From: Candidatus Dormiibacterota bacterium
GTDB lineage: Bacteria > Acidobacteriota > Terriglobia > Acidiferrales > UBA7541
Assembly: GCA_035602385.1 (NCBI GenBank)
Contig: DATNME010000008.1
Location: 19,441 to 83,440 of the forward strand
Direction of reading: 5' to 3'
DNA: 64,000 bases
In this document: piece after piece, positions 1 to 64,000 of the stretch
Position numbering within the stretch: the stretch's first letter is position 1
Layout of the letters: each line of letters opens with the position of its first letter
Position numbers and translations under genes: made by a program
The notes under the pieces: generated by a model
Told to the model about the DNA's origin: nothing
Seen by the model: only the letters and a program-made list of their open reading frames with translations
Database searches by the model: none

Positions 1-384
1 ATCCGGGAAGAGCATTGGCAGCGTCAGGAGTCCGAACAGCCGAGTTGGATATTCCAGGTGCGCAGCGCTGGCCCCATCGTTCCAGGCGCGGGCCAGTTTA
101 TGAGAGGTTTCTTCATCGCCCCAATGCGCCATTGGGCCGGTGAGCGACATCGCCTGCACCGCGGTCCCCTGTGCGTCCATGTCAGCGATGCGCTTCTTCA
201 GGTCTACGATGCGGTAAGGGAGCGGTCCCTGAAACCGCACTTCGGTCTTAATGTAAAACCCTTCTTCAGCCGCGCGATATTCGACGTTGAAGCGCGGCCC
301 CTCTTGTGCGAGCACGTCGAGATAAGTTTGCGGGAAAAAATGCGCGTGAATATCGACGGTGCGGACACCGCTCACATCCTTCAT
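1..384 (-). CDS. Amidohydrolase family protein (ACMSD-like, Amidohydro_2); N-terminal part only, runs off window start
   Basis: Manual translation from ATG at 384 (RBS AGGAG upstream): MKDVSGVRTVDIHAHFFP...RIADMDAQG...LARAWNDGASAAH...RLFGLLTLP; contains the DxHxH metal motif. Not in the supplied ORF track. Confidence 0.85.
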   Translation of the reverse strand, partial: MKDVSGVRTVDIHAHFFPQTYLDVLAQEGPRFNVEYRAAEEGFYIKTEVRFQGPLPYRIVDLKKRIADMDAQGTAVQAMSLTGPMAHWGDEETSHKLARAWNDGASAAHLEYPTRLFGLLTLPMLFPD

Positions 385-517
385 ATCAATGATCTCCTAA
401 TCTTTTCGGAACGCATCCGAGCACGTCTGCGGAGCGTATTTGAAATCGAGCCGGCCATTGGCAGCCAAGCTCGAACAAACCGCTCGGAAAATTATCAATG
501 TCGGATGCGAACGTCTA

Positions 518-1594
518 CTAGTTCAATCGCTCAATTTTTAAGCGATCGGCAAGTTCATCCAGAACCTTGCGCAGCTCAGGACCTAACGGAACGCCTTGGG
601 CGACCCTCTCAGCGTACAGCAGCCCAGAGCGTTCTCCAGGTAGACGGACCTCATCGACGCCCGGCAGAGTAGGGGAAGCCTTCATCATGTCCCAGACTTC
701 ATCGACGTTCTGCTTGAAGGTCTGCACATCCGCGAAAGCCGCAATATCAAGGGCTAAGATAGCTTGCCCGGTATTGCTCGGCGTTTTGGAATCCTTCGTG
801 TAGTTCACCACATTCCGGCCAAACGCAGCGCCGTTAAGTGTTCCGGCGAGCAAACCAAACATCAGCGCAAGTCCATATCCTTTTGGACCTCCGACAGGAA
901 CGAGGAAACCTTCACTTGCACGCTTTGGATCGGTCAATGGCTTACCTTGCCGATCAATCATCCAGCCTTCGGGAATCGGTTCATTGCGTTGCGCCTTGAG
1001 TCTGATCTTGCCCAAAGCAGTGTTCGTGGTGGCCATGTCAAGCACGATCGATGGATGGCGCAAACCAGGGACAGCAATCGCAATCGGATTCGTGCTGAGC
1101 AGCACTTCCGTTCCGCCCCACGGGGGCAAAAGGTTGGCATTGCCGACGCAGAAGTACAATCCAATCATGTCCTGGTACATGGGCATCCGCGCATATAAGT
1201 GCGCGGGGCCGGCATGATTGCTGTGCTGCGTCCCTACCCAGCCGACGCCGGTCCGGCGCGCTTTCTCAATAGCGAGTTCCGAAGCCCGTTTCATCACCAA
1301 GTGCCCGAGCGCGTTATCACCGTCTATAAGCGCGGTGCCAGGCCGTTCGTTTATGATTCGAATGTTAGGCCGGGCATTGACGCCGCCTGTTTCGATCTGT
1401 GTCACGTACTGCTGCAATCGGAAAATGCCATGGGCGTCGCCGCCGCTCGCGTCGGACGCGGCCATCAGGGCAGCCACCTGGGATGCATCCTCGCTGGGAA
1501 TTCCCACGGACGTTAAAGCGCTTGAGATGAATGCTTCAAGTCTGGCGATTGAAACGGGTGGGTGGGCCAACCCGGGCTTGGTGCTGTCGCTCAT
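518..1594 (-). CDS. Ldh_2 family oxidoreductase (malate/L-lactate/ureidoglycolate dehydrogenase-like)
   Basis: Motifs DAHGIFRL, DGDNALGH, HSNHAG, LSTNPIAIAVP, LDMAT, GGPKGYGL, RLPGE; start chosen at ATG 1594 with RBS AGAGGT. Confidence 0.9.
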   Translation of the reverse strand: MSDSTKPGLAHPPVSIARLEAFISSALTSVGIPSEDASQVAALMAASDASGGDAHGIFRLQQYVTQIETGGVNARPNIRIINERPGTALIDGDNALGHLVMKRASELAIEKARRTGVGWVGTQHSNHAGPAHLYARMPMYQDMIGLYFCVGNANLLPPWGGTEVLLSTNPIAIAVPGLRHPSIVLDMATTNTALGKIRLKAQRNEPIPEGWMIDRQGKPLTDPKRASEGFLVPVGGPKGYGLALMFGLLAGTLNGAAFGRNVVNYTKDSKTPSNTGQAILALDIAAFADVQTFKQNVDEVWDMMKASPTLPGVDEVRLPGERSGLLYAERVAQGVPLGPELRKVLDELADRLKIERLN

Positions 1595-1704
1595 CGTCTC
1601 ACCTCTTTGCTCTAAAATTGTCGGTTCGCTGGGTTCAGAACTTGCTTCACAATAACAGGCCGCGTATTTCAAGCGAGACTACCAGCGGAAGTCTAATGCA
1701 CCAC

Positions 1705-2973
1705 TTATGGTAAGTAGTCAAATACCATCAGATGCGCCTCTTCGATGACCAAGTCGGAAAGCATCGAGGTTTGCCATCCTGATTTCTTGTCTCTCGCGGT
1801 CACACCTTGCGCGATGTTTAACTCTTTAAGTAAGTCGGCCAGAAGGTCCTGCGTGCCATGGCGAGCAGTAAGAATATAATGCCGCGGAACAGCCGAGTAA
1901 AAACGCTTCCACTCAGGCACCCAAAGTCCTGTTTTGGCTATTGCGCCAGTGGGAACTTTTCCCAGAAGCTGGAAGTGGTCGGGATCGATCTCTTTAAAAA
2001 CGGCGACGGTACCAGTTGTTCCTACGAAGTAAATGCGCCCCGTAGCAGCGTCGTATTGAAGGTCGTCTGCGCCTCCCACGCTGTCCAACACTTGCACCAC
2101 TTTGCCGGTGTCGGTGTCCATAGCCACTAGCTTTCCTGGCTCATGCTGGTGCCCACCACCGACATTGCCAGTGTGAGCTACGGTCCGGCTGCCCACAAAC
2201 AAGCGATGATGGGCTACGTCCAAACCCGCGGTGTGCGGCACCGGCCCACCAATGATTGGCCACTGGGCGACTACGGCACGTTTTTCGAGATCAACGACTG
2301 CGACATGGCTATCGCCTTCGACGATGTCGCCCATCGTTACGTATAATCTTTTTCCCGCCGGGTCGATCGTGATGCCTGCAGGGTCGCCACCAGGCAGCTT
2401 AATGCTGCCCACTAATTTTGCCGTCGTCGTGTCGACTATGTCGATGGAAGCATCCGTAGACCCATGTTCGCCGCTGCCGCCAAAATTTTCGAAGACTTCG
2501 ACGCCCGCATAAATTAAGTGCGTGCCCGGGTCGTAAGCGGCATTGTCCGCTCCTCTGTTTGGATCACCATACCCAGACAGTTTTACAGTCTTGGTTACTT
2601 CGTAAGTCGTCCCGCTTATGACTACAACACTGCTATCGGTCAACGTAACCCAGATCTCGTTGCTGTCAGGGAGATAGAAGGCCTTCTTGGGCATGGCTGA
2701 AAGCCCTTTGGTCTCATGAATCACCTTGCCGGCGGCCAGGTCCACGGTAATAAGGCTTTTTGCGGCCTCTCCGGAAATGAACAGGCGACGGCCTTTGACG
2801 TCCACAGTGAGATGGTCCATATAGCCATCGCCTGGCAGAGGGATGGTTTCAACCAGCCCCAGAATGCCTGCCATATGCGTCATCGGCAGTTGCTGGCCCG
2901 GCACGTTCTGGCCGGACGCTCGCGAAACAACGGCGATTAAAACCGTCACGAGAATAGCGAAAACCTTTTTCAT
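1705..2973 (-). CDS. Secreted YncE/YVTN-type beta-propeller protein
   Basis: Signal peptide; repeated blade motifs (DHLTVDVKGRRLFI, DNAAYDPGTHLIY, GITIDPAGKRLYV, ADDLQYDAATGRIY). Confidence 0.75.
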   Translation of the reverse strand: MKKVFAILVTVLIAVVSRASGQNVPGQQLPMTHMAGILGLVETIPLPGDGYMDHLTVDVKGRRLFISGEAAKSLITVDLAAGKVIHETKGLSAMPKKAFYLPDSNEIWVTLTDSSVVVISGTTYEVTKTVKLSGYGDPNRGADNAAYDPGTHLIYAGVEVFENFGGSGEHGSTDASIDIVDTTTAKLVGSIKLPGGDPAGITIDPAGKRLYVTMGDIVEGDSHVAVVDLEKRAVVAQWPIIGGPVPHTAGLDVAHHRLFVGSRTVAHTGNVGGGHQHEPGKLVAMDTDTGKVVQVLDSVGGADDLQYDAATGRIYFVGTTGTVAVFKEIDPDHFQLLGKVPTGAIAKTGLWVPEWKRFYSAVPRHYILTARHGTQDLLADLLKELNIAQGVTARDKKSGWQTSMLSDLVIEEAHLMVFDYLP

Positions 2974-3130
2974 CTCTTCTCCTAAATCTGAACTTCAAGT
3001 TTCAGCCGCAAGAGAGACAGATAGCAAATGACCGGTCGCTTGAGGCAAGAACCTGCACTCGGGTTTCGTGATTGCATTTGGTGCCCAAAAAGAAGGATTG
3101 CAGGGTCAAACTGATCCTGCCTCCATGCCT

Positions 3131-6100
3131 CTACCAAATTATTTTTAACGCAAACTGCATATCTCGTGGTTGTGTCGCCAAGTTGTCCAGAAATCCATTG
3201 TTTAGGCGTGCTCCGGATTCCTGAAAGAGGGAGGCGCCGGCGAGTGGTTCGGGAGCGACAAAATTCGAATGGTTTAAAATGTTGAATACCTCGGTCCGAA
3301 ATTGCACGTTAAACGTTTCCGAAATGCGACGGATCGGGAAATTCCTTGTCACCGAGAAATCTAAATTTACGAGTTTTGGCCCAATTATGGTATTGCGGCC
3401 CGCATTGCCCAGTAGATTCGCGCAATACACTTGTCCATCAGGCGGCTTGGTTTTGACTCCGGTAAAGTTAGCGCACTGCGAAGCGAACGGGGACGTAGCC
3501 GGCAGCGTAGGCAGCGTAAAGCAATTTATATTGATATAGGATGGCTTGGCACCGCCAATGTAATTGTGGTTGACAGGATCGCAGCCAGCAATGCGGTTCG
3601 GAATTCCGAACTGGTCTGCACCGCCGTTCCCCAAACCGGCAGGGTCTCCATTGATGATGGCAGTAGTTGGTATCCCCGAATTGATTTTAAAGATGCCACC
3701 CAATTGCCATCCTTCGATAGCCGACCTGGCAAAACCATTGAATGACTTGGGAACCGGCAGCGCCCACAACACGTTGATCGATGCGCTATGGCTAACGTTG
3801 AAGTCAGAAAGGCCACGAAGGGATTTCGGAGCGAACCAGTACAACGAGTTAAGACTATTTCCAAAGGTATCACCCGCAATCGTTGAAGAATCGTCATCGA
3901 TCGACTTGGACCATGTATAGGCGACCTGGAATTGCAATCCGTGAGCCATCCGCTTATCAATGTTTAAGTTCATACCGTCATAGAATGAGTCGCTTCCCCA
4001 ATAAAGGTAGCGAATAGGTCCTAGGAGCGGATTGATCTTCGCGGAACCAGTGGGAAATAGGTATCCTTCGGGCGTGCGGGCGGGAATTACCATATTGCCG
4101 TCATCCCCGCGAATCAGCATGTGTACTCCGTGGGAACCTACGTAACCCAGCGATACGGACATGTCCTGACTAAGCTGGCGCTGCACGTTCAGATTCCATT
4201 GCAGAACGTAGTTTCGGTGGGGATGCGATTCAACCGTCGAAGTGCTTAGCTTTCCCACCCCGGACGGGTCCTTTGGGTTCGTTAATAGATCCTGTCCACC
4301 CGCGGAAAACTTTCCCTTCAAGGTTGAAGCTTTGCTCACGCTGTCGAATATCATGAACGGTGCGGCTTGGGCCTGAAGCACCAGGAAGTAACCGGGCAGA
4401 GGTAAAACGTCGTAGATACCAAAGCCGCCGCGGACGGAAGTCTTTCCATCGTGAAACGGGTCCCACGCAAATCCGATTCGAGGCTCAAAGTTACGAAGCG
4501 TGGGATTGTGATAGTAGGGACCAACGCCGGCACAAACACTGCCTGGGACGGGGGCGAAGGCGGCCGTGAATTGCACGCCGCACTGCGGTGCCGGGTCAGT
4601 GATATTCACCAAGTCGGTTATCTTGCCTTGCGCATCGTGAAGCACCGTGGTCATTTCATACCGCAGTCCAAGGTTTAGCGTCAGATTGGGACGGAACCGC
4701 CAGTCGTCCTGCAAGTAGCCTGCGACCAGTGTCTGCCGGAGTTCGCGCGGTGTAATCGTGGAGGGTATGCCCGCTTCGAAATATTTGGCGTTATTGGTGA
4801 GAAAAGCAGCGAGGTTCGAGAAATTCCACCTACCGCCCGGCTCGACCCTTGCAATGTAATTATATTGCATGCGCTCGATATCCGTACCGAACTTCAGGGT
4901 ATGGGTTCCGTGGGTCCAAAACGCGTCGTCAGCAAACTGATAATTATTAAAGGCATGTTCGTAATTAGAAGCCGCGCCTACGCCCCCCTGATTTCTTGTA
5001 AACCCGCTGATCGCAACAAGAGGCGCGTTTTGCCCGGTCGTGCTGCCTAGCGACGTAAGTGCAGCTGCCGGGTTAATCGCTCCGAACGGTATGAGGTTCA
5101 GTGCATGACTCCGGCTAAAACCAAACCGCGCGGCATTGACGACAGTGGGACCGAATGTGTGGCTCTCGCCGAGCACAACTGTCTGCCGTCTGGTATGGGA
5201 CTTGAGTAAGACGTTATTAAAGCTGTCTGGCTGCGTGAAGTCCGTGTCGTCGAACAGGTATGTACCGAATAGTGTGTCCGTCGCCGAAAGCTTGTGATCC
5301 ACACGGAAGGTATAGAAATTTTCCGGGACGATTTGCAAACCAGAGTGAATAAATGTTCCTTGATCGACTGTGGAAGTCGTTGCATGGGGAAACATCGCCA
5401 ACTCCGCCGCTGCTGCAGGGTCTACCGTTACCGTACATGTCCCTGGCACAGTCACGGTGCAAAATTTGGGCGCCGGGCCCGCAGGATCATAGTGGAGAGT
5501 TCCCTGGCGCGCGGTGTCAGAGGGCACCGTAACTGCCGTGGTGATTCCCTTAGCCTGCCTGAATCCTTCGTAATCCCCAAAGATAAACGTCTTGTCCTTG
5601 ATGATCGGGCCTCCCGCCGCCGCACCGAACTGATTGCGCCTGAGCTGGGCGAGTGGAGTATTCGCACTCCTTGAGAAGTAATCCCTCGAGTCCAGTGCGC
5701 TGTTGCGAATGAATTCGTATACGTCACCGTGAAAAGAATTTGTACCGGACTTGGTGACGGCATTTACAACTCCGCCGGTGGCCTTGCCATACTCTGCGGA
5801 GAAACCTCCGGTCAGCACGGAGAACTCCTGGATAGCGTCGACGCCTAATGCCGCGCCAATTACGTTCCCAGGCCCGCTGTTGGCGTAATCGTTGACGCTG
5901 ACGCCGTCCAGCCTATAGTTGTTGTTTGTTGTTCTCTGGCCGGAGATCGTAAGTTGCGCTCCAAAGCCGCGGTTGCCGCGCGCAGATTGCGCATAGTCAA
6001 CTTGAGTTTCAATCAGGTTTACACCCGGGTTGAGTGTGGCTAGCGAAGTCCAGTCGCGGCCATTCAAGGGCAAATCGAGTATTGTCTGGGATTCTACTTG

Positions 6101-6523
6101 TGAGGTAAGTGTCGATGATGAGAGCTCGACCTGCTGTATAGCCCCAGTCACTTCTACAGTTTGTGACGTCTCGCCCACCTTCATTGGGATATTGAGCTGT
6201 TGCTGAGCACCCACAGCCAGCGTTAACGTCGAGATTGTAGAGTTAAAGCCCTTAGCAGTGACTTTAACTTCATAGACACCGGGCGCTAGATTCGGAGCTG
6301 TATAGTATCCAGCGGAGTCCGCTTGAAATTCTTGCTTGATACCGGTGGCGGTATTGGTGACGGAGATCTGCGCTCCCGGAATTACACCGCCCGACGAGTC
6401 TGTGACCGTACCTGATAGAGTTGCTCCGGTGACCTGTGCGTGCGTCGCGACGGTAACGGAAAGCATGAATACGGCCGCCAACAACGGTGCGAGGCTTCTA
6501 TTGACGATTTTTGTTAGATTCAC
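3131..6523 (-). CDS. TonB-dependent receptor, Oar-like with N-terminal carboxypeptidase-regulatory-like domain
   Basis: 1130 aa; signal peptide, GTVTDSSGGVIPGA, LPLNGRDW, GGVVNAVTKSGTNSFHG, C-terminal PRDMQFALKIIW. Confidence 0.92.
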   Translation of the reverse strand: MNLTKIVNRSLAPLLAAVFMLSVTVATHAQVTGATLSGTVTDSSGGVIPGAQISVTNTATGIKQEFQADSAGYYTAPNLAPGVYEVKVTAKGFNSTISTLTLAVGAQQQLNIPMKVGETSQTVEVTGAIQQVELSSSTLTSQVESQTILDLPLNGRDWTSLATLNPGVNLIETQVDYAQSARGNRGFGAQLTISGQRTTNNNYRLDGVSVNDYANSGPGNVIGAALGVDAIQEFSVLTGGFSAEYGKATGGVVNAVTKSGTNSFHGDVYEFIRNSALDSRDYFSRSANTPLAQLRRNQFGAAAGGPIIKDKTFIFGDYEGFRQAKGITTAVTVPSDTARQGTLHYDPAGPAPKFCTVTVPGTCTVTVDPAAAAELAMFPHATTSTVDQGTFIHSGLQIVPENFYTFRVDHKLSATDTLFGTYLFDDTDFTQPDSFNNVLLKSHTRRQTVVLGESHTFGPTVVNAARFGFSRSHALNLIPFGAINPAAALTSLGSTTGQNAPLVAISGFTRNQGGVGAASNYEHAFNNYQFADDAFWTHGTHTLKFGTDIERMQYNYIARVEPGGRWNFSNLAAFLTNNAKYFEAGIPSTITPRELRQTLVAGYLQDDWRFRPNLTLNLGLRYEMTTVLHDAQGKITDLVNITDPAPQCGVQFTAAFAPVPGSVCAGVGPYYHNPTLRNFEPRIGFAWDPFHDGKTSVRGGFGIYDVLPLPGYFLVLQAQAAPFMIFDSVSKASTLKGKFSAGGQDLLTNPKDPSGVGKLSTSTVESHPHRNYVLQWNLNVQRQLSQDMSVSLGYVGSHGVHMLIRGDDGNMVIPARTPEGYLFPTGSAKINPLLGPIRYLYWGSDSFYDGMNLNIDKRMAHGLQFQVAYTWSKSIDDDSSTIAGDTFGNSLNSLYWFAPKSLRGLSDFNVSHSASINVLWALPVPKSFNGFARSAIEGWQLGGIFKINSGIPTTAIINGDPAGLGNGGADQFGIPNRIAGCDPVNHNYIGGAKPSYININCFTLPTLPATSPFASQCANFTGVKTKPPDGQVYCANLLGNAGRNTIIGPKLVNLDFSVTRNFPIRRISETFNVQFRTEVFNILNHSNFVAPEPLAGASLFQESGARLNNGFLDNLATQPRDMQFALKIIW

Positions 6524-6961
6524 GGAACCTCCTGCTGCTGTTGACTGTTGACAGTTTAGAACGGCACACCTACTCTTCTAGCTGTCGGTAAGGCACTTAT
6601 TTAGATTTGCGCCATTAAATATCCTGATTCATGAGAGGTCAAGCAAAGACGATGAGGATAAACAAGAATTAATGTCATATTCAGTTTTACTGACAAAAGA
6701 AAGTAGTTCAGTCGGCGACAGGATGCAGGTTTCGCGACAGCGCTATTGTCGCGATGGGCGGCTTGGTTGTTAGGGATATGGACGAAGAGTTCGCAGAAAA
6801 AACAGGCACATTTTAGTGCGAGCTAAATATAACTCGAATTTGTGTGTCCCCAGGAAGCGAATATCCCCGCGTTCCAGATAGGTTCCAGTTAGGAGCAATT
6901 TCTGCGTTTTTCGATTTTTGAGCGTTTCGATTTTTCAATAACCTCAACACCCCTGAATATT

Positions 6962-6983
6962 CCAACTCACCCCGCCTCCACCA
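6962..6983 (+). other. Displaced tmRNA(ssrA)-like 3'-end fragment; probable att scar of an island extending leftward
   Basis: CCAACTCACCCCGCCTCCACCA resembles the ssrA 3' end (...CCCGCCGCCTCCACCA); nearby tandem GTTCCAG repeats (~6871-6889) resemble integrase arm sites. Confidence 0.55.
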
Positions 6984-7109
6984 TTTTTTGATAAATTTAA
7001 CATTAATAAAAATTGATTTTCGGCGCGAGCGATATCGCGCGTGCGTGCGCGTGCTATTATCCGGGCGACTCGCTAAACGAGTCTTGCACGCATACGTTTT
7101 GTTCGCCAA

Positions 7110-8375
7110 ATGAAAACTGAAAACCAGAAGAAGAAGCCTTTCTATACCGGCCTGTCGTTCCAGGTGATGGTCGCGATGATCCTCGCGGTCATCTTTGGCT
7201 ACTTGTTCCCGGCCAGGGCCATTGCCATGAAGCCGCTTGGAGACGGGTTCATCCGGCTGATCACCATGATCATTACGTTGATCATTTTTTGCACGGTGGT
7301 TACTGGAATCGCTGGCATGGAGGACATGAAAAAGGTTGGGCGCGTTGGCGGCAAGGCGCTGCTGTATTTCGAGGTGGTTTCGACGGTGGCCTTGCTCATT
7401 GGTTTAATCGTGGGGAATTTGGTTAAGCCCGGCGCGGGATTCAATATCGATCCGAAGACGCTTGATCCAAAAGCGGTGGCGGATTACGCGGGGCAGGCAA
7501 AAGCGCAAAGCATTACGGACTTTGTGCTGCATATCATTCCCAACACTATTGTGGACGCTTTCGCCAAGGGAGATATTCTTCAGGTTTTATTTGTTGCGAT
7601 TCTATTTGGTTTCGCATTGTCCAAAGTAGGCCCGCGCTGCAAGCCGCTTGTCGATTTATTTGACGCGTTGACCCATGCCGTGTTTGGGGTCGTTAATATT
7701 CTGATGAGGGCAGCGCCGATTGGCGCGTTTGGCGCGATGGCGTTCACCATCGGCAAATACGGGATTGCCTCGCTCGGGCCGCTTTTTAAGTTGATGGCGA
7801 CCTTTTATATAACCTCGGCGGTATTTGTGCTGGTGGTTTTGGGCGTGATTGCGAGATTGGCGGGTTTCAACATCTTCAAATTTCTGGCGTACATCAAGGA
7901 AGAGATGCTGTTGGTGCTGGCGGTAAGCTCGTCGGAGCCGGCGCTTCCGACGCTTATGCAAAAACTGGAAAAGCTGGGTTGTTCGAAAGCGCTGGTGGGC
8001 TTGGTGGTTCCGACGGGATATACCTTCAATACCGATGGAACGAGTATGTATATGACTATGGCGGCGCTGTTTGTGGCGCAAGCGGTGAACATCCCGCTAA
8101 CCTTGACGCAGCAACTGACCATTGTGACCGTGGCGATTCTGACCTCGAAGGGCGCGAGCGGAGTGCAAGGCGCGGCGTTTATTGCGCTGGTGGCGACGCT
8201 TTCGGTAGTGCCCACCGTTCCTGTGGCGGGCATGGCGTTGGTGCTGGGGATCGACCGGTTCATGAGCATGTGCCGCGCGCTCGTTAATATGGTGGGAAAC
8301 GGCGTGGCGACTATTGTTGTGGCGCGATGGGAAAATGAAGTGGACCCCGAGACTTTGCGGCGAAACCTCGCTTGA
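7110..8375 (+). CDS. dctA: C4-dicarboxylate:cation symporter (DAACS family)
   Basis: [62 protein letters not shown]. Confidence 0.92.
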
Positions 8376-8513
8376 AAATTGTAAAATCTTCTAAAAATTT
8401 CGATTATGCGACACCTGGCGGGCCACACAGAGGTAAGATAGCGGCTTCGACCCAAGGCTTGTGGTCCCGTCGTACTTATATTTAGACTAGGTGGAAACGC
8501 GAAAGAGGATGCC

Positions 8514-9065
8514 ATGAAATACGCGATTATCGCTGTGCTTGTAATTTTGCTGTGCGGTGCGCTGGCGCTGAAAATCACCGCGAAACCTGGAGACAAATCA
8601 CCGGCGGTGGGAACGCCAGCGCCGGACTTCACCTTGAATTCGCAGGACGGCACTCCGGTGAACCTGCACGATTTTAAGGGTAAGTGGGTGGTGTTGTATT
8701 TTTATCCGAAGGATTTCACCAGTGGCTGCACGGTGGAAGCGCACAATTTTCAGCGCGACATCGCGCAGTACGAAGCAAAGAACGCGGTGATTCTAGGCGT
8801 GAGCATGCAGGATGAAAAGTCGCACAAGGAATTCTGCGCGAAAGAAGGACTGAACTTCAAACTGCTGGCGGATACCAACAAAGAAGTTTCTGAGAAATAT
8901 GATTCCATCAGGGATTTGGCGGTGGCTAAGTTGTCCGCTAGGCATACTTTTTTAATCGATCCGCAAGGAATTGTGCGCAAAAGCTGGCTGGATGTGGACG
9001 TGAAGAAGCACAGCGAAGAAGTGCTGGCGGCGCTGGACGAATTGCAGGGCAAAGCCGCGAAGTAG
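8514..9065 (+). CDS. bcp: Peroxiredoxin, BCP/PrxQ subfamily, with N-terminal signal/anchor
   Basis: VVLYFYPKDFTSGCTVEA peroxidatic motif; hydrophobic N-terminus. Confidence 0.88.
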   Translation: MKYAIIAVLVILLCGALALKITAKPGDKSPAVGTPAPDFTLNSQDGTPVNLHDFKGKWVVLYFYPKDFTSGCTVEAHNFQRDIAQYEAKNAVILGVSMQDEKSHKEFCAKEGLNFKLLADTNKEVSEKYDSIRDLAVAKLSARHTFLIDPQGIVRKSWLDVDVKKHSEEVLAALDELQGKAAK

Positions 9066-9135
9066 CTTCGGTCTGCATCGAACAGTACAGCGAGCCTCCC
9101 CTAATTATTTGATTCGACAAATTCCGAGGTGCGCT

Positions 9136-9894
9136 ATGAACAGTAAGGTTATATTTCTGGGCTGCATTGTGGGGTTGCTGATGGCGGGATTTGTGTTGCA
9201 GGCAGGGTCGCCTAAAACGGAAAAGGTCAGCTACAAAAGCGGAGGCGATACCGTCACCGGATATTTGGCTCTGCCGAGCGGCGAAGGAAAACACCCCGCG
9301 GTGATTGTGATTCACGAGTATTGGGGTTTGAACGATTGGGTAGAGGAGCAAGCCCGAAAATTCGCGGAGCAGGGTTACGTGGCGCTGGCGGTGGATTTGT
9401 ATCGCGGCAAAGTGACCAAGGATGCAAATGAAGCGCACGAGTTAATGCGCGGCTTGCCGGTCGATCGGGGTGTTAGAGATTTGGAGGCTGCGTTTGCGTA
9501 TCTGGCGTCGCGCGCAGATGTAAATCCGGAAAAAATTGGTTCGGTGGGCTGGTGCATGGGCGGCGGTTGGTCCATAGGTCTTGCGGAAGATCAGCCGAAG
9601 CTTGCGGCGTGCATCGTGAACTACGGAGCGTTACCCTCGGAATCCGCGACAGTGCAAAAAATTAAAGCGCCGGTATTGGGAAATTTCGGAGCGGATGATC
9701 GCGGGATTACCCCGGACTCCGTGCGGGCCTTCGAGAGCGAGATGAAAAAACAGGGCAAGAGTGTCGATATTAAGATTTACCCTGGTGCCGGACATGCATT
9801 CCAGAATCCCAATAATAAGGATGGCTACCGGCCGGAAGCCACCGAGGACGCGTGGAAGCGTATGACCGCGTTTTTCAAGCAGAAGTTACAGTAA
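9136..9894 (+). CDS. Dienelactone hydrolase family protein (secreted)
   Basis: IHEYWGLN, GWCMGG nucleophile motif, YPGAGHAF. Confidence 0.9.
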   Translation: MNSKVIFLGCIVGLLMAGFVLQAGSPKTEKVSYKSGGDTVTGYLALPSGEGKHPAVIVIHEYWGLNDWVEEQARKFAEQGYVALAVDLYRGKVTKDANEAHELMRGLPVDRGVRDLEAAFAYLASRADVNPEKIGSVGWCMGGGWSIGLAEDQPKLAACIVNYGALPSESATVQKIKAPVLGNFGADDRGITPDSVRAFESEMKKQGKSVDIKIYPGAGHAFQNPNNKDGYRPEATEDAWKRMTAFFKQKLQ

Positions 9895-9915
9895 AAGCAA
9901 ATAGTAGCGTTAATT

Positions 9916-12045
9916 TTACTTCGCGGTCGTGGCCTCGGGTTGCGGACGCGCGGGCGACGGATCGCCTTTCACGTAGTGCCCGTACCACGCGAGATAACGT
10001 TCCAAGCGGTCCTTAATGTGGCTTGGCGCGGTGAAACCGTGAAATTCTCCGGGATAAACAACCAATTCCGTTTCGCGCCCCAGCATTTTCAGCGCTTGGT
10101 AGAACTGCTCACCGTTAATAATCGGCACGTTCCAGTCGCTGTCGCCACCCATGAAAAGAGTCGGCGTGGTGACGTTTTTCACTTTGTTGAATGGTGAGAG
10201 CCGTTCATAAACCTCGCGGTGTTCCCAGGGAACGCCAAGTTCATAGACCCAATCGCGCGAATAATGGTCATGGCCGAAGTTTGTGATGTACAGGGCTTCT
10301 CCCGCGCCGGAGATGGCGGCTTTGAATCGTGTGGTTTGCACGATAATGAAATTGGTTGAGATTCCACCGTACGACCATCCGCCCACGCCCAATTTATCGG
10401 GATCCGCAATTCCCTGCGCGATGGCGTAGTCCACCATGGCCATATCGTCCTGATAATCCTTGACTCCCCAATCGGCAAAAATCGCTTTGGAGAATTCTTG
10501 CCCGTAACCCGTAGAACCCCGCGGGTTCGGAAAAAGCACCACGTAACCATTCGCCGCGAGCAACTGCGCCAGATGATCGAATTCAGCGTAGTAGGCCCAC
10601 ACAGGCCCGCCGTGCGGCCGAAGGATGGTGGGATACTTCTTGCCCGGCGTGTAATCCACGGGCTTATAAAGATAGCCGGAGACCAGCGTTCCATCCGGAC
10701 TCTTAAATTTTACGTACTCGCCCACGGACACTTTCAATTGCTTGATCAGCGCATCGTTGACATGGGTGAGTTGTGTGGGTTTTCCCCCGGGGATGGTGTA
10801 CAGCTCCGCGGGGCGATCGATGGTGGCAACCTCGGCGACGATGTCGCCGCTCTTGCCAAGGGCATATCCGCTGACCATTAAGCGTCCACCGAAAGTCCTG
10901 GTGACTTCTCCGCCGCTGGTAGAGATACGGCAAACATTCTGCGTGCCATCGTCGTCGGCGATGAAATAGATAAATTTTCCGTCGGGAGAAAAACGCGGAA
11001 CCTTGGACATGCGGTCGAATGTCAGCGTAAGGACTTTGGCCTCGCCACCGGATGCCGGGGAGATGGCAACCTGCTTGGTGGCGTACACGAAAAGAGCCGC
11101 GTCGGTTTCCGTAATATAAGTGATCCACTTGCCATCAGGGGACCAGAAGGGATCGCGGTCGTCGCCGACGCCGGTCGTAACCTGTATGAGGTGCGCTTCC
11201 TTATCCTTGTTGTCCGCGGCTACGACCCATATGTCGGAATTGTAATTCGCGTCCGGATCGGGCTTTGAGCGATTGCTGGCGAACGCGATCTGTTTGCTAT
11301 CAGGCGACCAGGCTGGCACGGAATCGTCAAAATCGCCGAAGGTAATCTGCGACAGCGATTTGCCGGGCAACTCCAGGGTATACAGATGTGTGCGGCGGCG
11401 ATCCAGGTAGCCGATGGTGTCTTCCTTGAAGTGCAGTCGATCCACGACCCATGGCTTGAGCGTCTTTTTCTTTTCCTTCTCCGCTGTAGCGGTGGCTGCA
11501 GCCGCGGGCTCGGCTTCTGGATCCTTTTCTTTAGCTTCAGCCCGGTCTTTGGCGGCTTCCAATTCCTCCGGCGAAGGGTCGCGAAGAACAAGAACGAGGC
11601 GCCGGCTGTCTGGAGACCAGGCGAAATCTTCGACGTCCTGCGGAGTGTCGGTCAACTGCTGTGCTTCTCCACCGAGCCTGTTGAGCAGCCAGATTTGCGT
11701 TTTACCTTCGTTGCGTTCGGATAGAAACGCGATTAGCTTGCCGTCGGGGCTCCAGCGAGCGTGGTGGGACGAAACGTCTTCGGTGGTTAAAGGAATAGCC
11801 TCGCCACCAGCGCGCGGAAGCATCCAGATTCGCGAGCGGTTTTTGTCTTCTTTCAACAAGGCGGTCTTGACGGTGTAGCTCACCCACTGGGAATCGGGGC
11901 TGATCTGGGGGTCCTCGACTTCGCGAATTCGAAAATAGTCATCGATGGTTATGGGGCGCGGGGCCGGAGAATGAGTTTGCGCGGGGACATCGGCGGAAAA
12001 AACAAAAAACGACCCGAGTAAAAGGCTAAAACAGCGAAACTTCAT
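9916..12045 (-). CDS. S9 family peptidase (dipeptidyl/acylaminoacyl peptidase) with TolB-like propeller
   Basis: PD40-like WSPD repeats; HGGP, GWSYGG nucleophile, D..VP and E.HG catalytic motifs. Confidence 0.92.
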   Translation of the reverse strand: MKFRCFSLLLGSFFVFSADVPAQTHSPAPRPITIDDYFRIREVEDPQISPDSQWVSYTVKTALLKEDKNRSRIWMLPRAGGEAIPLTTEDVSSHHARWSPDGKLIAFLSERNEGKTQIWLLNRLGGEAQQLTDTPQDVEDFAWSPDSRRLVLVLRDPSPEELEAAKDRAEAKEKDPEAEPAAAATATAEKEKKKTLKPWVVDRLHFKEDTIGYLDRRRTHLYTLELPGKSLSQITFGDFDDSVPAWSPDSKQIAFASNRSKPDPDANYNSDIWVVAADNKDKEAHLIQVTTGVGDDRDPFWSPDGKWITYITETDAALFVYATKQVAISPASGGEAKVLTLTFDRMSKVPRFSPDGKFIYFIADDDGTQNVCRISTSGGEVTRTFGGRLMVSGYALGKSGDIVAEVATIDRPAELYTIPGGKPTQLTHVNDALIKQLKVSVGEYVKFKSPDGTLVSGYLYKPVDYTPGKKYPTILRPHGGPVWAYYAEFDHLAQLLAANGYVVLFPNPRGSTGYGQEFSKAIFADWGVKDYQDDMAMVDYAIAQGIADPDKLGVGGWSYGGISTNFIIVQTTRFKAAISGAGEALYITNFGHDHYSRDWVYELGVPWEHREVYERLSPFNKVKNVTTPTLFMGGDSDWNVPIINGEQFYQALKMLGRETELVVYPGEFHGFTAPSHIKDRLERYLAWYGHYVKGDPSPARPQPEATTAK

Positions 12046-12286
12046 TGGTTGGCTCCGTCGAAAAGGAAGTTTGCGGCGCTAATTTCGAGCGATTCGCGAA
12101 TTTTAACATAGCAGAAGCTAAATTCTTCCATCGGTGGCCGAAAGGCCGGTAACTACACTGAAAAAAAGTTTTGGGTAGGGTCATTTTTTTCTTGCATGAC
12201 AGTGCAGAGATTGTATTCTCCAAATGTGGGCTCGCTCCGAATGAATTTCGAGAGCGAGGGTCATCCGAGGAGGACGAGACAAAAAA

Positions 12287-13684
12287 TTGAGCACTGTATC
12301 CCTTCCCGCTTCTTTACCCGTCCATACCATTTCTCTCCCAAAAAAAAGAGTCGCAAAGTTGACACTGTGGCCGCTGGTGGCTGCGACGTTTTTCATGGTT
12401 TCCGGCGGAACCTATGGGACCGAGGAAATCGTCCACGGCGCGGGCTACGGGCGCGCGATTTTAATCCTTTTGTTCACACCAATTCTCTGGAGCTTGCCGA
12501 CGGCATTCATGATTGGCGAGTTGTCGAGCGCGTTGCCGGCTGAAGGCGGTTATTACGCCTGGGTACGCCGAGGACTGGGCAATTTCTGGGGTTTTCAGGA
12601 AGCGTGGCTGTCGCTGGTGGCTAGTATTTTCGACATGGCCATCTACCCGACGCTGTTTGTAGCGTACCTGACGCGTTTGGCGCCTTGGTTCGGCATTGGT
12701 CACCGTGGCGTGATGGTCGCTCTCGGCGTCGTGGTCGTGTGCGCGGCTTTGAATATTGCGGGAATTCGCGTGGTCGGCGTCACCTCGTTGTGGTTGTTCT
12801 TTTTGCTTTCGGCGCCGTTTGCTTTGATTGTGGTTCTTGCGCCATTCAAGATGGGCGCGCTGGCAGGCGCGCATACCGCCCCAGTGACCTCGACCGTGGG
12901 CCTGCTGGGCGGCACGCTCATCGCCATGTGGAATTACATGGGTTGGGATAACGCCTCGACCATCGCACAAGAAGTGGAGCGGCCTCAGCGCACCTATCCA
13001 AAAGCGATGATAGCCGCCGTTATTCTGGTTTCACTCACCTACATTCTTCCGGTGCTAGCGGTGTACTTGACCGGAGTTCCGGCGGCGGCATTTGAAACTG
13101 GCTCGTGGGCCGATCTTGCCGGGATGATGGGCGGCAATTGGTTGCGTGTCGCGCTGGTTTTGGGCGGAATGATGAGCGGGTTCGGGATGTTCAACGCGCT
13201 GGTGATGAGCTATTCGCGGCTCCCGTTAGCGATGGCTCGAGACGGGATGCTGCCAAAAATATTTGCCAAAACACATCCGAAGACGCGGGCGCCATGGGTG
13301 GCGATTTTAGTTTGCGCCACAGGTTGGGCGTTGTGCCTGGGCTTGGGCTTCGAACGGCTGGTAACCCTGGACGTAATGCTTTATGGCGCCAGCTTGACAC
13401 TTGAATTCGTGACCCTGGTCGCATTGCGCATTCGCGAGCCAAAATTGAAACGCGGGTTTCGCGTGCCAGGCGGACTTCCCGGCGCAGTGCTAGCCGGAGT
13501 ATTCCCGATCGCCTTGCTGAGTATTTCTCTTTTTCGCAGCGAAAAGGAGACGGTTCTGGGAATGAATGGCCTGCTCTTTGGATTTTTGATTATTTTGAGT
13601 GGGTTTCTGGTCTATATGGCCACCGGAAAATTACGGGAAAATCACGCGGAACACGCCCGGCTGGAAACGGCCGCTGCAGACTGA
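12287..13684 (+). CDS. APC family amino acid/polyamine permease
   Basis: ~12 TM helices; VSGGTYGTE, PAEGGYYAWV, WNYMGWDNAS, SRLPLAMARDGMLP. Confidence 0.88.
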   Translation: MSTVSLPASLPVHTISLPKKRVAKLTLWPLVAATFFMVSGGTYGTEEIVHGAGYGRAILILLFTPILWSLPTAFMIGELSSALPAEGGYYAWVRRGLGNFWGFQEAWLSLVASIFDMAIYPTLFVAYLTRLAPWFGIGHRGVMVALGVVVVCAALNIAGIRVVGVTSLWLFFLLSAPFALIVVLAPFKMGALAGAHTAPVTSTVGLLGGTLIAMWNYMGWDNASTIAQEVERPQRTYPKAMIAAVILVSLTYILPVLAVYLTGVPAAAFETGSWADLAGMMGGNWLRVALVLGGMMSGFGMFNALVMSYSRLPLAMARDGMLPKIFAKTHPKTRAPWVAILVCATGWALCLGLGFERLVTLDVMLYGASLTLEFVTLVALRIREPKLKRGFRVPGGLPGAVLAGVFPIALLSISLFRSEKETVLGMNGLLFGFLIILSGFLVYMATGKLRENHAEHARLETAAAD

Positions 13685-13708
13685 ACTTCAGGAAGTCGAG
13701 AAAGTTCC

Positions 13709-13740
13709 AAGGGACGACCAACATTTGGCCGTCCCTTTTT
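13709..13740 (+). terminator. Rho-independent terminator
   Basis: AAGGGACG...CGTCCCTT hairpin followed by a T run just after the permease stop. Confidence 0.7.
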
Positions 13741-13741
13741 C

Positions 13742-14686
13742 GTGTCCACGCAACAGTTTGACGGCAGCGAGGCAGCAGACAATTTTGATATGCTGCTGAA
13801 CGTGAGTACTCCCCTAAAGCGTTCGGCAAATATTCTTGAAAAATTTTCATTGCTGGCACGCTCAAGGCCACGCCGGCTATTTGCTGCAACTTTGGCGCTT
13901 TCCGGATGCGCATTGGCAACAGCATCCGCCGTGCCAGGAATTTCCGCGCAATCCGGCGCTCCAGCAGTACCGCAAAGCTCAACCCCCGCGGCTACCGATG
14001 CACAACTCGCGCCTCCGCCTGCTGCGCAAACGCCGATTCCGCCGCGGCCGGTCCGTCCTGCCGGAAACATTGTAGTGATCGACCCTGCGCACGGGGGAAC
14101 GGATCCAGGAGCGAGAGGCACCGGGGGAATCCGTGAAAGCGAAATGGTATTAGGATTTGCCGCGCAAATTCGCAAAGCGCTGGAAGCGCAAGGCGTGCAG
14201 GTTTTACAGACCCGGGATGGAAACGACAATCCCTCATTCGACGACCGTTCCACAAGAGCCAACGCGCAAAACGGAGCAATTTTTGTGACGCTGCATATTT
14301 CCTCGACGGGGATTCCGGGAACGGTTCGAGTGTATGTAATGAACGACATGCCTGTTACTAGCGACACCGCGGGATTAATCCGCTGGGATCGCGCACAGGC
14401 GCCATTTCTGAGCTTGAGCAGAAAACTCGGCGACCTAGTGCAAAAAGAATTAGCCAGGACATTCAAAGGCTCGCCGGCAACGGCGCAAGTTGCGGCCGTG
14501 CGGCAATTGCGTACGACAGCGGCTCCAGCGATTGCGGTGGAAATTTCCAGCGTCTCCGTTGACGACCGGGCTGAACTCGATCACATGGCGCCCGGAGTCG
14601 CAGATGCGATCGCCCACGGCGTTAGCGCATTCCGCCCGCTGTATGTGCCAGCATCGCCGGCCCTGGCAGGAAGCGTGGCGCGATGA
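13742..14686 (+). CDS. N-acetylmuramoyl-L-alanine amidase (Amidase_3); true start probably downstream
   Basis: VVIDPAHGGTDPGA, RESEM, TLHIS, AVEIS zinc/catalytic residues. Confidence 0.85.
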   Translation: MSTQQFDGSEAADNFDMLLNVSTPLKRSANILEKFSLLARSRPRRLFAATLALSGCALATASAVPGISAQSGAPAVPQSSTPAATDAQLAPPPAAQTPIPPRPVRPAGNIVVIDPAHGGTDPGARGTGGIRESEMVLGFAAQIRKALEAQGVQVLQTRDGNDNPSFDDRSTRANAQNGAIFVTLHISSTGIPGTVRVYVMNDMPVTSDTAGLIRWDRAQAPFLSLSRKLGDLVQKELARTFKGSPATAQVAAVRQLRTTAAPAIAVEISSVSVDDRAELDHMAPGVADAIAHGVSAFRPLYVPASPALAGSVAR

Positions 14687-15378
14687 TGCAAGGCTGGCGA
14701 CTATGGCTTGCAGCCGTTCTAGTGGTGGCGGTGATTGCCGGCGCCATCTATTTGCCCGGTTTGCGCCGGCGCATGCGCGAAGCCGCGCGAATACAGCAGA
14801 AAAGCGCGGAACAGGCGCGGCAGGAGTTAGCCGCACCGATAACAACTTCCGGTGAAGCGCGAGTAAAAGCCAAACTTTTTTGGGCTTCCAGCGAAGATCA
14901 TGGAACGCTCGCGCCAGTCATGGTGGACCTACCGCTTTCGAATGATCCGGTGTTGCGCGCCAAACAGGTGCTGAATACGTTGTTGGCCGGACCTGTTGAA
15001 GCTGACCTGCGCACGTTGCCTCCCGATGTGGTCTTGCTGGCCTTCTACGTTTTGCCGGATGGAACGGCGATCGGTGATTTTTCCGAAGCGCTGGCCACTT
15101 CCCTTCCTTCAGGAATACAAAGCGAACAATTGGCGGTGGATTCCATTGCGCGAACCTTGGAAGCAAACGTTCCTCAAATCCAAAGGCTGAAGATTCTAAT
15201 TCACGGCCAGGAGATGGAGTCTCTGGCAGGACATGTGGATCTGACCGTTTTGTTCCCGGTGAACAGTAAAGCCGCATTAAAAGCGGACTTGTCTGGGACC
15301 GCAATAACGACGGCACCGGCAGCGTTGACACCGGTTACGGACAACGGCAAACTGGCCGCGCGTCAACCGAAGATGTGA
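14683..15378 (+). CDS. GerMN domain protein
   Basis: N-terminal TM; LLAGP, SEQLAVDSIARTL, LAGHVDL; lies between amidase and rph. Confidence 0.82.
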   Translation: MMQGWRLWLAAVLVVAVIAGAIYLPGLRRRMREAARIQQKSAEQARQELAAPITTSGEARVKAKLFWASSEDHGTLAPVMVDLPLSNDPVLRAKQVLNTLLAGPVEADLRTLPPDVVLLAFYVLPDGTAIGDFSEALATSLPSGIQSEQLAVDSIARTLEANVPQIQRLKILIHGQEMESLAGHVDLTVLFPVNSKAALKADLSGTAITTAPAALTPVTDNGKLAARQPKM

Positions 15379-15403
15379 ATGACGTTGCGATTGAAAGCAA
15401 TTT

Positions 15404-16159
15404 TTGATTCCCGGAGGGCTAGTGAGAGTTGATGGCCGCAACGCCGACCAGATCCGTCCGCTGAAGATCACGCCGGATTTCATCTCTACAGCGGAAGGAA
15501 GTGTGTTGATTGAGTTGGGAAACACTCGCGTGATTTGCACCGCTACGGTGGACGATGGCGTGCCAGGATTTTTGAAAGGCCAGGGCAAAGGCTGGGTAAC
15601 CAGTGAGTACGGTATGCTGCCTCGCGCCACGGAAGAGCGCACGCCCCGGGAAGCCGCGCGCGGTAAGCAATCTGGCAGGACGCTGGAAATTCAGCGATTG
15701 ATTGGGCGTTCGCTACGCGCGGTGACCGACCAGGAAGCGCTTGGCGAACGCACCGTTTGGCTGGACTGCGATGTAATTCAAGCAGACGGCGGAACGAGAA
15801 CCGCTTCAATCACCGGCGCGTTTGTGGCGATGGCGATGGCGTTTGACCGATTGGTTGCGGCGGGAATTTTGAAACACACTCCTCTGATTGATACCGTGGC
15901 TGCTACCAGTGTTGGCCTGGTCGATGATCGCGTTCTGCTGGACCTCGCGTATGAGGAAGATTCACGCGCGGAGGTAGACATGAACGTGGTGATGACCGGC
16001 GCCGGCGATTTTGTGGAGATACAAGCCTCGGCGGAAGGGCGGCCGTTCACCGGAAGCGAAATGCAGGATCTGCTGGCGCTGGCGGCGGCGGGAATCCGGC
16101 GATTGTCGGAGGCGCAACGCGCGCTGCTACCCGTAAAGTTTGCAACCCGTGGCCACTGA
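15404..16159 (+). CDS. rph: Ribonuclease PH
   Basis: [53 protein letters not shown]. Confidence 0.97.
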
Positions 16160-16754
16160 ATTATTTCTGGCATCGTCGAATGCCGGTAAACTCGCTGAAT
16201 ACCAGAAACTCGCCGAGGGCGCGGGTTACGAAGAGGATTTGCAACTGCAACTTTTACCGGAGTTTGCATCGCTCCCATCTTTCGAAGAGAATGCGCCAAC
16301 CTTCGCGGAAAATGCAGCAGGCAAGGCGCTACACTACTCCCGGCTCTGCGACAAACGAGTTTTCGCCGATGATTCGGGTCTGGTGGTGCCGGAGCTGGGC
16401 GGCGCGCCGGGCGTGATATCCGCGCGATACGCGGGACCCGGTGCAAGCGACGCACAAAAAATGGCAAAGTTGCTGGCGGAGTTGCGCGATCAGCGCGGCG
16501 CGCAAAGGAGCGCTTACTTCGTTTGCGCAATCGCACTGGCGGAGCGCGGGCGAGTTCAGGCGGTGATTACCGCTCGTGCTGATGGAGAAATAACGGAACA
16601 ACAACGCGGCTCAGGTGGCTTTGGATACGATCCGATATTTTTCTTTCCGCCCGTGAAAAAAACTTTTGCCGAACTTTCCGCCGAAGAAAAAAATCGCTAC
16701 AGCCACAGAGGCAAAGCGTTCCGGCGCATGATCGCGGCCCTGAATCAGCCATAA
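16140..16754 (+). CDS. rdgB: Non-canonical purine NTP pyrophosphatase (HAM1)
   Basis: [40 protein letters not shown]. Confidence 0.95.
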
Positions 16755-16800
16755 GGTCCGAACCGGTCGAGTTTTTTTGGCTTAGTCGTTTTTTGCCGCT

Positions 16801-17541
16801 ATGAAGAACGCAAAAAGAAAAGCCGCTAAAGCAGCGCGAAAAACGCGGCAACCTGCCGAGAACCGCAAAACCGGGCTTCGTGTGCCGGCAAACGCAACCG
16901 GCGGAACCGCGCCAAGGCGCGTTCGAGCAATTTTGCAGAAGCTTGACGAAGCGTATCCAAATGCGGTGTGCGAGCTGACGCATGAAAGCCCGCTGCAACT
17001 ATTGATCTCCACAATACTCTCCGCGCAATGCACGGATGTGCGCGTAAATCAGGTGGCAAAAACTTTATACAAAAAATATCCGACGCTGGAAGCATTTGCG
17101 TACGCCACCCCTTCCGAATTGGAGGCAGACATCCGGCCAACCGGATTTTTTAGAAACAAGACCAAATCGATTATGGCTGCCAGCAAAATGTTGCTGGACA
17201 ATTTTGGCGGGAAAGTACCGCGTACCATGGAAGAAATACTGACGCTTCCAGGGGTAGCGAGAAAAACGGCAAACGTGGTGCTTGGAACAGCGTATGGAAT
17301 TGCAAGCGGAGTGGTGGTGGATACGCACGTACAGCGAGTTTCGCAACGTCTGGATTTGACGCGCAATGAAGAACCAAAAAAAATTGAACAGGATTTGATA
17401 GCGATTCTGCCGAAGGAGAAATGGATCCAGTTTTCCCACCAGATCATTTGGCACGGCCGCCGGGCGTGCATCGCGCGTAAACCGAGGTGCGTGGAATGCA
17501 ACCTGGAGAGAATTTGTTATTCGACGGACAAAACCATCTGA
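16801..17541 (+). CDS. nth: Endonuclease III
   Basis: LSAQCTDVRVN, HhH LPGVARKTANVV, VDTHV, C-terminal 4Fe-4S motif C..RKPRC..C....C. Confidence 0.96.
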   Translation: MKNAKRKAAKAARKTRQPAENRKTGLRVPANATGGTAPRRVRAILQKLDEAYPNAVCELTHESPLQLLISTILSAQCTDVRVNQVAKTLYKKYPTLEAFAYATPSELEADIRPTGFFRNKTKSIMAASKMLLDNFGGKVPRTMEEILTLPGVARKTANVVLGTAYGIASGVVVDTHVQRVSQRLDLTRNEEPKKIEQDLIAILPKEKWIQFSHQIIWHGRRACIARKPRCVECNLERICYSTDKTI

Positions 17542-17670
17542 AAAAAAGAGGAGCTAAACCTAAACCCGTTTTAGCGTTACGGTTTGCAGTGAAAGATGAG
17601 TGCGGCAATGGCGGTGCCGATTTGGAGTAAACCGAACAATTACAGTAAAATGAGGCTGCTTGTTTCATGT

Positions 17671-17747
17671 CGGGGCGTAGCGCAGCCTGGTAGCGCGCCT
17701 GCCTTGGGCGCAGGAGGTCCCGAGTTCAAATCTCGGCGCCCCGACCA
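17671..17747 (+). tRNA. tRNA-Pro(TGG)
   Basis: Complete cloverleaf CGGGGCG...CGCCCCG-ACCA; anticodon arm CCTGC-CTTGGGC-GCAGG; T-loop GTTCAAAT. Confidence 0.97.
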
Positions 17748-17780
17748 CTTCTTACATCTCAATCCAGAAAAATTTATAAC

Positions 17781-18575
17781 TTAGTCTTCCAGGGTTGGGA
17801 GGGTCTTCAGAACTTCGGTGGCAACGGGCCGGCTGAGAACCGGTTCATCTTTGCGGATTTTTCCATCACGAAAAATGAGCACGCGCTTGGCGTATTGCGC
17901 GATATCCAGTTCGTGCGTAACCAGCACGATGGTCAGCCCTTTGTCGTTTAGATTTTGAAAAATTTCCATAATCTCAACCGACGTGCGGCTATCCAGGTTG
18001 CCGGTTGGTTCGTCCGCTAAAAGAATGGATGGACGATTTACCAACGCGCGCGCGATGGCCACACGTTGCTGTTGCCCACCCGACATTTGAGACGGGAAGT
18101 GGTGTGCGCGGTTGGCTAGTCCCACGAGGGCCAGCGCTTCTTTCGCGCGTTTCTCGCGCTCGGCTTTATCCACTTTGGTATAAAGCGTGGGAAGCTGCGT
18201 GTTTTCCAAGGCGGTGGTACGCGCAAGAAGGTTAAATCCCTGAAAAACAAATCCAATTTTCTGATTTCTGATCAGCGCCAACGCCTTTTTATCGTGTTGC
18301 ACAATATCGATGTCCTCGAGCAAATATCGGCCGGAGCTGGGCCGGTCAAGCGTGCCGAGCATATTCATGAACGTGGATTTGCCGCTGCCGCTGGCCCCCA
18401 TGATGGCCACAAACTCTCCGCGGCGAATATCCACACTCACGCCGCGCAGAGCGTGTACGCGAGTTTCACCCAAGTCATAATATTTGTGGACATCTTCGAC
18501 GCGTATAACCACGTCGACTGGAGCGGAGACATTCGAGGGTGGCATCGCTTGCATAGTTGGCGTTGATGCTGGCAT
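17781..18575 (-). CDS. ABC transporter ATP-binding protein (MacB/LolD-like)
   Basis: [34 protein letters not shown]. Confidence 0.93.
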
Positions 18576-18589
18576 GTCACTTAATGGAA

Positions 18590-19924
18590 TTAATGCTTGA
18601 GCGTTCCCGGCGCGGCGGTTTTTGGCATTACGGACCTGATGATAACCGGATCTCCTTCTTTTAGTTCCCCGTTCAACACGGCGCTGACCTCGGTGTACGC
18701 GTGATCGGTAATGCCAAGTGAAACCTTAACTGGTTCCATTCCGTTGTCAGCCCTGAGCTTCCACACCACCGCGGTATCTGTTTTTGGCGCACGCGTATTG
18801 TTCTGCAGGTTTACCGCAGCCTGAGCCACACTGTCGCTTGCTGACGAAGCTTGCTCTTTCGCGCTTATTCTTTCGTTCATCTCAATGCCAAATTTTTTGT
18901 AAAGCGCCAGAACATCTTCGGGCGGAAGCGGTGGTTTATAACGCAAGGCGGTATTGGGAACTTTCAGGGCGTTCTGCACCGTTGCCACGGGTATGGTTAC
19001 GTACGCCGTCATCCCCGGAAAAAGTTTAAGGTCGGGATTTTTGAACTCAATGATCGTGTCGTAAGTAACGACGTTTTGCACGGTGGTGGGGTTCATGCGC
19101 ACCTGGCTGACGGTGCCATGAAAAGTTTCTTTTGGAAAAGCGTCTACCTTAAACGTCACCGGCTTGCCCGGCTTGATGTTGCCAACATCGGATTCGTCTG
19201 TTTTTGTATACACGAGCATCTTGGTTAAGTCCTGGGCAATAGTGAAAACCGTCGGCGCTTGCAAAGAAGCGGCCACCGTTTGCCCCACATCCACGTTGCG
19301 CGCCACCACTGTGCCGTCAATCGGCGAGCGGATGACCGTGTAGTTCAAATTGATCTTGGCGACAGCTTCCGCGGCGGTTTTTTGGCTGACTTGCGCTTCC
19401 GCCTGCGTAACGTTAGCGGCCGACGCGCCCACCGCGGCTCTCGCTGAATCATAATTTGCCCTGGTTAGATCCAGCTGCTGTTTGCTCATGATATTCGCTT
19501 TGGAAAGCTCGGCGGCGCGATCGTAATCAGCCTTGGTCTGCACCGCTGCCGATTTCGCTTTTTCTAAATTTGCTTTGGCGGCCGCCAGGTTAGCTTTGGC
19601 ATTGTCTAAATCCGCGGAAGCCTGTAACAAAGCGCCCTGAAAAAGTGCAGGGTCAATAAGCGCAACCACATCGCCTTTGTGCACGCGTGAGTTGAAGTCC
19701 ACATTCAGTTTCGCAATTGTTCCGGAAACCTGTGATCCGACTTGCACGGTAATTACCGCGTTGATCGTTCCGGTAGCTTCCACAACGTCGTGAATATCGC
19801 CCCGCTCCACTTTGGCGGTAAAGTGCTGGGGCTCTTCACCACGATTCAGGCGGAATGAAGCCAACAACACACCCACAACCGCGATAACCGTCAGGATGAT
19901 CCATTTGCTCTTTATCTTCTTCAT
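18590..19924 (-). CDS. Efflux periplasmic adaptor subunit (MacA-like)
   Basis: VQVGSQVSGTI, IRSPIDGTV, VDESD-type and VTYD motifs; start at ATG 19924. Confidence 0.9.
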   Translation of the reverse strand: MKKIKSKWIILTVIAVVGVLLASFRLNRGEEPQHFTAKVERGDIHDVVEATGTINAVITVQVGSQVSGTIAKLNVDFNSRVHKGDVVALIDPALFQGALLQASADLDNAKANLAAAKANLEKAKSAAVQTKADYDRAAELSKANIMSKQQLDLTRANYDSARAAVGASAANVTQAEAQVSQKTAAEAVAKINLNYTVIRSPIDGTVVARNVDVGQTVAASLQAPTVFTIAQDLTKMLVYTKTDESDVGNIKPGKPVTFKVDAFPKETFHGTVSQVRMNPTTVQNVVTYDTIIEFKNPDLKLFPGMTAYVTIPVATVQNALKVPNTALRYKPPLPPEDVLALYKKFGIEMNERISAKEQASSASDSVAQAAVNLQNNTRAPKTDTAVVWKLRADNGMEPVKVSLGITDHAYTEVSAVLNGELKEGDPVIIRSVMPKTAAPGTLKH

Positions 19925-19952
19925 GTCTGTCCTGGAACGCGAAATGCGGTTT

Positions 19953-21170
19953 TCATTCGTAGCGCAGCGCTTCAATCGGATCCAGGCGGGAGGCCTTGCG
20001 CGCCGGGTAATACCCAAAAAAGACACCAACTGTCACCGAAAATAATGCCGCAATGACCACGGACCCGACAGACATTTGAATCGGCCAATGAAGCGTCTGC
20101 CCTATAAGGTAGGAGCCGCCTACGCCAAACAGCACGCCCGCAGCCCCACCAACTAGACTGAGCATCACCGATTCGCCCAGAAACTGTAGCTGTATCGCTG
20201 CCTCCGTGGCGCCAACCGCTACGCGTACGCCAATTTCACGCGTGCGCTCGGTTACCGAGACCAGCATCACGTTCATGATTCCGATACCACCAACAATTAA
20301 TGAAATGGAAGCGATAGCGATCAGCAGAATAGTGAGAGTCCGGCTGGCCTCGAGTTGCGCTTGAATAACGTCTTCAGGATTGCGGACGTTGAAGTCGTCG
20401 TCTTCTTCCGGACGCAGATGGTGGCGATCGCGAAGCACTGCCGCAGCTTCTTGTCCGGCGGCCTTGACCGCGCTTTGCGAAACCGCGGAACAAAGAATGT
20501 CATCCAGCCAGGCGTCGCCTTTGATTTTTTTCTGGGCGGTAGTATATGGCATCACAACCGTGTCGTCCTGGTCCGTTCCGGAAACCGAAAGCCCCTTGGG
20601 ATGCAGGACAGCAACAATCTTGCACGGGAGATTTTTCACCCTCAGAATTTTTCCAATAGGATCTTCCACCCCGAAAAGCTGATCGCGAACTGTCCGTCCA
20701 ATGGCGCACACATCCGCCGCGCGATCTACATCATCCTGGGAAAAAGCCGCGCCCTGATCCACGGTCCAGCGTTTGATATCGAAATATTCCGGCGATACCC
20801 CGCGATAGCGGGTAAACCAGTTTTGGTTTCCGTAAATTATTTGCACGTTACCATCCACGTTCGGCGTAACGTTTTTGATCAGCGGTATTTGATTTTTGAT
20901 GGCCACGGCATCGGCATACGTCAGCGTTTTAGTTCCGTGCGTTCCGGTGCGCACGCCGTTCACTGCGCGGCCTCCCGCTTCAATCCACACGAGACTATCG
21001 CCAAGGTTGTTCAACTGCTCTTCAACTCGCGCTTGCCCCGCGTTTCCAATCGCGACAACGCAAATGACCGCGGCAATCCCGATGGTGATACCGAGAACCG
21101 TCAAGATGCTGCGCATCTTATTGCGAAGCAAGGCTACCAAAGCGGATTGCAGCAGAGCCGAGTAATTCAA
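19953..21170 (-). CDS. ABC transporter permease (MacB-like)
   Basis: RNKMRSILTVLGITIG, GGIGIMNVMLVSVTERTREIG, PARKASRLDPIEALRYE. Confidence 0.93.
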   Translation of the reverse strand: MNYSALLQSALVALLRNKMRSILTVLGITIGIAAVICVVAIGNAGQARVEEQLNNLGDSLVWIEAGGRAVNGVRTGTHGTKTLTYADAVAIKNQIPLIKNVTPNVDGNVQIIYGNQNWFTRYRGVSPEYFDIKRWTVDQGAAFSQDDVDRAADVCAIGRTVRDQLFGVEDPIGKILRVKNLPCKIVAVLHPKGLSVSGTDQDDTVVMPYTTAQKKIKGDAWLDDILCSAVSQSAVKAAGQEAAAVLRDRHHLRPEEDDDFNVRNPEDVIQAQLEASRTLTILLIAIASISLIVGGIGIMNVMLVSVTERTREIGVRVAVGATEAAIQLQFLGESVMLSLVGGAAGVLFGVGGSYLIGQTLHWPIQMSVGSVVIAALFSVTVGVFFGYYPARKASRLDPIEALRYE

Positions 21171-21331
21171 ATTTCACCTGACAAGACTGGGACGCGCGCG
21201 CTCATGCGGTGGTTACTGTCCTCGCGTACGAACCTCAATTCTCCGCAAACGGAGATAAATACAGTATTAATCATAGTCTTGCCGAACTGTTGAAGCGAGG
21301 AATGGGTAGACTCGAATGTGGTTCTAAACGT

Positions 21332-22723
21332 TTAGGGAAACCGCACCAGCAGCAGTAACGCGGCGCCAAAAATAACAAACGACACCATAAAGGTGATTAC
21401 CATAAAACCCATCATGCGCCGCATGGGTATTCCGGCGATGGCCAAAATCGGAAGCGCAAAAAATGGCTGGAGCATGTTAGCCACCGATTCGCCCATCACC
21501 ACGCCCATGGTTGTGCCCGAAAATGAGGCGTGAAGATCTCTCGCCGCAGGGAGGACAAATGGACCTTGCACCGCCCAGTGTCCTCCGCCACTCGGAATGA
21601 ATAGTGTAATTACCAACGAGCACAGATACGTCCAGAACGGAAGCGTGTGCGCGGTAGTAAACGTAAGAAAGGCTTTCGAAATCACGCCTGCGAGACCCGT
21701 AGTGGTCATGATGCCCATGATGCCGCCGTAAATTGGGTATTGCAGAATCAGCGGGCCAGTTACGCGCGCCGCGTTTTTGACGGCTCCCACATATGCTATC
21801 GGCGTCCAATGGAACAAGAGGCCAATCGCCAGCGCAAGAAGGATCATGGAATTCAAATCCATGAAAAATCCCTTTTGACGCCATTGAAAAATGAGCGCGG
21901 AAAAAGCAACGACAACAAGCAGCACGTTCAGAATCCAGGCATTATCCAGCGCTGATCCAAAGGTGCCCTTTTTATCCTGCTCCACTTTCCCCTGATCCTC
22001 CGCTTTCAGGCGTGCCGGATCAGCGGGAAGCGTGTGAGCTTCGTCGGGGCCTATCCATCTGTAGATAAGCGGCAAGAGTACGAAAAGCGCTAAAACCGGA
22101 ACGAGATTCAGCGGGCTGAAAATGGTCTTGGAAAGCGGCAAGGTGAAGCCCGCGGTTTTCTCCACCAGGTTGAGCGCGGAGCCCGAAGTGGCTTGCGAAA
22201 GAACGATCGATCCAGAAAGCCCTTCGGTGGAAACTACGAAACCGGTGTAGGCCGCCGCCACCAGCCATCCGAAATCCATGCGCACGCGCTTGGCAATTTC
22301 GCGAGCGAGCAATCCTGCAACAACAAGTCCCAAACCCCATTGCAGCCACGAGGCCATCATGCCCGCGATAACGGTCAGGGAAACCGCGTTACGCGGCGTG
22401 CTGGCAAGCATGGCCGTTTTTTCCAGCACCAAACGAATTGGCTTGGAGCTGGCCAGCGCGTAACCGGTAACCAGGATCAGCACCATCTGAAAGCCAAACG
22501 TCAAAATGTTGAAGATGCCCGCGTACCACGAGCTCGCGATTACTCCCGGCGTTGCAGTGGGTACCAGAAAAAACGCGAGCAGCGCCGTCAGTAGCGTCAG
22601 CAGAATGGCGAAAACGAACGGGTCGGGCATCAACCGTTCCAGCGCATAAACAAAAACGCCGGTAAGGCGGCTCAACCACGAACTCTGCGCGGGCTCGTTA
22701 CTCTTGGTTACTTTTGGAGGCAA
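21332..22723 (-). CDS. Short-chain fatty acid transporter family (AtoE-like)
   Basis: ERLMPDPFVFAILLT, QMVLILVTGYALA, FIPSGGGHWAVQGP, NMLQPFFALP. Confidence 0.88.
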   Translation of the reverse strand: MPPKVTKSNEPAQSSWLSRLTGVFVYALERLMPDPFVFAILLTLLTALLAFFLVPTATPGVIASSWYAGIFNILTFGFQMVLILVTGYALASSKPIRLVLEKTAMLASTPRNAVSLTVIAGMMASWLQWGLGLVVAGLLAREIAKRVRMDFGWLVAAAYTGFVVSTEGLSGSIVLSQATSGSALNLVEKTAGFTLPLSKTIFSPLNLVPVLALFVLLPLIYRWIGPDEAHTLPADPARLKAEDQGKVEQDKKGTFGSALDNAWILNVLLVVVAFSALIFQWRQKGFFMDLNSMILLALAIGLLFHWTPIAYVGAVKNAARVTGPLILQYPIYGGIMGIMTTTGLAGVISKAFLTFTTAHTLPFWTYLCSLVITLFIPSGGGHWAVQGPFVLPAARDLHASFSGTTMGVVMGESVANMLQPFFALPILAIAGIPMRRMMGFMVITFMVSFVIFGAALLLLVRFP

Positions 22724-22852
22724 TCGAATATATCCCCACCGAATATCTATCCGTGTAACAGCATAATTGTATTAAGGGTGTCACGAAGACAGAGACTTTA
22801 CACCATTCGAGCGCCAATCCCCAATGGTGTGTGCTCACAAAAAAAAATATAA

Positions 22853-23917
22853 TTAGCGTTTAGCCAGGCTTTGGGCGATAGCCGCGCCAAGCTCTTCGGT
22901 TGAAGACCGGCCACCAATATCAGGTGTTCGAACGCCGGACTTTGCCAATATATCTGTAATAGCTTTCTCCACGGCATCCGCCGCATCTGGCACACCCAAG
23001 TGCCGCAGCATCATGGCGCCCGACCAGATCTGTCCGATAGGATTCGCAATTCCCTTTCCGGCAATGTCTGGCGCTGAGCCGTGCACCGGTTCAAACATCG
23101 AAGGAAATTCTTTCTCTGGATTTAGGTTCGCCGAAGGAGCGATGCCGATCGAGCCGACCACGGCGGGTCCCAAATCCGAAAGAATGTCCCCAAAAAGATT
23201 GGAGCCTACCACCACGTCAAACCAGTCCGGGTGACGCACAAAATGCGCGGTCAAAATATCGATGTGATATTGGTCCGTACGAACATCCGGAAATTTCGCC
23301 GCCATTTCCGTGAAGCATTCATCCCAGAAAGGCATGGTGTGAATGATGCCGTTTGATTTTGTTGCCGAGGTTAAATGCTTCTTGCTCTTGCGCGCCATTT
23401 CGAAAGCAAATTGCAACACACGATTCACCCCGCGGCGAGTGAAAACCGTTTGTTGAACGGCAATTTCGTCATCGGTTCCCTCATAAAGACGGCCACCAAT
23501 GTTCGAATACTCCCCTTCATTGTTTTCGCGCACGATGGAGAAATCAATTTGCCCGGGCTTCCAATTCTTCAGCGGCGAATCGATACCCTCAAAAAGCCGC
23601 ACAGGCCGCAAATTCACGTATTGCCGGAACGTGCGGCGGATAGGGATCAGCAATCCCCAAAGGGAAACGTGATCGGGCACGTTTGGATAGCCGACCGCTC
23701 CGAGAAAGATGGCGTCAAATGGACGCAACTGGTCCAGCCCGTCCTGCGGCATCATCCTTCCGGTTTTTGCATACGTTTCGCAGCTCCAGTCAAATGGGTG
23801 CCACGCGAATTGGAATCCAAAGCGGTGCGCGGCAGCTTCCAGCACGCGGATGCCTTCAGGCACTACTTCTTTGCCGATACCGTCGCCCGCAATTACCGCA
23901 ATTTTGAAAGTTTTCAT
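22853..23917 (-). CDS. Tartrate dehydrogenase / D-malate dehydrogenase (decarboxylating)
   Basis: IAGDGIGKEV, VPDHVSLWGLLIPIRR, VRENNEGEYS, MFEPVHGSAPDI. Confidence 0.92.
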   Translation of the reverse strand: MKTFKIAVIAGDGIGKEVVPEGIRVLEAAAHRFGFQFAWHPFDWSCETYAKTGRMMPQDGLDQLRPFDAIFLGAVGYPNVPDHVSLWGLLIPIRRTFRQYVNLRPVRLFEGIDSPLKNWKPGQIDFSIVRENNEGEYSNIGGRLYEGTDDEIAVQQTVFTRRGVNRVLQFAFEMARKSKKHLTSATKSNGIIHTMPFWDECFTEMAAKFPDVRTDQYHIDILTAHFVRHPDWFDVVVGSNLFGDILSDLGPAVVGSIGIAPSANLNPEKEFPSMFEPVHGSAPDIAGKGIANPIGQIWSGAMMLRHLGVPDAADAVEKAITDILAKSGVRTPDIGGRSSTEELGAAIAQSLAKR

Positions 23918-23929
23918 AGCTTGTGGTCT

Positions 23930-25438
23930 TTATCCTTTTTCCGCGGAAAGTAATGGTGTAAGCGCGCTTATATCGCCAACCGACTCCAGGCTCCTCACGG
24001 TCGTGATTATCTTTTCCGTTTTGGCCGCCGGCCATTCTGCGTATTGCGCGCAGCCCCTGAATTTGTCGGCAGCTTCCCGAAATGTCATGGGATTCGAAGG
24101 GCTTCCTTTGGCAAACTCAGCGCGGCCAGAAATAATTTTGCCGTCCTTCAAGTGGATTTTTAGGATCGAAGTCATCTTGTCGAACCCCGCCGCTTCGGCC
24201 TCAGGATCGACATAGAAATTAATTCTTCGCATCATGTCTTGAACTTCGGGACGTTGTACAACTTTTTCTGAAAATTCTCCGAGTCCGGCTTTTCCCTCTA
24301 CCAATAAAATTGCCATGCAAAATTCCATGCTGAACTTGCATTCCAACCCGGCCTTGGGATTGTGATGCAGCAGCGTGGTAGTCATGTTGTGATTCGCGCC
24401 GACGTCCACTTTGTCCACTTGCGAAGGTTTTATGTCGTTAGCTTGAATCAATCGCATCATCTCGGTCATAGCCGGATGGGTCAACGAGCCGGAAGGATAC
24501 GGTTTCAACGAAATCCCCGGCGCAGCGAAAGTCCACGGCTTTCCCAGGTGCCCAAGAATGGCTGACGGGTCGTAGGACCCGCCAAATGCGTGGAAAAATC
24601 CGCGGTCGGCCTCCAGGATTTGTTCCGCCGCAGTCCAACCCAGCGCTGCAAATTCGGTGGCCTGTAATCCGCTTTCCGCCGCATGACCGGCCTGAAAAGG
24701 TTTGGTCATGGTGCCGAAATTTTCACGAAGTCCGCCTGACAAGCTGGCCACCACGCCGAAGGCATTCAACGTTTTGTGAACATCGAAATGTTGGAGTCTT
24801 GCGCAAGCAGCAGCAGATCCGAAAGGCCCGCAAGTTCCCGTGGAATGAAACCCATCTTGGTAGTGACGCGGCGCTATCGCTTCAGCGATCTTGCATTCCA
24901 CTTCCACGCCGACGTGGTATGCCAGCATCAAGTCTTTGCCGGAAACGCCACCGTTTTCTGCCAGCGCGAGAGCGGCCGGAAGCACCGGCACAGTCGGGTG
25001 TACTAACAATCCGTACACACGGTCCTTCGCCGTCGCGAGTTGTGTGTCATCAAAATCATCCGCGTGAATCGAAACGCCATTAACAAAAGCCGCGAACCGC
25101 GGCGAGGTCTTCTGCGCGGTACCGATGATGGTCGCTTTCCCTCCGCAAATGCCTGCATTTTTTACGTATTGCCGGCTCAACGGTCCAGTCTCGGCCCTAC
25201 TGCCCGCTAATGCGAGGCCCAGCCCATCGAGGATGGACTTCTTTCCCAATTCAATGACCTCTTCAGGAATCTCGGCGTATTTCGCCGTGGTAACAAATTC
25301 CGCGACGTAATTTGTAAGCCCTTTGGTGTGAGGAAACTCAGTCACGGGCGGCACCTTTCCCGCGGGCTTGGCAGTGCCAGCCAGAATCGTGGAAGCAACC
25401 ACTCCAATAGAAACCTTGCCAAAGTCGCGTCTTTGCAT
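23930..25438 (-). CDS. MmgE/PrpD family protein with Tat-like signal peptide
   Basis: HADDFDD, VHPT, GFHST, KPFQAG, LKPYPSG; N-terminus MQRRDFGK. Confidence 0.88.
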   Translation of the reverse strand: MQRRDFGKVSIGVVASTILAGTAKPAGKVPPVTEFPHTKGLTNYVAEFVTTAKYAEIPEEVIELGKKSILDGLGLALAGSRAETGPLSRQYVKNAGICGGKATIIGTAQKTSPRFAAFVNGVSIHADDFDDTQLATAKDRVYGLLVHPTVPVLPAALALAENGGVSGKDLMLAYHVGVEVECKIAEAIAPRHYQDGFHSTGTCGPFGSAAACARLQHFDVHKTLNAFGVVASLSGGLRENFGTMTKPFQAGHAAESGLQATEFAALGWTAAEQILEADRGFFHAFGGSYDPSAILGHLGKPWTFAAPGISLKPYPSGSLTHPAMTEMMRLIQANDIKPSQVDKVDVGANHNMTTTLLHHNPKAGLECKFSMEFCMAILLVEGKAGLGEFSEKVVQRPEVQDMMRRINFYVDPEAEAAGFDKMTSILKIHLKDGKIISGRAEFAKGSPSNPMTFREAADKFRGCAQYAEWPAAKTEKIITTVRSLESVGDISALTPLLSAEKG

Positions 25439-25477
25439 TTGTTTATCTCGTTATTTCTTTGTTTATCTCGTTATTTC
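25438..25477. repeat. Perfect 20-bp tandem duplication at the prpD-like translation start
   Basis: TTTGTTTATCTCGTTATTTC twice in a row. Confidence 0.9.
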
Positions 25478-25676
25478 TATTTTCCCTGCGCGGCAGGTTG
25501 TGAGTGAATTTGGAAATGCCAGCTCGAATGCACTCTCGACTGCGCGGATGCTACGCTACCAGTTTCTTCGCGTCAACGAACAGCACGACTTGAAAATGCC
25601 GAATAACGCGAGTCGAGGATATAAAGCGCGTGTTTTCAACAAAAATTGTCCAGCAACCGTTTTGAGCTAAATAGAA

Positions 25677-25692
25677 ATTAATCTTTGTTTAA
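25677..25692. promoter_or_regulatory. Putative OmpR-family response regulator box (WTTAA-N6-WTTAA)
   Basis: ATTAA-TCTTTG-TTTAA, 11-bp period; a second copy lies at 27985-28000. Confidence 0.4.
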
Positions 25693-25898
25693 GCCCGGTC
25701 GTCGTTGAATGGATTATGCTCTTGACGCAATCAGCAAGGGTACTCACGTGCGTGTCAAAGAACTCTCCTTTCGAGCTGTCCCCCAAGACGTCACCTCGAC
25801 AAGTTCCGGCCGACGTAGTTCTTGGTCCTGTGCGCCCAAGGAGCAACTTGCAAAGCGGAAAACGATAAATTTCGTGCGATGATAGTCCACAAAAGCTT

Positions 25899-26573
25899 AT
25901 GAGAATTCTCTTGGTCGAGGACGAACGAAAGGTCGCAAATTTTATTGCGCGAGCCTTGCGCGAAAATTCTTACGCCGTGGACGTGGCGGAAACCGGGGAA
26001 AAAGGCCTGGAACTAGGGACCGACGTCACTTACGATGCCATCCTCATGGACGTCCGTTTGCCAGGAATCAGCGGCGTTGAGGTATGCCGCGAAATGCGCC
26101 AGCATGGAGTGGAAGCACCCATACTTTTGCTGACCGCGAGGGGACTGGTCGAGCATCGCGTGGAAGGCTTGGATGCCGGCGCTGACGATTATCTCACCAA
26201 GCCTTTCGTCTTGGCGGAATTGCTTGCGCGTGTTCGCGCGCTGGTCCGGCGCGGTTTCCACAGCGGAAACGCCAGGCTCTCCTACGCCGACCTGGTGCTC
26301 GACCGGCATCGCCGGCGCGCCACTCGTGGTCAGGAAGTCATTCCGCTGACCGCTAAGGAATTTTCCTTGTTGGAACTTTTTTTACTTCATGCTCCGGAGC
26401 TGGTGACCCGCAGCGAAATCATCGAACACGTCTGGGATTGCCACTTCGACAGCGAAACAAATCTCGTGGAAGTCTACGTGAATCGTCTGCGGCAAAAAAT
26501 CGATCAAAATCGTACGACGAAGTTGATACACACCGTGCGCGGGGTGGGCTATCGTCTGGAAACCGGGCAATGA
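25899..26573 (+). CDS. OmpR-family response regulator
   Basis: [23 protein letters not shown], winged helix with [11 protein letters not shown]. Confidence 0.95.
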
Positions 26574-28000
26574 TAAGAGCCACCACGCTGCGTTTCCGGA
26601 TGATGATCCTGTTTTGCAGTGTTGTGGGCGTGCTTTTGGCATGTTCTTACCTGGCCTTCTGGATACTCCTCGATCACGAAGTCACCGTACAGCTCGATCG
26701 CCAATTGCAAGAAACTGCTCGACCCCTCATCGCCGATATCATGACCGAACCGAATGCTCAGGATGTCAGCCGATTGGATATCCCAGGGGAATTTTTTGAA
26801 ACTTTGAGTCCCGACGGTCAAGTTTTTCAACGTTCAAGAAATCTTCGAGCTCCGATCGGCTTGAAAGGAATGAGCCCTTCGGTTGCAAAGCCTACATTTG
26901 GAAATGCCATTGTCGGTAACGATGAATACATGCGTGTGGCGCTAATTCCCTACCACCATGGCGGTCAAACCAGCATTCTCGCCGTGGCAATTTCCAAACA
27001 CGGTACAAACGGAGTCCTCGAGAGTTTCGGAAAAGTAGCGCTCATTCTTTTTCCCTTGAGCCTGCTGCTCACCGCCGGAATTTCCGCTTTCTACGTGGGC
27101 AGAAGCCTCGCTCCCATCACCGCTCTAACAGAACAAGCGGCGCTGATGACCAAGCGCGTCACCAATCGGGAAGGTTTCTGGAGCCCGCTGGAAGTCTCTT
27201 CGCCCCACGACGAATTAGGCAGATTGGCGCAAACCTTCAATCGACTTCTGCACAGCGTCGATTCCGCAGTGCTGCAATTGCGCCAATTCGTTACCGATGC
27301 TTCGCATGAATTACGCACGCCTCTCGCGGTTTTGCATGGTGAAACCGAGTTGCTGTTGTCGAAATCGCGCAGCCCTGAGGATTACCAGCAAATTTTGTGC
27401 ATGTTCGACGACGAATTCAAAAAGTTGACGCGCATCGTGGAAGGTCTGTTTACGCTGTCCATGGCCGACGCCGGCCAGTTGCACCTTTCCTGTGAGCCGC
27501 TGTACATCAACGAAGTGCTGGAGGAAGCGTGTTCGCTTCTGGATACGCGCGCGAAATCCAGAAATATCACTCTGGTACGAAGCCTCAAGCAAGAAATCTA
27601 TTATTTTGGTGACGAAGCTTTCCTCCACCAGCTGTTTGTCATTTTTCTCGACAACGCTATCAAATATTCGCCGCGGGATACCGAAGTTCGCGTGTCACTC
27701 GAAACACGGGATGGCTCCATTTACGCGCTCTTTCAGGACCAAGGCATTGGAATCGCCAGCAGCCACTTGCCGTATATCTTTGAACGGTTCTATCGCGCAG
27801 CTCCGTCCAGTAGCGCCGAAGCTCAAAGCGGGGGCCTGGGGTTAGCTATCGCGCAGGCCATTGTCCGTGCCCAGGGCGGTGCCATCGAATGTCAAAGCGA
27901 ACCTGGAGTTGGCTCGCTGTTTACGATTATTTTGCCAGTCACAAAAACATCCAAAGTAGTTCCCGAAATCCCCGCTAAACAGAAATTAATTCTCAATTAA
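26570..28000 (+). CDS. HAMP-domain sensor histidine kinase
   Basis: Two TMs; [38 protein letters not shown]; ATGA overlap with the regulator gene. Confidence 0.95.
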
Positions 28001-28020
28001 ATTCCCTGACCCGCAGGCAG

Positions 28021-29643
28021 CTACTCCCCTCGGTAATTTTCTAGCGCTGCAATAATTTTTGCGCCGTACATCTCAATCTTTTTTACTCCAAAACCGCTGA
28101 CCTTACGGAAATCCGCCAAATTTTTCGGCCTCGCTCTGCACAAATCATCCAGAGAGCTATCGTGCAGCACAATAAACGCCGGCACACCTTGCGCCCTCGC
28201 CTCGTTGCGCCGCCATTCGCGCAAATGTTCTCGCAGTGTGCTGGCTGGCGCTGCGGGCCGGGAATATTTCACCGGCTGTATCAAAGCCGGTAAATTCTTT
28301 ACCGATTGCTCGCGGCCGACCGGAAAAGCCTTGCCAGAAATGCCCTTCGGCTTTTTTCTAGGCTTTTTGTTGCTTGTTTTTGTTGCGGACTTTGGAATCG
28401 CCTCCATCCACTCTGGTTGGCTACCGCACACATCACACGCCTTGCACATCTTCCACTTCGGTGTCTCCCCAAAATGCATGCAAATCCGCCAATGCCGGCA
28501 TTGTTTTGATTCGGCGAATCGCAACACTTCCGCGGACTGGTCCCGCATCCGCTGCCGTTCCTTGCGATCTTCAATGATGCTCGCAAAATATTCCAGCAGA
28601 CCCGCATCCCTCTTCTGCCACAGCAAAATACAGTCAGCGGGCTCCCCGTCCCGCCCCGCGCGCCCTGCTTCCTGGTAATACTGTTCGATGGATTTTGGCA
28701 GCGCCAGATGTATTACCGCCCGTACCGCGGATTTATTGATTCCCAAACCGAACGCCAGCGTGCCCACCATGATTTTTACTTCGTCGCTGGCCCACGCTTC
28801 CTGGTTTCGCTGCCGCGTCGCGGCATCCATCTGTCCGTGATAACCGATCGCCGTGAAGCCGTGCTCTCTTAACAATTCAACCGTTTCCTGAATGCGCTTA
28901 ACCGTTGGCGAATAGACGATTACGCTTTCCCCTGAAAACTTTTTCAGCGCGGCAAGCAGCAGCGAAACTTGTTCCTCCGCGCCGCATTCCCGGATGATGT
29001 AGTGCAAATTTGGCCGGTGAAAGCTGGCGATGTATTTATCCGGCTCGCGAAGTTTTAACTGTTCGATGATGTCGTGCCGCACCCGCTGCGTGGCGCTTGC
29101 CGTAAAAGCCGCAATCGCGCAACTCGGAAAATCGCCTTTCAAACTGCTCAGCAGCCGGTAGTCCGGCCGGAACTCATGGCCCCATTCTGAAATACAATGC
29201 GCTTCATCAATCGCAAAAAACGCTATTGGAACTTGTTGCAGCCAGCCCACCGTATCGGGCCGCGCGATTCTCTCAGGCGAAAGATACAGCAAACGGTAAG
29301 CCCCGGTCTTGGCCCGCTCGATGATTTTGTTTTGCTGCTCGTTTGAAACCGTGCTGTTCAAAAGCGCCGCGGAAATTTCCATCTGTTTCAGCTGCGCCAC
29401 CTGATCCTGCATCAAGGCAATCAGCGGAGAAATCACGATCACCGTTTCGCCGGTCAATAAAGCGGCCGGCAATTGGTAACAAAGCGACTTGCCCCCGCCC
29501 GTTGGCATTACCACGCAAACGTCGCGCCCGCTGAGCAGGCTTTGCACAATATTTTCCTGCCGCGGCCGGAAAGAATCGTAGCCCCAGTAGCGCTTCAGCG
29601 CCGAATGCAAAACTTCGCTGGAAAATGTACGCAATCGATTCAC
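28021..29643 (-). CDS. recQ: RecQ family DNA helicase with HRDC domain
   Basis: MPTGGGKSLCYQ, IDEAHCISEWGHEFRPDY, QEAGRAGRDG, zinc-binding cysteines, C-terminal HRDC (LREWRR...GVPAFIV). Confidence 0.93.
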   Translation of the reverse strand: MNRLRTFSSEVLHSALKRYWGYDSFRPRQENIVQSLLSGRDVCVVMPTGGGKSLCYQLPAALLTGETVIVISPLIALMQDQVAQLKQMEISAALLNSTVSNEQQNKIIERAKTGAYRLLYLSPERIARPDTVGWLQQVPIAFFAIDEAHCISEWGHEFRPDYRLLSSLKGDFPSCAIAAFTASATQRVRHDIIEQLKLREPDKYIASFHRPNLHYIIRECGAEEQVSLLLAALKKFSGESVIVYSPTVKRIQETVELLREHGFTAIGYHGQMDAATRQRNQEAWASDEVKIMVGTLAFGLGINKSAVRAVIHLALPKSIEQYYQEAGRAGRDGEPADCILLWQKRDAGLLEYFASIIEDRKERQRMRDQSAEVLRFAESKQCRHWRICMHFGETPKWKMCKACDVCGSQPEWMEAIPKSATKTSNKKPRKKPKGISGKAFPVGREQSVKNLPALIQPVKYSRPAAPASTLREHLREWRRNEARAQGVPAFIVLHDSSLDDLCRARPKNLADFRKVSGFGVKKIEMYGAKIIAALENYRGE

Positions 29644-30413
29644 ACCCGGTAAGCCTTAACAAAAAAATAGATGGTCGTGGCTATTCCCGCCATAATCACA
29701 AATCGCCGGATCCACACTTGCGATAATTTTTGCGCAAAGTGCGCGGTCGCGTATCCACCAGCCAAAGCGCCCAACGTCATCACCAGGCCCTGACGCCAGG
29801 CAATCAAGCCACTCGCCACAAACAGAAATGCAGCGACGCCATTCGTAGTGCTTCCCAACACTGTTTTCAGGGCATTCATCGCATGGATGTCGGTCATGCC
29901 CAGGGATGCCAGCATTGCCAGGTTCATCAGCCCCACGCCACCGCCAAAGTAACCACCATAAATTGCGACGAAAAATTCAAATATCGAAGCGCTCACAATC
30001 GAGCGGTTGCTCGCGTGTCGCTCAATGCCCTTCGAAATTTGACCCGTTAAATATTTTCCAAATGCAAAAAGCAGCGTCGCCGCCAGCATCAACCAGGGGA
30101 GCACGCGCAGGAATGTTTGCGGAGGTGTTTTGATCAACAGAAATGCGCCGATCATTCCGCCAGCAATGCTTGTAGCCACCAGCGGCGCCATAACTCTTCG
30201 CGAAAATTTTAATTTGCTGCGGTACGCCCCGCCGCTGGCCGACATTCCAACCCACAGCGCGATCGTGCTTGTAGCGTTAGCTGCCAACGGCCCTACGCGC
30301 GCAAATAGCAGCGCCGGAAAGGTAACGAAGCTGCCTCCGCCCGCAACAGCGTTGATCGCGCCGCCCAGGGCGCCCGCCAAAAATAAAAGCACCGCTTCAT
30401 AACTTGTCACCAT
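29640..30413 (-). CDS. Sulfite exporter TauE/SafE family protein
   Basis: INAVAGGGSFVTFPAL, YGGYFGGGVG, NALKTVL. Confidence 0.9.
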   Translation of the reverse strand: MVTSYEAVLLFLAGALGGAINAVAGGGSFVTFPALLFARVGPLAANATSTIALWVGMSASGGAYRSKLKFSRRVMAPLVATSIAGGMIGAFLLIKTPPQTFLRVLPWLMLAATLLFAFGKYLTGQISKGIERHASNRSIVSASIFEFFVAIYGGYFGGGVGLMNLAMLASLGMTDIHAMNALKTVLGSTTNGVAAFLFVASGLIAWRQGLVMTLGALAGGYATAHFAQKLSQVWIRRFVIMAGIATTIYFFVKAYRV

Positions 30414-30532
30414 TCACTAATATCACGAAATCAGAAACTATTTTCCTGAATTGACTACTAATACTTGCCGGTAGCATCATCTTTGGAAGTAAACTCGTAA
30501 AATTCACCGCATCTTTTCCGGGGGCCATAACT

Positions 30533-32674
30533 TTGCCGAAAGCGCGTCGAACCAATCCCAAAAAGAAAGCCCCTGCCTCAATTCCGCCATCCAAAACTCC
30601 CGATTTGACGGAATCGCAAATTGCCGTGCACTGGAAGGAGGAGGCTTATCTTCAGCCTCCGGCTAAGTTCATTGCTCAAGCCAACCTCAACGATCCTGAA
30701 ATGGTGGAGCGCTTCAGTGAAAAACACTTTCCCGAATGTTTTCGCGAATATGCTGACCTGCTTGACTGGAACCAGTATTGGCATACCACGCTGGACACCG
30801 CGAACCCGCCGTTCTGGAAATGGTTCGTCGGCGGCAAACTAAACGCATGCTACAACTGCGTCGACCGTCATCTGGCGAAGCACAAGAACAAAGCCGCATT
30901 CATCTTCGTCGGTGAGCCGGAAGAGGAAGCCGCGCAAGTCATCACCTTCCAGGAACTCTATCGTCGCGTAAACGAAGTTGCCGCTTTACTCCGCGATTTT
31001 GCAGGACTGAAGACCGGCGACCGCGTAACTATCCACATGCCTATGATCCCGGAGTTGCCGATCACCATGCTGGCATGCGCGCGGCTCGGCATTATCCATT
31101 CCGTAGTCTTCGGCGGCTTCAGTGGAGAGGCGTGTGGCGCGCGCGCCGCGGATTCAGGAAGCCGGGTGCTCATTTACGCTGACGGCTATCATCGCAACGG
31201 GCGTTGGGTGGACCACAAAGGCAACGCCGATATCGCCGTCGCCAGTGCGGAAAAAGAAGGCCAGCACATCGAAAAAGTTCTGGTCTGGAAGCGCTATCCC
31301 GGAAAATATTCTTCTGAAGTTCCCATGATTATGGAACGCGATTATTTTGTGGACGAGGTCCTCAAAAACTATCGCAATCAAATTGTCGAGCCCATTTCGC
31401 TGGACGCCGAAACCCCGCTATTTCTCATGTACACCAGCGGCACCACCGGGAAACCCAAGGGATGCCAGCATCGCACCGGCGGATATCTCGCATACGCCAC
31501 TGGCACTGCAAAATTTTATCAGGACATTCATCCTGAAGACGTCTACTGGTGCATGGCCGACATCGGCTGGATCACTGGACACTCTTATATTGTCTACGGC
31601 CCGCTCGCGCTTGCGGCTACCAGTGTTCTCTATGAAGGCGTACCGCAATTTCCGGACGCCGGACGCCCATGGCGTATCGCGGAGCGCCTGGACGTAAATA
31701 TTTTCCACACCTCTCCCACCGCCATTCGCATGCTGCGCAAGGCTGGCGCGGACGAACCGAAAAAACACAATTACCGCTTCAAGCACATGACCACTGTCGG
31801 CGAGCCCATCGAGCCGGAAGTTTGGAAATGGTTTTATGAAGTGGTTGGCAAAGGTGAAGCCGTCATCGTCGATACCTGGTGGCAAACGGAAACTGGCGGA
31901 TTTCTCTGCACCACTAAGCCCGCGCTCGACGCCATGAAACCGGGCAGCGCCGGCCCTGCCTGCCTCGGTATCTACCCGGTGATCTGGGACGAGGAAGGCC
32001 GCGAAGTAAAAGCCGGAACCGGCATGGCTGGCAACATTTGTATTCGCAATCCCTGGCCCGGAATCATGCAGACAATTTGGGGCGACCCGCAACGCTTCGT
32101 CGGCAATTACTACAAAAAATATAACAAGGATCCGCGAAGCAAGGATTGGCGCGATTGGCCGTACTACGCAGCGGACGGCGCAGTCCTTCCCGCTGATGGC
32201 TATTACCGCATTCTGGGCCGCGTCGACGACGTCATCAACGTCGCCGGCCACCGCCTCGGCACCAAGGAACTCGAGTCCGCCTGTTTGACGCTTCCCGAAA
32301 TCGCCGAAGCAGCCGTCGTACCCGTTGTCGATGACGTAAAGGGTCGCGTCCCGGAAATTTACGTCTGTCTGAAGCCCGGAATCCTGCCGCAGAAGGCCAT
32401 CCAGGAAAAAATTATTTCTACCATCGAAACCATGATTGGCAAAATTGCCCGCCCCAAGCGCATTCACATGGTGCCCGACATGCCAAAAACGCGTTCTGGG
32501 AAAATTATGCGCCGCGTGCTCGCCGCAATTTCCAATCATACCGACACCGGCGACATCACCACGCTTGCCAATCCCGATATCGTCGGCCAAATTCGCGAAC
32601 TCGTGCAAGGCCGGAATGCGGTGCCGCTCGCCGAAGCTCCTGAAGATATAAAACGCTTTGGAGAAGAGCGCTAG
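30533..32674 (+). CDS. acs: Acetate--CoA ligase
   Basis: WFVGGKLNACYNCVDRH, YTSGTTGKPKG, DIGWITGH, DTWWQTETGG, PKTRSGKIMRR. Confidence 0.96.
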   Translation: MPKARRTNPKKKAPASIPPSKTPDLTESQIAVHWKEEAYLQPPAKFIAQANLNDPEMVERFSEKHFPECFREYADLLDWNQYWHTTLDTANPPFWKWFVGGKLNACYNCVDRHLAKHKNKAAFIFVGEPEEEAAQVITFQELYRRVNEVAALLRDFAGLKTGDRVTIHMPMIPELPITMLACARLGIIHSVVFGGFSGEACGARAADSGSRVLIYADGYHRNGRWVDHKGNADIAVASAEKEGQHIEKVLVWKRYPGKYSSEVPMIMERDYFVDEVLKNYRNQIVEPISLDAETPLFLMYTSGTTGKPKGCQHRTGGYLAYATGTAKFYQDIHPEDVYWCMADIGWITGHSYIVYGPLALAATSVLYEGVPQFPDAGRPWRIAERLDVNIFHTSPTAIRMLRKAGADEPKKHNYRFKHMTTVGEPIEPEVWKWFYEVVGKGEAVIVDTWWQTETGGFLCTTKPALDAMKPGSAGPACLGIYPVIWDEEGREVKAGTGMAGNICIRNPWPGIMQTIWGDPQRFVGNYYKKYNKDPRSKDWRDWPYYAADGAVLPADGYYRILGRVDDVINVAGHRLGTKELESACLTLPEIAEAAVVPVVDDVKGRVPEIYVCLKPGILPQKAIQEKIISTIETMIGKIARPKRIHMVPDMPKTRSGKIMRRVLAAISNHTDTGDITTLANPDIVGQIRELVQGRNAVPLAEAPEDIKRFGEER

Positions 32675-32750
32675 TTTTTGTCACCCGGCTAGCAGCCCGC
32701 TTCAACGAAAATTTATGAGATAATTTTTCATCTCATCTGGGAGAAACACT

Positions 32751-32999
32751 ATGGCTGAACCATCGATAGATGAACTAAAAGCGCGAATCGCTGAGCTTGA
32801 AAAACAAGGATCAACAAAGCGCAGCGGTAATCTCGAATTTCGCGTGTCCGAAAAAGGTGGCGTGAGCGTATACGGACTTGGCCGCTTTCCGGTCACTCTT
32901 TACTACGAACAGTGGACACGTCTGCTCGCGACAGCGGTAAATCTCAAAGCTTTCCTGGAAGAAAATAAATCCAGGCTCAAACTTAAAAACCAGGAATAA
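32751..32999 (+). CDS. Small conserved hypothetical protein
   Basis: RBS GGGAG; N-terminal coiled coil, then VSEKGGVSVYGLGRFPVTLYYEQW. Confidence 0.7.
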   Translation: MAEPSIDELKARIAELEKQGSTKRSGNLEFRVSEKGGVSVYGLGRFPVTLYYEQWTRLLATAVNLKAFLEENKSRLKLKNQE

Positions 33000-33016
33000 C
33001 CGGGAGTTCGTGCGAA

Positions 33017-33631
33017 ATGGCTTCTCCACGCAGTGTCGCACCAGGTGCCACGCCGATCTTCTTTGCAACACCTTCGGCGTTCCGCGAATGGCTCGAATTA
33101 CATCACTCCACCGCCCGTGAACAATGGATCGGCTTGCATAAAAAAGATTCTGGTAAACCGAGCATCACCTGGCCGGAGGCGGTTGATGCTGCGCTCTGTT
33201 TTGGCTGGATCGACGGCCTTCGCAAGCGCATCGACGAAACCAGCTATATGAATCGCTTCACGCCGCGAAAGACACGCAGCAACTGGAGCGTGCTAAATCT
33301 TAAGCGAGTCTCGGAACTGTGCAAACTGGGCTTGATGCGACCGGCCGGGTTGCGCGTGTTTGAATCTCGGTCCGCGGAAAAATCACAAGTATATTCCTAC
33401 GAACGAAGAAAAACCGCAAAGCTTGGCAAGGCTTTCGAAAGGCAATTCCGCGGCAACAAAAAAGCTTGGGAATTTTTTTGCGCACAGCCACCCGGTTATC
33501 AACGCGTCGCGACTTGGTGGGTCGTCAGTGCCAAAAGAGAAGAAACGCGGCTTAAACGTTTGGCTACTCTTATCAAAGATTCCGAGCATGGCCGTAGGAT
33601 TGCGCACCTTACGTCCCCGGCGGCGCCTTAG
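33017..33631 (+). CDS. YdeI/OmpD-associated family protein
   Basis: FREWLELHH, EAVDAALCFGWIDG, FTPRKTRSNWS, AKREETRLKRL. Confidence 0.9.
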   Translation: MASPRSVAPGATPIFFATPSAFREWLELHHSTAREQWIGLHKKDSGKPSITWPEAVDAALCFGWIDGLRKRIDETSYMNRFTPRKTRSNWSVLNLKRVSELCKLGLMRPAGLRVFESRSAEKSQVYSYERRKTAKLGKAFERQFRGNKKAWEFFCAQPPGYQRVATWWVVSAKREETRLKRLATLIKDSEHGRRIAHLTSPAAP

Positions 33632-33710
33632 CCCGGGGGCGCCCGCAAGGCCCACGCTGTCACAAAATCTCGCTGACAAGCGTATAACCAGCGAGGGAGC
33701 GGAGGCGGCC

Positions 33711-34295
33711 GTGCCACAGGGTTTCCTAGAAGAACTGCCAGCGGAAAAGCCGGTCATGCGCGAAATCAGTTCTGTGAACTCCACCTCCCCCTTCGATGAG
33801 TTATTTCTCGCGCACTATCCCCGCCTGGTATCCATTCTGCGCCGTATGTTGGGAAATTCTGGACGCGCCGAGGAGTTGGCCACCGACGTTTTCTTGAAGC
33901 TTCATCGCCAGCCGCTTCCCGCAATTGCCAATGGCAACATTCCCGGCTGGATGTACCGCACTGCAATTCACCTGGGAATTGACGAATTGCGCTCCAGATC
34001 GCGCCGCGCGCGCATGGAGCAAGAAGCTGCGCGACTAAGCGCTGGAACTCCGCGCCAGCAAGACGGCTTGCAGCAATTGCTGCGCGCGGAAAAGCAGCAG
34101 CGGGTTCGCGCAGTGCTTGCTGAACTCAAACCAAATTGGTCGGAGCTCCTGCTTTTGCGCGCTTCCGGCCATAGCTACCGCGAATTAGCGGAACACCTGG
34201 ATATAACGCCGAACTCGGTGGGAACAATGCTGGTCCGTGCCGAAGCCGCCTTTTTACAGCGTTACCGCGAACTTTTTAATGAGGAGGAGTTATGA
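33711..34295 (+). CDS. ECF RNA polymerase sigma factor
   Basis: AEELATDVFLKL, GWMYRTA, region 4 SGHSYRELAEHL...SVGTMLVRA; start GTG 33711 or ATG 33756. Confidence 0.9.
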   Translation: MPQGFLEELPAEKPVMREISSVNSTSPFDELFLAHYPRLVSILRRMLGNSGRAEELATDVFLKLHRQPLPAIANGNIPGWMYRTAIHLGIDELRSRSRRARMEQEAARLSAGTPRQQDGLQQLLRAEKQQRVRAVLAELKPNWSELLLLRASGHSYRELAEHLDITPNSVGTMLVRAEAAFLQRYRELFNEEEL

Positions 34296-35500
34296 ATTGT
34301 CTTTCAGACGGCGCCCTGCGCGCTTATTTTGACAATGAACTGTCTGCGGGCGAGGGCGCGCGAGCCAAGCTGCATCTGCAGAATTGCCTAACGTGCCGGG
34401 AGCGTTCGGACGCTCTCTCCAATATTGCTGGGCGCGTGAGAACACAACTCGATACCCTTGAGGAGGTCGGCAGCGCTCCGCAAGAAAACCCGCAACTCGC
34501 GCTGGCTCGTTTCAGGTCCCAGCTCGACATCCGCGAAAAACCCGTGTCTTTGCTCCAGCGTATTTTTGTTCCGCGCTGGCGTTTCGCCTGGGCTGCCGCG
34601 GTCGCCGCCGCCATTATGATCACTGCCCTCACTTTCCCTACGGCACGCGGCATGGCTCAGCGGCTTCTCGCAACTCTAAGAATTGAAAAGGTGCAAACCG
34701 TACGCCTCGATCTTTCCTCGTTGAATGGCAACCACGCCTTGACGGAAATGCTGGGAAAAATGATTTCAGACAAGGTGGTCATCACCGCGGATGAAAAACC
34801 TCAAGACGCTGCAACCGCGGAAGCTGCGTCCAGGCTCGCTGGATTCGATGTTCGTGTTCTCCCCGAACGTGCGGATTCCGCCACTTTTAAGGTGGAAGGA
34901 CAGCACGCGTTCCATATGTCCATCGACCGCGAGCGCTTGCAGGACGCGCTCGACCAGGCCGGACGGCCCGATTTGATTCTTCCCGCCACACTCGATGGCG
35001 CCACCGTGTCGGTGCAAATTCCGCGCGCGGTGGAAACGCGTTACGGCAATTGCCCAGCGGATGGTCACGACGTTGGTGGCAAAAAAGCCGCGGAACACGT
35101 GGAACGTAACAACCAGGACAAAGAATCGCGTCTTTCATCGTTGCCCGAAGATTGCCTCTTTCTAATGCAAGCGCCCAGCCCGGTCATCAACGTTCCGAGC
35201 GACCTTAATTTGCAGCAGCTCGCGGAAACCGCGCTGCAGATAAGCGGCATGACCCCCGTGCAAGCTCGCAAGTTTTGCCAGGCGATCGACTGGAGGTCCA
35301 CGCTCATCCTCCCGATCCCGCATTTCGTGAATTCCTACGACAACGTGGAAGTCAACGGCGCCCAAGGCACGCTGATGCGCACTTCGGCCTATCGCGGTCC
35401 CGGATACGTGCTGATTTGGGTGAAAAATGGCATCATCTACCTCCTCAGCGGCACTGGCGCCGCGGATAAAGCCGTGGAGCTGGCGAATACACTCGGCTGA
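34292..35500 (+). CDS. Zinc-finger (ZAS) anti-sigma factor with extracytoplasmic domain
   Basis: HLQNCLTC (HxxxCxxC) followed by a TM helix; ATGA coupling to the sigma gene. Confidence 0.88.
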   Translation: MNCLSDGALRAYFDNELSAGEGARAKLHLQNCLTCRERSDALSNIAGRVRTQLDTLEEVGSAPQENPQLALARFRSQLDIREKPVSLLQRIFVPRWRFAWAAAVAAAIMITALTFPTARGMAQRLLATLRIEKVQTVRLDLSSLNGNHALTEMLGKMISDKVVITADEKPQDAATAEAASRLAGFDVRVLPERADSATFKVEGQHAFHMSIDRERLQDALDQAGRPDLILPATLDGATVSVQIPRAVETRYGNCPADGHDVGGKKAAEHVERNNQDKESRLSSLPEDCLFLMQAPSPVINVPSDLNLQQLAETALQISGMTPVQARKFCQAIDWRSTLILPIPHFVNSYDNVEVNGAQGTLMRTSAYRGPGYVLIWVKNGIIYLLSGTGAADKAVELANTLG

Positions 35501-36443
35501 GACGTGGAGAAATTCGCTGCCCTCTTTAGAAGCGTTTGCCATCGAAACCACGAATCTGCGAAAGGTGTTTGCGAATAAGGTCGCGGTCCGCGGCCTCTCC
35601 CTTACCGTTCGGCGTGGAGAAATTTTTGGTTTCCTGGGGCCCAACGGCGCTGGCAAAAGCACTTCGATCAAAATGCTGCTCGGCCTCGTTAAACCAACCG
35701 CCGGAGAAGCGAACGTGCTGGGATGTCCCTCCACCAGCGTCGAAGTCCGCCGCAAAATTGGTTTTCTTCCCGAGGATTTTCGCTTTTACGACTGGCTGAC
35801 GCCCGCCGAGCTGTTGTCGCTTCACGGACAACTTTGCGGTCTGAGCGTTGCCCAATTGCGCGATCGCATTCCCGCGTACGTTGAGCTCGTCGGGCTCACT
35901 CCGCATCGCGAACGAAGATTGCGCGGATTCTCCAAAGGAATGCTGCAGCGTATCGGCCTGGCGCAAGCGCTCATCCACGAGCCTGAGCTTATTTTTCTCG
36001 ACGAGCCCACTTCTGGTCTCGATCCCATGGGCCGCCGCTTGGTCCGCGATATCATCCATGCTCAGCGGGATCGCGGCGCTACCGTTTTTCTCAATTCTCA
36101 CTTGCTAAGCGAAGTGGAAATTACCTGCGACCGCGTGGTTTTTATTAAACACGGCGAAGTGGTAGCTACCCGCAATTTACGTGATACCACGCATGGAGAA
36201 GTTCGCGTACTGGTTCGCGCGGAAAATCTCACGCCGTCGGTGATTGCTGGTCTTTCGCCTTGGATTCTCTCGTCGCAATTCGAAGGCGAGCGGCTCGCGC
36301 TATCGACCAAATCCCTGGAAGTTCTGCCGGACATTCTCCGCCATCTGGTGGCTTCCGGCGTCAACGTTTACGAATTCACTCCGCAGAAACTTTCTTTGGA
36401 AGAATCCTTTTTAAAAATCATGGGCGAGGATCAGGGGCTTTGA
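35427..36443 (+). CDS. ABC transporter ATP-binding protein (start uncertain)
   Basis: GPNGAGKST, FSKGMLQRIGLAQAL, FLDEPTSGLD. Confidence 0.9.
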   Translation: MASSTSSAALAPRIKPWSWRIHSAETWRNSLPSLEAFAIETTNLRKVFANKVAVRGLSLTVRRGEIFGFLGPNGAGKSTSIKMLLGLVKPTAGEANVLGCPSTSVEVRRKIGFLPEDFRFYDWLTPAELLSLHGQLCGLSVAQLRDRIPAYVELVGLTPHRERRLRGFSKGMLQRIGLAQALIHEPELIFLDEPTSGLDPMGRRLVRDIIHAQRDRGATVFLNSHLLSEVEITCDRVVFIKHGEVVATRNLRDTTHGEVRVLVRAENLTPSVIAGLSPWILSSQFEGERLALSTKSLEVLPDILRHLVASGVNVYEFTPQKLSLEESFLKIMGEDQGL

Positions 36444-37273
36444 TGGGCATTTGGATCATGGCGCGCATGACGTTTCTCGAGGCTGCGCGCAAAAAGATTT
36501 TGTGGACCGCGCTGCTCGCCGGCGCCGCTTTCCTTACTCTGTTCGGCACGGGTATGCATTATCAAGTGAAGGATTTCAATGCGAGCGGCATGACGCCGTT
36601 TCTGCGTTACCAGATATTGAGCACCATGCTGCAGATCGGTTTCTACGCTATCGATATGCTTGCCGTGGTCATGACCGTTCTCACCAGCGTGGACACCATA
36701 TCCGGAGAGATCGCCTCTTCCACAATTCACGCGATTGCCACAAAACCCGTGGCGCGCTGGCAAGTGCTGATCGGGAAATGGCTGGGCTTTACAGCAATGG
36801 TGGCGGCGTTCGTCGCCCTCATGTTCGGAGGCGTGCTGTCCATTGGTTACTTCATCGGTGGCGTGCGCCCGCACCACGTTGCTCTTGGTGCAGGTCTGGT
36901 GTTCCTCGAATGCCTGCTGGTTTTAACCACTACATTTTTGTTTGGTACTTTTTTTTCTACGCTGACCAACGGCCTTATTGTTCTGGGGCTTCACGGCCTG
37001 GCGTTCATCGGTGGCTGGCTCGAGCAGATTGGTTCGGCAACAAATTCACCGCGCATCGTCGCAGTCGGTATTGTTTCGAGCCTGATCATGCCCAGCGAAG
37101 CAATCTGGCGGCGGGCTGCCTACGAAATGCAGTCCGCGATACTGCGCACGCTGGATTTTTCGCCATTCGCGAGCCGTTCCGCGCCCAGCCTAGCCATGCT
37201 TGTATACGCGGCGCTGTATCTTACCGCCGCACTGGCCATCGCCCTGTATCAATTCGAGCGCCGTGACCTGTAA
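36443..37273 (+). CDS. ABC transporter permease
   Basis: Six hydrophobic segments; ISGEIASSTI...KPVARWQVLIGK; C-terminal FERRDL. Confidence 0.88.
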   Translation: MGIWIMARMTFLEAARKKILWTALLAGAAFLTLFGTGMHYQVKDFNASGMTPFLRYQILSTMLQIGFYAIDMLAVVMTVLTSVDTISGEIASSTIHAIATKPVARWQVLIGKWLGFTAMVAAFVALMFGGVLSIGYFIGGVRPHHVALGAGLVFLECLLVLTTTFLFGTFFSTLTNGLIVLGLHGLAFIGGWLEQIGSATNSPRIVAVGIVSSLIMPSEAIWRRAAYEMQSAILRTLDFSPFASRSAPSLAMLVYAALYLTAALAIALYQFERRDL

Positions 37274-37304
37274 CGTGACCTACGCAATTCCTGCAGAAAA
37301 CTTG

Positions 37305-39314
37305 TTATTTGCTGGCTGCAACAACGGGTGCGCCGCAATAGGATTCAACTTCCAGGCGAAATAGCGGATCCAAAACCGCATGTTTGCCATTCGCCGCCGA
37401 ACATACCTGCCCTGCGGTCAATCCAACCGCGGCTCTAAGGTCCACGCCATCAAGGTTCGCTCCATTCATGTGTGCTCCGCGGAGAATCGCTCCCTCGAGT
37501 GACGCGCCACGAAGGTCGGTATGCGACAAATCCGTATCGAGCAATATCGTCCCTTTCAGGCGCGCTCCGGTCAGATCCGCGCCTGCAAGTTTTGCCGCCG
37601 ATAAATCGGTGTCCTGCAAAAGCGATAAAGCCAAATTTGCGTTTTCTAGTTTTACGTCCCGAAGGTCCGCGTGAGAGAGATCCGCACGCAGCAGAATTGC
37701 GTGCTGCAGGTTTGCGCCGTAAAGACTGGCGGAGTTTAATTTAGCTCCCGAAAAATTTGTATTTTCCAGGTTGGCATAAGAAAAATCTGATTCTCGCAAA
37801 TCCGCCGCCGCGAAGTTCGCGCCCCGGGCGTCCGCGGACACAAAATTCGCCTTTTCCGCTCTCATGCGGTCCAGCGCCGCGGAGCGCAATACCGATTCCC
37901 GCAAGTTTGCGCCTCGAAGATCGGATTCCGATAAACAAATTCCTTCCAGATTAGCGCGCCACAATCGGGCATTCACCAATACCGTGCGGTACCCCCGCGC
38001 ATACCGGAAATTCTCAAGATTCAGTTTCGGGCCCGGCACCGCATCGAATTCTCCGCTCTTCAGCGTTTCTCGCGCCGATGGCGGGATAAAACTCGCCTCC
38101 GTGATTTCCGCGTATGGCCGGTATCCCGTGGATTGCAAAAATTCCGAAGCCCACCTGCGCATACTCGCCTGAGCAACTTCCGGATGCACGGATTTTTCAG
38201 CCGGCAATCCGTGTATCACCCCGATCGAAAGCAGTAGCAACGCGATTCCGGTCGCGAAGGAAGCGCGCAAGGACTTCAACACCATGCGCACCAGATTCTT
38301 CGCTTTCTTGCGCCGAAGTTCCGCCTGCCGCAACAAACGCGAAACCAGGAAAGGAAGACCCGTCGCTCCGCCAACCGCCGCGGTCACCATTAAAACGTGC
38401 AGCAGCGTGCCACGAAAATCCTGCCGCACCAGATACCGCGCCCAGAAAAGAAACAAAACCATCGGCACCGCCCAGTAGACCAGCACCGCCGCGAGAAAAG
38501 TCTCCAGAACCAGTAGTGGCGAACGGCTTTCTTTCGGCCATTTCGAGTGCAGCCGGATAAGCCCCACTAGAAACCACGGTCCGCCCTTCTCGGCGGTTTG
38601 CCCGTCGGCAAAAACCGATGGCAATTCCGCGAGTGTGCCCCACAAGCGTAAAAGCAAAAAATGGAAACGCAGGTACAGCAAAAAAAGCAGCAATGGCGCG
38701 CCCAGATAGAAGCCGCTCATCGGCAAAATATTTCCGAAATGAATTACCGGTATCGCCGAAGAATCCAGCAGCAATCGCAGATCGCTGGTCAGCAAAATTA
38801 AAACCGCGCAAACTGCGCTCAACGACAGCATCGCCACATAAATCCGTTGGGTGCGCTTCGAAGATTGCATTAACCCCTTGGCGCCGTCGAACGCCGCCAC
38901 GGATTCCGGCAACACTGCGTCGAATAAATTCGTTCCTCCAAGGCGGCCCGCCCACAATCCCTCGGCGCCATACAGCGTCGCTCCCATGAGGTTGGCGCTA
39001 TGAAATTCCGTGCCCAGAAGATTGGCTTCGCTAAGATTCGCCTGCACCAGGCTCGCGCCCCGAAAATTCGCCATGGAAAGATCAGCGCCCTGCAGATTCG
39101 CGCGGTCCAGAATTGCGCCTTGCAGGCTTACGCCGGTAAAATCCGCCTGTGCAAAATTCATCCCGCTGAAATCAGCGCGCCTTCCAGATTCGCCGCCCGA
39201 TTCCAGCCACTCTTTGTGCTGATCGAGTGTCTCTGCCAAATCCAGCAAAGAAATCTCCTGCTGCTCGTTGCTCAGGAGTTCTTCGGTTTCACTCTTTTCA
39301 AATTCCGCCAGCAT
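37305..39314 (-). CDS. Pentapeptide-repeat membrane protein (repeats - TM bundle - repeats)
   Basis: A(D/N)LxG(A/T) repeats at both ends flanking about six hydrophobic helices. Confidence 0.85.
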   Translation of the reverse strand: MLAEFEKSETEELLSNEQQEISLLDLAETLDQHKEWLESGGESGRRADFSGMNFAQADFTGVSLQGAILDRANLQGADLSMANFRGASLVQANLSEANLLGTEFHSANLMGATLYGAEGLWAGRLGGTNLFDAVLPESVAAFDGAKGLMQSSKRTQRIYVAMLSLSAVCAVLILLTSDLRLLLDSSAIPVIHFGNILPMSGFYLGAPLLLFLLYLRFHFLLLRLWGTLAELPSVFADGQTAEKGGPWFLVGLIRLHSKWPKESRSPLLVLETFLAAVLVYWAVPMVLFLFWARYLVRQDFRGTLLHVLMVTAAVGGATGLPFLVSRLLRQAELRRKKAKNLVRMVLKSLRASFATGIALLLLSIGVIHGLPAEKSVHPEVAQASMRRWASEFLQSTGYRPYAEITEASFIPPSARETLKSGEFDAVPGPKLNLENFRYARGYRTVLVNARLWRANLEGICLSESDLRGANLRESVLRSAALDRMRAEKANFVSADARGANFAAADLRESDFSYANLENTNFSGAKLNSASLYGANLQHAILLRADLSHADLRDVKLENANLALSLLQDTDLSAAKLAGADLTGARLKGTILLDTDLSHTDLRGASLEGAILRGAHMNGANLDGVDLRAAVGLTAGQVCSAANGKHAVLDPLFRLEVESYCGAPVVAASK

Positions 39315-39609
39315 TCGAATTGCGCCTCTAACTGTAGTTGGATTTGGACACAAAGCCGCAGTTCAAGCGTATTGCTACACGCAGCTTGCTGGGCGTGCCT
39401 CATCCTCTCTTAACAAATCTGAGAAGTCGCCTGTCCTAAAGGTCAGGCGGCGGAGAGGTTAACGGGTGGGAATTCGCACTGCAGGTGGGCGCTTCGATCA
39501 CTGAAAAATGGCAGCCGGGGCACTTCGCTGAGGGGCCAAGGAACCCCGGCCTTATCCTGCCCGCCTCCGCAGTGAGCGAGTCAGGAATCTTTTTAAGCAA
39601 ACCGGTTGA

Positions 39610-39948
39610 CTAAACTTTTTGTTCTTCCTCGGTACGCAAAAATTCATAACGCTCGATGGCCGCCACCACACCGATCGCGCCTTCATCTCGCGATTCGGTT
39701 CGCTGTACACGGCCCAGACAACGGACCCGCACCGGGCCCGCAAGGGTAATTTCGTTTGGCAACGTCAGTAATATTTCGACAGCGGATCCTTCCTTCACAT
39801 CCTTGGAAAGAAAGAAGTACACTCCGCGAGAGCTGACGTCGCGGGATTCCGTGATCATTTCTCCGACTGCGGCTCCCGTCGTCCAACGGACGGTTAAGGG
39901 CAATCGCATGCTAAAGCGCTGGGTGGTGCGACGTTCTGAGCCGGTCAA
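39610..39948 (-). CDS. PilZ domain protein
   Basis: RxxxR (RTTQR) and DxSxxG (DVSSRG) c-di-GMP motifs. Confidence 0.85.
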   Translation of the reverse strand: MTGSERRTTQRFSMRLPLTVRWTTGAAVGEMITESRDVSSRGVYFFLSKDVKEGSAVEILLTLPNEITLAGPVRVRCLGRVQRTESRDEGAIGVVAAIERYEFLRTEEEQKV

Positions 39949-40163
39949 AGCGAACCTCCAATTTCAAAGTGCAAGTGTATCCGGGCGGGTCCCTGCTAAC
40001 AATAGGACTCCGGGTACAAAATTTTCCTCTTCATTTGAAGTACCGATGTACTAGAACGCCTTCGCCCCCCTGTAAAACAGTGACCTTTCGGGGATCGGAG
40101 CAAAATCGTCATTGTTTTGCCCATTCCCTTGAAATCCATATAAAATTGGCAGGTCACAACGCG

Positions 40164-40206
40164 GGGGCTGTAGCTCAGATGGATAGAGCGAGAGTTTCCT
40201 AAACTC
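40164..40206 (+). tRNA. tRNA-Arg(CCT) 5' half, truncated after the anticodon arm (att junction)
   Basis: GGGGCTG-TA-GCTC-AGATGGATA-GAGC-G-AGAGT-TTCCTAA-ACTC, then non-tRNA sequence with no variable region, T arm or 3' acceptor strand. Confidence 0.85.
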
Positions 40207-40253
40207 CTGTCAATAGTCAAAACAACCAATAAACATGCGCAGTTTCATAGATT

Positions 40254-40293
40254 TTGTACCCAAGTTGTACCCGTATACGCTAGAATGGGTACA
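40254..40293. promoter_or_regulatory. Integrase arm-type binding sites and int promoter region
   Basis: TTGTACCC at 40254 and 40265 (11-bp period), inverted GGGTACA at 40287; TAGAAT at 40281; RBS AGGAGG at ~40297. Confidence 0.55.
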
Positions 40294-40308
40294 GTCAGGA
40301 GGACATCC

Positions 40309-41439
40309 ATGCAACGAGGCGCAATCAAGCAACACGGCAAGTTCTGGGTCCTGAAATTTCGTGAGGACGTGCTCCAGAATGGCTCTCGGGTACGCAAGGA
40401 CGTGTACAAGAAACTTGCTCCCATCGGTCGTGAATACCAAACGAAAGAATCAGTCCAGCCGCTGGCCGATCTGATACTTGCTCCCTTGAACGCTGGCGTG
40501 CATCAAGCCCAGTCTGTGGATACTATCGAATCCTACCTTGAATCTTTTGTTGCTAAGGGCCAAGGCGGCAGTGGCCGCGAACTCCAGCAAAGCACGTTGA
40601 AGAACTATACGGTGATGCTCAACTTAGTTCGACCGCACCTGACACCGATCGAACTGCGGCAGGTTCGGACGCCTTACATCGATAAACTACTCCGGGCGGT
40701 CGCTGCGAACGACGGAGAAAATCGTCGGGCGCATACGACCTACAGGAACTTGAAAAACTTTCTGAGCAGTGCGTTTAAGTTTGCGGTCCGCGACGGTCTG
40801 GTCGAGTTCAACCCGGTCCGCGAAGCAGCTATCCCGGAGGGCGAAGAAGCGGATACGCATGCATATAGCCTGCGGGAAGTACGCACAATTATGGATGGAT
40901 TGAAGAAGCCCATGGCGAAGTCTCTGGTGATGCTGGCGACATTTACGGGCTTGCGGTCGGAGGAGATTAAGGGATTGCGGTGGGATGACTACGAAAACGG
41001 GGTATTAGACATCAAACGGGCTATTTCAGCAGGTAAGGTGGTCGAGCTTAAGACGAAGGCTAGCAAGGCTCCGGTGCCCGTTGTGAAGACCGTCCAGAAG
41101 ACGTTGGCGGCTCACTTAAAACAGAATTCAGGTGACGGCTACATCTTTCACGGCAACACTGGCGAACCTTTGGACTTGGAAAATTTCGCGCAGCGGGATA
41201 TCAAACCAGTACTGGAAAAAGCGGGGGTCGAATGGCACGGCTATCACGCATTCCGCCGTGGCTTGGCCTCGGTTCTCCACGAACTCGGGGTCGCGGAATT
41301 GACCATCAAACACATACTCAGACATTCTGATTCGGACGTCACAAGAAAGCACTACATAAAATCTTCGACCGAAACCAATCGTAAAGCACTTGAACTGGTG
41401 GAGAAACAGTATCTCAAGCAACGACTCAAGCGACGTTAG
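40309..41439 (+). CDS. int: Tyrosine integrase
   Basis: TFTGLRSEE (R), LKTKAS (K), YHAFRR (HxxR), LRHS...KHY (H,Y); N-terminal arm-binding-like KFWVLKFRED. Confidence 0.95.
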   Translation: MQRGAIKQHGKFWVLKFREDVLQNGSRVRKDVYKKLAPIGREYQTKESVQPLADLILAPLNAGVHQAQSVDTIESYLESFVAKGQGGSGRELQQSTLKNYTVMLNLVRPHLTPIELRQVRTPYIDKLLRAVAANDGENRRAHTTYRNLKNFLSSAFKFAVRDGLVEFNPVREAAIPEGEEADTHAYSLREVRTIMDGLKKPMAKSLVMLATFTGLRSEEIKGLRWDDYENGVLDIKRAISAGKVVELKTKASKAPVPVVKTVQKTLAAHLKQNSGDGYIFHGNTGEPLDLENFAQRDIKPVLEKAGVEWHGYHAFRRGLASVLHELGVAELTIKHILRHSDSDVTRKHYIKSSTETNRKALELVEKQYLKQRLKRR

Positions 41440-41710
41440 TCTCCATCCATTTCTCAACATCGGGCAGGCGGAAGCGCAAAAACTTACCGCACTTCAACGC
41501 GGGCATCGGCGGTCTTCCATCTTTGCGCTTACGCTTGCGGGTCAACTCATAGACGGTTGCGGTCGGCACTTGCAATTCTTGGGCGATTTGTTCGGGAGTC
41601 AAAAAATTAGATCTAACGAGTGACAATAGTTGTGGAATCTCTACAGGCTTACGACGGGGCTTTTTGTGGGAAGCAACTTCGGGAACAACAGGGGCATTCT
41701 TTTTCGACAT
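41426..41710 (-). CDS. Excisionase-like HTH DNA-binding protein
   Basis: FLTPEQIAQELQVPTATVYEL...KCGKFLRFRLPDVEKWM; convergent with int. Confidence 0.85.
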   Translation of the reverse strand: MSKKNAPVVPEVASHKKPRRKPVEIPQLLSLVRSNFLTPEQIAQELQVPTATVYELTRKRKRKDGRPPMPALKCGKFLRFRLPDVEKWMETNVA

Positions 41711-42204
41711 TAGACACCAACCGAATTATTTGGATTTCGGAGTGTCTCCGCGATTTGCTTTGACTTTAGAGAAGGCGTCGTGACCGATTACTGCGACGTT
41801 GGCCATCAGCGACTTGGCCCCGGATACGCTTGCCAGACTGGGAAGTCTGACGTATTTGAATCCTCTCATAGTACTGGTACCCTTGTCAAGCCCAAACTTG
41901 AGCCTATGACAGACCAAATTCCAATCACTGACCTAGTGCCAGAAGAGTTGCGAACGGACAACTACCATGCGATTCGAGACAAGATGGAGCGAAACCTTGT
42001 GCTCCCCGAGAAACTACAGCGGTATGCCTTGCACTGATCTACTTTGGATTTCTTACTTCACTCGCAGTGGCCTTCACCCCAAAATTTGACCAGCAAGCAA
42101 GGTGGTTCGCACAGTAGACAATGACGGTCCGCCCCGTCCAAAAATCTGAAAAACGCCGACAGTAGGCATCGGCGCTGTCTCTTCCTGATCAACCAACCCG
42201 TTGC

Positions 42205-42651
42205 TCAGGTATTTGGTTTTTCCACCGGATACACGAGATGTTCCGGGTCCCACCACAGAACTTTCAAAACGTTGTGTTCCATGATTCCGAAGACCCGACT
42301 TTTCTGAGTGATACCCAAGGATATGACTGAATCCACGTCGTCTTGTCCCATCTCACGGAGACGTTTTTGTGCATCGGCGCAAAGCCTATCTCGGCTGACG
42401 AAGTGATTTCTATATCCGGCTTGGCACAAAATCTGCTTCCAAGTCATTGACTCGAAACTTGCGAAGCGTTGCTTCACTTGGAGCAACTCTCCTTGCTCGG
42501 AAGTGTGCCAACCAAAGGGCTCCACTGTCTCAAGCAGCGAGACTCGCCAACAGGGGTACATTTCCTGCCAGTCGTCACGAAACTGACTCTTGGGTGTTTT
42601 GGAAGTATCAACCTTGACTAGGGATTTTGGACCCTTCTGCTTGTTGGTCAC
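42205..42651 (-). CDS. Putative toxin paired with the Panacea antitoxin
   Basis: 4 bp downstream of the Panacea gene; FESMTWKQIL, RVFGIMEHNVLKVLWWDPEH. Confidence 0.6.
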   Translation of the reverse strand: MTNKQKGPKSLVKVDTSKTPKSQFRDDWQEMYPCWRVSLLETVEPFGWHTSEQGELLQVKQRFASFESMTWKQILCQAGYRNHFVSRDRLCADAQKRLREMGQDDVDSVISLGITQKSRVFGIMEHNVLKVLWWDPEHLVYPVEKPNT

Positions 42652-42655
42652 GGTG

Positions 42656-43087
42656 CTATTTGAGGCCGGAGTAGTACTCGACCATCGACGCGAGAGAAAT
42701 CACTCGGTCCCCGCGCTCGTCTGGCTGCATTCCCCTTCGCGCTTCGCGCCACGGTTCTTCCTGATGGGTCCGGTTGCTGAGTTCCTGTGAGGACATATGT
42801 CCGTAGTATTTCAGAACTTGGTCTACCGTTTCTTTTTCCGAAGAGGTGAGGTTCTTGGGATTTCCAATATCCCATTGCCCGACCTTGAAAGCTCCGCGGT
42901 GATACTCATAGAGTTCCCTAACCACGGGGCCGTTGGCCCAAGCTTCAATCTGCTCATTAAACAGAGGAGCATCATCCCACACCAACGACCACGCCTGCGA
43001 GTAGTAAACCAATTTCTGCAACTTCATCGCAGTGATCGGACTGCGCTTGCTGAGAATATAGGCCGCGACGTCGTGTACGTTTGCCAC
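42656..43087 (-). CDS. Panacea (DUF4065/SocA-like) antitoxin
   Basis: MKLQKLVYYSQAW, IEAWANGPVVRELY, LSNRTHQEEPW; upstream TTGACT-N18-TAGCAT promoter-like site. Confidence 0.92.
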   Translation of the reverse strand: MANVHDVAAYILSKRSPITAMKLQKLVYYSQAWSLVWDDAPLFNEQIEAWANGPVVRELYEYHRGAFKVGQWDIGNPKNLTSSEKETVDQVLKYYGHMSSQELSNRTHQEEPWREARRGMQPDERGDRVISLASMVEYYSGLK

Positions 43088-43241
43088 TGAAATTCCTCTT
43101 TGCGTGCGAATGCTAGTTCAGCCACAGGTATACAGTCAAGCACCTAAACGAGTATGTCAATTTGAGAGAGGCGGGGTGTGACTCAAACTGCATGGCGGGG
43201 TTGCACCGCATCTATATGATGCCCCGAAACGATGGTGGGTA

Positions 43242-43502
43242 TCAATAGTGCGAAAGAACAGGGCTACCAGTTCTAGTACTGAGCTCACCAAGAGTTCTTC
43301 TCTCGGGCTTTCGGGTTTCCGTCGCCACTCTTGCCGCTATTTTAGGGGTTTCAGCTTCCTGAGCAGGTTTCCCGGCAGGGACAGTTTCAGCGGCTATCTT
43401 GGTAGCACCGGGCGGAATCAACTTCGAACCTGCTGGAATCTTGCTGGCATCTTGACATGCAATTTCTGTCACTGTGCGGTCTGTTGCCAGATATCGCAGC
43501 AC
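43242..43502 (-). CDS. Hypothetical protein
   Basis: ORF in the co-directional run; no recognised motif. Confidence 0.35.
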   Translation of the reverse strand: MLRYLATDRTVTEIACQDASKIPAGSKLIPPGATKIAAETVPAGKPAQEAETPKIAARVATETRKPERRTLGELSTRTGSPVLSHY

Positions 43503-43551
43503 ATTGACGGCTCGAATCGGTCAATCCAATCGGAGCCATCGCTAAGGGTTG

Positions 43552-44028
43552 TTACTTACGAAGTTCTTGTGGAGTCACCTGCCTCACAACCAGAACGTCG
43601 TTACCACTTTTGATTTCTTCCCGAGTTGCTGGGCGTGTCTTGATGATCGTGCTTGTCAATGCCCGCAAAAGCGCTTTTGCGACGACTTCGCTCGAAGAAG
43701 CTGCGATCAGCTTGTCAACGGTTTCCTGAATGATTTTAGAACTTTTGGATTCCAAAACTTTTGCGTCGTCAATCGTCGACTGCAACTTGGTGGAAACAGA
43801 AGCTTCGACTTTATGAACACGTTCTCCGGTCTCTTCCACCAATCGTCTGGACAAGTCGTAAACGTGATTCGCGTCGTCCAGCACTAGCTTCCGAATTTTC
43901 AGAATTTCTTCGTCCAATTCAGGGAACACAGCGTTGTATAACCGGTCCACTTCTTCCTTCAGTTTCGTTTCTAGTCCTGCGACCTGTGCCTCAACAGCGG
44001 CCAGTCGTGCTTCGAATTGTTCGCTCAT
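43552..44028 (-). CDS. Coiled-coil hypothetical protein
   Basis: RBS GGAG; heptad-rich EARLAAVEAQVAGLETKLKEEV. Confidence 0.65.
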   Translation of the reverse strand: MSEQFEARLAAVEAQVAGLETKLKEEVDRLYNAVFPELDEEILKIRKLVLDDANHVYDLSRRLVEETGERVHKVEASVSTKLQSTIDDAKVLESKSSKIIQETVDKLIAASSSEVVAKALLRALTSTIIKTRPATREEIKSGNDVLVVRQVTPQELRK

Positions 44029-44157
44029 GTTTTTCTCCATCGGCGTCGCCGATTTTTGGGTACCACGTCGATGCCGACGGGTTTGATTTTTGAAATGAAA
44101 AGGCGACACCGAAATGTCGCCCTTTGCTGCGCTGCTGTGGTCGGAATATTGGTTTGG

Positions 44158-44391
44158 TTACACTGAGCGTGTCTTCACATACGCCGCTTTGGCTGCGATT
44201 CTCTTGGCCAGTGTCATCGCGTGATCGACCACTCCGTTGTTGCGAACAATATTGGAGTCTTGAAAAACTTGCTTGGCGGCCTCAGCGGTTTGCACTGCGT
44301 CGATGTGACCGGTCACGGGGTCGTAGATTTCGATATTCACTGCACCGTGGCCGGTGAGAGGGCTTTGGTCAGGGTTTGTAGATTGAGTCAT
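44158..44391 (-). CDS. Hypothetical protein
   Basis: RBS AAGGA; co-directional small ORF. Confidence 0.55.
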   Translation of the reverse strand: MTQSTNPDQSPLTGHGAVNIEIYDPVTGHIDAVQTAEAAKQVFQDSNIVRNNGVVDHAMTLAKRIAAKAAYVKTRSV

Positions 44392-44443
44392 GTGATTTTT
44401 CCTTGGGCGTGTCGCCCGTCTCGGTGCGACCGAGGGTTGAATG

Positions 44444-44629
44444 TTATCGGGAAGTTGATGGAATTACGTTTTGAACCTTCTTGCCGCTGGCGTCTAACGA
44501 GGAGTTCTGCTTGGCAGCTTGTTTAGCTGCTCTATTTTCCTTGTTTTCCAGCGGAAGAGTTGTGACCTTTGACGGTTGGGGCAAATTGCCAATGCGCCGT
44601 GTGGCGGTCTCATTGTTCGTTTTTGTCAT
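44444..44629 (-). CDS. Small basic hypothetical protein
   Basis: Abuts the upstream small ORF (44632-44760, MSSAKEARK...). Confidence 0.4.
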   Translation of the reverse strand: MTKTNNETATRRIGNLPQPSKVTTLPLENKENRAAKQAAKQNSSLDASGKKVQNVIPSTSR

Positions 44630-44839
44630 TGTTATTTTTTCTTCCTGCCCGCAGTTTTCACGGCTGGTCCACTCAACTGGGGATTCTTACCGGCGACCGG
44701 GCGTCGTGCTCCAGAGAACGGCTTGTACTCGCGCTTCCGCGCTTCCTTGGCGCTACTCATGCTACTTCTCCATGTGTCTTGGCGTTGGATACGCCGACGA
44801 CACTTCTGCCCGGTTGAGCCGGGCAAACTCTTTTGAATC

Positions 44840-45469
44840 TTAGAATGTGATGTTCTGACGGCTGCCCTCGAACTTGTCCACCATTTGCTTGGCGACATCG
44901 AGCATCAAGTCATACCTGACCACTCCATTCTTGATAATTGTTTTGGTTTCACGGAGGGCTTGCCTGCGGTTTTTCGTAGTAGCGTAATCAACTCTGCCAC
45001 CGCGATTGACCGTGTAGGTGTTTGCGAGTCGTTCGAATTCTTCCTTGGATTCCGACTGTTCCGCCTGCAAACGACGAATCTTTTCGGTCTCGGCGTTCTT
45101 CGAAGCATCCACGGTTTTTGCTTCTGCGCGATCAAATTCAGTTTTTACCTTGCGCTGGTCGGTCCCGATGAAAGCCTTCACTTCCGCGTCACGCTTTCGC
45201 TTCCGCTCTAATTCGGCCTTGTCTGCCATCTCCCGACGAATAATTGGATGCTCACATCCGGGGAGCCACTTCACACTGTGCAGACACATTTTTAATGCCG
45301 CATCAAGGTTAGGGGGTGTAATTCCGCCCAATTGGCGGCTCATCGTAACCATTAAATTTATAGTTGCCAGGTCCCCGTCGAGTTGGAAATCCTTTTCGTG
45401 CTTTTTGCACCAAGCAAGGATTGTCGTCGACTCATCTACCGAAGTTTTCACTACTGTTGTGTTTGACAT
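44840..45469 (-). CDS. Hypothetical phage protein (KKHxxDF...NLxxA family, scaffold-like)
   Basis: RBS AGGA; shares a motif with 46183-46644. Confidence 0.65.
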   Translation of the reverse strand: MSNTTVVKTSVDESTTILAWCKKHEKDFQLDGDLATINLMVTMSRQLGGITPPNLDAALKMCLHSVKWLPGCEHPIIRREMADKAELERKRKRDAEVKAFIGTDQRKVKTEFDRAEAKTVDASKNAETEKIRRLQAEQSESKEEFERLANTYTVNRGGRVDYATTKNRRQALRETKTIIKNGVVRYDLMLDVAKQMVDKFEGSRQNITF

Positions 45470-45555
45470 TTCCTATTCTTCCTCTCTTCGCCTTTTCAGG
45501 CATAAAAATAGCGACCAAGAAACGGTCGCTCGCACAGCACAGATTGTTTTAGTTT

Positions 45556-46179
45556 CTAACCTTCGGAAAGTCGGTGGTTGATATTGTCCGCGCCATGTAC
45601 CCGAATCAATCGCTTTAAGGTCTCTCGGTCGAGTTGTTTTATCCCGCGAGCATCAAGCTTCACCTTCTCTCCCCGTACGAATATCTTCCCGGGTAATTCT
45701 GGGTAGCCCGGCACCGGCGGTCGACCCGCCTTCACAATTTCCCGGAGTTCTGCGACCGGTTTGTTTTGCAAATTCTGGACGGATTCCAATCTTGCTAGCT
45801 CTTTACGCAGTGCTTCAAGAGTCCAAAACTGCAACAATTTGGAACGGTGACGTACGACGCCCGGCGCGGAAGTCATTCCATCGAGGCACTGACAAATATG
45901 GGTGATAAGCTCGGATTTAATGACTTCGGGCTCCGCGAGAGAAAGAGCTGACGCAAGACCACCGGTCGGGTCGTCTTCTAACAAAAGAGTTATGCGGTCA
46001 AGGGACACTTTTTTAGGAAAACAAGCGGTCTGCATTACGCGGAAGTTGGCCTCTAGGTCCCTTACGATTGGATATTTTCGCAGAATTTTTCCCCATTCGT
46101 TCGCTTCGAATTCGCTGCGTTCTGAAGATTTCGTCTCGATTTCCATCGACGCCATCAACTCACTTAAGCGGAGTGACAT
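45556..46179 (-). CDS. Hypothetical phage protein
   Basis: Tightly packed in the operon; helical, charged. Confidence 0.65.
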   Translation of the reverse strand: MSLRLSELMASMEIETKSSERSEFEANEWGKILRKYPIVRDLEANFRVMQTACFPKKVSLDRITLLLEDDPTGGLASALSLAEPEVIKSELITHICQCLDGMTSAPGVVRHRSKLLQFWTLEALRKELARLESVQNLQNKPVAELREIVKAGRPPVPGYPELPGKIFVRGEKVKLDARGIKQLDRETLKRLIRVHGADNINHRLSEG

Positions 46180-46182
46180 ATT

Positions 46183-46644
46183 TTAATTTCCCCTTCGTAG
46201 GATTTCTTCCACACGTGCTTTCCACAGGTGGCCGTGTTTTCCCCTTACCCATTCCGAATATTGGGGGCACTTCAAAACATCTTTTTTGGTTTTGATATGT
46301 TCCATGTACGGCGGTACGGGAGGCAACTCGTCTTCGACGGTTGCTGCGACTGGTGGAGCTGCTGGCGCTGCGGTAAAAGTCACGCCTTGTTTTCGAAGCT
46401 CGGTAAAAGCAGTCTCCAAATTTTCTCCGTTGAAGTGTAAATTATTCGATTTTAAGTAACTCTCAATCTTTTTTGCGCTCTCAGGACTTTGATCGAAATC
46501 ATGTAAGTGCTTCTTCATAAAAACATAACTGATTTCCTGTCCGCGCAACTTAGCTCTTTCTCTTTGCAGCTCCGTTTGTGTGATCTCCTCTTTCGCTGTT
46601 TCCTCTGCTGCTATTTCTTCTGCTGTCAATTCATGTCGTGCCAT
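46183..46644 (-). CDS. Hypothetical phage protein (scaffold-like: acidic N-terminus, Pro/Ala linker)
   Basis: RBS AAGGAG; FMKKHLHDF...ENLETAFTEL; APAAPPVAA linker. Confidence 0.7.
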   Translation of the reverse strand: MARHELTAEEIAAEETAKEEITQTELQRERAKLRGQEISYVFMKKHLHDFDQSPESAKKIESYLKSNNLHFNGENLETAFTELRKQGVTFTAAPAAPPVAATVEDELPPVPPYMEHIKTKKDVLKCPQYSEWVRGKHGHLWKARVEEILRRGN

Positions 46645-46678
46645 AAAATTCTCCTTCGGCGTTTGTGCGCCTATTTTG

Positions 46679-46990
46679 TTACTCAACTTCGACAATTGCT
46701 TCGACGGCTTCAAACGGGCACGAACTTGTGTCTTTTCTGTTCGGGCGTATTCGGAGTTTGAGTCGGGCGCCGACCCTAACTCTCGCTAAACCGGGCGAGA
46801 CGACGGAGTGATGGACGAAGACTCGGTAGCGCGGGTCGCTCGCGGTTCCATCAAGCCGACAAAATAGATAGCGCTCGTCATCATATTTTAGGACGAAGCC
46901 CGTGTACCAGATTTTCTCGTATTCGTCGGTCCACGTTTCTTCCGTTTCAATTTCCTCAACTTCTTCACCAACCATATTTTTGTTTTCCAT
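46679..46990 (-). CDS. Divergent cold-shock-domain (OB-fold)-like protein
   Basis: YTGFVLKYDDERYLFC...RVFVHHSVV...VRVGARLKL; RNP2-like VFVH. Confidence 0.6.
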   Translation of the reverse strand: MENKNMVGEEVEEIETEETWTDEYEKIWYTGFVLKYDDERYLFCRLDGTASDPRYRVFVHHSVVSPGLARVRVGARLKLRIRPNRKDTSSCPFEAVEAIVEVE

Positions 46991-47090
46991 GTTTTCTCTT
47001 TAGGCGGATAAGCAGCCGAGCCCCGCTGATGGACGGAGGCCCGGCACATCTGTCAGCGTGCCTAAACGCTAGACCGAAGATTGTTTGAAA

Positions 47091-49292
47091 TTAAAGACGG
47101 AAACCGGGAGGCAGAATCTTCAACGCTGTTGCCCAGCGGGGGTCTGTTGATTTTTGCTGTAGTGTTGGTGCGTCTGGTGCCTTCGGTTGATAGTTTTGAC
47201 CACCGAACGTTCGCTCGTACTGAGCACGTTTCTCCGCCTGCTTTCGCATTTTTTCCATTTCATCTTCGTTCTCTGCGGGTGTTTTATTTTTATTCGGAGT
47301 GGCGGCGTAAATTCGAAATGTCGTGGCAATTTGGCTTAAACAATCGGCCCGGTCATCCTTCTTACGGCCCGAGCTGACTGCCCCGTCCAGTTTTTGCAGT
47401 TCAGCGAATAAAGCATCCACATAAGCGGAACTAGCGAATTTCAAACGGCCTACGCTTAGCAGCAATTCGAGTTCTTTGATTCTCAAAAATTTCGCATTCT
47501 TAACGTTCGATGGCTGGACAAAATAGACCGGCACACTGCATTCGTATTTAGCCCCGATCAAATTAATTTGTGTTCTGAGGCTATCTGACGTCGGGCCTTG
47601 TTCGATCAAAACGACTTTCGGATTGTATTGTCTTGTCAGCATAACCAGTCTATGCGCCAGCTCTGAGCCCCGTAGTCTGTCTGCCTCAATGTCCAAAACG
47701 CACATGCATTTTTCGTTTGCGCTGTTTTCATGCATGCGGACGATTCCGATAGACGTTAGGTCCGCACGTGCAGACATTGAGTACGCGACATCGACCGATA
47801 TAATATTGTCGCCTGCGGGGACTGCGCTTTGAGGGATACAGGCACGGGTCAAAACATCCGGGTCGAAATGCAGTTTAATTTCGTTTAAATCCGTAGGTAA
47901 AAACTCGCAGAGGTTTTGCATTCGGAAAAAACGATACCCGTTGGACTTGCTGGCTCGCACTTCTTTTTGCAGGAATTTCCAAGAAAGTCGTGAAGGGAAC
48001 AAAAGTTCGACGTCTTCCTCGACCAGTTGGGTCAGCTCTTTGTGTTTCGCATCTACTTTCACCGTCCACGCTGGGTCGATTCTATATTTAGCCGAGCCGT
48101 CTTCGGTTTCATCCGCCCGAGTGACCAGCGCTGCTGTCAAATCTTCCATATGCCACGGAGTAGAGCACATCGTGATGTAGCCTCCGGGTTCGACTAGCTT
48201 GTTTAAGAGGTCGTGTTTATCGATGGAGGCTTGACGCTGAATTTCATTGGCTGTTGTCAAATTGCTGACTGGGTCATCGTAGTGCAAGCAGTGACATCTC
48301 CTGCCCGCCGAAGAAACATCCATCGCCGTTGCTTCTACTGTCGCACCGATGAGTTTCAAATGGTCGAAGGGATTTTCTAAAATTAAAGAAGAGCCGTCGT
48401 CTGGTTTGATGCACATTTCCGGCATCAACCAATTGAAACGAGTACCTTCGCCGTGGACCTCAAATGTGCCGCGAAGATGTCTTACGAAATCACGCGCAAG
48501 TGGGCGAGTTTCCGTACAGAGCAAAATTTTGAGTGACGGGCAGCAGCAAACAGCAGTAACCATCCATCGGCGAGCGAACCAACTTTTGTACGCAGATCGC
48601 GATGCTATAAGGTTGAACGTTTTAACCGGGTCTTGAGCACCCAGCCATCTTTTTAAATCTTCCAACGAGTAACCGGGGTTCAATCCGACAGGGCTGAGTT
48701 TTGGAAAGAAGTCTCGCCAAACACCGTGCGGTTTTTCGTGGAAGTCGTCGCCTAGTATGTCCCGTCCGAGCAAGAACGCGTCCGTCTTACAAATCCTGCG
48801 AAGACGCAAAAATTCTGCGAAGGATGCCTCTTCGCGCCATGCGAAACTGAAATCATAAAGCGCGTACAATTCTTTTTTGCTGATAAGCTCGCCCACGACG
48901 TTTCCGTCGGCGAGTTCGCCCAGTACCTCTGGGATATCCAGTTCGGAAGCATTCTCGTCCTTCTCGTAGGCCAGCCGAGTCTTGACGACTCCGTAGCGAA
49001 AGAGATGCTGATTCTCGACCAGCTTTAAATTTTGGGTCGCGAGCGAAGCAAGCTCTAAACAGACTTCGAGGACTCGGGAGTTCTTAATTCCGCGCTCCTC
49101 GGTGAGAATTTGTATCTTGTCTTTCTTTGTTAACTCCGGCCCGTTGAATTTGATGTTCTCGCCTGACGACTTTTTTCGCTTCCGGTGTTCGCGCACCGCG
49201 AGTTTTACGCGTTCACGGGATTCCGGTGTACTTTGTTTCTTCTTAGGCGCAGTCTCTGAAGACACCAATGCGTCTTTCTGTGAATCTTCCAT
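47091..49292 (-). CDS. Terminase large subunit-like protein with long N-terminal extension
   Basis: Walker A-like ASRSAYKS, Walker B-like GRRCHCLHYDDP, motif III STPWHMED, RNase H-like nuclease ISVDVAYS...DDRADCLSQ. Confidence 0.85.
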   Translation of the reverse strand: MEDSQKDALVSSETAPKKKQSTPESRERVKLAVREHRKRKKSSGENIKFNGPELTKKDKIQILTEERGIKNSRVLEVCLELASLATQNLKLVENQHLFRYGVVKTRLAYEKDENASELDIPEVLGELADGNVVGELISKKELYALYDFSFAWREEASFAEFLRLRRICKTDAFLLGRDILGDDFHEKPHGVWRDFFPKLSPVGLNPGYSLEDLKRWLGAQDPVKTFNLIASRSAYKSWFARRWMVTAVCCCPSLKILLCTETRPLARDFVRHLRGTFEVHGEGTRFNWLMPEMCIKPDDGSSLILENPFDHLKLIGATVEATAMDVSSAGRRCHCLHYDDPVSNLTTANEIQRQASIDKHDLLNKLVEPGGYITMCSTPWHMEDLTAALVTRADETEDGSAKYRIDPAWTVKVDAKHKELTQLVEEDVELLFPSRLSWKFLQKEVRASKSNGYRFFRMQNLCEFLPTDLNEIKLHFDPDVLTRACIPQSAVPAGDNIISVDVAYSMSARADLTSIGIVRMHENSANEKCMCVLDIEADRLRGSELAHRLVMLTRQYNPKVVLIEQGPTSDSLRTQINLIGAKYECSVPVYFVQPSNVKNAKFLRIKELELLLSVGRLKFASSAYVDALFAELQKLDGAVSSGRKKDDRADCLSQIATTFRIYAATPNKNKTPAENEDEMEKMRKQAEKRAQYERTFGGQNYQPKAPDAPTLQQKSTDPRWATALKILPPGFRL

Positions 49293-49317
49293 TCCTTTCC
49301 TCTTTTTGTTTAGGCGG

Positions 49318-51717
49318 CTACTGCGATAAAACTGGGTTCACTTCCCAGCGAACTGTTGGGCGACCACCCTGTGGACCTGCGGGAATAAGTGTCTGGCGTA
49401 CCCACTTCTTGTCTTCTAGATTCTCCAAAGCAAATTCGACGAATTCTGGTTTCGACAACCCACGCCAGCATTTTCGTTTCACATCTCGAATGCTGAAAGT
49501 GTTTTGCAAATCTCGTTCTTTCATACGTTTCGCCAAGGCAGTCTCAGCCTTTTTAATCGGGTCTTGTATGCAACCGTAGACTCGAATCATGTGGCTTTCG
49601 AGATACTGAAGAAACCGGACGGCTTTCTGGAGATGCGCCTTGTCGATGCGATGGTGGCCGCTCAAGACCGTTACAACCGGGTTGATCGTTTTCTCGCCAG
49701 TATCGAGATTGACGCCCGTGACAGCCAGTCTCCCGGCCGCGTCGAGCAAATCGATAAGTTGAAAGAGCCCGGCAATCTTTGGCAGCGCCCCTTTATATTT
49801 CGCTAAATGCGAGCACATACCTGAGTTTTCTGATTTTCTGATTTTCTTGTTTAGTTCAACGAACCAATCGTCGAAGAGTTTTTGTGCCTCTTGATCGAAG
49901 TGCAGCGAGATCGACTCTGGTGGCATCTCGGCGAGAATGTAAACGATGTTTCGAAATTGTGTCTTGGCGTAGTTGTCCGCCAGCCTGTCAATTATCGGAA
50001 GTTCGATTTCGTCCGGCCACACCAGCAACGGGAAGCGTGGAATCGTACCGTCATCAATGTTGACTGAGTCGTTGAGGAAAGCCTTCAACAGTTCGGGTTG
50101 GAATCCACCAAAAACCGTAGCGCACATTAACGCGAACCCGCCTTCGCGCCCGATACGATCAACCGAATACGCATCGTTGCCGTTCATCGCAGCCAAGAAC
50201 AAACCGCGTTGAACTTCACGCCCTTCTTTATCCAATTCCGCGACCCAGCTCGACAACTCATCCCTGTAATAAAATAGGCCGGTCGGATTGGTCCGCATTA
50301 CGTCGTGCATCTTCTCGGGCGTAGCGTCGTTTAACATCAGACGCTGACACTCTGGCTTCACGGGCTCCGGTGCGCCGGAGTCTTCGTTCCAATTTTCTAT
50401 CTCGGTCTCGTATTTTTTCATCAAGACTTGATGCACCTTGCGCCAATCTGATTCCTTCTCGATGACGGGATTAATAAAAGTCTTCCATGTCGGAGTCTTT
50501 ATTTTTCCAGAAGCCGCAACAACGGCCCCGGAGAGACATATGGATTCCTTCCACTCTTTGTCGTTAGCTTTGGGATAAACGAATGCGCGACGGCCAGTGA
50601 CTCCAGCTAATACCGCTAATGCGCAGATACCGGCGAAGTCCATCGGCACAGCCATGCGTTCGCTGACATCTTTTACCCACGCCTTGATGCCGTCGGGCAA
50701 AAATTCCGCGTCAAACGGTTCGACCGGCGACAGTTCGCTGTCTATTGGCTCTGGCACGCCCCAGTCTGGTTGAGCGGCGGCATCAACCGAGGGTTTTTGA
50801 AGAAATTCGATGTCCCTGTTAACCACGGGATAGCGGCAAATCGAATGCGCAATCTTGCGGCACATCTCTTTGTAATCACCGCCATAATTTTCGCAGCGCT
50901 TCTCGCACACTTCGACCAGTGCGTTGTAGGTCGCCTCTTCCTCCATCCCGATGTTACGGAGCTTACCGGCGATTCGGGCAAGAGTGTCATCATGCTGGTG
51001 GTAAGGAATCTTCGCGCCGTTTGGAGAAACGTCAACGTCTATCTTAGCCGCATGCTTGGTGAGTTCCGCCACGCGATCATCCGGCGTCGGTGCAATCGGG
51101 CTGTTATCGATAATCTGATAAAGGGCTCCACTGGGATGCACAGATTTGTCCCAGATTACGTATCCGCCCGTGCTTTTGATCTCGCCAATATGATTGCCGG
51201 TCTCGTCGTACATTCTTTTCGATGGACGAGCGCCACGGGTGTAGACATGAACGCCTTTGGCCGTTTGAACTTTTAGTGTCTTAAAAGTTTCGACCCAACT
51301 CGGAATACTTTCCTTGTGATCAAAATCAAATACGCAAACATCGGACGAACCGCAGTCGACGCCAATATTAGCTTTCGGTTTTCGGGTCCAGATGTAGTTG
51401 ACCTTCTCGCGGTCATTCGTAGAAGAGCGAAATCCGTTCGGAGACTCTTCGGAATCAGGCTCCTTGACCCGCTCGCCTAATGCAAATACGTGGAGACCGA
51501 AATCGAGCGCGAATAAAGCGCTGGTCTTGAGAGTTTGCTTCTGCTCTGCTTCGAGGTCAGCGTGGGCTTGCGTCAGATAACGGTCAGCATCTTCACTGGT
51601 CATACCGAGGTTATCAATCAGTCGCGATTTCAGTTCGGCGTCTGTGTCGCCCGTGCTGATGTATTGTTTCAAGGCGTCGATAACGTCGACGCGAAGTTCT
51701 TGAGCCGAAGCGATCAC
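49318..51717 (-). CDS. Bifunctional primase-polymerase (Prim-Pol) + PriCT + DUF3987 helicase-like replicase
   Basis: NIGVDCG...VFDFD, QTAKGVHVY; PriCT-like DDTLARIAGKLR; NDATPEKM...YRDELSSW; C-terminal GRPTVRWEVNP. Confidence 0.88.
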   Translation of the reverse strand: MIASAQELRVDVIDALKQYISTGDTDAELKSRLIDNLGMTSEDADRYLTQAHADLEAEQKQTLKTSALFALDFGLHVFALGERVKEPDSEESPNGFRSSTNDREKVNYIWTRKPKANIGVDCGSSDVCVFDFDHKESIPSWVETFKTLKVQTAKGVHVYTRGARPSKRMYDETGNHIGEIKSTGGYVIWDKSVHPSGALYQIIDNSPIAPTPDDRVAELTKHAAKIDVDVSPNGAKIPYHQHDDTLARIAGKLRNIGMEEEATYNALVEVCEKRCENYGGDYKEMCRKIAHSICRYPVVNRDIEFLQKPSVDAAAQPDWGVPEPIDSELSPVEPFDAEFLPDGIKAWVKDVSERMAVPMDFAGICALAVLAGVTGRRAFVYPKANDKEWKESICLSGAVVAASGKIKTPTWKTFINPVIEKESDWRKVHQVLMKKYETEIENWNEDSGAPEPVKPECQRLMLNDATPEKMHDVMRTNPTGLFYYRDELSSWVAELDKEGREVQRGLFLAAMNGNDAYSVDRIGREGGFALMCATVFGGFQPELLKAFLNDSVNIDDGTIPRFPLLVWPDEIELPIIDRLADNYAKTQFRNIVYILAEMPPESISLHFDQEAQKLFDDWFVELNKKIRKSENSGMCSHLAKYKGALPKIAGLFQLIDLLDAAGRLAVTGVNLDTGEKTINPVVTVLSGHHRIDKAHLQKAVRFLQYLESHMIRVYGCIQDPIKKAETALAKRMKERDLQNTFSIRDVKRKCWRGLSKPEFVEFALENLEDKKWVRQTLIPAGPQGGRPTVRWEVNPVLSQ

Positions 51718-52031
51718 TGCGCACCAGCCAGTGCGTTCGTTGCGCCGACCAACGTCGGGTTTTGAACGAACAGCTCAACATCGATGGCATGTCGGAAATT
51801 GCCCGGACTCGGCGGAACTTCGGAGGCGCGGAAGCGCACGAACATGCCGACCTGAATATTTGTTATATCGACTTCTGAAATGATGAGTCTGGCGATGTGA
51901 AAGAAATATTTTTCGACCGCCATCGTCACATTATTTCTTGTGAAAAGCACACCGCACGTTTTGGCGGGATTGTACGAGCCGACCAAACCTTCTAGCTTCT
52001 CGTTGCTTGTCGCGTTGCTTGTTGTGGTCAT
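51714..52031 (-). CDS. Divergent cold-shock-domain-like protein
   Basis: GLVGSYNPAKTCGVLF...KYFFHI...IQVGMFVRF...AIDVE; ATGA coupling to the primase gene. Confidence 0.65.
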   Translation of the reverse strand: MTTTSNATSNEKLEGLVGSYNPAKTCGVLFTRNNVTMAVEKYFFHIARLIISEVDITNIQVGMFVRFRASEVPPSPGNFRHAIDVELFVQNPTLVGATNALAGAQ

Positions 52032-52158
52032 TGTTAATCTCGACCCCGATTGGGGTTACTACGAGCAACGGCTTTGCCGCTGCTTTTTATTCACCTGCTT
52101 TCTCTTTGGCTTTTCCCAATTGTTGGCGTGATTCTCAGCCGATGCGGGGTTGTGCCAC

Positions 52159-52602
52159 TTACGATTTAAGACTTTGCTCACTGATAGCTTTACGACGTGC
52201 TATTTCTTCGCGCTCGTGTTTAATTTCCAGTTCAAGCCGGAGTTGATGTTCATTCCATGAATTCCGAGCTTCCTTGAATCGGTCAGTGGGAGGAAACTTG
52301 ACTTCGAGTTTTTCGAATTGCTTCGGGTCGATAACGAGCGGACGTGTCGTTAGACGGCCCATCAGCAAAGCGGCCATAAATGCGTAATCAGAGATGGGCC
52401 TTCCGATGAATTGTTCCGCCTCTGTTTTCAAACTTGACGCTGAAATAAAATGATGCCTGCCGTGATTGCGGCACCGACCATGACACTCTTCAATGAAACT
52501 ACGGGCAAGTACGACAGATTCCCAAACGGACAGGGGCTCTGGTCGTGGGACACCGGACAACTTGGGCATCACGCGCTCAACATCACGAAGGTCTGGATAC
52601 AT
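52159..52602 (-). CDS. Hypothetical protein
   Basis: ORF in the operon; C-terminal coiled coil. Confidence 0.55.
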   Translation of the reverse strand: MYPDLRDVERVMPKLSGVPRPEPLSVWESVVLARSFIEECHGRCRNHGRHHFISASSLKTEAEQFIGRPISDYAFMAALLMGRLTTRPLVIDPKQFEKLEVKFPPTDRFKEARNSWNEHQLRLELEIKHEREEIARRKAISEQSLKS

Positions 52603-52721
52603 TGTTGTTGTCCTCGATGAACTTCTGAATATCGATATCCATTCTCTCGGCAACAGCTTGGACGCCATAAGCAGCGGTGATAACAACCAACTCACGTGGC
52701 GTGCAGCGAGATAAAATTTCT

Positions 52722-53084
52722 TTAGTCCAATACTTCGACATTTGTTTGTCCTGTTCTACTATCATGTGCGCTCTTGTCCACGGCTAAAGATTCTCGAAGG
52801 TGCTTTGTGTCGTACTCTACCGCTTGTTTGAAAAGCCTGCGGATACGTAACTGTTCCTTTACATTTTCTGAATCCGACCAAGCTGGTGCGATTGGAGACG
52901 TTTGTTTTAATTCCGCCATCTCGTCAAGGATGGCAACTAATTTATCGATGATGTTCGGGTCCAGCGATTTTTCGTTTTTCAGAAATTGGGTCAACCGAGT
53001 TCGGCCGATAACGCCCGCGATTGGGACAAATAAACTCAGAGGGCAGGCGAGGTCTTGAAGTTTCTTATCGATAATATGCGCCAA
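52722..53084 (-). CDS. XRE-like HTH regulator (paralog 2)
   Basis: RBS GGAGG with TTG start; aligns by eye to 53128-53493. Confidence 0.55.
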   Translation of the reverse strand: MAHIIDKKLQDLACPLSLFVPIAGVIGRTRLTQFLKNEKSLDPNIIDKLVAILDEMAELKQTSPIAPAWSDSENVKEQLRIRRLFKQAVEYDTKHLRESLAVDKSAHDSRTGQTNVEVLD

Positions 53085-53127
53085 TGATTCCTCCGGCTGT
53101 TCGTCTCTTGACGAAGTGTTGCTACCG

Positions 53128-53493
53128 TCATTCCGATTCTTTCTTCCACAATTTTGGATAGTGCCGTCTTAGATATTTTAATTCCTCTCTGATTTTGAAA
53201 TTTGCGCTGACCACCTGCGTAAGGCGTAGAAAAGACTTAAACTTCCCCGCCCGAAATCGCTCCAGTGCAACCGCCAGAAGTTTTGCGTCATGTAGCCCCA
53301 ACGGAATTGGAAAACACTTCTTGAGGTCTTCCAATTCTTGGAGCACAACATCCAGCCGCTTGGCGTCAGGTACTTCTTTGCGACCTTTAAGGAAATTAGA
53401 AAAGGCGGGGGCGGAGATGCCGACCAAAGCAGCAAATTCACCATTCTTGATTCCGAGTTTTTGCACCCTTTGCTTGATGTGTTCATGGAACAT
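53128..53493 (-). CDS. XRE-family HTH regulator (paralog 1)
   Basis: KLGIKNGEFAALVGISAPAFSNFLKG. Confidence 0.8.
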   Translation of the reverse strand: MFHEHIKQRVQKLGIKNGEFAALVGISAPAFSNFLKGRKEVPDAKRLDVVLQELEDLKKCFPIPLGLHDAKLLAVALERFRAGKFKSFLRLTQVVSANFKIREELKYLRRHYPKLWKKESE

Positions 53494-53947
53494 TTGTTCG
53501 CCCCCGATAATAAAAAATTATTATTCCGAATAGTGTTTGAGCCCCCGACCCACCGACCTGCCCGAACTCATGTTCACGAGTTTTAAGCAAAAAATTTTGG
53601 TGAAGATAGAACGGAATTACTCACGTTCCGCCTTCACCAAGGAAGCGAAAAATTTGCGGTCTGGTTTAGTGTGCTTCCCTCATTGTCTGGATTCGCCGTA
53701 TCACTCAAGCGACCCGACAATTAAAAGTTGAACTTTCAAAATCGAATAGGGAGGGGTCGATTCCGCTCTCCTGCTGTACTCCCATAGCGGTTTAGATTAC
53801 GGCACTGATTTTCAATTACATGACAATAAAGGTACTTAGGAGCATTTTTCGACTCAAACGAGGTCGAAGGCTAGTCACTTGAGGAGGATTACCCCCCTCA
53901 TAGGCTCATGGTAAAGTACAGCACTAATTTAACCCTCGGGTCGAGAT

Positions 53948-54087
53948 TAGTCTTCCCAAAGATGTTTAAGTGTGGTCGTTATTTTAATCTGCGGTGGTTT
54001 GCGGAGAGGAATCCTCTCCCATTGGTGGTGCTTATGCGCTGGGCTCGCGACTAGTCTTCCCAAAGATGTTTAAGTGGGGTCGTTATT
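53948..54087. repeat. 36-bp direct repeat pair (one mismatch) in a non-coding mosaic repeat region
   Basis: TAGTCTTCCCAAAGATGTTTAAGTG(T/G)GGTCGTTATT at 53948-53983 and 54052-54087. Confidence 0.92.
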
Positions 54088-54181
54088 AGTCTGTGCGCGA
54101 CTACCACTCCCATTAGTCCATGGCAAACTACAGCACTAGTTTATGCGACGGGCGTCACTTGGGTCGAGAGCGGGGGTCGGT

Positions 54182-54358
54182 TTACTGGATGGATTCTGGT
54201 CGTGCCGGGACGCCCCAGTATTCCAAAATCGTCGCCGCTGATTCTTCCACCAGCTGGGCACGTAGAATTTTTTGTTCGAGGTCGCTGAGCGTACGAATTG
54301 CGGTCACAGCGCGGTCCAAGGAGCGGAGCGTACCTGCGCAGTGGGTGCAACCGTTCAT
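54182..54358 (-). CDS. Small hypothetical protein (CxxC)
   Basis: MNGCTHCAG...; ATGA coupling to the GNAT gene. Confidence 0.5.
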   Translation of the reverse strand: MNGCTHCAGTLRSLDRAVTAIRTLSDLEQKILRAQLVEESAATILEYWGVPARPESIQ

Positions 54359-54813
54359 ACTCCCGCCTTGATGCAGCGTCTGCAGCGGAAGCGACCTCTG
54401 ACGCACGCCCGACCACACACATAACATCGTGGTGCCTGCTGTTCTTTCGCTGGTGATGCGTGCAATTCGTATTCGTACAACCCGGAGAGGGTCTGTGTGA
54501 CAGGCAGCGCCCTCGACAATTTCGCCCAGATGCGAGCCGCATCCGCAGTTAGTTTTTCATCACTTTGAATCTTGGTCGCGCCGATTTTACCGGCGCATTC
54601 GAATATTGCCTTGTACAGCGGCACGCCGTGACCTTGATTACGGAACGTTTTGTTCAACTCCGTTTTATGGATTTGGACGACGGCGGGTTGGTCTGGGATG
54701 ACATCGAATTCTGCGGCACCAGCGAGCACTCCATCGACGAAGAACGCCATCGTAATGCTCTGCTCTTCGGCGAACTGCTCGGGTAAAAATTTGTAAGAGT
54801 ACCTTTGGTTCAT
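54355..54813 (-). CDS. GNAT-family acetyltransferase with C-terminal zinc-finger
   Basis: FRNQGHGVPLYKAI (acetyl-CoA motif A), SDEKLTADAARIW, CYVC...CRRC. Confidence 0.72.
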   Translation of the reverse strand: MNQRYSYKFLPEQFAEEQSITMAFFVDGVLAGAAEFDVIPDQPAVVQIHKTELNKTFRNQGHGVPLYKAIFECAGKIGATKIQSDEKLTADAARIWAKLSRALPVTQTLSGLYEYELHASPAKEQQAPRCYVCGRACVRGRFRCRRCIKAGV

Positions 54814-55262
54814 GATCGGTCTTCCTTGTCGCCGGGGCTGCGCTCCTTGGGCTCGTCCGCTTTGATGTTCGTGCGCAGGTCGAACTCGGTCGGAGCATCT
54901 TTGTTCAACCGGAGACTTTGCTCCACGGATTCCCCCGTAGACTGCTGCGGTACGACCGGCTCCTTGAAACGAACCAGATTCGCTTCCACCCAAATCATTG
55001 CCGTTCGTTCGAAAGGACCCAAACCGCCGTCGCCGGGTTCCACTAATAAGTGACCGTCCCGGGCGTCCAAAATAAAAACTTCCAAAAGACCGGCGCGGTC
55101 GATGAGCTTTTTAAGTTCGCCCGGTTGCGCCGAGATAGGCGGTGTGACAGCGTCGATGGCGCGACGGATAAGCTCCGCCGTCTTGACGCCGGTACGTGCG
55201 GACTGGGCGTCGAGGCGGGCGATTAATTCATCCGTCAAAAATATGGTCGTTCTTTTCACCAT
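54810..55262 (-). CDS. Ribbon-helix-helix (CopG-like) regulator with C-terminal extension
   Basis: MVKRTTIFLTDELIARLDAQSARTGVKTAELIRRAID; RBS AGGAG. Confidence 0.85.
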   Translation of the reverse strand: MVKRTTIFLTDELIARLDAQSARTGVKTAELIRRAIDAVTPPISAQPGELKKLIDRAGLLEVFILDARDGHLLVEPGDGGLGPFERTAMIWVEANLVRFKEPVVPQQSTGESVEQSLRLNKDAPTEFDLRTNIKADEPKERSPGDKEDRS

Positions 55263-55283
55263 TTACTCCTCACTGCATACAAC

Positions 55284-55312
55284 AGCATACACACAACCCG
55301 GATGCCTGTCAA
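55284..55312 (-). promoter_or_regulatory. Sigma70 promoter of the RHH-GNAT operon
   Basis: TTGACA (55307-55312) - 17 bp - TATGCT (55284-55289). Confidence 0.8.
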
Positions 55313-55335
55313 GTCTTTTCTTTGGATTTTTGAGC

Positions 55336-55469
55336 AACGTATACACCGGCACAAACGTATACACCAGACGGCACGCCTTCCAAATCAATTTGTCCAAGCG
55401 GTGTATACACCCGGCGAAACGTATACACCTACGCTGGAGGTCCTCTCAGTCTGGGATGATGTATACACT
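55336..55469. repeat. Array of five GTATACAC boxes (operator-like)
   Basis: AACGTATACACC at 55336, 55354, 55418; GGTGTATACACC at 55400; GATGTATACACT at 55458. Confidence 0.85.
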
Positions 55470-55698
55470 AGAAGCCCTTGGGGGGCCCGTAGGAGCTGTC
55501 AAAATGGCCGAGGGTGAAATCAGGCGTACCGAGCTAGGAAGGACGCGCCAGCGGGCTGGAAAGCCGGTTGGCGGGTAGGTTGGTGGGAGTTCAGATCGGT
55601 AACGGCGGGCGTAACTTCGAAGATCGGACCTAACCGACGCAAAAATATGGTGTCAAAAGACCCGCCAATTTCACTTGAAAAAATTGCACTTTTCAAGT

Positions 55699-56077
55699 CG
55701 TACTGCCAAAACCTACCCCGTACTGACAAAACCTCGGGGCCCGCCACTCGCGGAGAGGTTCTGGAGGTTTTGTCAGTTGTCAGTGGGGGCCTCGTTTTTG
55801 AATTTATTCCTTCACAAGTAAAAAATAGGTTTTGGCAGTACGTGAAAGCGCGTTTTTTGACCTTTTTTACTAACTCGTTTATTTTGTTATAGATGATGTT
55901 TTTGATTTGATACATTCACATGGTACCCCGTACTGCCAAAACCCTAAACCCCCCCCCTCCACTTGAGGAGCCCGGTTTGGGGGGTAACTGCCAAAACCTA
56001 TTTGACTGTTTTTGGGGTCTAGAGCAGTTTTCGGGGTTTTCGAGTATTTTTGCATCGATCAGGGAGGTTTTGGCAGT
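55699..56077. repeat. Iteron-like array, putative replication origin
   Basis: Seven copies of ACTG(C/A)CAAAACC in both orientations around an AT-rich core (~55843-55925). Confidence 0.7.
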
Positions 56078-56559
56078 GTTGGTGCAAAACTAAAAATAAC
56101 CCTCCTCCAGGGTGGGCGACCGCGCCCCGACAGACCCGGGTACCCGTTTCCAGTAAATAGGTCTGGGTGTAAACAAAATGGGACGACTCGGTCGTCCGCC
56201 AAACCCCTTGGCTGGGGCGGTGTACTCCATACGTTCCCCGGGGATGTTGCTCTTCAAACTGTTTAGAACCAATGAGTTACACCGCTACGTGTTTGATCGC
56301 TCGCCTCGCGACCAGCTCGCGCAGACCCATCTAACCGGCTTGCCCCTTGCGCCGTCACAAGACCGACCATTGCAGCGTGACGATTTGTTGCAACTTCCTT
56401 GTTTTCATTGAGTTACGAGAGGTGCAAATTAACCGCGCATTAATATATTGCACCAATACAACACTTTGTTGCATTCTCGGAAATGTCTGTAAGTCGTTGA
56501 AAACAAAGGTTTCTGTGTTTGGTTACCCGATTGCTCAAAGAAATTCTTTATTTCTCTTT

Positions 56560-56865
56560 GACATTCTTTGAAAATGCCTCATTCACTCGGACAGGCGTCA
56601 CAACAGGCATACGTTCCATTTGTCCGACAGCGTAACCGAAGGTATCACATTGAGTTGTCCGACACTTGCTGTCAGGCTACGCGCCTGCAGCACCCCGCTT
56701 CAAGGCTCGCCAACAGGTCCGCATTGGCACGCACGAGCCCACCAGCGGCACGTTTCACCCGTTTTTGACTCTCACGCCCACTCACAGAATAATACACTAT
56801 CTCAAAGAATGTCCTTTTGACTCTCACGCCCACTCACAGAATAATACACTATCTCAAAGAATGTC
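56560..56865. promoter_or_regulatory. Segment bounded by 12-bp inverted repeats and containing promoter-like sites (candidate invertible switch)
   Basis: GACATTCTTTGA (56560-56571) versus TCAAAGAATGTC (56802-56813 and 56854-56865). Confidence 0.5.
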
Positions 56866-56866
56866 C
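56763..56866 (+). repeat. Perfect 52-bp tandem duplication containing TTGACT-N17-AATAAT
   Basis: TTTTGACTCTCACGCCCACTCACAGAATAATACACTATCTCAAAGAATGTCC twice. Confidence 0.92.
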
Positions 56867-56948
56867 TTGACGCGTTCATAAGATCATGAGAGCATCAAAG
56901 CAATCAGTTACTGGAAGACCAACCTCAAATTCATTTGGAGGAGAATCG

Positions 56949-57521
56949 ATGAGCGAACTGCAAGGACTGAACCCAACAGAGCGAAACAAGCTACTGGCAG
57001 CCGTCACAGACCCGCGAGACTTGGCGATCATCGTTCTCGGGCTTCGCCATGGTTTCCGTTCGAGTGAGATTGCAGACTTGAAGATGTCTGACGTTGACTT
57101 AATCAACAATCTGATTCGCATCCGCAGAGGCAAGGGTAGCGAAACAAACGACCACACGATAGAAGACGGATTGGAGGCATTGAATGAGCGTACCGTGCTC
57201 CTAAACGCGCTGGCAGCACGTCCTGTAGACAACAGCCCTTACGTCTTCGTTTCACAAAAGGGCGGCAAGCTTCATCGTTCGCAAATATTCCGTATCTTCC
57301 AGCAAGCCGCAACGAAGGCTGGATTACCCCGCCAGAAGCGCCACTATCACTGTGCAAAGCACACTGGCGCATTCAGCATGTTGAAGTCCGGCGCATCGGT
57401 TGCGGAGGTACAAAAATATTTTGGTTGGAAGAGTCTGGCAACGGTCGGAAGATACCTCGCAGTCAGCGACGAGACCGCGTGCAAAGCAGCCCGGAAGATG
57501 TTTGCCGTGGAGGCCGCATGA
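56949..57521 (+). CDS. FimB/FimE-like short tyrosine recombinase
   Basis: 190 aa, catalytic domain only; HGFRSSEI, RRGKGS, YVFVSQKG, HYHCAKHT, KYFGW, GRY; RBS GGAGGAG. Confidence 0.85.
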   Translation: MSELQGLNPTERNKLLAAVTDPRDLAIIVLGLRHGFRSSEIADLKMSDVDLINNLIRIRRGKGSETNDHTIEDGLEALNERTVLLNALAARPVDNSPYVFVSQKGGKLHRSQIFRIFQQAATKAGLPRQKRHYHCAKHTGAFSMLKSGASVAEVQKYFGWKSLATVGRYLAVSDETACKAARKMFAVEAA

Positions 57522-57727
57522 AGAAGAGTCCGAACAAAGGACAGCTAGATCAACCGAAAGGTCAGTCACAAGAACAGCGGCCGCCACGTCGCTCAACAAT
57601 CGATTTCGATGCTGAGTTGTACAACCGAATCAAGGCGATAGCAGACCGCGATGAGCGTGACTTTGGCTCGCAGGTTCGTTTCATTTGCAAGCAGTGGTTG
57701 GAACAACAGCCGAAGGAAGCAGCATGA
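57518..57727 (+). CDS. Arc/RHH-like DNA-binding protein
   Basis: RRSTIDFDAELYNRIKAIADRDERDFGSQVRFIC; ATGA coupling to the recombinase gene. Confidence 0.7.
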   Translation: MKKSPNKGQLDQPKGQSQEQRPPRRSTIDFDAELYNRIKAIADRDERDFGSQVRFICKQWLEQQPKEAA

Positions 57728-58033
57728 TGGGAAAGAAGAACACGACCGGTCACTTCGTTGTGGAGACATCGACCCCGACGAGAATCCTCTCGACGCGGAA
57801 CTGGAAGCAGGGCTGCCGAAAGAATATGTAATCGAACATCCAATGGCATGCAAACGCTTTGGTTTACCCACGGTGAGCAAACCGAAACACGAGGGACGAG
57901 GAGGCGTAACTGTTGGTTGCGCTGTCGGAGACCACGGAGGCCAAGAATGTATCAGTGCTTTCCTCGGTGAAACCAATTGGTCGCGCAGCAAGGTCGGCAG
58001 GGTTATCGAAGCAAGTGAAAAGAAGAGAGACAG

Positions 58034-58795
58034 ATGACAAAGAAAATCTGGACCGCCAGCATGATGGGCAAACGCGGCATTAAAAAGATGCTGGAGAAGT
58101 TCGATCAGGACCCAGTCAAAGCGCGGATGAAAATCGCCAAACAATCCATCGCAGTGACCCGTCACCGAGATAGAACATCTTCGCTATGCTCTGCGCTCCG
58201 TTTGGGTCACCGCAGCGGACAAAGATTCAATGCTGCCCGAGGACTACCGCGAACGCACCGCGCTTCAGCGCAGTCTGGCGAGAAAGTTGGGGGTCAAGTG
58301 ATGGACAAGAAAAAGCTGGAACGGTTGGAGCGCAAGGTTACACGTCGGGACGCACAAGTAGCCGTTCGCAACATAAAGACCGCGAGGTCAGAAAACCCAC
58401 TCGTGCTCGATGCCGAAGTCATTGGCGGAGGCATCATGCATAGGAAGCTCGTGAAAATGTCGGTGATGACCAACGAAAACCACACAGTGTGTTCAGAGAT
58501 TCGATTAGTCACGGAGCCAAAACCGCAACCGAGTCTACAGCAGAGAGCCGAAATCCTCGCGAAGACGGTACCGACATTCGGCTCAATGGAGAATTGCCGG
58601 AGAAACGTCGCGGAGTGCTGGAACATTGGCGATGCGCCAGTAGTCGAAAACGTCGACGAACTCTTCGATTCGGCATTATCTGCGCTCGGCTACGAGTCGG
58701 CGAAGCAGTCGTTCGATTTGTTTCGAAACCGCACGTTAGGAGAACCGAAGAAGCCGTCCGTTTGGAACCGCGACATTCTGAGGAGGACACGATGA
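58034..58795 (+). CDS. Hypothetical phage protein (may be two fused ORFs)
   Basis: ATGA overlaps on both sides; internal ATG near 58301. Confidence 0.5.
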   Translation: MTKKIWTASMMGKRGIKKMLEKFDQDPVKARMKIAKQSIAVTRHRDRTSSLCSALRLGHRSGQRFNAARGLPRTHRASAQSGEKVGGQVMDKKKLERLERKVTRRDAQVAVRNIKTARSENPLVLDAEVIGGGIMHRKLVKMSVMTNENHTVCSEIRLVTEPKPQPSLQQRAEILAKTVPTFGSMENCRRNVAECWNIGDAPVVENVDELFDSALSALGYESAKQSFDLFRNRTLGEPKKPSVWNRDILRRTR

Positions 58796-59085
58796 GGTTG
58801 AAAAAAGAGTATGGACCATCGCACGGGAGAGAAATGATTCGCGCTCTGACCGAAGCGGCACAGCAAATCAAGCGCGAGGAATTGGTGAAAACACTTCCAC
58901 TGAACTACACGTTGCGATACCTCTACTGCAACGGCATTTTGCCGACCGTCCGCAACTATCTTGCTTTGGAATATATGAGCGATGTTTCGGGCTTAGAAGA
59001 TGTCGGGCCGGAAGACCGCACTGAGATTGAAAGGCTCATTGAAGATGGTTTTCTTGTGGATACAAAATCGGAACGCGTGAATTAG
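58792..59085 (+). CDS. Hypothetical phage protein
   Basis: RBS AGGAGG; ATGA coupling. Confidence 0.6.
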   Translation: MRLKKEYGPSHGREMIRALTEAAQQIKREELVKTLPLNYTLRYLYCNGILPTVRNYLALEYMSDVSGLEDVGPEDRTEIERLIEDGFLVDTKSERVN

Positions 59086-59127
59086 GAAACACGGCAGCCG
59101 CCCTCGGGTAGAAAGCAGATGTGAGAA

Positions 59128-59403
59128 GTGGGAATAAATCGCAGAGCTTTTATTCATCAAATAGCGGTCGGTGCAACAGCAGCGGCTTTGGTGCAATTTG
59201 TGCCGATGGCGGAAGACGATTACTCCCGATTCCTCCGGACGTTGGGCGGCCGCGTGAGACACATATTATGCAGAGACAAAACGACGTTCAAAAGAATGCA
59301 AATTGATCCACCCGAGTATTTTGGCGGGGAACGCTTTCGGTTCGTCCGATTGTATATTGAAGAACACCAGAATCCATTTACGTGGTTTCACCCCGAGGCA
59401 TAA
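59128..59403 (+). CDS. Small protein with twin-arginine-like N-terminus
   Basis: MGINRRAFIHQIAVGATAAALVQF. Confidence 0.5.
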   Translation: MGINRRAFIHQIAVGATAAALVQFVPMAEDDYSRFLRTLGGRVRHILCRDKTTFKRMQIDPPEYFGGERFRFVRLYIEEHQNPFTWFHPEA

Positions 59404-59582
59404 ATCAACATCAGGAGACGAAAAGTGTTTGTAATTATTTCGAGTAGCGGCGCAGTTCGCAAAGTCTTCCAAGGCACCGACCCGGAGACGATTATCGAGT
59501 TGGCCTGCGAACTGCGTTGCGAGAACGACGCCAACTACCAAAGACGCATCGCGGAAGCGAGGCGACTGCTACAGGAGGACCT

Positions 59583-59810
59583 ATGCTCGTGAAATTTCAG
59601 CGACCGATGTCGGAGGAGGAGAGAACGCGGCTACACATCGACGCAATGTGGTTGCTATTCCTCCGCACGCCCGCGAGAGCTACGGGACCCGGCGAACCCA
59701 TTGATCTTGGCGAGATAGGAGCTGCGCCTGAGCGCAACTGGAGCAAGGCGACGCCATACTCCCCCGCGACGGCGAAGCTGCAAGAACCGACAGATAAGAG
59801 GCGTGAATGA
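59583..59810 (+). CDS. Hypothetical phage protein
   Basis: RBS AGGAGG; coupled to the next ORF. Confidence 0.5.
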   Translation: MLVKFQRPMSEEERTRLHIDAMWLLFLRTPARATGPGEPIDLGEIGAAPERNWSKATPYSPATAKLQEPTDKRRE

Positions 59811-60178
59811 CATTCGACACAACAAATCAATGGGTGCGACACATGCTCCACGTCTATAACAATCGCCGCCACGATGGAGAGATTTGGCTTGCGGTGCAGC
59901 GACCGGAGCCCGTAGTTTTGCCGTACCTTCCGGTGTATGTAGTCGAATTAAACGATTGCCCCAACGGCGCGGACGTGCTCGGCGAAGTCAGAACGAGACT
60001 AGTTGACGGCACGTTCATTCACGATATCGTGCCGGTGCAGCAACGTTCGGAGGAAGAGTCTCGACTCCTGCGGCAACAAGTGGAAGAGCATAAGAAGCGT
60101 CGAGCCAATTTGTATAAAGGTTATTCAATTGAAGAGCGGTTGAGAGATTTGCAAAACCCGGCAGAAAAGCAGATATAG
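59807..60178 (+). CDS. Hypothetical phage protein
   Basis: ATGA coupling; compact ORF. Confidence 0.55.
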   Translation: MTFDTTNQWVRHMLHVYNNRRHDGEIWLAVQRPEPVVLPYLPVYVVELNDCPNGADVLGEVRTRLVDGTFIHDIVPVQQRSEEESRLLRQQVEEHKKRRANLYKGYSIEERLRDLQNPAEKQI

Positions 60179-60205
60179 CCGCACCAGCGACAGACAGGAT
60201 TAGCA

Positions 60206-60433
60206 GTGCAGACGATTCAAGATTTGGTTTTCATGCAAAAAGTTGGTATTCGCATTGACGCGGACGACTTTGCCAAAGTTCTGGTGGCTGAGAACACGCA
60301 CCGAGATTTCTCGGCGTGTTTCGGATGCTGCGCAATAACTCAGGAGCAGCATCAACCATCGTGCCCACGATCAAGTGTGCTCTTCGAAGCAGATTGGTTC
60401 GAGATCGTTCGCGCCTGGGATGCGAATCGATGA
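60206..60433 (+). CDS. Hypothetical phage protein (Cys-containing)
   Basis: FSACFGCC...PSCPR. Confidence 0.45.
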   Translation: MQTIQDLVFMQKVGIRIDADDFAKVLVAENTHRDFSACFGCCAITQEQHQPSCPRSSVLFEADWFEIVRAWDANR

Positions 60434-60606
60434 ACCGTAGGACGTTGTTGGTCCTTCGTGATAGCACAACAGTTTGTGAAGCTGACTGCAGACCGAGATT
60501 GCTTAAATAGTCGGATTCAGAGGCGACCACATGTTTTGTCCGGTCAGACCGGAAGATTATCGTTGTTCCCGCTGCCACGGATGGCGAATTTTTGTCTTCA
60601 ACAAGG

Positions 60607-60762
60607 ATGATTTTCGAAGCCGACGCAATCCTCCGCTGTACTAAGTGCGAACGGGAAGACATCAAGGCGTGGATGCTGCTCGACTACGGCCCAAACTCCA
60701 GCATCCAGTTTTTGGCGGGCACGGCAACATGCCGTCGAAACCGTGTCCACACCCGCTCGTAG
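60607..60762 (+). CDS. Small CxxC protein
   Basis: Manual translation MIFEADAILRCTKCEREDIKAW...TRS*; AAGG upstream. Confidence 0.35.
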   Translation: MIFEADAILRCTKCEREDIKAWMLLDYGPNSSIQFLAGTATCRRNRVHTRS

Positions 60763-60855
60763 CGATAGGCTACCCCATCCCGGCGTCGAAGACGCCGCTG
60801 CTTGAATAGCCTAGCGAGCACTGACTTGCCGTTGGTGGGTTGAGTGCCCAGCCCC

Positions 60856-61173
60856 CTAGTTCGATAGCTGTGTCGCCGCCACCACGAACTCTGACAACCC
60901 TTCGGAGGATTCCGTAGGACGCGTGATGGTGACGCGGACTAATTCCCGTCCCTGAGCGTCCTGCCATCGCGCCAAGACTTCACAGGAGACGCAACCCAAC
61001 TGTGGATATGAGCTAGTCGCATCGAGAAGTTCAGTGGTGAAGATTGGATATTTGTCCTTCAAAACGTGACGTAACCCGTTGGCGTCCACAAACTCACACT
61101 CCACCCAACCTGGGAAGCGGTCGTCTACAAAACGCACGATTTGGACAGAGAGGTTCTGTGTGCTCGGGTTCAT
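60856..61173 (-). CDS. Putative RHS immunity protein
   Basis: 105 aa, starts 12 bp after the RHS stop. Confidence 0.6.
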   Translation of the reverse strand: MNPSTQNLSVQIVRFVDDRFPGWVECEFVDANGLRHVLKDKYPIFTTELLDATSSYPQLGCVSCEVLARWQDAQGRELVRVTITRPTESSEGLSEFVVAATQLSN

Positions 61174-61184
61174 ATATCCCTGAT

Positions 61185-64000
61185 CTATTCCAGTGGCTCT
61201 TTAACGATCTTTTGTAGTAGCTCTAGAAATCGTGCTGGTGACATCGGCTCGCGAGGTACTATCTCAAAGTGCCCCGGTTTGCCCACTTGCCTAATCATCA
61301 ATTCAGGCGGAACATCCCCAACCCTATTTATCTCTCCGAAGCGCGGTGGTATTCTTGACGGGTCGTCAAACAAGGACGGGCCGTGAGCACCTTCCCCGGC
61401 CCTGACGTTGCCATTAGCATCCAACTTATAGTCGCTGACTTGGTCGAACCAACCTCCACGATAGAGAGCGAAAGAGCCGCTTGCTGTTCGGTAAAAGTCT
61501 TTCGCGCTAGGCACCTCCTCGCAAATATTGAAACCGCCGCAAGTAGCGTTACGGAGCGCTGTATCCCACTGCCCATATAGCTTGTCAACCTGGGAAGCCG
61601 AAAAGTTCCTGAGGGCATCTTCTTGGTTAGAATTCTGGGCGACATTAGAGATGAGCCACAGTCGTTCGGTCGCAATTCTGGCATTGAACTCTTCTTGGGT
61701 TTCTTTGAATCCAAGGAAGTGGCCTAGACACCACCAGAAGCCTTTCTGTTCACCGCCACTACTGCAGTGGCCGGTTGGATCGGTCCGGTTCAATGGATTA
61801 TTGCCGACGTAGCTGTATAAGTTTAGGGACTGTGGATCAGACAGGGAGGCATACGGAACGGGGACGATGACATCGGACCAGTCCGGGGATAAGAAGCGGC
61901 CGATGTTGGAGGAGTCGTAGCGAGCACCGAAGTTGTCGAGGCCGGATTCGGAGTCGCGTTCTTTGCCGGTGAATTTGTAATTTTGGGAAACGCGCTTGCA
62001 GAGTTGCCGTTCGCCACCAAACGGATAATAGTCAGATTCGTCCTCGCCGGTTATCAGGCTGCTGTTGGTTGGGCAAGCGCTCATGGTGCCCAAAGCGTCG
62101 GTCACCATGCTGGCGGAGCCAAGATGGTCGGAGAAGTAATAGTGGACGGCGCTGGTGGAATCCTGCCGAGCGATGCGCTTGCCGTTGAAGAAAATGTACT
62201 CGTTGAAGCTGGCATTGTTGGTGTTGCCTGCAAGGTCGGTTTCGTCGAGAGGATCGCTGCCAGTTCCATACCAGTAGAGCTTGCCGTTGGATTTCTGCAC
62301 ACGTTTGCCATCGCCGTCGTAGGTGTAGGTTACTCCGCCCGTGGTTTTGAGATGGTTCTCGGCATCGTAGACGTAAGTCGCAACAGACGGAATGATGATG
62401 AGGTTGCCTGCTGCGTCGTAGGTGTCACCGCTGATCTGATTCTTGGTGGTCGTCAAAACGTTGAGGAGTTCTTCATTCACGCAGGTGTAACCGGAGATGC
62501 GACCGATGTTGAGCAGATTGCCCCAAGGGTCGTAAGTGAAGGCTTCGTCCCAACACGTGGAGCCGGAAGTGGAAGAGGTTTTTGCGGTCGCGATTCGGTT
62601 TAGGAAATCGTAAGTAAAGGATTGAGAGCGGTTGGTATCGCGATTGTTGGTAATGCTCGTGATGTTGCCGTTATCTGCGGTGCCGAGACTGAAATTGTAA
62701 GTAAAGTCGAGGATGTTACCCGAGGCAGCGTCCGCACAGGTAGATGGGGAAGAACCGCTGGACTTGACGGAAATTCGGCAGGGTTGCAACCGATTGTTAT
62801 AGAAGTACGTCGAGATAATGTTTGCACCGTTTGTGACGGAAGATAACGACCCTGTCGGCGCGTAGTGCGCGTTGGTGGCGTAGTTGATAGCGTTTGCCGT
62901 GTCTATTGCGGAAAGCGCGCGGCCTGCGGCGCTGGTCGCATATGTAATGATGCGGCCACTCGGATAGGTGAGAGTTGCCTGGGTCCCCGCAAGGTTGTTT
63001 TGAACTATGGTCGACTTTGTTACGCCGTTGGTGGTGCGGGCATCCGTGATTTTCCAGCCTACATTCGGAGTAATGTCGTAACCCCAAGCTTCCGCTCCGG
63101 CAGCGTCGCACATTCCGGTGCGCTTTCCGATGCCGTTGCCAATGGTGAGAACAGGCAGAGTGCAACCGGGAGGCGGTATCGCATCGTATCCATATTTTAC
63201 TATCGGCGTGGTGTCCGAAAAGGACTTCTGTGTCATACGGTTTAGGGCGTCGTACGCGTACGTGGCGGTAACGGTAGAAGTGCCGGTCTGATTGGGTGCC
63301 GGAGAAACCTTGGTTGTTAGGTTACCGTTGAGGTCGTAGGTGTACCCGGTAGTCCCGACTGTATAACTAGATGTGGGCGTCGCTGGGCATACAGCAGATG
63401 AATTCTCTGGATTACTTGTGCAAAGCAGGCGCGACAGCGAATCGTACGAGAAACTCCGGTTGCGCCATTTCGTTGTATCGGTGGTGCCGCCTTTTTGAGT
63501 GACGACTAGCAGGTTGTCAAGTGCGTCGTACGTGTATGCGGTGACTGCGGGATTGGTCCAAGAAACTGAAGTCCCTCCCGTGAGGGAGGAGCCGGAGGAT
63601 GCCGAAAACGAGCAGCCCGAGAAGTGCGGATCGCCGCCCGGTGTACAGGATGCTGACAAATTGTAGTTGGTGTTGTATCCAGAGGCCTTAGAGGTCAGCG
63701 AGACACCGCTGCCGCTCGCCGTAGCGTAGACAGGAGAGGAAGCGACGTTAAGGGCGGCCGCTACATTACCGGCGCAGGAACTCGCCGTCTCCGCGGGGCC
63801 GCCGCACCCAGGAGTAACGTTGAAACCGCCGACAGAAACGTTGATTGTTGTACTGTCGTACACCGTTACCCAACATGGCCCCGACGGGTTGGACGGACAT
63901 GCGTTGAAGGTTGCGCTGCGTTCGGAGCCAGAGATAGTAATTGATCCGGTGCCCGGTGTAGCACCGGCGGAGCCTGGGGCGGGCTCATCGACCTCGACCA
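61185..64000 (-). CDS. RHS/YD-repeat polymorphic toxin (5'-truncated by window) with Tse2-like C-terminal domain
   Basis: YD repeats; core YKFTGKERDSESGLDNFGARY...NLYSYVGNNPLNRTDPTG; frame stays open to the window end. Confidence 0.92.
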   Translation of the reverse strand, partial: VEVDEPAPGSAGATPGTGSITISGSERSATFNACPSNPSGPCWVTVYDSTTINVSVGGFNVTPGCGGPAETASSCAGNVAAALNVASSPVYATASGSGVSLTSKASGYNTNYNLSASCTPGGDPHFSGCSFSASSGSSLTGGTSVSWTNPAVTAYTYDALDNLLVVTQKGGTTDTTKWRNRSFSYDSLSRLLCTSNPENSSAVCPATPTSSYTVGTTGYTYDLNGNLTTKVSPAPNQTGTSTVTATYAYDALNRMTQKSFSDTTPIVKYGYDAIPPPGCTLPVLTIGNGIGKRTGMCDAAGAEAWGYDITPNVGWKITDARTTNGVTKSTIVQNNLAGTQATLTYPSGRIITYATSAAGRALSAIDTANAINYATNAHYAPTGSLSSVTNGANIISTYFYNNRLQPCRISVKSSGSSPSTCADAASGNILDFTYNFSLGTADNGNITSITNNRDTNRSQSFTYDFLNRIATAKTSSTSGSTCWDEAFTYDPWGNLLNIGRISGYTCVNEELLNVLTTTKNQISGDTYDAAGNLIIIPSVATYVYDAENHLKTTGGVTYTYDGDGKRVQKSNGKLYWYGTGSDPLDETDLAGNTNNASFNEYIFFNGKRIARQDSTSAVHYYFSDHLGSASMVTDALGTMSACPTNSSLITGEDESDYYPFGGERQLCKRVSQNYKFTGKERDSESGLDNFGARYDSSNIGRFLSPDWSDVIVPVPYASLSDPQSLNLYSYVGNNPLNRTDPTGHCSSGGEQKGFWWCLGHFLGFKETQEEFNARIATERLWLISNVAQNSNQEDALRNFSASQVDKLYGQWDTALRNATCGGFNICEEVPSAKDFYRTASGSFALYRGGWFDQVSDYKLDANGNVRAGEGAHGPSLFDDPSRIPPRFGEINRVGDVPPELMIRQVGKPGHFEIVPREPMSPARFLELLQKIVKEPLE

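What the first reader, a model, noticed from the sequence alone, without database searches (positions are those of the whole stretch)
40164..40310. tRNA-Arg(CCT) is split by the element and not repaired at the integrase end
Seen: a complete 5' half up to the anticodon arm, then directly arm-type repeats and the int gene, with no T arm. Known: tRNA-targeting elements normally supply a 3' replacement so the host-promoter copy stays intact. Inference: either the element supplies a 5' replacement at its far end, or the rare AGG-reading tRNA exists only after excision (regulated gene integrity), which would tie AGG decoding to element state.
Basis: partly seen in the sequence, partly recalled or inferred. 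Interest (0 to 1): 0.72.

Follow-up and report, generated by a model that had tools for sequence, protein, structure and literature searches.

The report
tRNA-Arg gene split by integrated element
A soil Acidobacterium carries a phage-like element inserted in the anticodon arm of its tRNA-Arg(CCU) gene, leaving only the dead front half of the tRNA beside the integrase; this reversed polarity is rare but known, and no rebuilt tRNA was found within 31 kb.

Summary
Window 40164-40206 is the first 43 nt (to standard position 42) of a genuine tRNA-Arg(CCT) gene. It runs straight into the arm and integrase of an integrated element. A conspecific contig (L008, 99.8% identical left flank) is the empty site: an intact tRNA, with homology to the window ending exactly at 40206. 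A sister element (integrase 90% identical) in a different Acidobacteria host shows the same split at the same nucleotide, so this is the normal attL of this integrase lineage. It is not an accident or a misassembly: two assemblers agree, depth is uniform, and there are no alternative joins. Islands that displace a 5' tRNA fragment are a known minority (159 of 3,919 in Islander). A more distant relative (L020) is a clear case of 5'-side replacement. There is no 3' half, second 5' half or core copy anywhere in the 31 kb downstream. The host's native right flank (a Ser/Thr kinase) appears absent from the 183-kb contig. All tested populations that hold the host flank, or part of it, without the element also lack the adjacent RHS locus. 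My best reading is a reversed-polarity tRNA integration. The distal junction either lies beyond the sequence I could reach or has been lost. Genuine unrepaired disruption remains possible (about 20-25%).

The parts
40117..40146 (+). sigma-70-like promoter candidate of the host tRNA gene (TTGCCC-18-TAAAAT). After integration it points through the orphan 5' half into int.
   Evidence: This is a consensus match only (1 found vs 0.5 expected). The sequence is identical in the empty site L008.
40164..40206 (+). Displaced host 5' fragment of tRNA-Arg(CCT), 43 nt, to standard position 42 (attL, host side).
   Evidence: Identical to the 5' part of the intact tRNA in L008. No tRNA is called here.
40190..40206 (+). 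Anticodon stem-loop, the presumed core and crossover region (GAGAG TTTCCTAAA CTC; inverted arms GAGTTT/AAACTC around CCT).
   Evidence: Homology to the empty site ends at 40206. The same 26 nt precede the junction in the sister element. The position of strand exchange within it is inferred.
40207..40308 (+). Element arm next to int (P' arm). It holds the conserved CTGTCAATAGTCAAAACAACCAATAAAC, then TGTACCC (40255, 40266) and GGGTACA (40287) repeats as candidate arm-type sites, and the RBS AGGAGG.
   Evidence: Conserved in the sister element while the host flanks differ. Binding function is inferred.
40309..41439 (+). Tyrosine integrase, 376 aa.
   Evidence: Pfam PF00589 9.6e-15 plus PF22022. 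phrog_1 2.4e-48. The exact protein is on the source contig. 679 homologues found.
41426..41710 (-). Excisionase-type HTH_17 protein, 94 aa.
   Evidence: PF12728 2.5e-7. phrog_66, excisionase/regulator.
42205..43087 (-). SocA/Panacea-domain antitoxin (42656-43087) with a neighbouring 148-aa ORF (42205-42651). Candidate toxin-antitoxin cargo.
   Evidence: PF13274 6.3e-21. phrog_8366 for the 148-aa ORF.
47091..49292 (-). 733-aa homologue of the large terminase subunit. It is the central marker of the element family.
   Evidence: PF17289 2.7e-6. phrog_38 6.9e-30. The only phage hit is the terminase of Tunturiibacter phage Tunturi_3.
49318..51717 (-). Primase-polymerase / DUF3987 helicase, 799 aa.
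   Evidence: PF09250 and PF13148. PHROG primase and helicase families.
55300..56880 (.). 1.6-kb non-coding region with iteron-like repeats (GTATACACC; TACCCCGTACTGCCAAAACC in direct and inverted copies) and a perfect 52-nt tandem duplication at 56763-56866. Candidate origin or regulatory region.
   Evidence: Function is inferred.
56949..57521 (+). Short (190-aa) tyrosine recombinase belonging to the same element.
   Evidence: PF00589 9.3e-28. Conserved position in relatives L019, L020 and L063. 34 related loci in Acidobacteriota MAGs.
57651..60486 (+). Block of small ORFs of unknown function at the distal side of the element.
   Evidence: Gene calls. Colinear with L019, with protein similarity to about 59055.
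60856..64000 (-). 105-aa ORF plus an RHS-repeat protein (1853 aa, running off the window). Strain-specific DNA contiguous with the element; whether it is cargo or a neighbouring island is unresolved.
   Evidence: Contiguous at equal depth. L006 spans 60208-61242. Absent from all element-free runs.

Best explanation
This is the attL junction of a site-specific integration. A prophage- or satellite-like element of an Acidobacterium inserted into the anticodon arm of the host tRNA-Arg(CCT) gene. The element carries a tyrosine integrase, an excisionase, a terminase-like protein, a primase-helicase and a second short recombinase, and spans at least 20 kb. The crossover region is the anticodon stem-loop, a natural inverted repeat. 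Identity between element and host ends 4 nt after the loop. The element's integrase-side arm therefore carries no tRNA 3' part, and this end is never repaired. The polarity is the reverse of the usual one. The host's own promoter and 5' part are left as a dead fragment fused to the int leader, and any functional tRNA must be rebuilt at the distal end from an element-borne promoter and 5' part joined to the host 3' half. I infer that this integrase lineage belongs to the known minority class of islands that leave a 5' tDNA fragment. In this particular genome the distal junction is not where synteny predicts (about 60.2-60.9 kb). Either the insert is a larger composite island extending beyond 71 kb, or the distal junction was lost secondarily. 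Shown: the split, its exact position, the empty site, recurrence in a second host, and assembly integrity. Inferred: strand exchange in the loop, arm-site function, read-through from the tRNA promoter into int, and the rebuilding of the tRNA at the far end.
For: The 5' fragment is exact. The empty site L008 has a 99.77% identical flank, homology that stops at 40206, and an intact tRNA-Arg(CCT). Integrase and excisionase lie directly adjacent. The sister element (integrase 90% identical) sits in a different host flank on 18 contigs from many samples, with the same break after ...TTTCCTAAACTC and the same conserved arm CTGTCAATA...AACCAATA. The int-att module is 77% identical at DNA level while the rest of the two elements has diverged. 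The junction is identical in MEGAHIT and Logan assemblies. Depth is uniform at 11-15x, contigs tile, and there are no loose ends. The class is known: 159 of 3,919 Islander islands have a 5' tDNA fragment (PMC4383910). A relative sharing the backbone (L020) is bounded by a perfect 44-bp repeat equal to tRNA-Ser positions -4 to 39, with the intact gene at one end. Runs that hold the host flank (X3, X4, X5, X6, X8, X10), and X9 and X11, which hold about 11-12% of the junction stretch's words, lack 44-64 kb; 40.2-41.8 kb was also checked and empty in X3, X4 and X5. GC stays near 50-51% to 71 kb against 54% for the host, consistent with a larger insert.
Against: No intact tRNA-Arg(CCT), no 3' half, no second 5' half and no second core copy exist from 40,207 to 71,173, although relatives are only 14-20 kb long. 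The empty site's right flank (a Ser/Thr kinase) has no near-identical full-length orthologue on the 183-kb contig. k=31 Logan contigs run unbroken through the 5' half in the source run and in two sister-element runs. Any element-borne 5' part must therefore share fewer than about 30 nt of exact identity with the host copy next to the junction. That is less than the perfect 44-47-bp blocks seen in relatives. The integrases of L020 and of the conventionally arranged L057 are only 22-25% identical to this one, so their behaviour is weak precedent. The distal junction of the sister element could not be retrieved.
Confidence: 0.5

Rival explanations
1. Genuine unrepaired disruption. The element's attP shares only the anticodon stem-loop with the tRNA gene, so integration inactivates tRNA-Arg(CCU). 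The gene exists intact only in cured cells or after excision. AGG would then be read by tRNA-Arg(UCU) wobble in lysogens. This could amount to regulated gene integrity acting on a tRNA.
For: The element carries no 5' half or other tRNA-like sequence over 31 kb. k=31 contigs pass through the 5' half unbroken in three runs, implying fewer than about 30 nt of shared identity. The same unrepaired attL is stably present in two host lineages and many samples. From general knowledge, E. coli tolerates loss of argW because tRNA-Arg(UCU) can read AGG; I did not test this here.
Against: This model also predicts a 3' half next to the element's distal end, and that is equally missing. Restoration is the near-universal rule for tRNA-targeting integrases (PMC4383910 and PMC12884075). 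The source sample shows no excised circle or empty site. AGG is used in host genes (4.2 per 1000 codons), and the element itself uses AGG more (7.1 per 1000), which fits poorly with an element that removes the dedicated decoder.
Confidence: 0.22
2. Locked-in remnant. Integration was followed by a deletion or rearrangement that removed the distal junction (attR) together with the tRNA 3' half and the neighbouring kinase gene. In this strain the tRNA gene is then permanently destroyed and the element can no longer excise. This concerns the state of this copy and is compatible with either design of the element family.
For: attR is absent where synteny with L019 places the element's end. The native right flank is not on the 183-kb contig, and no near-identical kinase from the source sample is in the protein collection. 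The locus is plastic: a 92%-identical relative has the kinase without the tRNA upstream (L011). No excision products are seen at 13x depth. An RHS locus, a known recombination-prone kind of gene, abuts the element.
Against: After a simple deletion, the DNA to the right should be conserved host DNA. Yet the RHS region is missing from all eight runs tested for it, and GC stays island-like to 71 kb. Absence of the kinase from the collection is weak evidence, because genes cut by contig ends are not all recorded; the L008 fragment itself was not returned.
Confidence: 0.3
3. Assembly artefact. The junction is a chimera created because tRNA sequences are shared among organisms in the metagenome.
For: The 5' half is a multi-organism repeat in the sample, with depth rising to about 177x over 40164-40203 from look-alike contigs. 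The window and the ENA record differ by one 53-nt repeat unit at about 53.6 kb.
Against: MEGAHIT (k up to 127) and Logan (k=31) give the identical junction. Only one contig in the source run has the exact 5' half; all look-alikes have at least 3 mismatches. The same junction type recurs in 18 contigs of the sister element from independent samples and assemblers. Depth is even and there are no loose ends.
Confidence: 0.03

Closest known systems
Genomic islands with a displaced 5' tDNA fragment (Islander database class; Hudson, Lau & Williams 2015, PMC4383910)
   Same: A tyrosine integrase element sits inside a tRNA gene. The host 5' portion is left as a co-oriented fragment upstream of the island, with an anticodon-centred crossover. 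The class is documented at 159 of 3,919 islands. Relative L020 is a clean example.
   Different: Membership requires the regenerated tRNA at the other end, and that was not found within 31 kb. Here the integrase lies beside the dead fragment, whereas in L020 it lies beside the regenerated gene. The shared identity next to the junction appears to be under 30 nt.
Classical anticodon-loop tRNA integration with 3' replacement
   Same: Same type of core (anticodon stem-loop symmetry), same enzyme family and excisionase. In L057-L061 the geometry is the same, with host tRNA then int on one strand.
   Different: Those elements carry the tRNA's 3' part between core and int, so the gene beside int is intact. 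Here that segment is absent and the homology stops 4 nt after the loop.
Regulated gene integrity / active lysogeny (e.g. skin-sigK, phi10403S-comK; Mageeney et al. 2020). Recalled from general knowledge; these papers were not held in the library.
   Same: An integrase element splits a gene without supplying a replacement at the junction seen here. Excision would restore the gene exactly, as the empty-site allele shows.
   Different: Known cases concern protein-coding genes and have demonstrated conditional excision. Here the target is a tRNA, non-restoration is unproven, and no excision product was detected.
Prophages at E. coli argW, the tRNA-Arg(CCU) gene. Recalled from general knowledge, not tested here.
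   Same: Same isoacceptor used as attachment site. The gene reads the rare AGG codon and is dispensable in E. coli.
   Different: As I recall, those elements use the 3' end and regenerate the gene. The integrase here has no close relative among sequenced phages (best 28% identity).

Membership tests
tRNA-targeting integrative element (tyrosine integrase) | Encodes a tyrosine recombinase next to the junction. | tested here: met
   PF00589 9.6e-15 and phrog_1 2.4e-48. int starts 103 nt after the junction.
tRNA-targeting integrative element (tyrosine integrase) | The junction lies inside a bona fide tRNA gene, shown by an uninterrupted allele. | tested here: met
   L008 has a 99.77% identical flank and an intact tRNA-Arg(CCT) by ARAGORN. 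Homology ends at window 40206.
tRNA-targeting integrative element (tyrosine integrase) | The insert is sporadic among related strains. | tested here: met
   44-64 kb is absent from eight runs: six with demonstrated host-flank contigs, and X9 and X11, which hold only about 11-12% of the junction words.
tRNA-targeting integrative element (tyrosine integrase) | A direct repeat of the att identity block lies at the other end (attR). | tested here: not met
   No copy of the 17-nt core (up to 3 mismatches), of the 5' half or of the 3' half lies between 40,207 and 71,173. The contig beyond 71 kb could not be read.
Island with displaced 5' tDNA fragment (5'-side replacement) | A 5' end fragment of the tDNA lies upstream of the island, co-oriented with the gene. 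| tested here: met
   40164-40206 on the + strand, followed by the island.
Island with displaced 5' tDNA fragment (5'-side replacement) | A regenerated full-length tDNA at the distal end, with its 5' part (and promoter) supplied by the island. | tested here: inconclusive
   Not present within 31 kb. The distal ends of this and the sister element lie outside the retrievable sequence. k=31 contig continuity limits any shared block to under 30 nt.
Regulated gene integrity | The target gene is not restored in the integrated state. | tested here: inconclusive
   It is not restored at attL. The state at the distal junction is unknown.
Regulated gene integrity | Conditional, precise excision restores the gene. 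| not testable with these tools
   Only assembled contigs of a bulk soil sample were available, and no attB or attP form appears in them.

The most novel reading that the evidence does not exclude
This integrase lineage, found in at least two Acidobacteria host lineages, integrates into the anticodon arm of tRNA-Arg(CCU) without rebuilding the gene at either end. Lysogens would then lack the dedicated AGG decoder and regain it only on excision. That would be a reversible, element-controlled switch on a tRNA gene, i.e. regulated gene integrity applied to translation capacity.
Probability: 0.2. Interest if true: 0.8.

Novelty: new member of a known kind. Interest (0 to 1): 0.42.

Why it matters
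If the ordinary reading holds, this adds a well-documented integrase lineage from uncultivated Acidobacteria to the small class of elements that replace the 5' rather than the 3' part of a tRNA gene. Documentation comprises an empty site, an exact break point, a conserved arm and two host lineages. Such elements must carry a tRNA promoter, and they place the host's tRNA promoter in front of int. That is useful for island-finding software, which mostly assumes 3' fragments, and for integrase bioprospecting. If the tRNA is not rebuilt, this would be an unusual natural case of a mobile element switching off a tRNA gene, linking decoding of a rare codon to the state of the element. Either way the locus gives a precise attB sequence for an Acidobacteria integrase.

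Tried and rejected
1. A second 5' half, anticodon-arm core or 3' half in the window or in the +7 kb beyond it. I used pattern searches, a k-mer scan, repeat finding, ARAGORN, permissive Rfam and Smith-Waterman against shuffles. Nothing rose above background. The CCCAGCCCC match at about 60.85 kb is chance.

2. A split tRNA joined in trans, or an element-encoded substitute tRNA. Rejected, because no tRNA-like sequence exists in the element.

3. Exact-pattern scans of JGI metagenomes (leader plus tRNA start; T arm plus acceptor) and of GTDB genomes (3' half). All returned 0 hits.

4. IMG/VR scans with the integrase, the arm DNA, the junction motif and a profile of the 733-aa protein. None found relatives. 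The short-recombinase profile found only two distant loci.

5. The 9.3-kb contig in the source run with a TATAAT box before a look-alike 5' half. Its upstream sequence is not in the element, so it is another organism's tRNA.

6. The idea that the second integrase at 56.9 kb starts a second, tandem element. Rejected, because relatives L019, L020 and L063 keep the same short recombinase inside one element, and no att repeat separates the two parts.

7. Locating attR through the empty site's right-flank kinase. The only near-identical proteins come from other samples.

8. Using ENA, Logan or JGI loci as references for read laying or run finding, and looking up a sister-element protein directly.

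9. Williams 2002 and Mageeney 2020 are not in the held library.
Full report
**1. The observation.**
Window 40164-40206 reads GGGGCTG-TA-GCTC-AGATGGATA-GAGC-G-AGAGT-TTCCTAA-ACTC. That is an acceptor 5' strand, a D arm, an anticodon stem, a 7-nt loop with anticodon CCT, and four of the five nucleotides of the returning stem strand.

The sequence then continues CTGTCAATAGTCAAAACAACC... It carries two direct TGTACCC repeats and one inverted copy (40255, 40266, 40287), an AGGAGG ribosome-binding site, and a 376-aa tyrosine integrase starting at 40309.

ARAGORN and Rfam find only tRNA-Pro at 17671 in the whole window. They find nothing here, even at E<=10. The 5' part is unique in the window, with 0 matches expected by shuffling. 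There is no T arm, no CAGCCCC-terminated 3' half and no second anticodon arm in the window.

**2. Provenance and assembly integrity.**
The window is part of a 183,858-bp MEGAHIT contig from a soil metagenome (ERZ923641 / ERR1700687, PRJEB8420). Window position 40309 corresponds to record position 65776.

An independent k=31 Logan assembly of the same run gives a 19.7-kb contig with the identical junction. In the source run, the contigs across attL, across the middle of the element and across its distal side have depths of 13.2, 14.7, 11 and 12.5. They tile with k-1 overlaps and show no loose ends or alternative joins.

Only one contig in that run has the exact 5' half. Ten look-alikes have at least 3 mismatches and belong to other organisms. 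Misassembly is therefore very unlikely. The window differs from the ENA record by one 53-nt repeat unit near 53.6 kb.

**3. The empty site.**
I looked up the exact PilZ-domain protein encoded 216 bp left of the fragment. This returned a 3-kb contig from another sample of the same study (L008). L008 is 99.77% identical to window 38444-40206, and the homology stops exactly at 40206.

L008 continues TAGGTCGGGAGTTCGAGCCTCCCCAGCCCCACCA. This completes a tRNA-Arg(CCT) that ARAGORN calls. About 180 bp further on lies a Ser/Thr protein kinase gene. The three-way alignment of window, L008 and the sister element shows the break point cleanly.

Runs from other studies also hold the host left flank at 99-100% identity but have zero depth over the element. 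In one of them (X6), a contig runs from the host flank through the 5' half into a 3' half with a different T stem, GCCGG/CCGGC.

**4. What was inserted.**
From 40207 rightwards, GC drops from about 55% to about 50%. The genes are:
- an integrase and an HTH_17 excisionase;
- a SocA/Panacea antitoxin pair;
- unknown small ORFs;
- a 733-aa large-terminase homologue (phrog_38, 7e-30), whose only phage hit is the terminase of an Acidobacteria phage;
- a primase-polymerase/DUF3987 helicase;
- an RHH protein;
- a 1.6-kb iteron-rich non-coding region;
- a 190-aa tyrosine recombinase;
- a block of small ORFs running to about 60.5 kb.

Distant relatives (L019, L020, L063) keep the short recombinase inside the same element. 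It is therefore not the start of a second element. A profile of the short recombinase found 34 loci, almost all in Acidobacteriota MAGs (Acidoferrales/Terriglobia). That identifies the host lineage.

To the right follow a 105-aa ORF and a 1853-aa RHS protein, then DUF72, YuaX-like and peptidase-like genes out to window-equivalent 71.2 kb. These are contiguous with the element at equal depth, and in a second sample as well (L006). GC stays at 50-51% across them. All eight runs I tested for this region lack everything from 44 to 64 kb, RHS included. Six of those runs hold contigs of the host flank; X9 and X11 hold only about 11-12% of the junction stretch's words.

**5. The split is a property of the integrase lineage.**
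The integrase has 679 homologues. The closest, P0122 (90% identity), lies on 18 contigs up to 343 kb long, from Logan, JGI, ENA and NCBI. These contigs carry a sister element with the same gene order, inserted next to a TonB-dependent receptor gene.

Directly upstream of its int is GGGGCCGTAGCTCAACTGGATAGAGCGAGAGTTTCCTAAACTC|CTGTCAATAATAAAAATAACCAATAG.... This is a host-specific 5' half of tRNA-Arg(CCT), with three differences from the window's copy. It is broken at the same nucleotide and followed by the same conserved arm. ARAGORN calls no tRNA there.

The int-att module is 77% identical in DNA between the two elements, while the rest has diverged; the terminase homologues are 45% identical. 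The unrepaired integrase end is therefore the regular attL of this lineage.

**6. Where is the other half?**
It is nowhere in the sequence I could reach. Neither version of the 3' half occurs between 40,207 and 71,173. Nor does a second 5' half, nor the 17-nt core with up to 3 mismatches. Local alignment scores do not exceed those of shuffled queries.

I searched the empty site's right-flank kinase against 5.8 billion proteins. Only two near-identical proteins (98%) came back, both from other samples. Everything else is 90% identical or less, and none of the listed hits is recorded on a 183,858-bp contig, so a full-length orthologue appears to be absent from it. This evidence is indirect, because genes cut by contig ends are not all recorded.

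A 92%-identical relative has the kinase without the tRNA upstream, so the locus is plastic (L011). Exact-pattern scans of JGI metagenomes and GTDB genomes for the leader plus tRNA and for the 3' half found nothing. The distal end of the sister element lies beyond the flanks I could fetch.

**7. Comparison with relatives and with the literature.**
Islander mapped 3,919 tRNA/tmRNA islands. Of these, 3,760 leave a 3' fragment and 159 leave a 5' fragment. Its configuration filter explicitly expects 5' fragments upstream of the regenerated gene (PMC4383910). Reversed polarity is thus a known minority mode.

Elements sharing this backbone use both modes:
- L020 is bounded by a perfect 44-bp repeat equal to tRNA-Ser(GCT) positions -4 to 39, with the intact gene abutting the int stop codon. 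This is 5' replacement.
- L054 duplicates tRNA-Thr positions 30-76, and L026 duplicates tRNA-Ser positions 70-91. Both are 3' replacement.
- L057-L061, whose terminase homologue is the closest to the window's (61%), have the same geometry as the window (tRNA then int on one strand) but with an intact tRNA-Ser(CGA) 85 bp before int.

The integrases of these relatives are only 22-36% identical to the window's. They show what the element family can do. They do not show what this particular integrase does. No sequenced phage has a close relative of it (best 28%).

**8. Weighing the explanations.**
The near-universal restoration of tRNA targets and the existence of the 5'-fragment class favour a rebuilt tRNA at the distal junction.

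Against that, k=31 contigs pass unbroken through the 43-nt 5' half in the source run and in two sister-element runs. This means no second locus in those genomes shares about 30 nt or more with the host copy up to the junction. An element-borne 5' part would have to differ from each current host within that stretch. The two hosts do differ from each other 27-30 nt upstream, so this is possible, but it is an extra assumption.

One sister-element Logan contig (L018) begins exactly 30 nt before the junction. That could reflect either an empty-site subpopulation or another organism's tRNA, so it does not discriminate.

The missing distal junction is equally awkward for the "no repair" model. It points instead to a composite island larger than 31 kb or to secondary loss of attR. 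The fact that every run tested for it also lacks the RHS region, together with the low GC out to 71 kb, leans towards a larger island. The apparent absence of the kinase from the contig leans towards rearrangement.

AGG is rare in host genes (4.2 per 1000 codons) and somewhat more frequent in the element (7.1 per 1000). This offers no support for a decoding switch.

My estimates are:
- about 0.5 for reversed-polarity integration with 5' replacement as the design;
- about 0.2-0.25 for true non-restoration;
- about 0.3 that this particular copy has lost its distal junction, whichever design applies;
- about 0.03 for an artefact.

**9. Mechanism.**
Shown: the break lies after standard position 42, and identity with the host ends there.

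Inferred:
- Int binds the inverted stem arms (GAGTTT/AAACTC) as core sites and exchanges strands within the 7-nt loop TTCCTAA.
- The TGTACCC repeats between core and int, conserved in the sister element, act as arm-type sites.
- The HTH_17 protein directs excision.

One consequence of this polarity follows from the sequence. The host's promoter-like element (TTGCCC-18-TAAAAT, 40117-40146) and the orphan 5' half now sit 103 nt upstream of int on the same strand, with no predicted terminator between them. In the integrated state int may therefore be transcribed from the tRNA promoter. This is untested.

**10. Verdict.**
The feature is best filed as a new member of a known but uncommon kind, a tRNA island with a displaced 5' fragment. 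A genuinely open question remains about whether, and where, the tRNA is rebuilt.

Noticed in passing
Run X6 contig over window 40026-40206 compared with L008 1238-1314: Populations with identical left flank and 5' half carry two different tRNA 3' halves with compensatory T-stem changes (GCCGG/CCGGC vs GGGAG/CTCCC). This could be the footprint of a conventional 3'-replacing element at the same anticodon-loop site. If so, the X6 contig may be another element's attL and not an empty site.
   Followed up: partly
window 56763-56866: A perfect 52-nt tandem duplication lies immediately upstream of the short recombinase gene. The Logan contigs break here.
   Followed up: partly
window 53566-53628: The ENA record of the same contig has one more copy of a 53-nt repeat unit than the window. 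This is either copy-number variation or assembler ambiguity.
   Followed up: partly
window 55300-56100: The region is rich in iteron-like repeats. GTATACACC occurs four times (55339-55429). TACCCCGTACTGCCAAAACC occurs in direct copies, with partial inverted copies (GGTTTTGGCAGT, GGTTTTGTCAGT), across 55694-56080. This is a candidate replication origin or operator array of the element.
   Followed up: no
window 56949-57521; loci L019-L056: A 190-aa tyrosine recombinase lacking the N-terminal domains is conserved inside this element family. Relatives of about 35% identity occur in 34 loci, almost all Acidobacteriota MAGs, next to many different tRNA genes. Its role is unknown; dimer resolution or inversion are possibilities.
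   Followed up: partly
L020 2015-2110 and 19775-19818: A 17.7-kb relative integrated in tRNA-Ser(GCT) is bounded by a perfect 44-bp repeat of the tRNA's 5' part. The regenerated gene starts 18 bp after the integrase stop codon. It is a clean example of 5'-side replacement in which the tRNA promoter must lie within or behind int.
   Followed up: partly
window 42205-43087: A SocA/Panacea-domain antitoxin lies next to a 148-aa ORF (phrog_8366). This is a candidate toxin-antitoxin or defence module carried by the element.
   Followed up: no
window 60856-64000 and L004 4428-10318: An 1853-aa RHS-repeat protein with a small downstream ORF (a candidate immunity protein) is contiguous with the element. 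It is absent from all eight runs tested for this region.
   Followed up: partly
window 40012-40018: A fourth copy of the TGTACCC/GGGTACA motif lies on the host side, 150 bp upstream of the tRNA. It is also present in the empty site L008. It may be chance (roughly 1% expectation for the 8-mer in a 300-bp stretch) or a host-side arm-like site.
   Followed up: partly
L011 (ERR1700738 contig): In a relative 92% identical over the kinase region, the kinase gene has a different upstream neighbour and no tRNA. The tRNA-kinase interval is therefore a rearrangement hot spot in this group.
   Followed up: partly

What the first reader, a model, noticed from the sequence alone, without database searches (positions are those of the whole stretch)
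40207..60762. Capsid-less, terminase-large-subunit-bearing integrative element: candidate new satellite class
Seen: at least 20 kb with int/xis, Prim-Pol/DUF3987, an iteron array, a complete TerL, scaffold-like proteins, two TA-like modules and a second recombinase. No ORF is large enough or recognisable as portal, major capsid, tail or lysin. Known: PICIs encode TerS only, cf-PICIs encode a full head module, and P4 encodes no terminase. Inference: the element may dock its own packaging motor on helper procapsids. The alternative is a decayed prophage, but the ORFs are intact and tightly coupled.
Basis: partly seen in the sequence, partly recalled or inferred. Interest (0 to 1): 0.85.

Follow-up and report, generated by a model that had tools for sequence, protein, structure and literature searches.

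The report
Capsid-less terminase-bearing integrative element family
A mobile element inserted into a tRNA gene of a soil acidobacterium carries its own DNA-packaging motor and copies of a phage scaffold-like protein but no capsid, portal or tail genes. About 60 relatives share this layout, so it is probably a new kind of phage satellite rather than a broken prophage.

Summary
Window 40207-60433 encodes an integrase, an HTH_17 excisionase-like protein, PrimPol-DUF3987, a complete large terminase (TerL, catalytic residues intact), a 7-copy iteron array, two toxin-antitoxin-like pairs and a short second tyrosine recombinase. No portal, capsid, tail or lysis gene was found.

An empty-site contig from a sister sample fixes the left junction at 40206/40207, inside tRNA-Arg(CCT). 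The right end is not at 60762. The tRNA 3' half is absent through window-equivalent 71173, and low G+C continues past the RHS gene.

The element belongs to a conserved family. 64 metagenomic loci have a full-length TerL with a family-specific N-terminal extension of about 135 residues. The usual order is primase-helicase, TerL, then 1-4 paralogs of a domain that in related podophages lies between portal and major capsid protein. Portal and capsid profiles hit none of these loci.

The best reading is a helper-dependent satellite of Acidobacteriota podophages that packages itself with its own terminase into helper procapsids. This lifestyle is inferred, not shown. Known TerL-bearing satellites (cf-PICI, MiniFlayer/MulchRoom) also encode portal and capsid. 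I rate it a new variant of a known kind, interest about 0.7.

The parts
40166..40206 (+). 5' part of tRNA-Arg(CCT), from acceptor stem to the 3' side of the anticodon stem. It is the host side of the left junction. The tRNA is not regenerated.
   Evidence: Sequence read. ARAGORN finds no tRNA here. The intact tRNA is in empty-site contig L105, and homology ends at window 40206.
40285..41439 (+). Large tyrosine integrase (384 aa)
   Evidence: Pfam Phage_integrase 9.6e-15 and phrog_1 2.3e-48. In relatives the homologous gene abuts intact tRNA genes.
41426..41710 (-). HTH_17 (AlpA/excisionase-type) DNA-binding protein
   Evidence: PF12728 2.5e-7 and phrog_66 'excisionase and transcriptional regulator' 5.9e-8.
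42205..43087 (-). Toxin-antitoxin-like pair: SocA_Panacea antitoxin-domain protein (42656-43087) plus a 148-aa partner (42205-42651)
   Evidence: PF13274 6.3e-21 and phrog_1281 4e-41. The partner hits phrog_8366 2.4e-6 and PADLOC NsnC 3.2e-5, both weak.
43552..45469 (-). Two poorly conserved charged, probably helical proteins of unknown function (p185 at 43552-44109, p209 at 44840-45469). They look like variable accessory genes.
   Evidence: No Pfam, PHROG or PADLOC hit above noise. Homologs in at most 2 loci. No match to family profiles.
45556..46713 (-). Two tandem paralogs (p176 at 46183-46713, p207 at 45556-46179) of the C-terminal half of a phage protein encoded between portal and major capsid protein. 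These are the putative scaffold-like, capsid-assembly modifiers.
   Evidence: The phage-F1 profile hits p176 at E=1.1e-11. The p176 profile hits phage F1 proteins at 1e-18 to 1e-21 and p207 at 6e-6. Alignment A4. Phage gene order is TerL, SU10_portal, 109 aa, F1, MCP. The AF2 model of phage F1 is helical with a disordered Pro-rich linker.
46679..46990 (-). Small protein p103 just downstream of TerL (family F43), possibly CSD/OB-like
   Evidence: F43 profile 2.4e-28; conserved position in L013 and L018. No library hit.
47091..49292 (-). Large terminase subunit (733 aa) with a family-specific N-terminal extension of about 135 residues (basic tail plus small helical domain), ATPase, RNase H-like nuclease and a C-terminal tail
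   Evidence: phrog_38 6.9e-30 and Terminase_6C. Conserved motifs. AF2 pLDDT 83. Foldseek hits 8dgc_E, 3cpe, 6z6d and 4iee. The N-terminal part finds 109 representative clusters; the complete ones are about 690-880 aa, the rest fragments. That part is absent from phage TerLs.
49318..51717 (-). Replication protein: Prim-Pol primase-polymerase fused to a DUF3987 helicase-type domain (799 aa)
   Evidence: PF09250 1.2e-17 and PF13148 1.7e-56; phrog_2373 and phrog_1156.
51714..53493 (-). Early/regulatory genes: p105 (F5, CSD-like?), p178, p120 (F30) and an HTH protein of 121 aa (F9)
   Evidence: F5, F9 and F30 are conserved in 19-22 loci just upstream of the primase. Weak repressor-type PHROG hits for the HTH protein.
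53935..54087 (.). Two 49-nt direct repeats (90% identical, 104 nt apart) in an 850-nt non-coding stretch; function unknown
   Evidence: D2. No Rfam match.
54355..55262 (-). Toxin-antitoxin-like pair: RHH antitoxin (54810-55262) plus GNAT acetyltransferase (54355-54813, 152 aa as called on the source contig)
   Evidence: RHH_3 7.9e-8 and Acetyltransf_1 4.6e-5. Gene calls.
55339..55429 (.). GTATACACC-containing 27-nt repeats upstream of the RHH gene; operator-like (inferred)
   Evidence: D8; sequence.
55702..56077 (.). Iteron array: 7 copies of ACTGCCAAAACC on both strands, flanking an AT-rich stretch. Candidate replication origin.
   Evidence: 7 matches against 0.43 expected; 0 of 100 shuffles reach 7. 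Sequence.
56763..56866 (.). Perfect 52-nt tandem duplication upstream of the short recombinase; copy number uncertain
   Evidence: A 58-nt Logan unitig of higher depth covers this spot.
56886..57521 (+). Short tyrosine recombinase (catalytic domain only; 190 aa as called on the source contig, from 56949). Conserved partner of the TerL family (F2).
   Evidence: PF00589 9.3e-28. 35-37% identical homologs in L004, L005 and L006. F2 is present in 16 of 20 loci with at least 8 kb upstream of TerL.
57518..60433 (+). Tightly coupled operon of seven small genes following the recombinase (69, 244, 97, 55, 75, 123 and 75 aa). p123 (59807-60178) belongs to family F41, found at the same end of relatives.
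   Evidence: Gene calls. F41 in L013 and L049. No Pfam, PHROG or PADLOC hits.
60856..64000 (-). RHS toxin gene (1853 aa, runs to window-equivalent 66746) plus a 105-aa downstream gene, the presumed immunity protein. Probably cargo inside the same inserted island.
   Evidence: RHS abuts the same end of elements L005 and L017, which sit at different tRNAs. Low G+C continues beyond it.

Best explanation
This is one member of a conserved family of integrative elements of soil Acidobacteriota. I read it as a helper-dependent phage satellite that brings its own terminase.

Shown:
- The element sits in tRNA-Arg(CCT) of a chromosome whose sister population has the site empty.
- It has an integration/excision module (Int, HTH_17) and a replication module (PrimPol-DUF3987 plus an iteron/AT-rich region).
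- It has a catalytically intact TerL with a family-specific N-terminal extension.
- It has two paralogs of a domain taken from the protein that related podophages encode between portal and major capsid protein.
- It has no portal, capsid or tail gene.

Inferred mechanism:
1. On helper infection or induction the element excises and replicates from its iteron origin.
2. TerL recognises the element's own DNA. The basic tail plus helical N-terminal domain would stand in for a small terminase subunit, possibly aided by the small OB-like protein p103.
3. TerL docks by its conserved C-terminal tail onto the portal of procapsids built from helper proteins. The helper would be a SU10-portal-type podophage of about 42 kb. 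TerL then fills the procapsid with element DNA.
4. The scaffold-domain paralogs (p176, p207) bind the helper coat protein. They either resize the capsid or displace the helper's scaffold, biasing assembly towards the element.

The toxin-antitoxin pairs, and probably the RHS toxin, are cargo or maintenance genes. The short recombinase operon is a conserved second recombination module; multimer resolution or an alternative integrase role is possible but unknown.
For: - Anatomy and domain calls.
- Exact left junction against empty site L105, 99.8% identical flank with an intact tRNA.
- An independent assembly spans the junction.
- Family size: 40 protein hits and 80 metagenome loci. 64 loci have a full-length TerL and no portal. 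38 of 40 have a scaffold-domain gene within 3 kb downstream, 22 of 33 a primase-helicase upstream, 16 of 20 the short recombinase, 9 of 13 a large integrase.
- In seven relatives the integrase abuts an intact tRNA.
- Portal and MCP profiles from related phages hit only the genuine phage L028.
- Phage reference order is TerL, SU10_portal, small gene, F1, major head protein (phrog_1357), SU10_adaptor.
- Reciprocal profile matches between p176/p207 and phage F1.
- TerL motifs are invariant. TerL fold.
- The N-terminal extension is restricted to this family.
- The C-terminal tail architecture is shared with phage TerLs.
- Some relatives carry further helper-like head-module genes (F11-like, F16-like) but never portal or MCP.
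- Nearest cultured phage TerL is from an Acidobacteriota phage, and one relative lies in an Acidobacteria MAG.
Against: - There is no direct evidence of encapsidation or helper dependence. No family member was found in IMG/VR.
- Read depth of the element equals the chromosome, with no excision joint.
- The scaffold function of F1 rests on gene position and a helical, partly disordered model. Foldseek gave no informative match and neither did sequence libraries.
- The N-terminal domain of TerL has no detectable relative, so a DNA-recognition role is a guess.
- The right attachment site is missing within 31 kb, and the expected neighbouring kinase is not on the source contig according to the protein database. 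This copy may therefore be immobile.
- Relatives were seen only to 10 kb either side of TerL, so structural genes further away cannot be excluded for them.
Confidence: 0.55

Rival explanations
1. Interference or defence island. The element is not transduced. Its TerL and scaffold paralogs act as decoys that poison packaging and capsid assembly of infecting podophages, protecting the host population. The element would spread by other means or only vertically.
For: The anatomy is the same as for the satellite reading. The element carries toxin-antitoxin pairs, and relatives carry OLD-like AAA_15/AAA_21 ATPases. There is no sign of excision or packaging. This copy lacks a recognisable right attachment site.
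Against: A pure decoy would not need both ATPase and nuclease catalytic residues kept invariant across 30-60% diverged homologs. It would also not need its own primase-helicase, iteron origin and integrase next to tRNA genes at different loci. Known satellites interfere and are transduced at the same time, so this is more a sub-case than an alternative.
Confidence: 0.17
2. Defective prophage remnant. A podophage-type prophage lost portal, capsid and tail genes by deletion, and what remains is decaying.
For: TerL and the scaffold domain clearly derive from a podophage lineage, and the genuine phage L028 nests inside the element TerL clade. The window copy has a broken tRNA and no detectable right attachment site.
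Against: The same gene set and order recur in dozens of loci with TerL only 30-61% identical. All lack portal and MCP. All carry a family-specific N-terminal extension on TerL and expanded scaffold-domain paralogs not seen in the phages. ORFs are intact and coupled. Independent identical decay is implausible.
Confidence: 0.08
3. Autonomous temperate virus whose capsid genes are unrecognised, or lie more than 10 kb from TerL: beyond window-equivalent 71173 here, or beyond the fetched flanks in relatives.
For: The island exceeds 31 kb and its far end is unread. Many ORFs have no annotation. These soil phages are poorly covered by the libraries; even the phage MCP F12 was missed once.
Against: Profiles built from the related phages' own portal and MCP find nothing in 79 element loci, nor in window-equivalent 36001-71173. 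No unannotated ORF between TerL and the integrase exceeds 209 aa in the window, and the conserved ones are helical scaffold-domain paralogs. The compact relative L065 has only 3.7 kb between TerL and the integrase. The 22 kb on the other side of TerL in the window holds replication genes, toxin-antitoxin pairs, the recombinase, RHS, DUF72 and a protease-like gene.
Confidence: 0.1
4. The TerL-like enzyme works in the element's own DNA metabolism, for example processing replication concatemers or a transposition-like step, with no link to virions.
For: It lies directly downstream of the primase-helicase, with a 25-nt gap. Some relatives carry an extra stand-alone TerL nuclease-domain paralog.
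Against: It is always followed by paralogs of a phage head-assembly gene (38 of 40 loci). It keeps the C-terminal tail architecture of phage terminases. Its closest structural matches are packaging terminases.
Confidence: 0.07

Closest known systems
Capsid-forming PICIs (cf-PICI)
   Same: Integrative, tRNA- or chromosome-borne satellites with an integrase, AlpA-type regulator, primase-replicase and their own TerL, which makes their packaging independent of the helper terminase (PMC10085698).
   Different: cf-PICIs also encode major capsid, portal, protease, head-tail adaptor and connector, TerS and HNH, and take only tails from the helper. Here portal and capsid are absent, no TerS is recognisable, and TerL carries a novel N-terminal extension.
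Classical PICIs / SaPIs and P4
   Same: Layout of int, xis/alpA, pri-rep and origin, followed by a morphogenesis-interference module. A satellite-encoded (internal or external) scaffold is used to remodel helper capsids: CpmB and Sid (background knowledge; summarised in PMC10690885).
   Different: Those elements encode TerS or a cos site and rely on the helper's TerL. This element encodes TerL itself. Conserved gene content spans at least 20 kb, larger than typical PICIs and P4 (sizes from background knowledge).
Streptomyces satellites MiniFlayer / MulchRoom
   Same: Satellites that encode a large terminase and a scaffolding protein (PMC10690885).
   Different: They also encode TerS, portal, major capsid and head-tail adaptor, and lack replication genes. 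That is the reverse of the present element, which has replication genes but no portal or capsid.
SU10-portal-type podophages of Acidobacteriota soils (uncultured contigs L088-L098, L103, L028)
   Same: Source lineage of the TerL (26-38% identity in the best aligned segment) and of the scaffold-position domain. Shared TerL C-terminal tail architecture. These are the candidate helpers.
   Different: The phages have a TerL of about 590-760 aa without the N-terminal extension, followed by portal, F11, one F1 gene, the MCP and tail genes. They have no integrase-primase module in the fetched parts.

Membership tests
Phage satellite (general definition) | Lacks the genes for a complete virion | tested here: met
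   No portal, MCP, tail or lysis gene by Pfam or PHROGs or by lineage-specific portal/MCP profiles in window-equivalent 36001-71173.
Phage satellite (general definition) | Is packaged into particles made of helper-phage proteins and depends on a helper for transfer | not testable with these tools
   No virion-fraction data. The family is absent from IMG/VR. Depth equals the chromosome and no excision joint is seen.
Phage satellite (general definition) | Own integration and replication functions | tested here: met
   Int, HTH_17, PrimPol-DUF3987 and iterons. Insertion in a tRNA shown against the empty site.
Phage satellite (general definition) | Encodes functions that redirect helper packaging or capsid assembly | tested here: inconclusive
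   TerL and paralogs of a phage scaffold-position protein are present. Their activity on a helper is untested.
cf-PICI | Encodes major capsid protein, portal and head-tail connector/adaptor in addition to TerL | tested here: not met
   None detected. The largest unannotated ORF near TerL is 209 aa.
cf-PICI | Encodes TerL | tested here: met
PICI (classical) | int, alpA/stl-type regulator, pri-rep; packaging through TerS or cos using the helper TerL, with no TerL of its own | tested here: not met
   int, HTH_17 and pri-rep are present, but a full TerL is encoded. SatelliteFinder treats terL as a distinguishing cf-PICI component (PMC10085698).
P4-like satellites | P4 alpha-type primase, psu/sid/delta and cos; no terminase | tested here: not met
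   No Psu, Sid or delta hits. TerL is present.
Large terminase subunit (TerL) family | N-terminal ASCE ATPase with Walker A/B plus a C-terminal RNase H-like nuclease with acidic triad | tested here: met
   ASRxxYKS (R232, K236, S237), D339/D340, and D501/E564/D647 are conserved. Terminase_6C and phrog_38. The fold matches 8dgc_E, 3cpe, 6z6d and 4iee. The Walker A lacks the usual glycine (Y235), which is deviant but conserved.
Phage scaffolding protein | Encoded between portal and MCP; helical and elongated; C-terminal coat-binding helices; absent from the mature virion | tested here: inconclusive
   Position is shown for the phage homolog. The AF2 model is helical with a disordered linker and a C-terminal helical unit. 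No fold or sequence match to a solved scaffold. Coat binding is untested.
Intact prophage | Head, tail and lysis modules within the att boundaries | tested here: not met
   Absent over 31 kb from the left junction. The right boundary is unresolved.

The most novel reading that the evidence does not exclude
A new class of phage satellite that supplies the packaging motor itself: a TerL with a built-in DNA-recognition domain and no separate small terminase. It also supplies an expanded set of scaffold paralogs, while taking portal, coat and tail from a podophage helper. That would be an intermediate between PICIs (TerS only) and cf-PICIs (whole head), and the first satellite family described for Acidobacteriota. 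It may also ferry RHS toxins between soil bacteria.
Probability: 0.45. Interest if true: 0.85.

Novelty: new variant of a known kind. Interest (0 to 1): 0.7.

Why it matters
If correct, satellites can hijack a helper at a point not yet documented. They would dock a foreign terminase on the helper's portal, rather than reprogramming the helper terminase with a TerS or building their own head.

This gives a natural system for asking three things:
- What determines terminase-portal compatibility.
- Whether a TerL can recognise DNA without a small subunit.
- How duplicated scaffold domains reshape capsids.

It would also reveal a horizontal-transfer route, including for RHS toxins and toxin-antitoxin or defence cargo, in Acidobacteriota. 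This is an abundant but poorly tractable soil phylum with very few known phages. It would also supply TerL and scaffold-domain profiles that satellite finders currently lack.

Tried and rejected
1. Looked for the right attachment site. Used direct repeats, shared k-mers of the junction region against window plus 7 kb, and T-arm and acceptor-motif scans. Nothing was found.
2. Looked for att repeats in six relatives with intact tRNAs. None of 12 nt or more lay within the fetched loci, so the elements exceed about 14-19 kb on that side.
3. Tried to locate the empty-site neighbour (a Ser/Thr kinase) on the source contig through the protein database. No ortholog from that contig appeared. The 98% hit, L108, has a different upstream context.
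4. Tried laying public contigs on the empty-site contig.
5. Rfam scan on 36-64 kb found no match.
6. Fold and sequence searches for the scaffold-position protein and for the TerL N-terminal domain gave no informative hits.
7. Tested whether the TerL N-terminal extension is a fused copy of the phages' putative TerS (F17). It is not detectably so.
8. Considered that the in-frame stop between p176 and p207 marks a pseudogene. Rejected: the two-gene arrangement is conserved in L013, L018, L019, L022 and L066.
9. p185 and p209 were tested against all family profiles and PADLOC. No relatives were found, so they are treated as variable accessory genes.
10. The genome-contig scan returned only one locus, an Acidobacteria MAG. 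No cultured host is known.

Full report
**Observation.** ORF listing and Pfam/PHROGs scans confirm the described gene set.
- Large tyrosine integrase: 40285-41439, + strand.
- HTH_17 excisionase-like gene: 41426-41710, - strand.
- SocA_Panacea protein with a 148-aa partner: 42205-43087.
- A run of unannotated genes on the minus strand.
- TerL of 733 aa: 47091-49292 (phrog_38 6.9e-30; Terminase_6C).
- PrimPol-DUF3987 protein of 799 aa: 49318-51717.
- Small regulatory genes, including an HTH protein: 53128-53493.
- RHH/GNAT pair: 54355-55262.
- Second, short tyrosine recombinase: 56886-57521.
- RHS toxin gene starting at 61185 on the minus strand.

The iteron array is real. ACTGCCAAAACC occurs seven times at 55702-56077 and nowhere else in the window, against 0.43 expected. 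Thirty-one ORFs were scanned without any hit to a portal, capsid, tail or lysis family.

**Source and left boundary.** The window comes from a soil metagenome (ERR1700687, PRJEB8420) and lies on a contig of about 180 kb. Just upstream of the integrase, 40166-40206 is the 5' part of a tRNA-Arg(CCT), from the acceptor stem to the 3' side of the anticodon stem. ARAGORN cannot call it.

A 3-kb contig from a sister sample (L105, ERR1700737) is 99.8% identical to the host flank. It carries the intact tRNA followed by a Ser/Thr kinase gene. Its homology to the window stops exactly at 40206. An independent assembly (a Logan contig of 19.7 kb) spans the junction. Element and chromosome have equal depth, about 13x, so the element is integrated, single-copy and quiescent in this sample.

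**Right boundary.** It is not at 60762. Conserved element genes run to 60178 (p123, family F41), and the coupled operon ends at 60433.

The same contig was read to window-equivalent 71173 (L001). The RHS gene is 1853 aa. Beyond it lie DUF72, YuaX-like and protease-like genes, with no tRNA and no structural genes. Neither a repeat of the junction core nor the tRNA 3' half is present anywhere up to 71173.

G+C stays at the element's level beyond the RHS gene: 0.508, against 0.506 for the element and 0.542 for the host. The kinase ortholog expected at the right junction is not recorded on this contig. The inserted island therefore exceeds 31 kb and probably includes the RHS gene, or this copy has lost its right end through rearrangement. 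I could not read the rest of the contig.

**A conserved family, not a wreck.**
- The TerL has 40 homologs in the 5.8-billion-protein collection. Complete ones are about 720-810 aa, and 30-odd are full length.
- In an alignment of 30, the Walker A-like ASRxxYKS motif, the DD Walker B and the D-E-D nuclease triad are invariant or nearly so.
- A genome scan found one locus, in an Acidobacteria MAG. A metagenome scan found 80 loci.
- I called and clustered ORFs in all loci.

The recurrent order is:
1. A short recombinase (F2) with a block of small genes.
2. Regulators (F9, F27, F30, F5).
3. A primase-helicase (F4 or F13).
4. TerL.
5. A small gene (F3, F43 or F54).
6. One to four F1-domain genes.
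7. Variable genes.
8. A large integrase, abutting an intact tRNA in seven relatives (Ser five times, Glu, Arg).

Counts for the 64 loci with a full-length TerL and no portal:

| Feature | Loci with enough flank | Loci with the feature |
|---|---|---|
| F1-domain gene within 3 kb downstream of TerL | 40 | 38 |
| Primase-helicase within 3.5 kb upstream | 33 | 22 |
| Short recombinase (F2) | 20 | 16 |
| Large integrase downstream | 13 | 9 |

**What the 'scaffold-like' genes are.** IMG/VR holds distant TerL relatives (21-30% identical in the best aligned segment; complete ones about 590-760 aa) that lack the first 100-250 or so residues of the element protein. In those phage contigs the order is TerL, a 690-aa protein, a 100-aa protein, F1 (about 265 aa), a 345-aa protein, then further structural genes.
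- The 690-aa protein is a portal (phrog_1216; PF23899 SU10_portal in L103).
- The 345-aa protein is the major head protein (phrog_1357 2.2e-8 for the L103 copy, which is 86% identical to L093's).
- An SU10_adaptor gene follows.

F1 therefore occupies the scaffold position of a podophage head module. A profile of phage F1 hits window p176 at E=1.1e-11. A profile of p176-type proteins hits phage F1 at 1e-18 to 1e-21 and p207 at 6e-6. Alignment A4 shows the shared parts: a small helical domain, a Pro-rich linker and a C-terminal helical unit.

An AlphaFold model of a phage F1 (pLDDT 71.5) is helical, with a disordered linker at 197-230 and three short C-terminal helices. That is compatible with a scaffold. 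Foldseek and PDB sequence searches gave nothing informative, so the function remains an inference from gene position and architecture.

The elements have multiplied this domain, with two copies here and up to four elsewhere. A few relatives also carry F11-like and F16-like head-module genes.

**No portal or capsid anywhere in the family.** Profiles built from the related phages' own portal (F7, F37) and MCP (F12) hit none of the element loci, and nothing in window-equivalent 36001-71173. The only hit is L028, a genuine phage contig. The compact relative L065 has only 3.7 kb between TerL and the integrase.

**The terminase.**
- The AlphaFold model (pLDDT 83) shows a disordered basic N-terminus, a confident small helical domain at 56-110, then the ATPase and nuclease domains and a disordered C-terminal tail.
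- Foldseek's best matches are PhiV-1, T4, HK97, Sf6, D6E and T7 large terminases.
- Residues 1-225 alone find 109 representative clusters among 1.84 billion proteins; the complete ones are about 690-880 aa, the rest fragments.
- The first 135-165 or so positions have no counterpart in phage TerLs. They are also unrelated to the phages' putative TerS, F17, and to anything in PDB or Pfam.
- Some homologs carry CxxC pairs there.
- The C-terminal tail has a helix, an FG motif, a Pro-rich spacer and a short basic/hydrophobic end. Element and phage TerLs share this architecture. In T7, lambda and P22 the C-terminus of TerL is the portal-docking part; that is background knowledge, not tested here.
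- In a neighbour-joining tree the IMG/VR phage TerLs form an outgroup. The elements form one large clade with the phage L028 nested inside it. The TerL was thus captured from, and perhaps exchanged with, this podophage lineage.

**Host.** The closest cultured phage TerL is from Tunturiibacter phage Tunturi_3, at 23.5% identity. The one genome hit is an Acidobacteria MAG. Close homologs of the flanking kinase are named Candidatus Acidiferrum, in Terriglobia.

**Interpretation.** Five features together fit a helper-dependent satellite that packages itself with its own terminase into procapsids made of helper portal and coat:
- Integration at tRNA genes.
- Autonomous replication functions.
- A catalytically intact terminase that has a novel N-terminal module and keeps the C-terminal tail.
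- Multiplied copies of the helper-type scaffold domain.
- Consistent absence of portal, coat and tail genes.

The steps that are shown and those that are inferred are separated in the Best explanation section. My confidence is about 0.85 that this is a conserved capsid-less TerL-bearing element family. It is about 0.55 for the satellite mechanism.

The rivals are an interference-only island, a decayed prophage, a virus with hidden or distant capsid genes, and a terminase used for the element's own DNA processing. They are weighed in that field. The decayed-prophage reading is disfavoured for the family, although this particular copy may be stranded.

**Comparison with known systems.** In SatelliteFinder's scheme terL distinguishes cf-PICIs, which also encode capsid, portal and connectors (PMC10085698). 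MiniFlayer and MulchRoom encode TerS, TerL, portal, MCP and scaffold but lack replication genes (PMC10690885). VEIMEs have TerS homologs and motor-like ATPases (10.1101/2022.07.26.501625). EPIPs encode TerS, scaffold and MCP (PMC12822802). None of six full-text searches returned an element with TerL plus scaffold but no portal or capsid. I therefore rate it a new variant of a known kind (phage satellites). It fails the membership tests for PICI, cf-PICI and P4.

Noticed in passing
window 60856-64000 (RHS continues to window-equivalent 66746); L005 1-1649; L017 1-2000: An RHS toxin gene plus a small downstream gene, the presumed immunity protein, abuts the recombinase-side end of the element in the window. 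The same is seen in two relatives whose integrase-side tRNAs differ (Arg-CCT here, Ser-GGA in L017). RHS may therefore be carried as cargo rather than being a chance neighbour.
   Followed up: partly
window 53566-53623 and 56763-56866: Tandem-repeat copy number differs between assemblies. The ENA contig has a 53-nt duplication at 53566-53623 that the window lacks. Both have a perfect 52-nt duplication at 56763-56866. Logan has separate 58-nt unitigs of higher depth at both spots, so these may be assembly-graph loops.
   Followed up: partly
L039 4355-4942; L047 1168-1773; L048 6720-7325; L052 3479-4117; L053 5127-5939; L069 193-819: One sub-clade of relatives encodes an extra stand-alone paralog of the TerL nuclease domain (195-270 aa), upstream of or apart from the full TerL.
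   Followed up: no
window 46679-46990 (p103) and 51714-52031 (p105): The small proteins just downstream of TerL and just upstream of the primase look like paralogous CSD/OB-like proteins. One family profile (F50) hits both, and the L004 homolog of p105 has a weak CSD Pfam hit. p103 could be a DNA-binding partner of TerL.
   Followed up: partly
window 53500-54180: An 850-nt non-coding stretch upstream of the HTH gene contains two 49-nt direct repeats (53935-53983 and 54039-54087, 90% identical). There is no Rfam match. It could be a regulatory region or a pac site.
   Followed up: no
L028 (VFSW01006683.1): A genuine phage contig has tRNA genes, a TerL of 711 aa, a portal, F11 and a 469-aa F1 protein. 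Its TerL nests inside the element TerL clade and is 38% identical to the window's. It is the best available model for a helper lineage.
   Followed up: partly
window 45556-46713: p176 and p207 are in the same reading frame, separated by a stop codon and one further codon. In four relatives the second gene's start codon directly follows the first gene's stop. This suggests translational coupling, or possibly read-through.
   Followed up: partly
window 17671-17747: An intact tRNA-Pro(TGG) is the only complete tRNA gene in the window. It is unrelated to the element.
   Followed up: no
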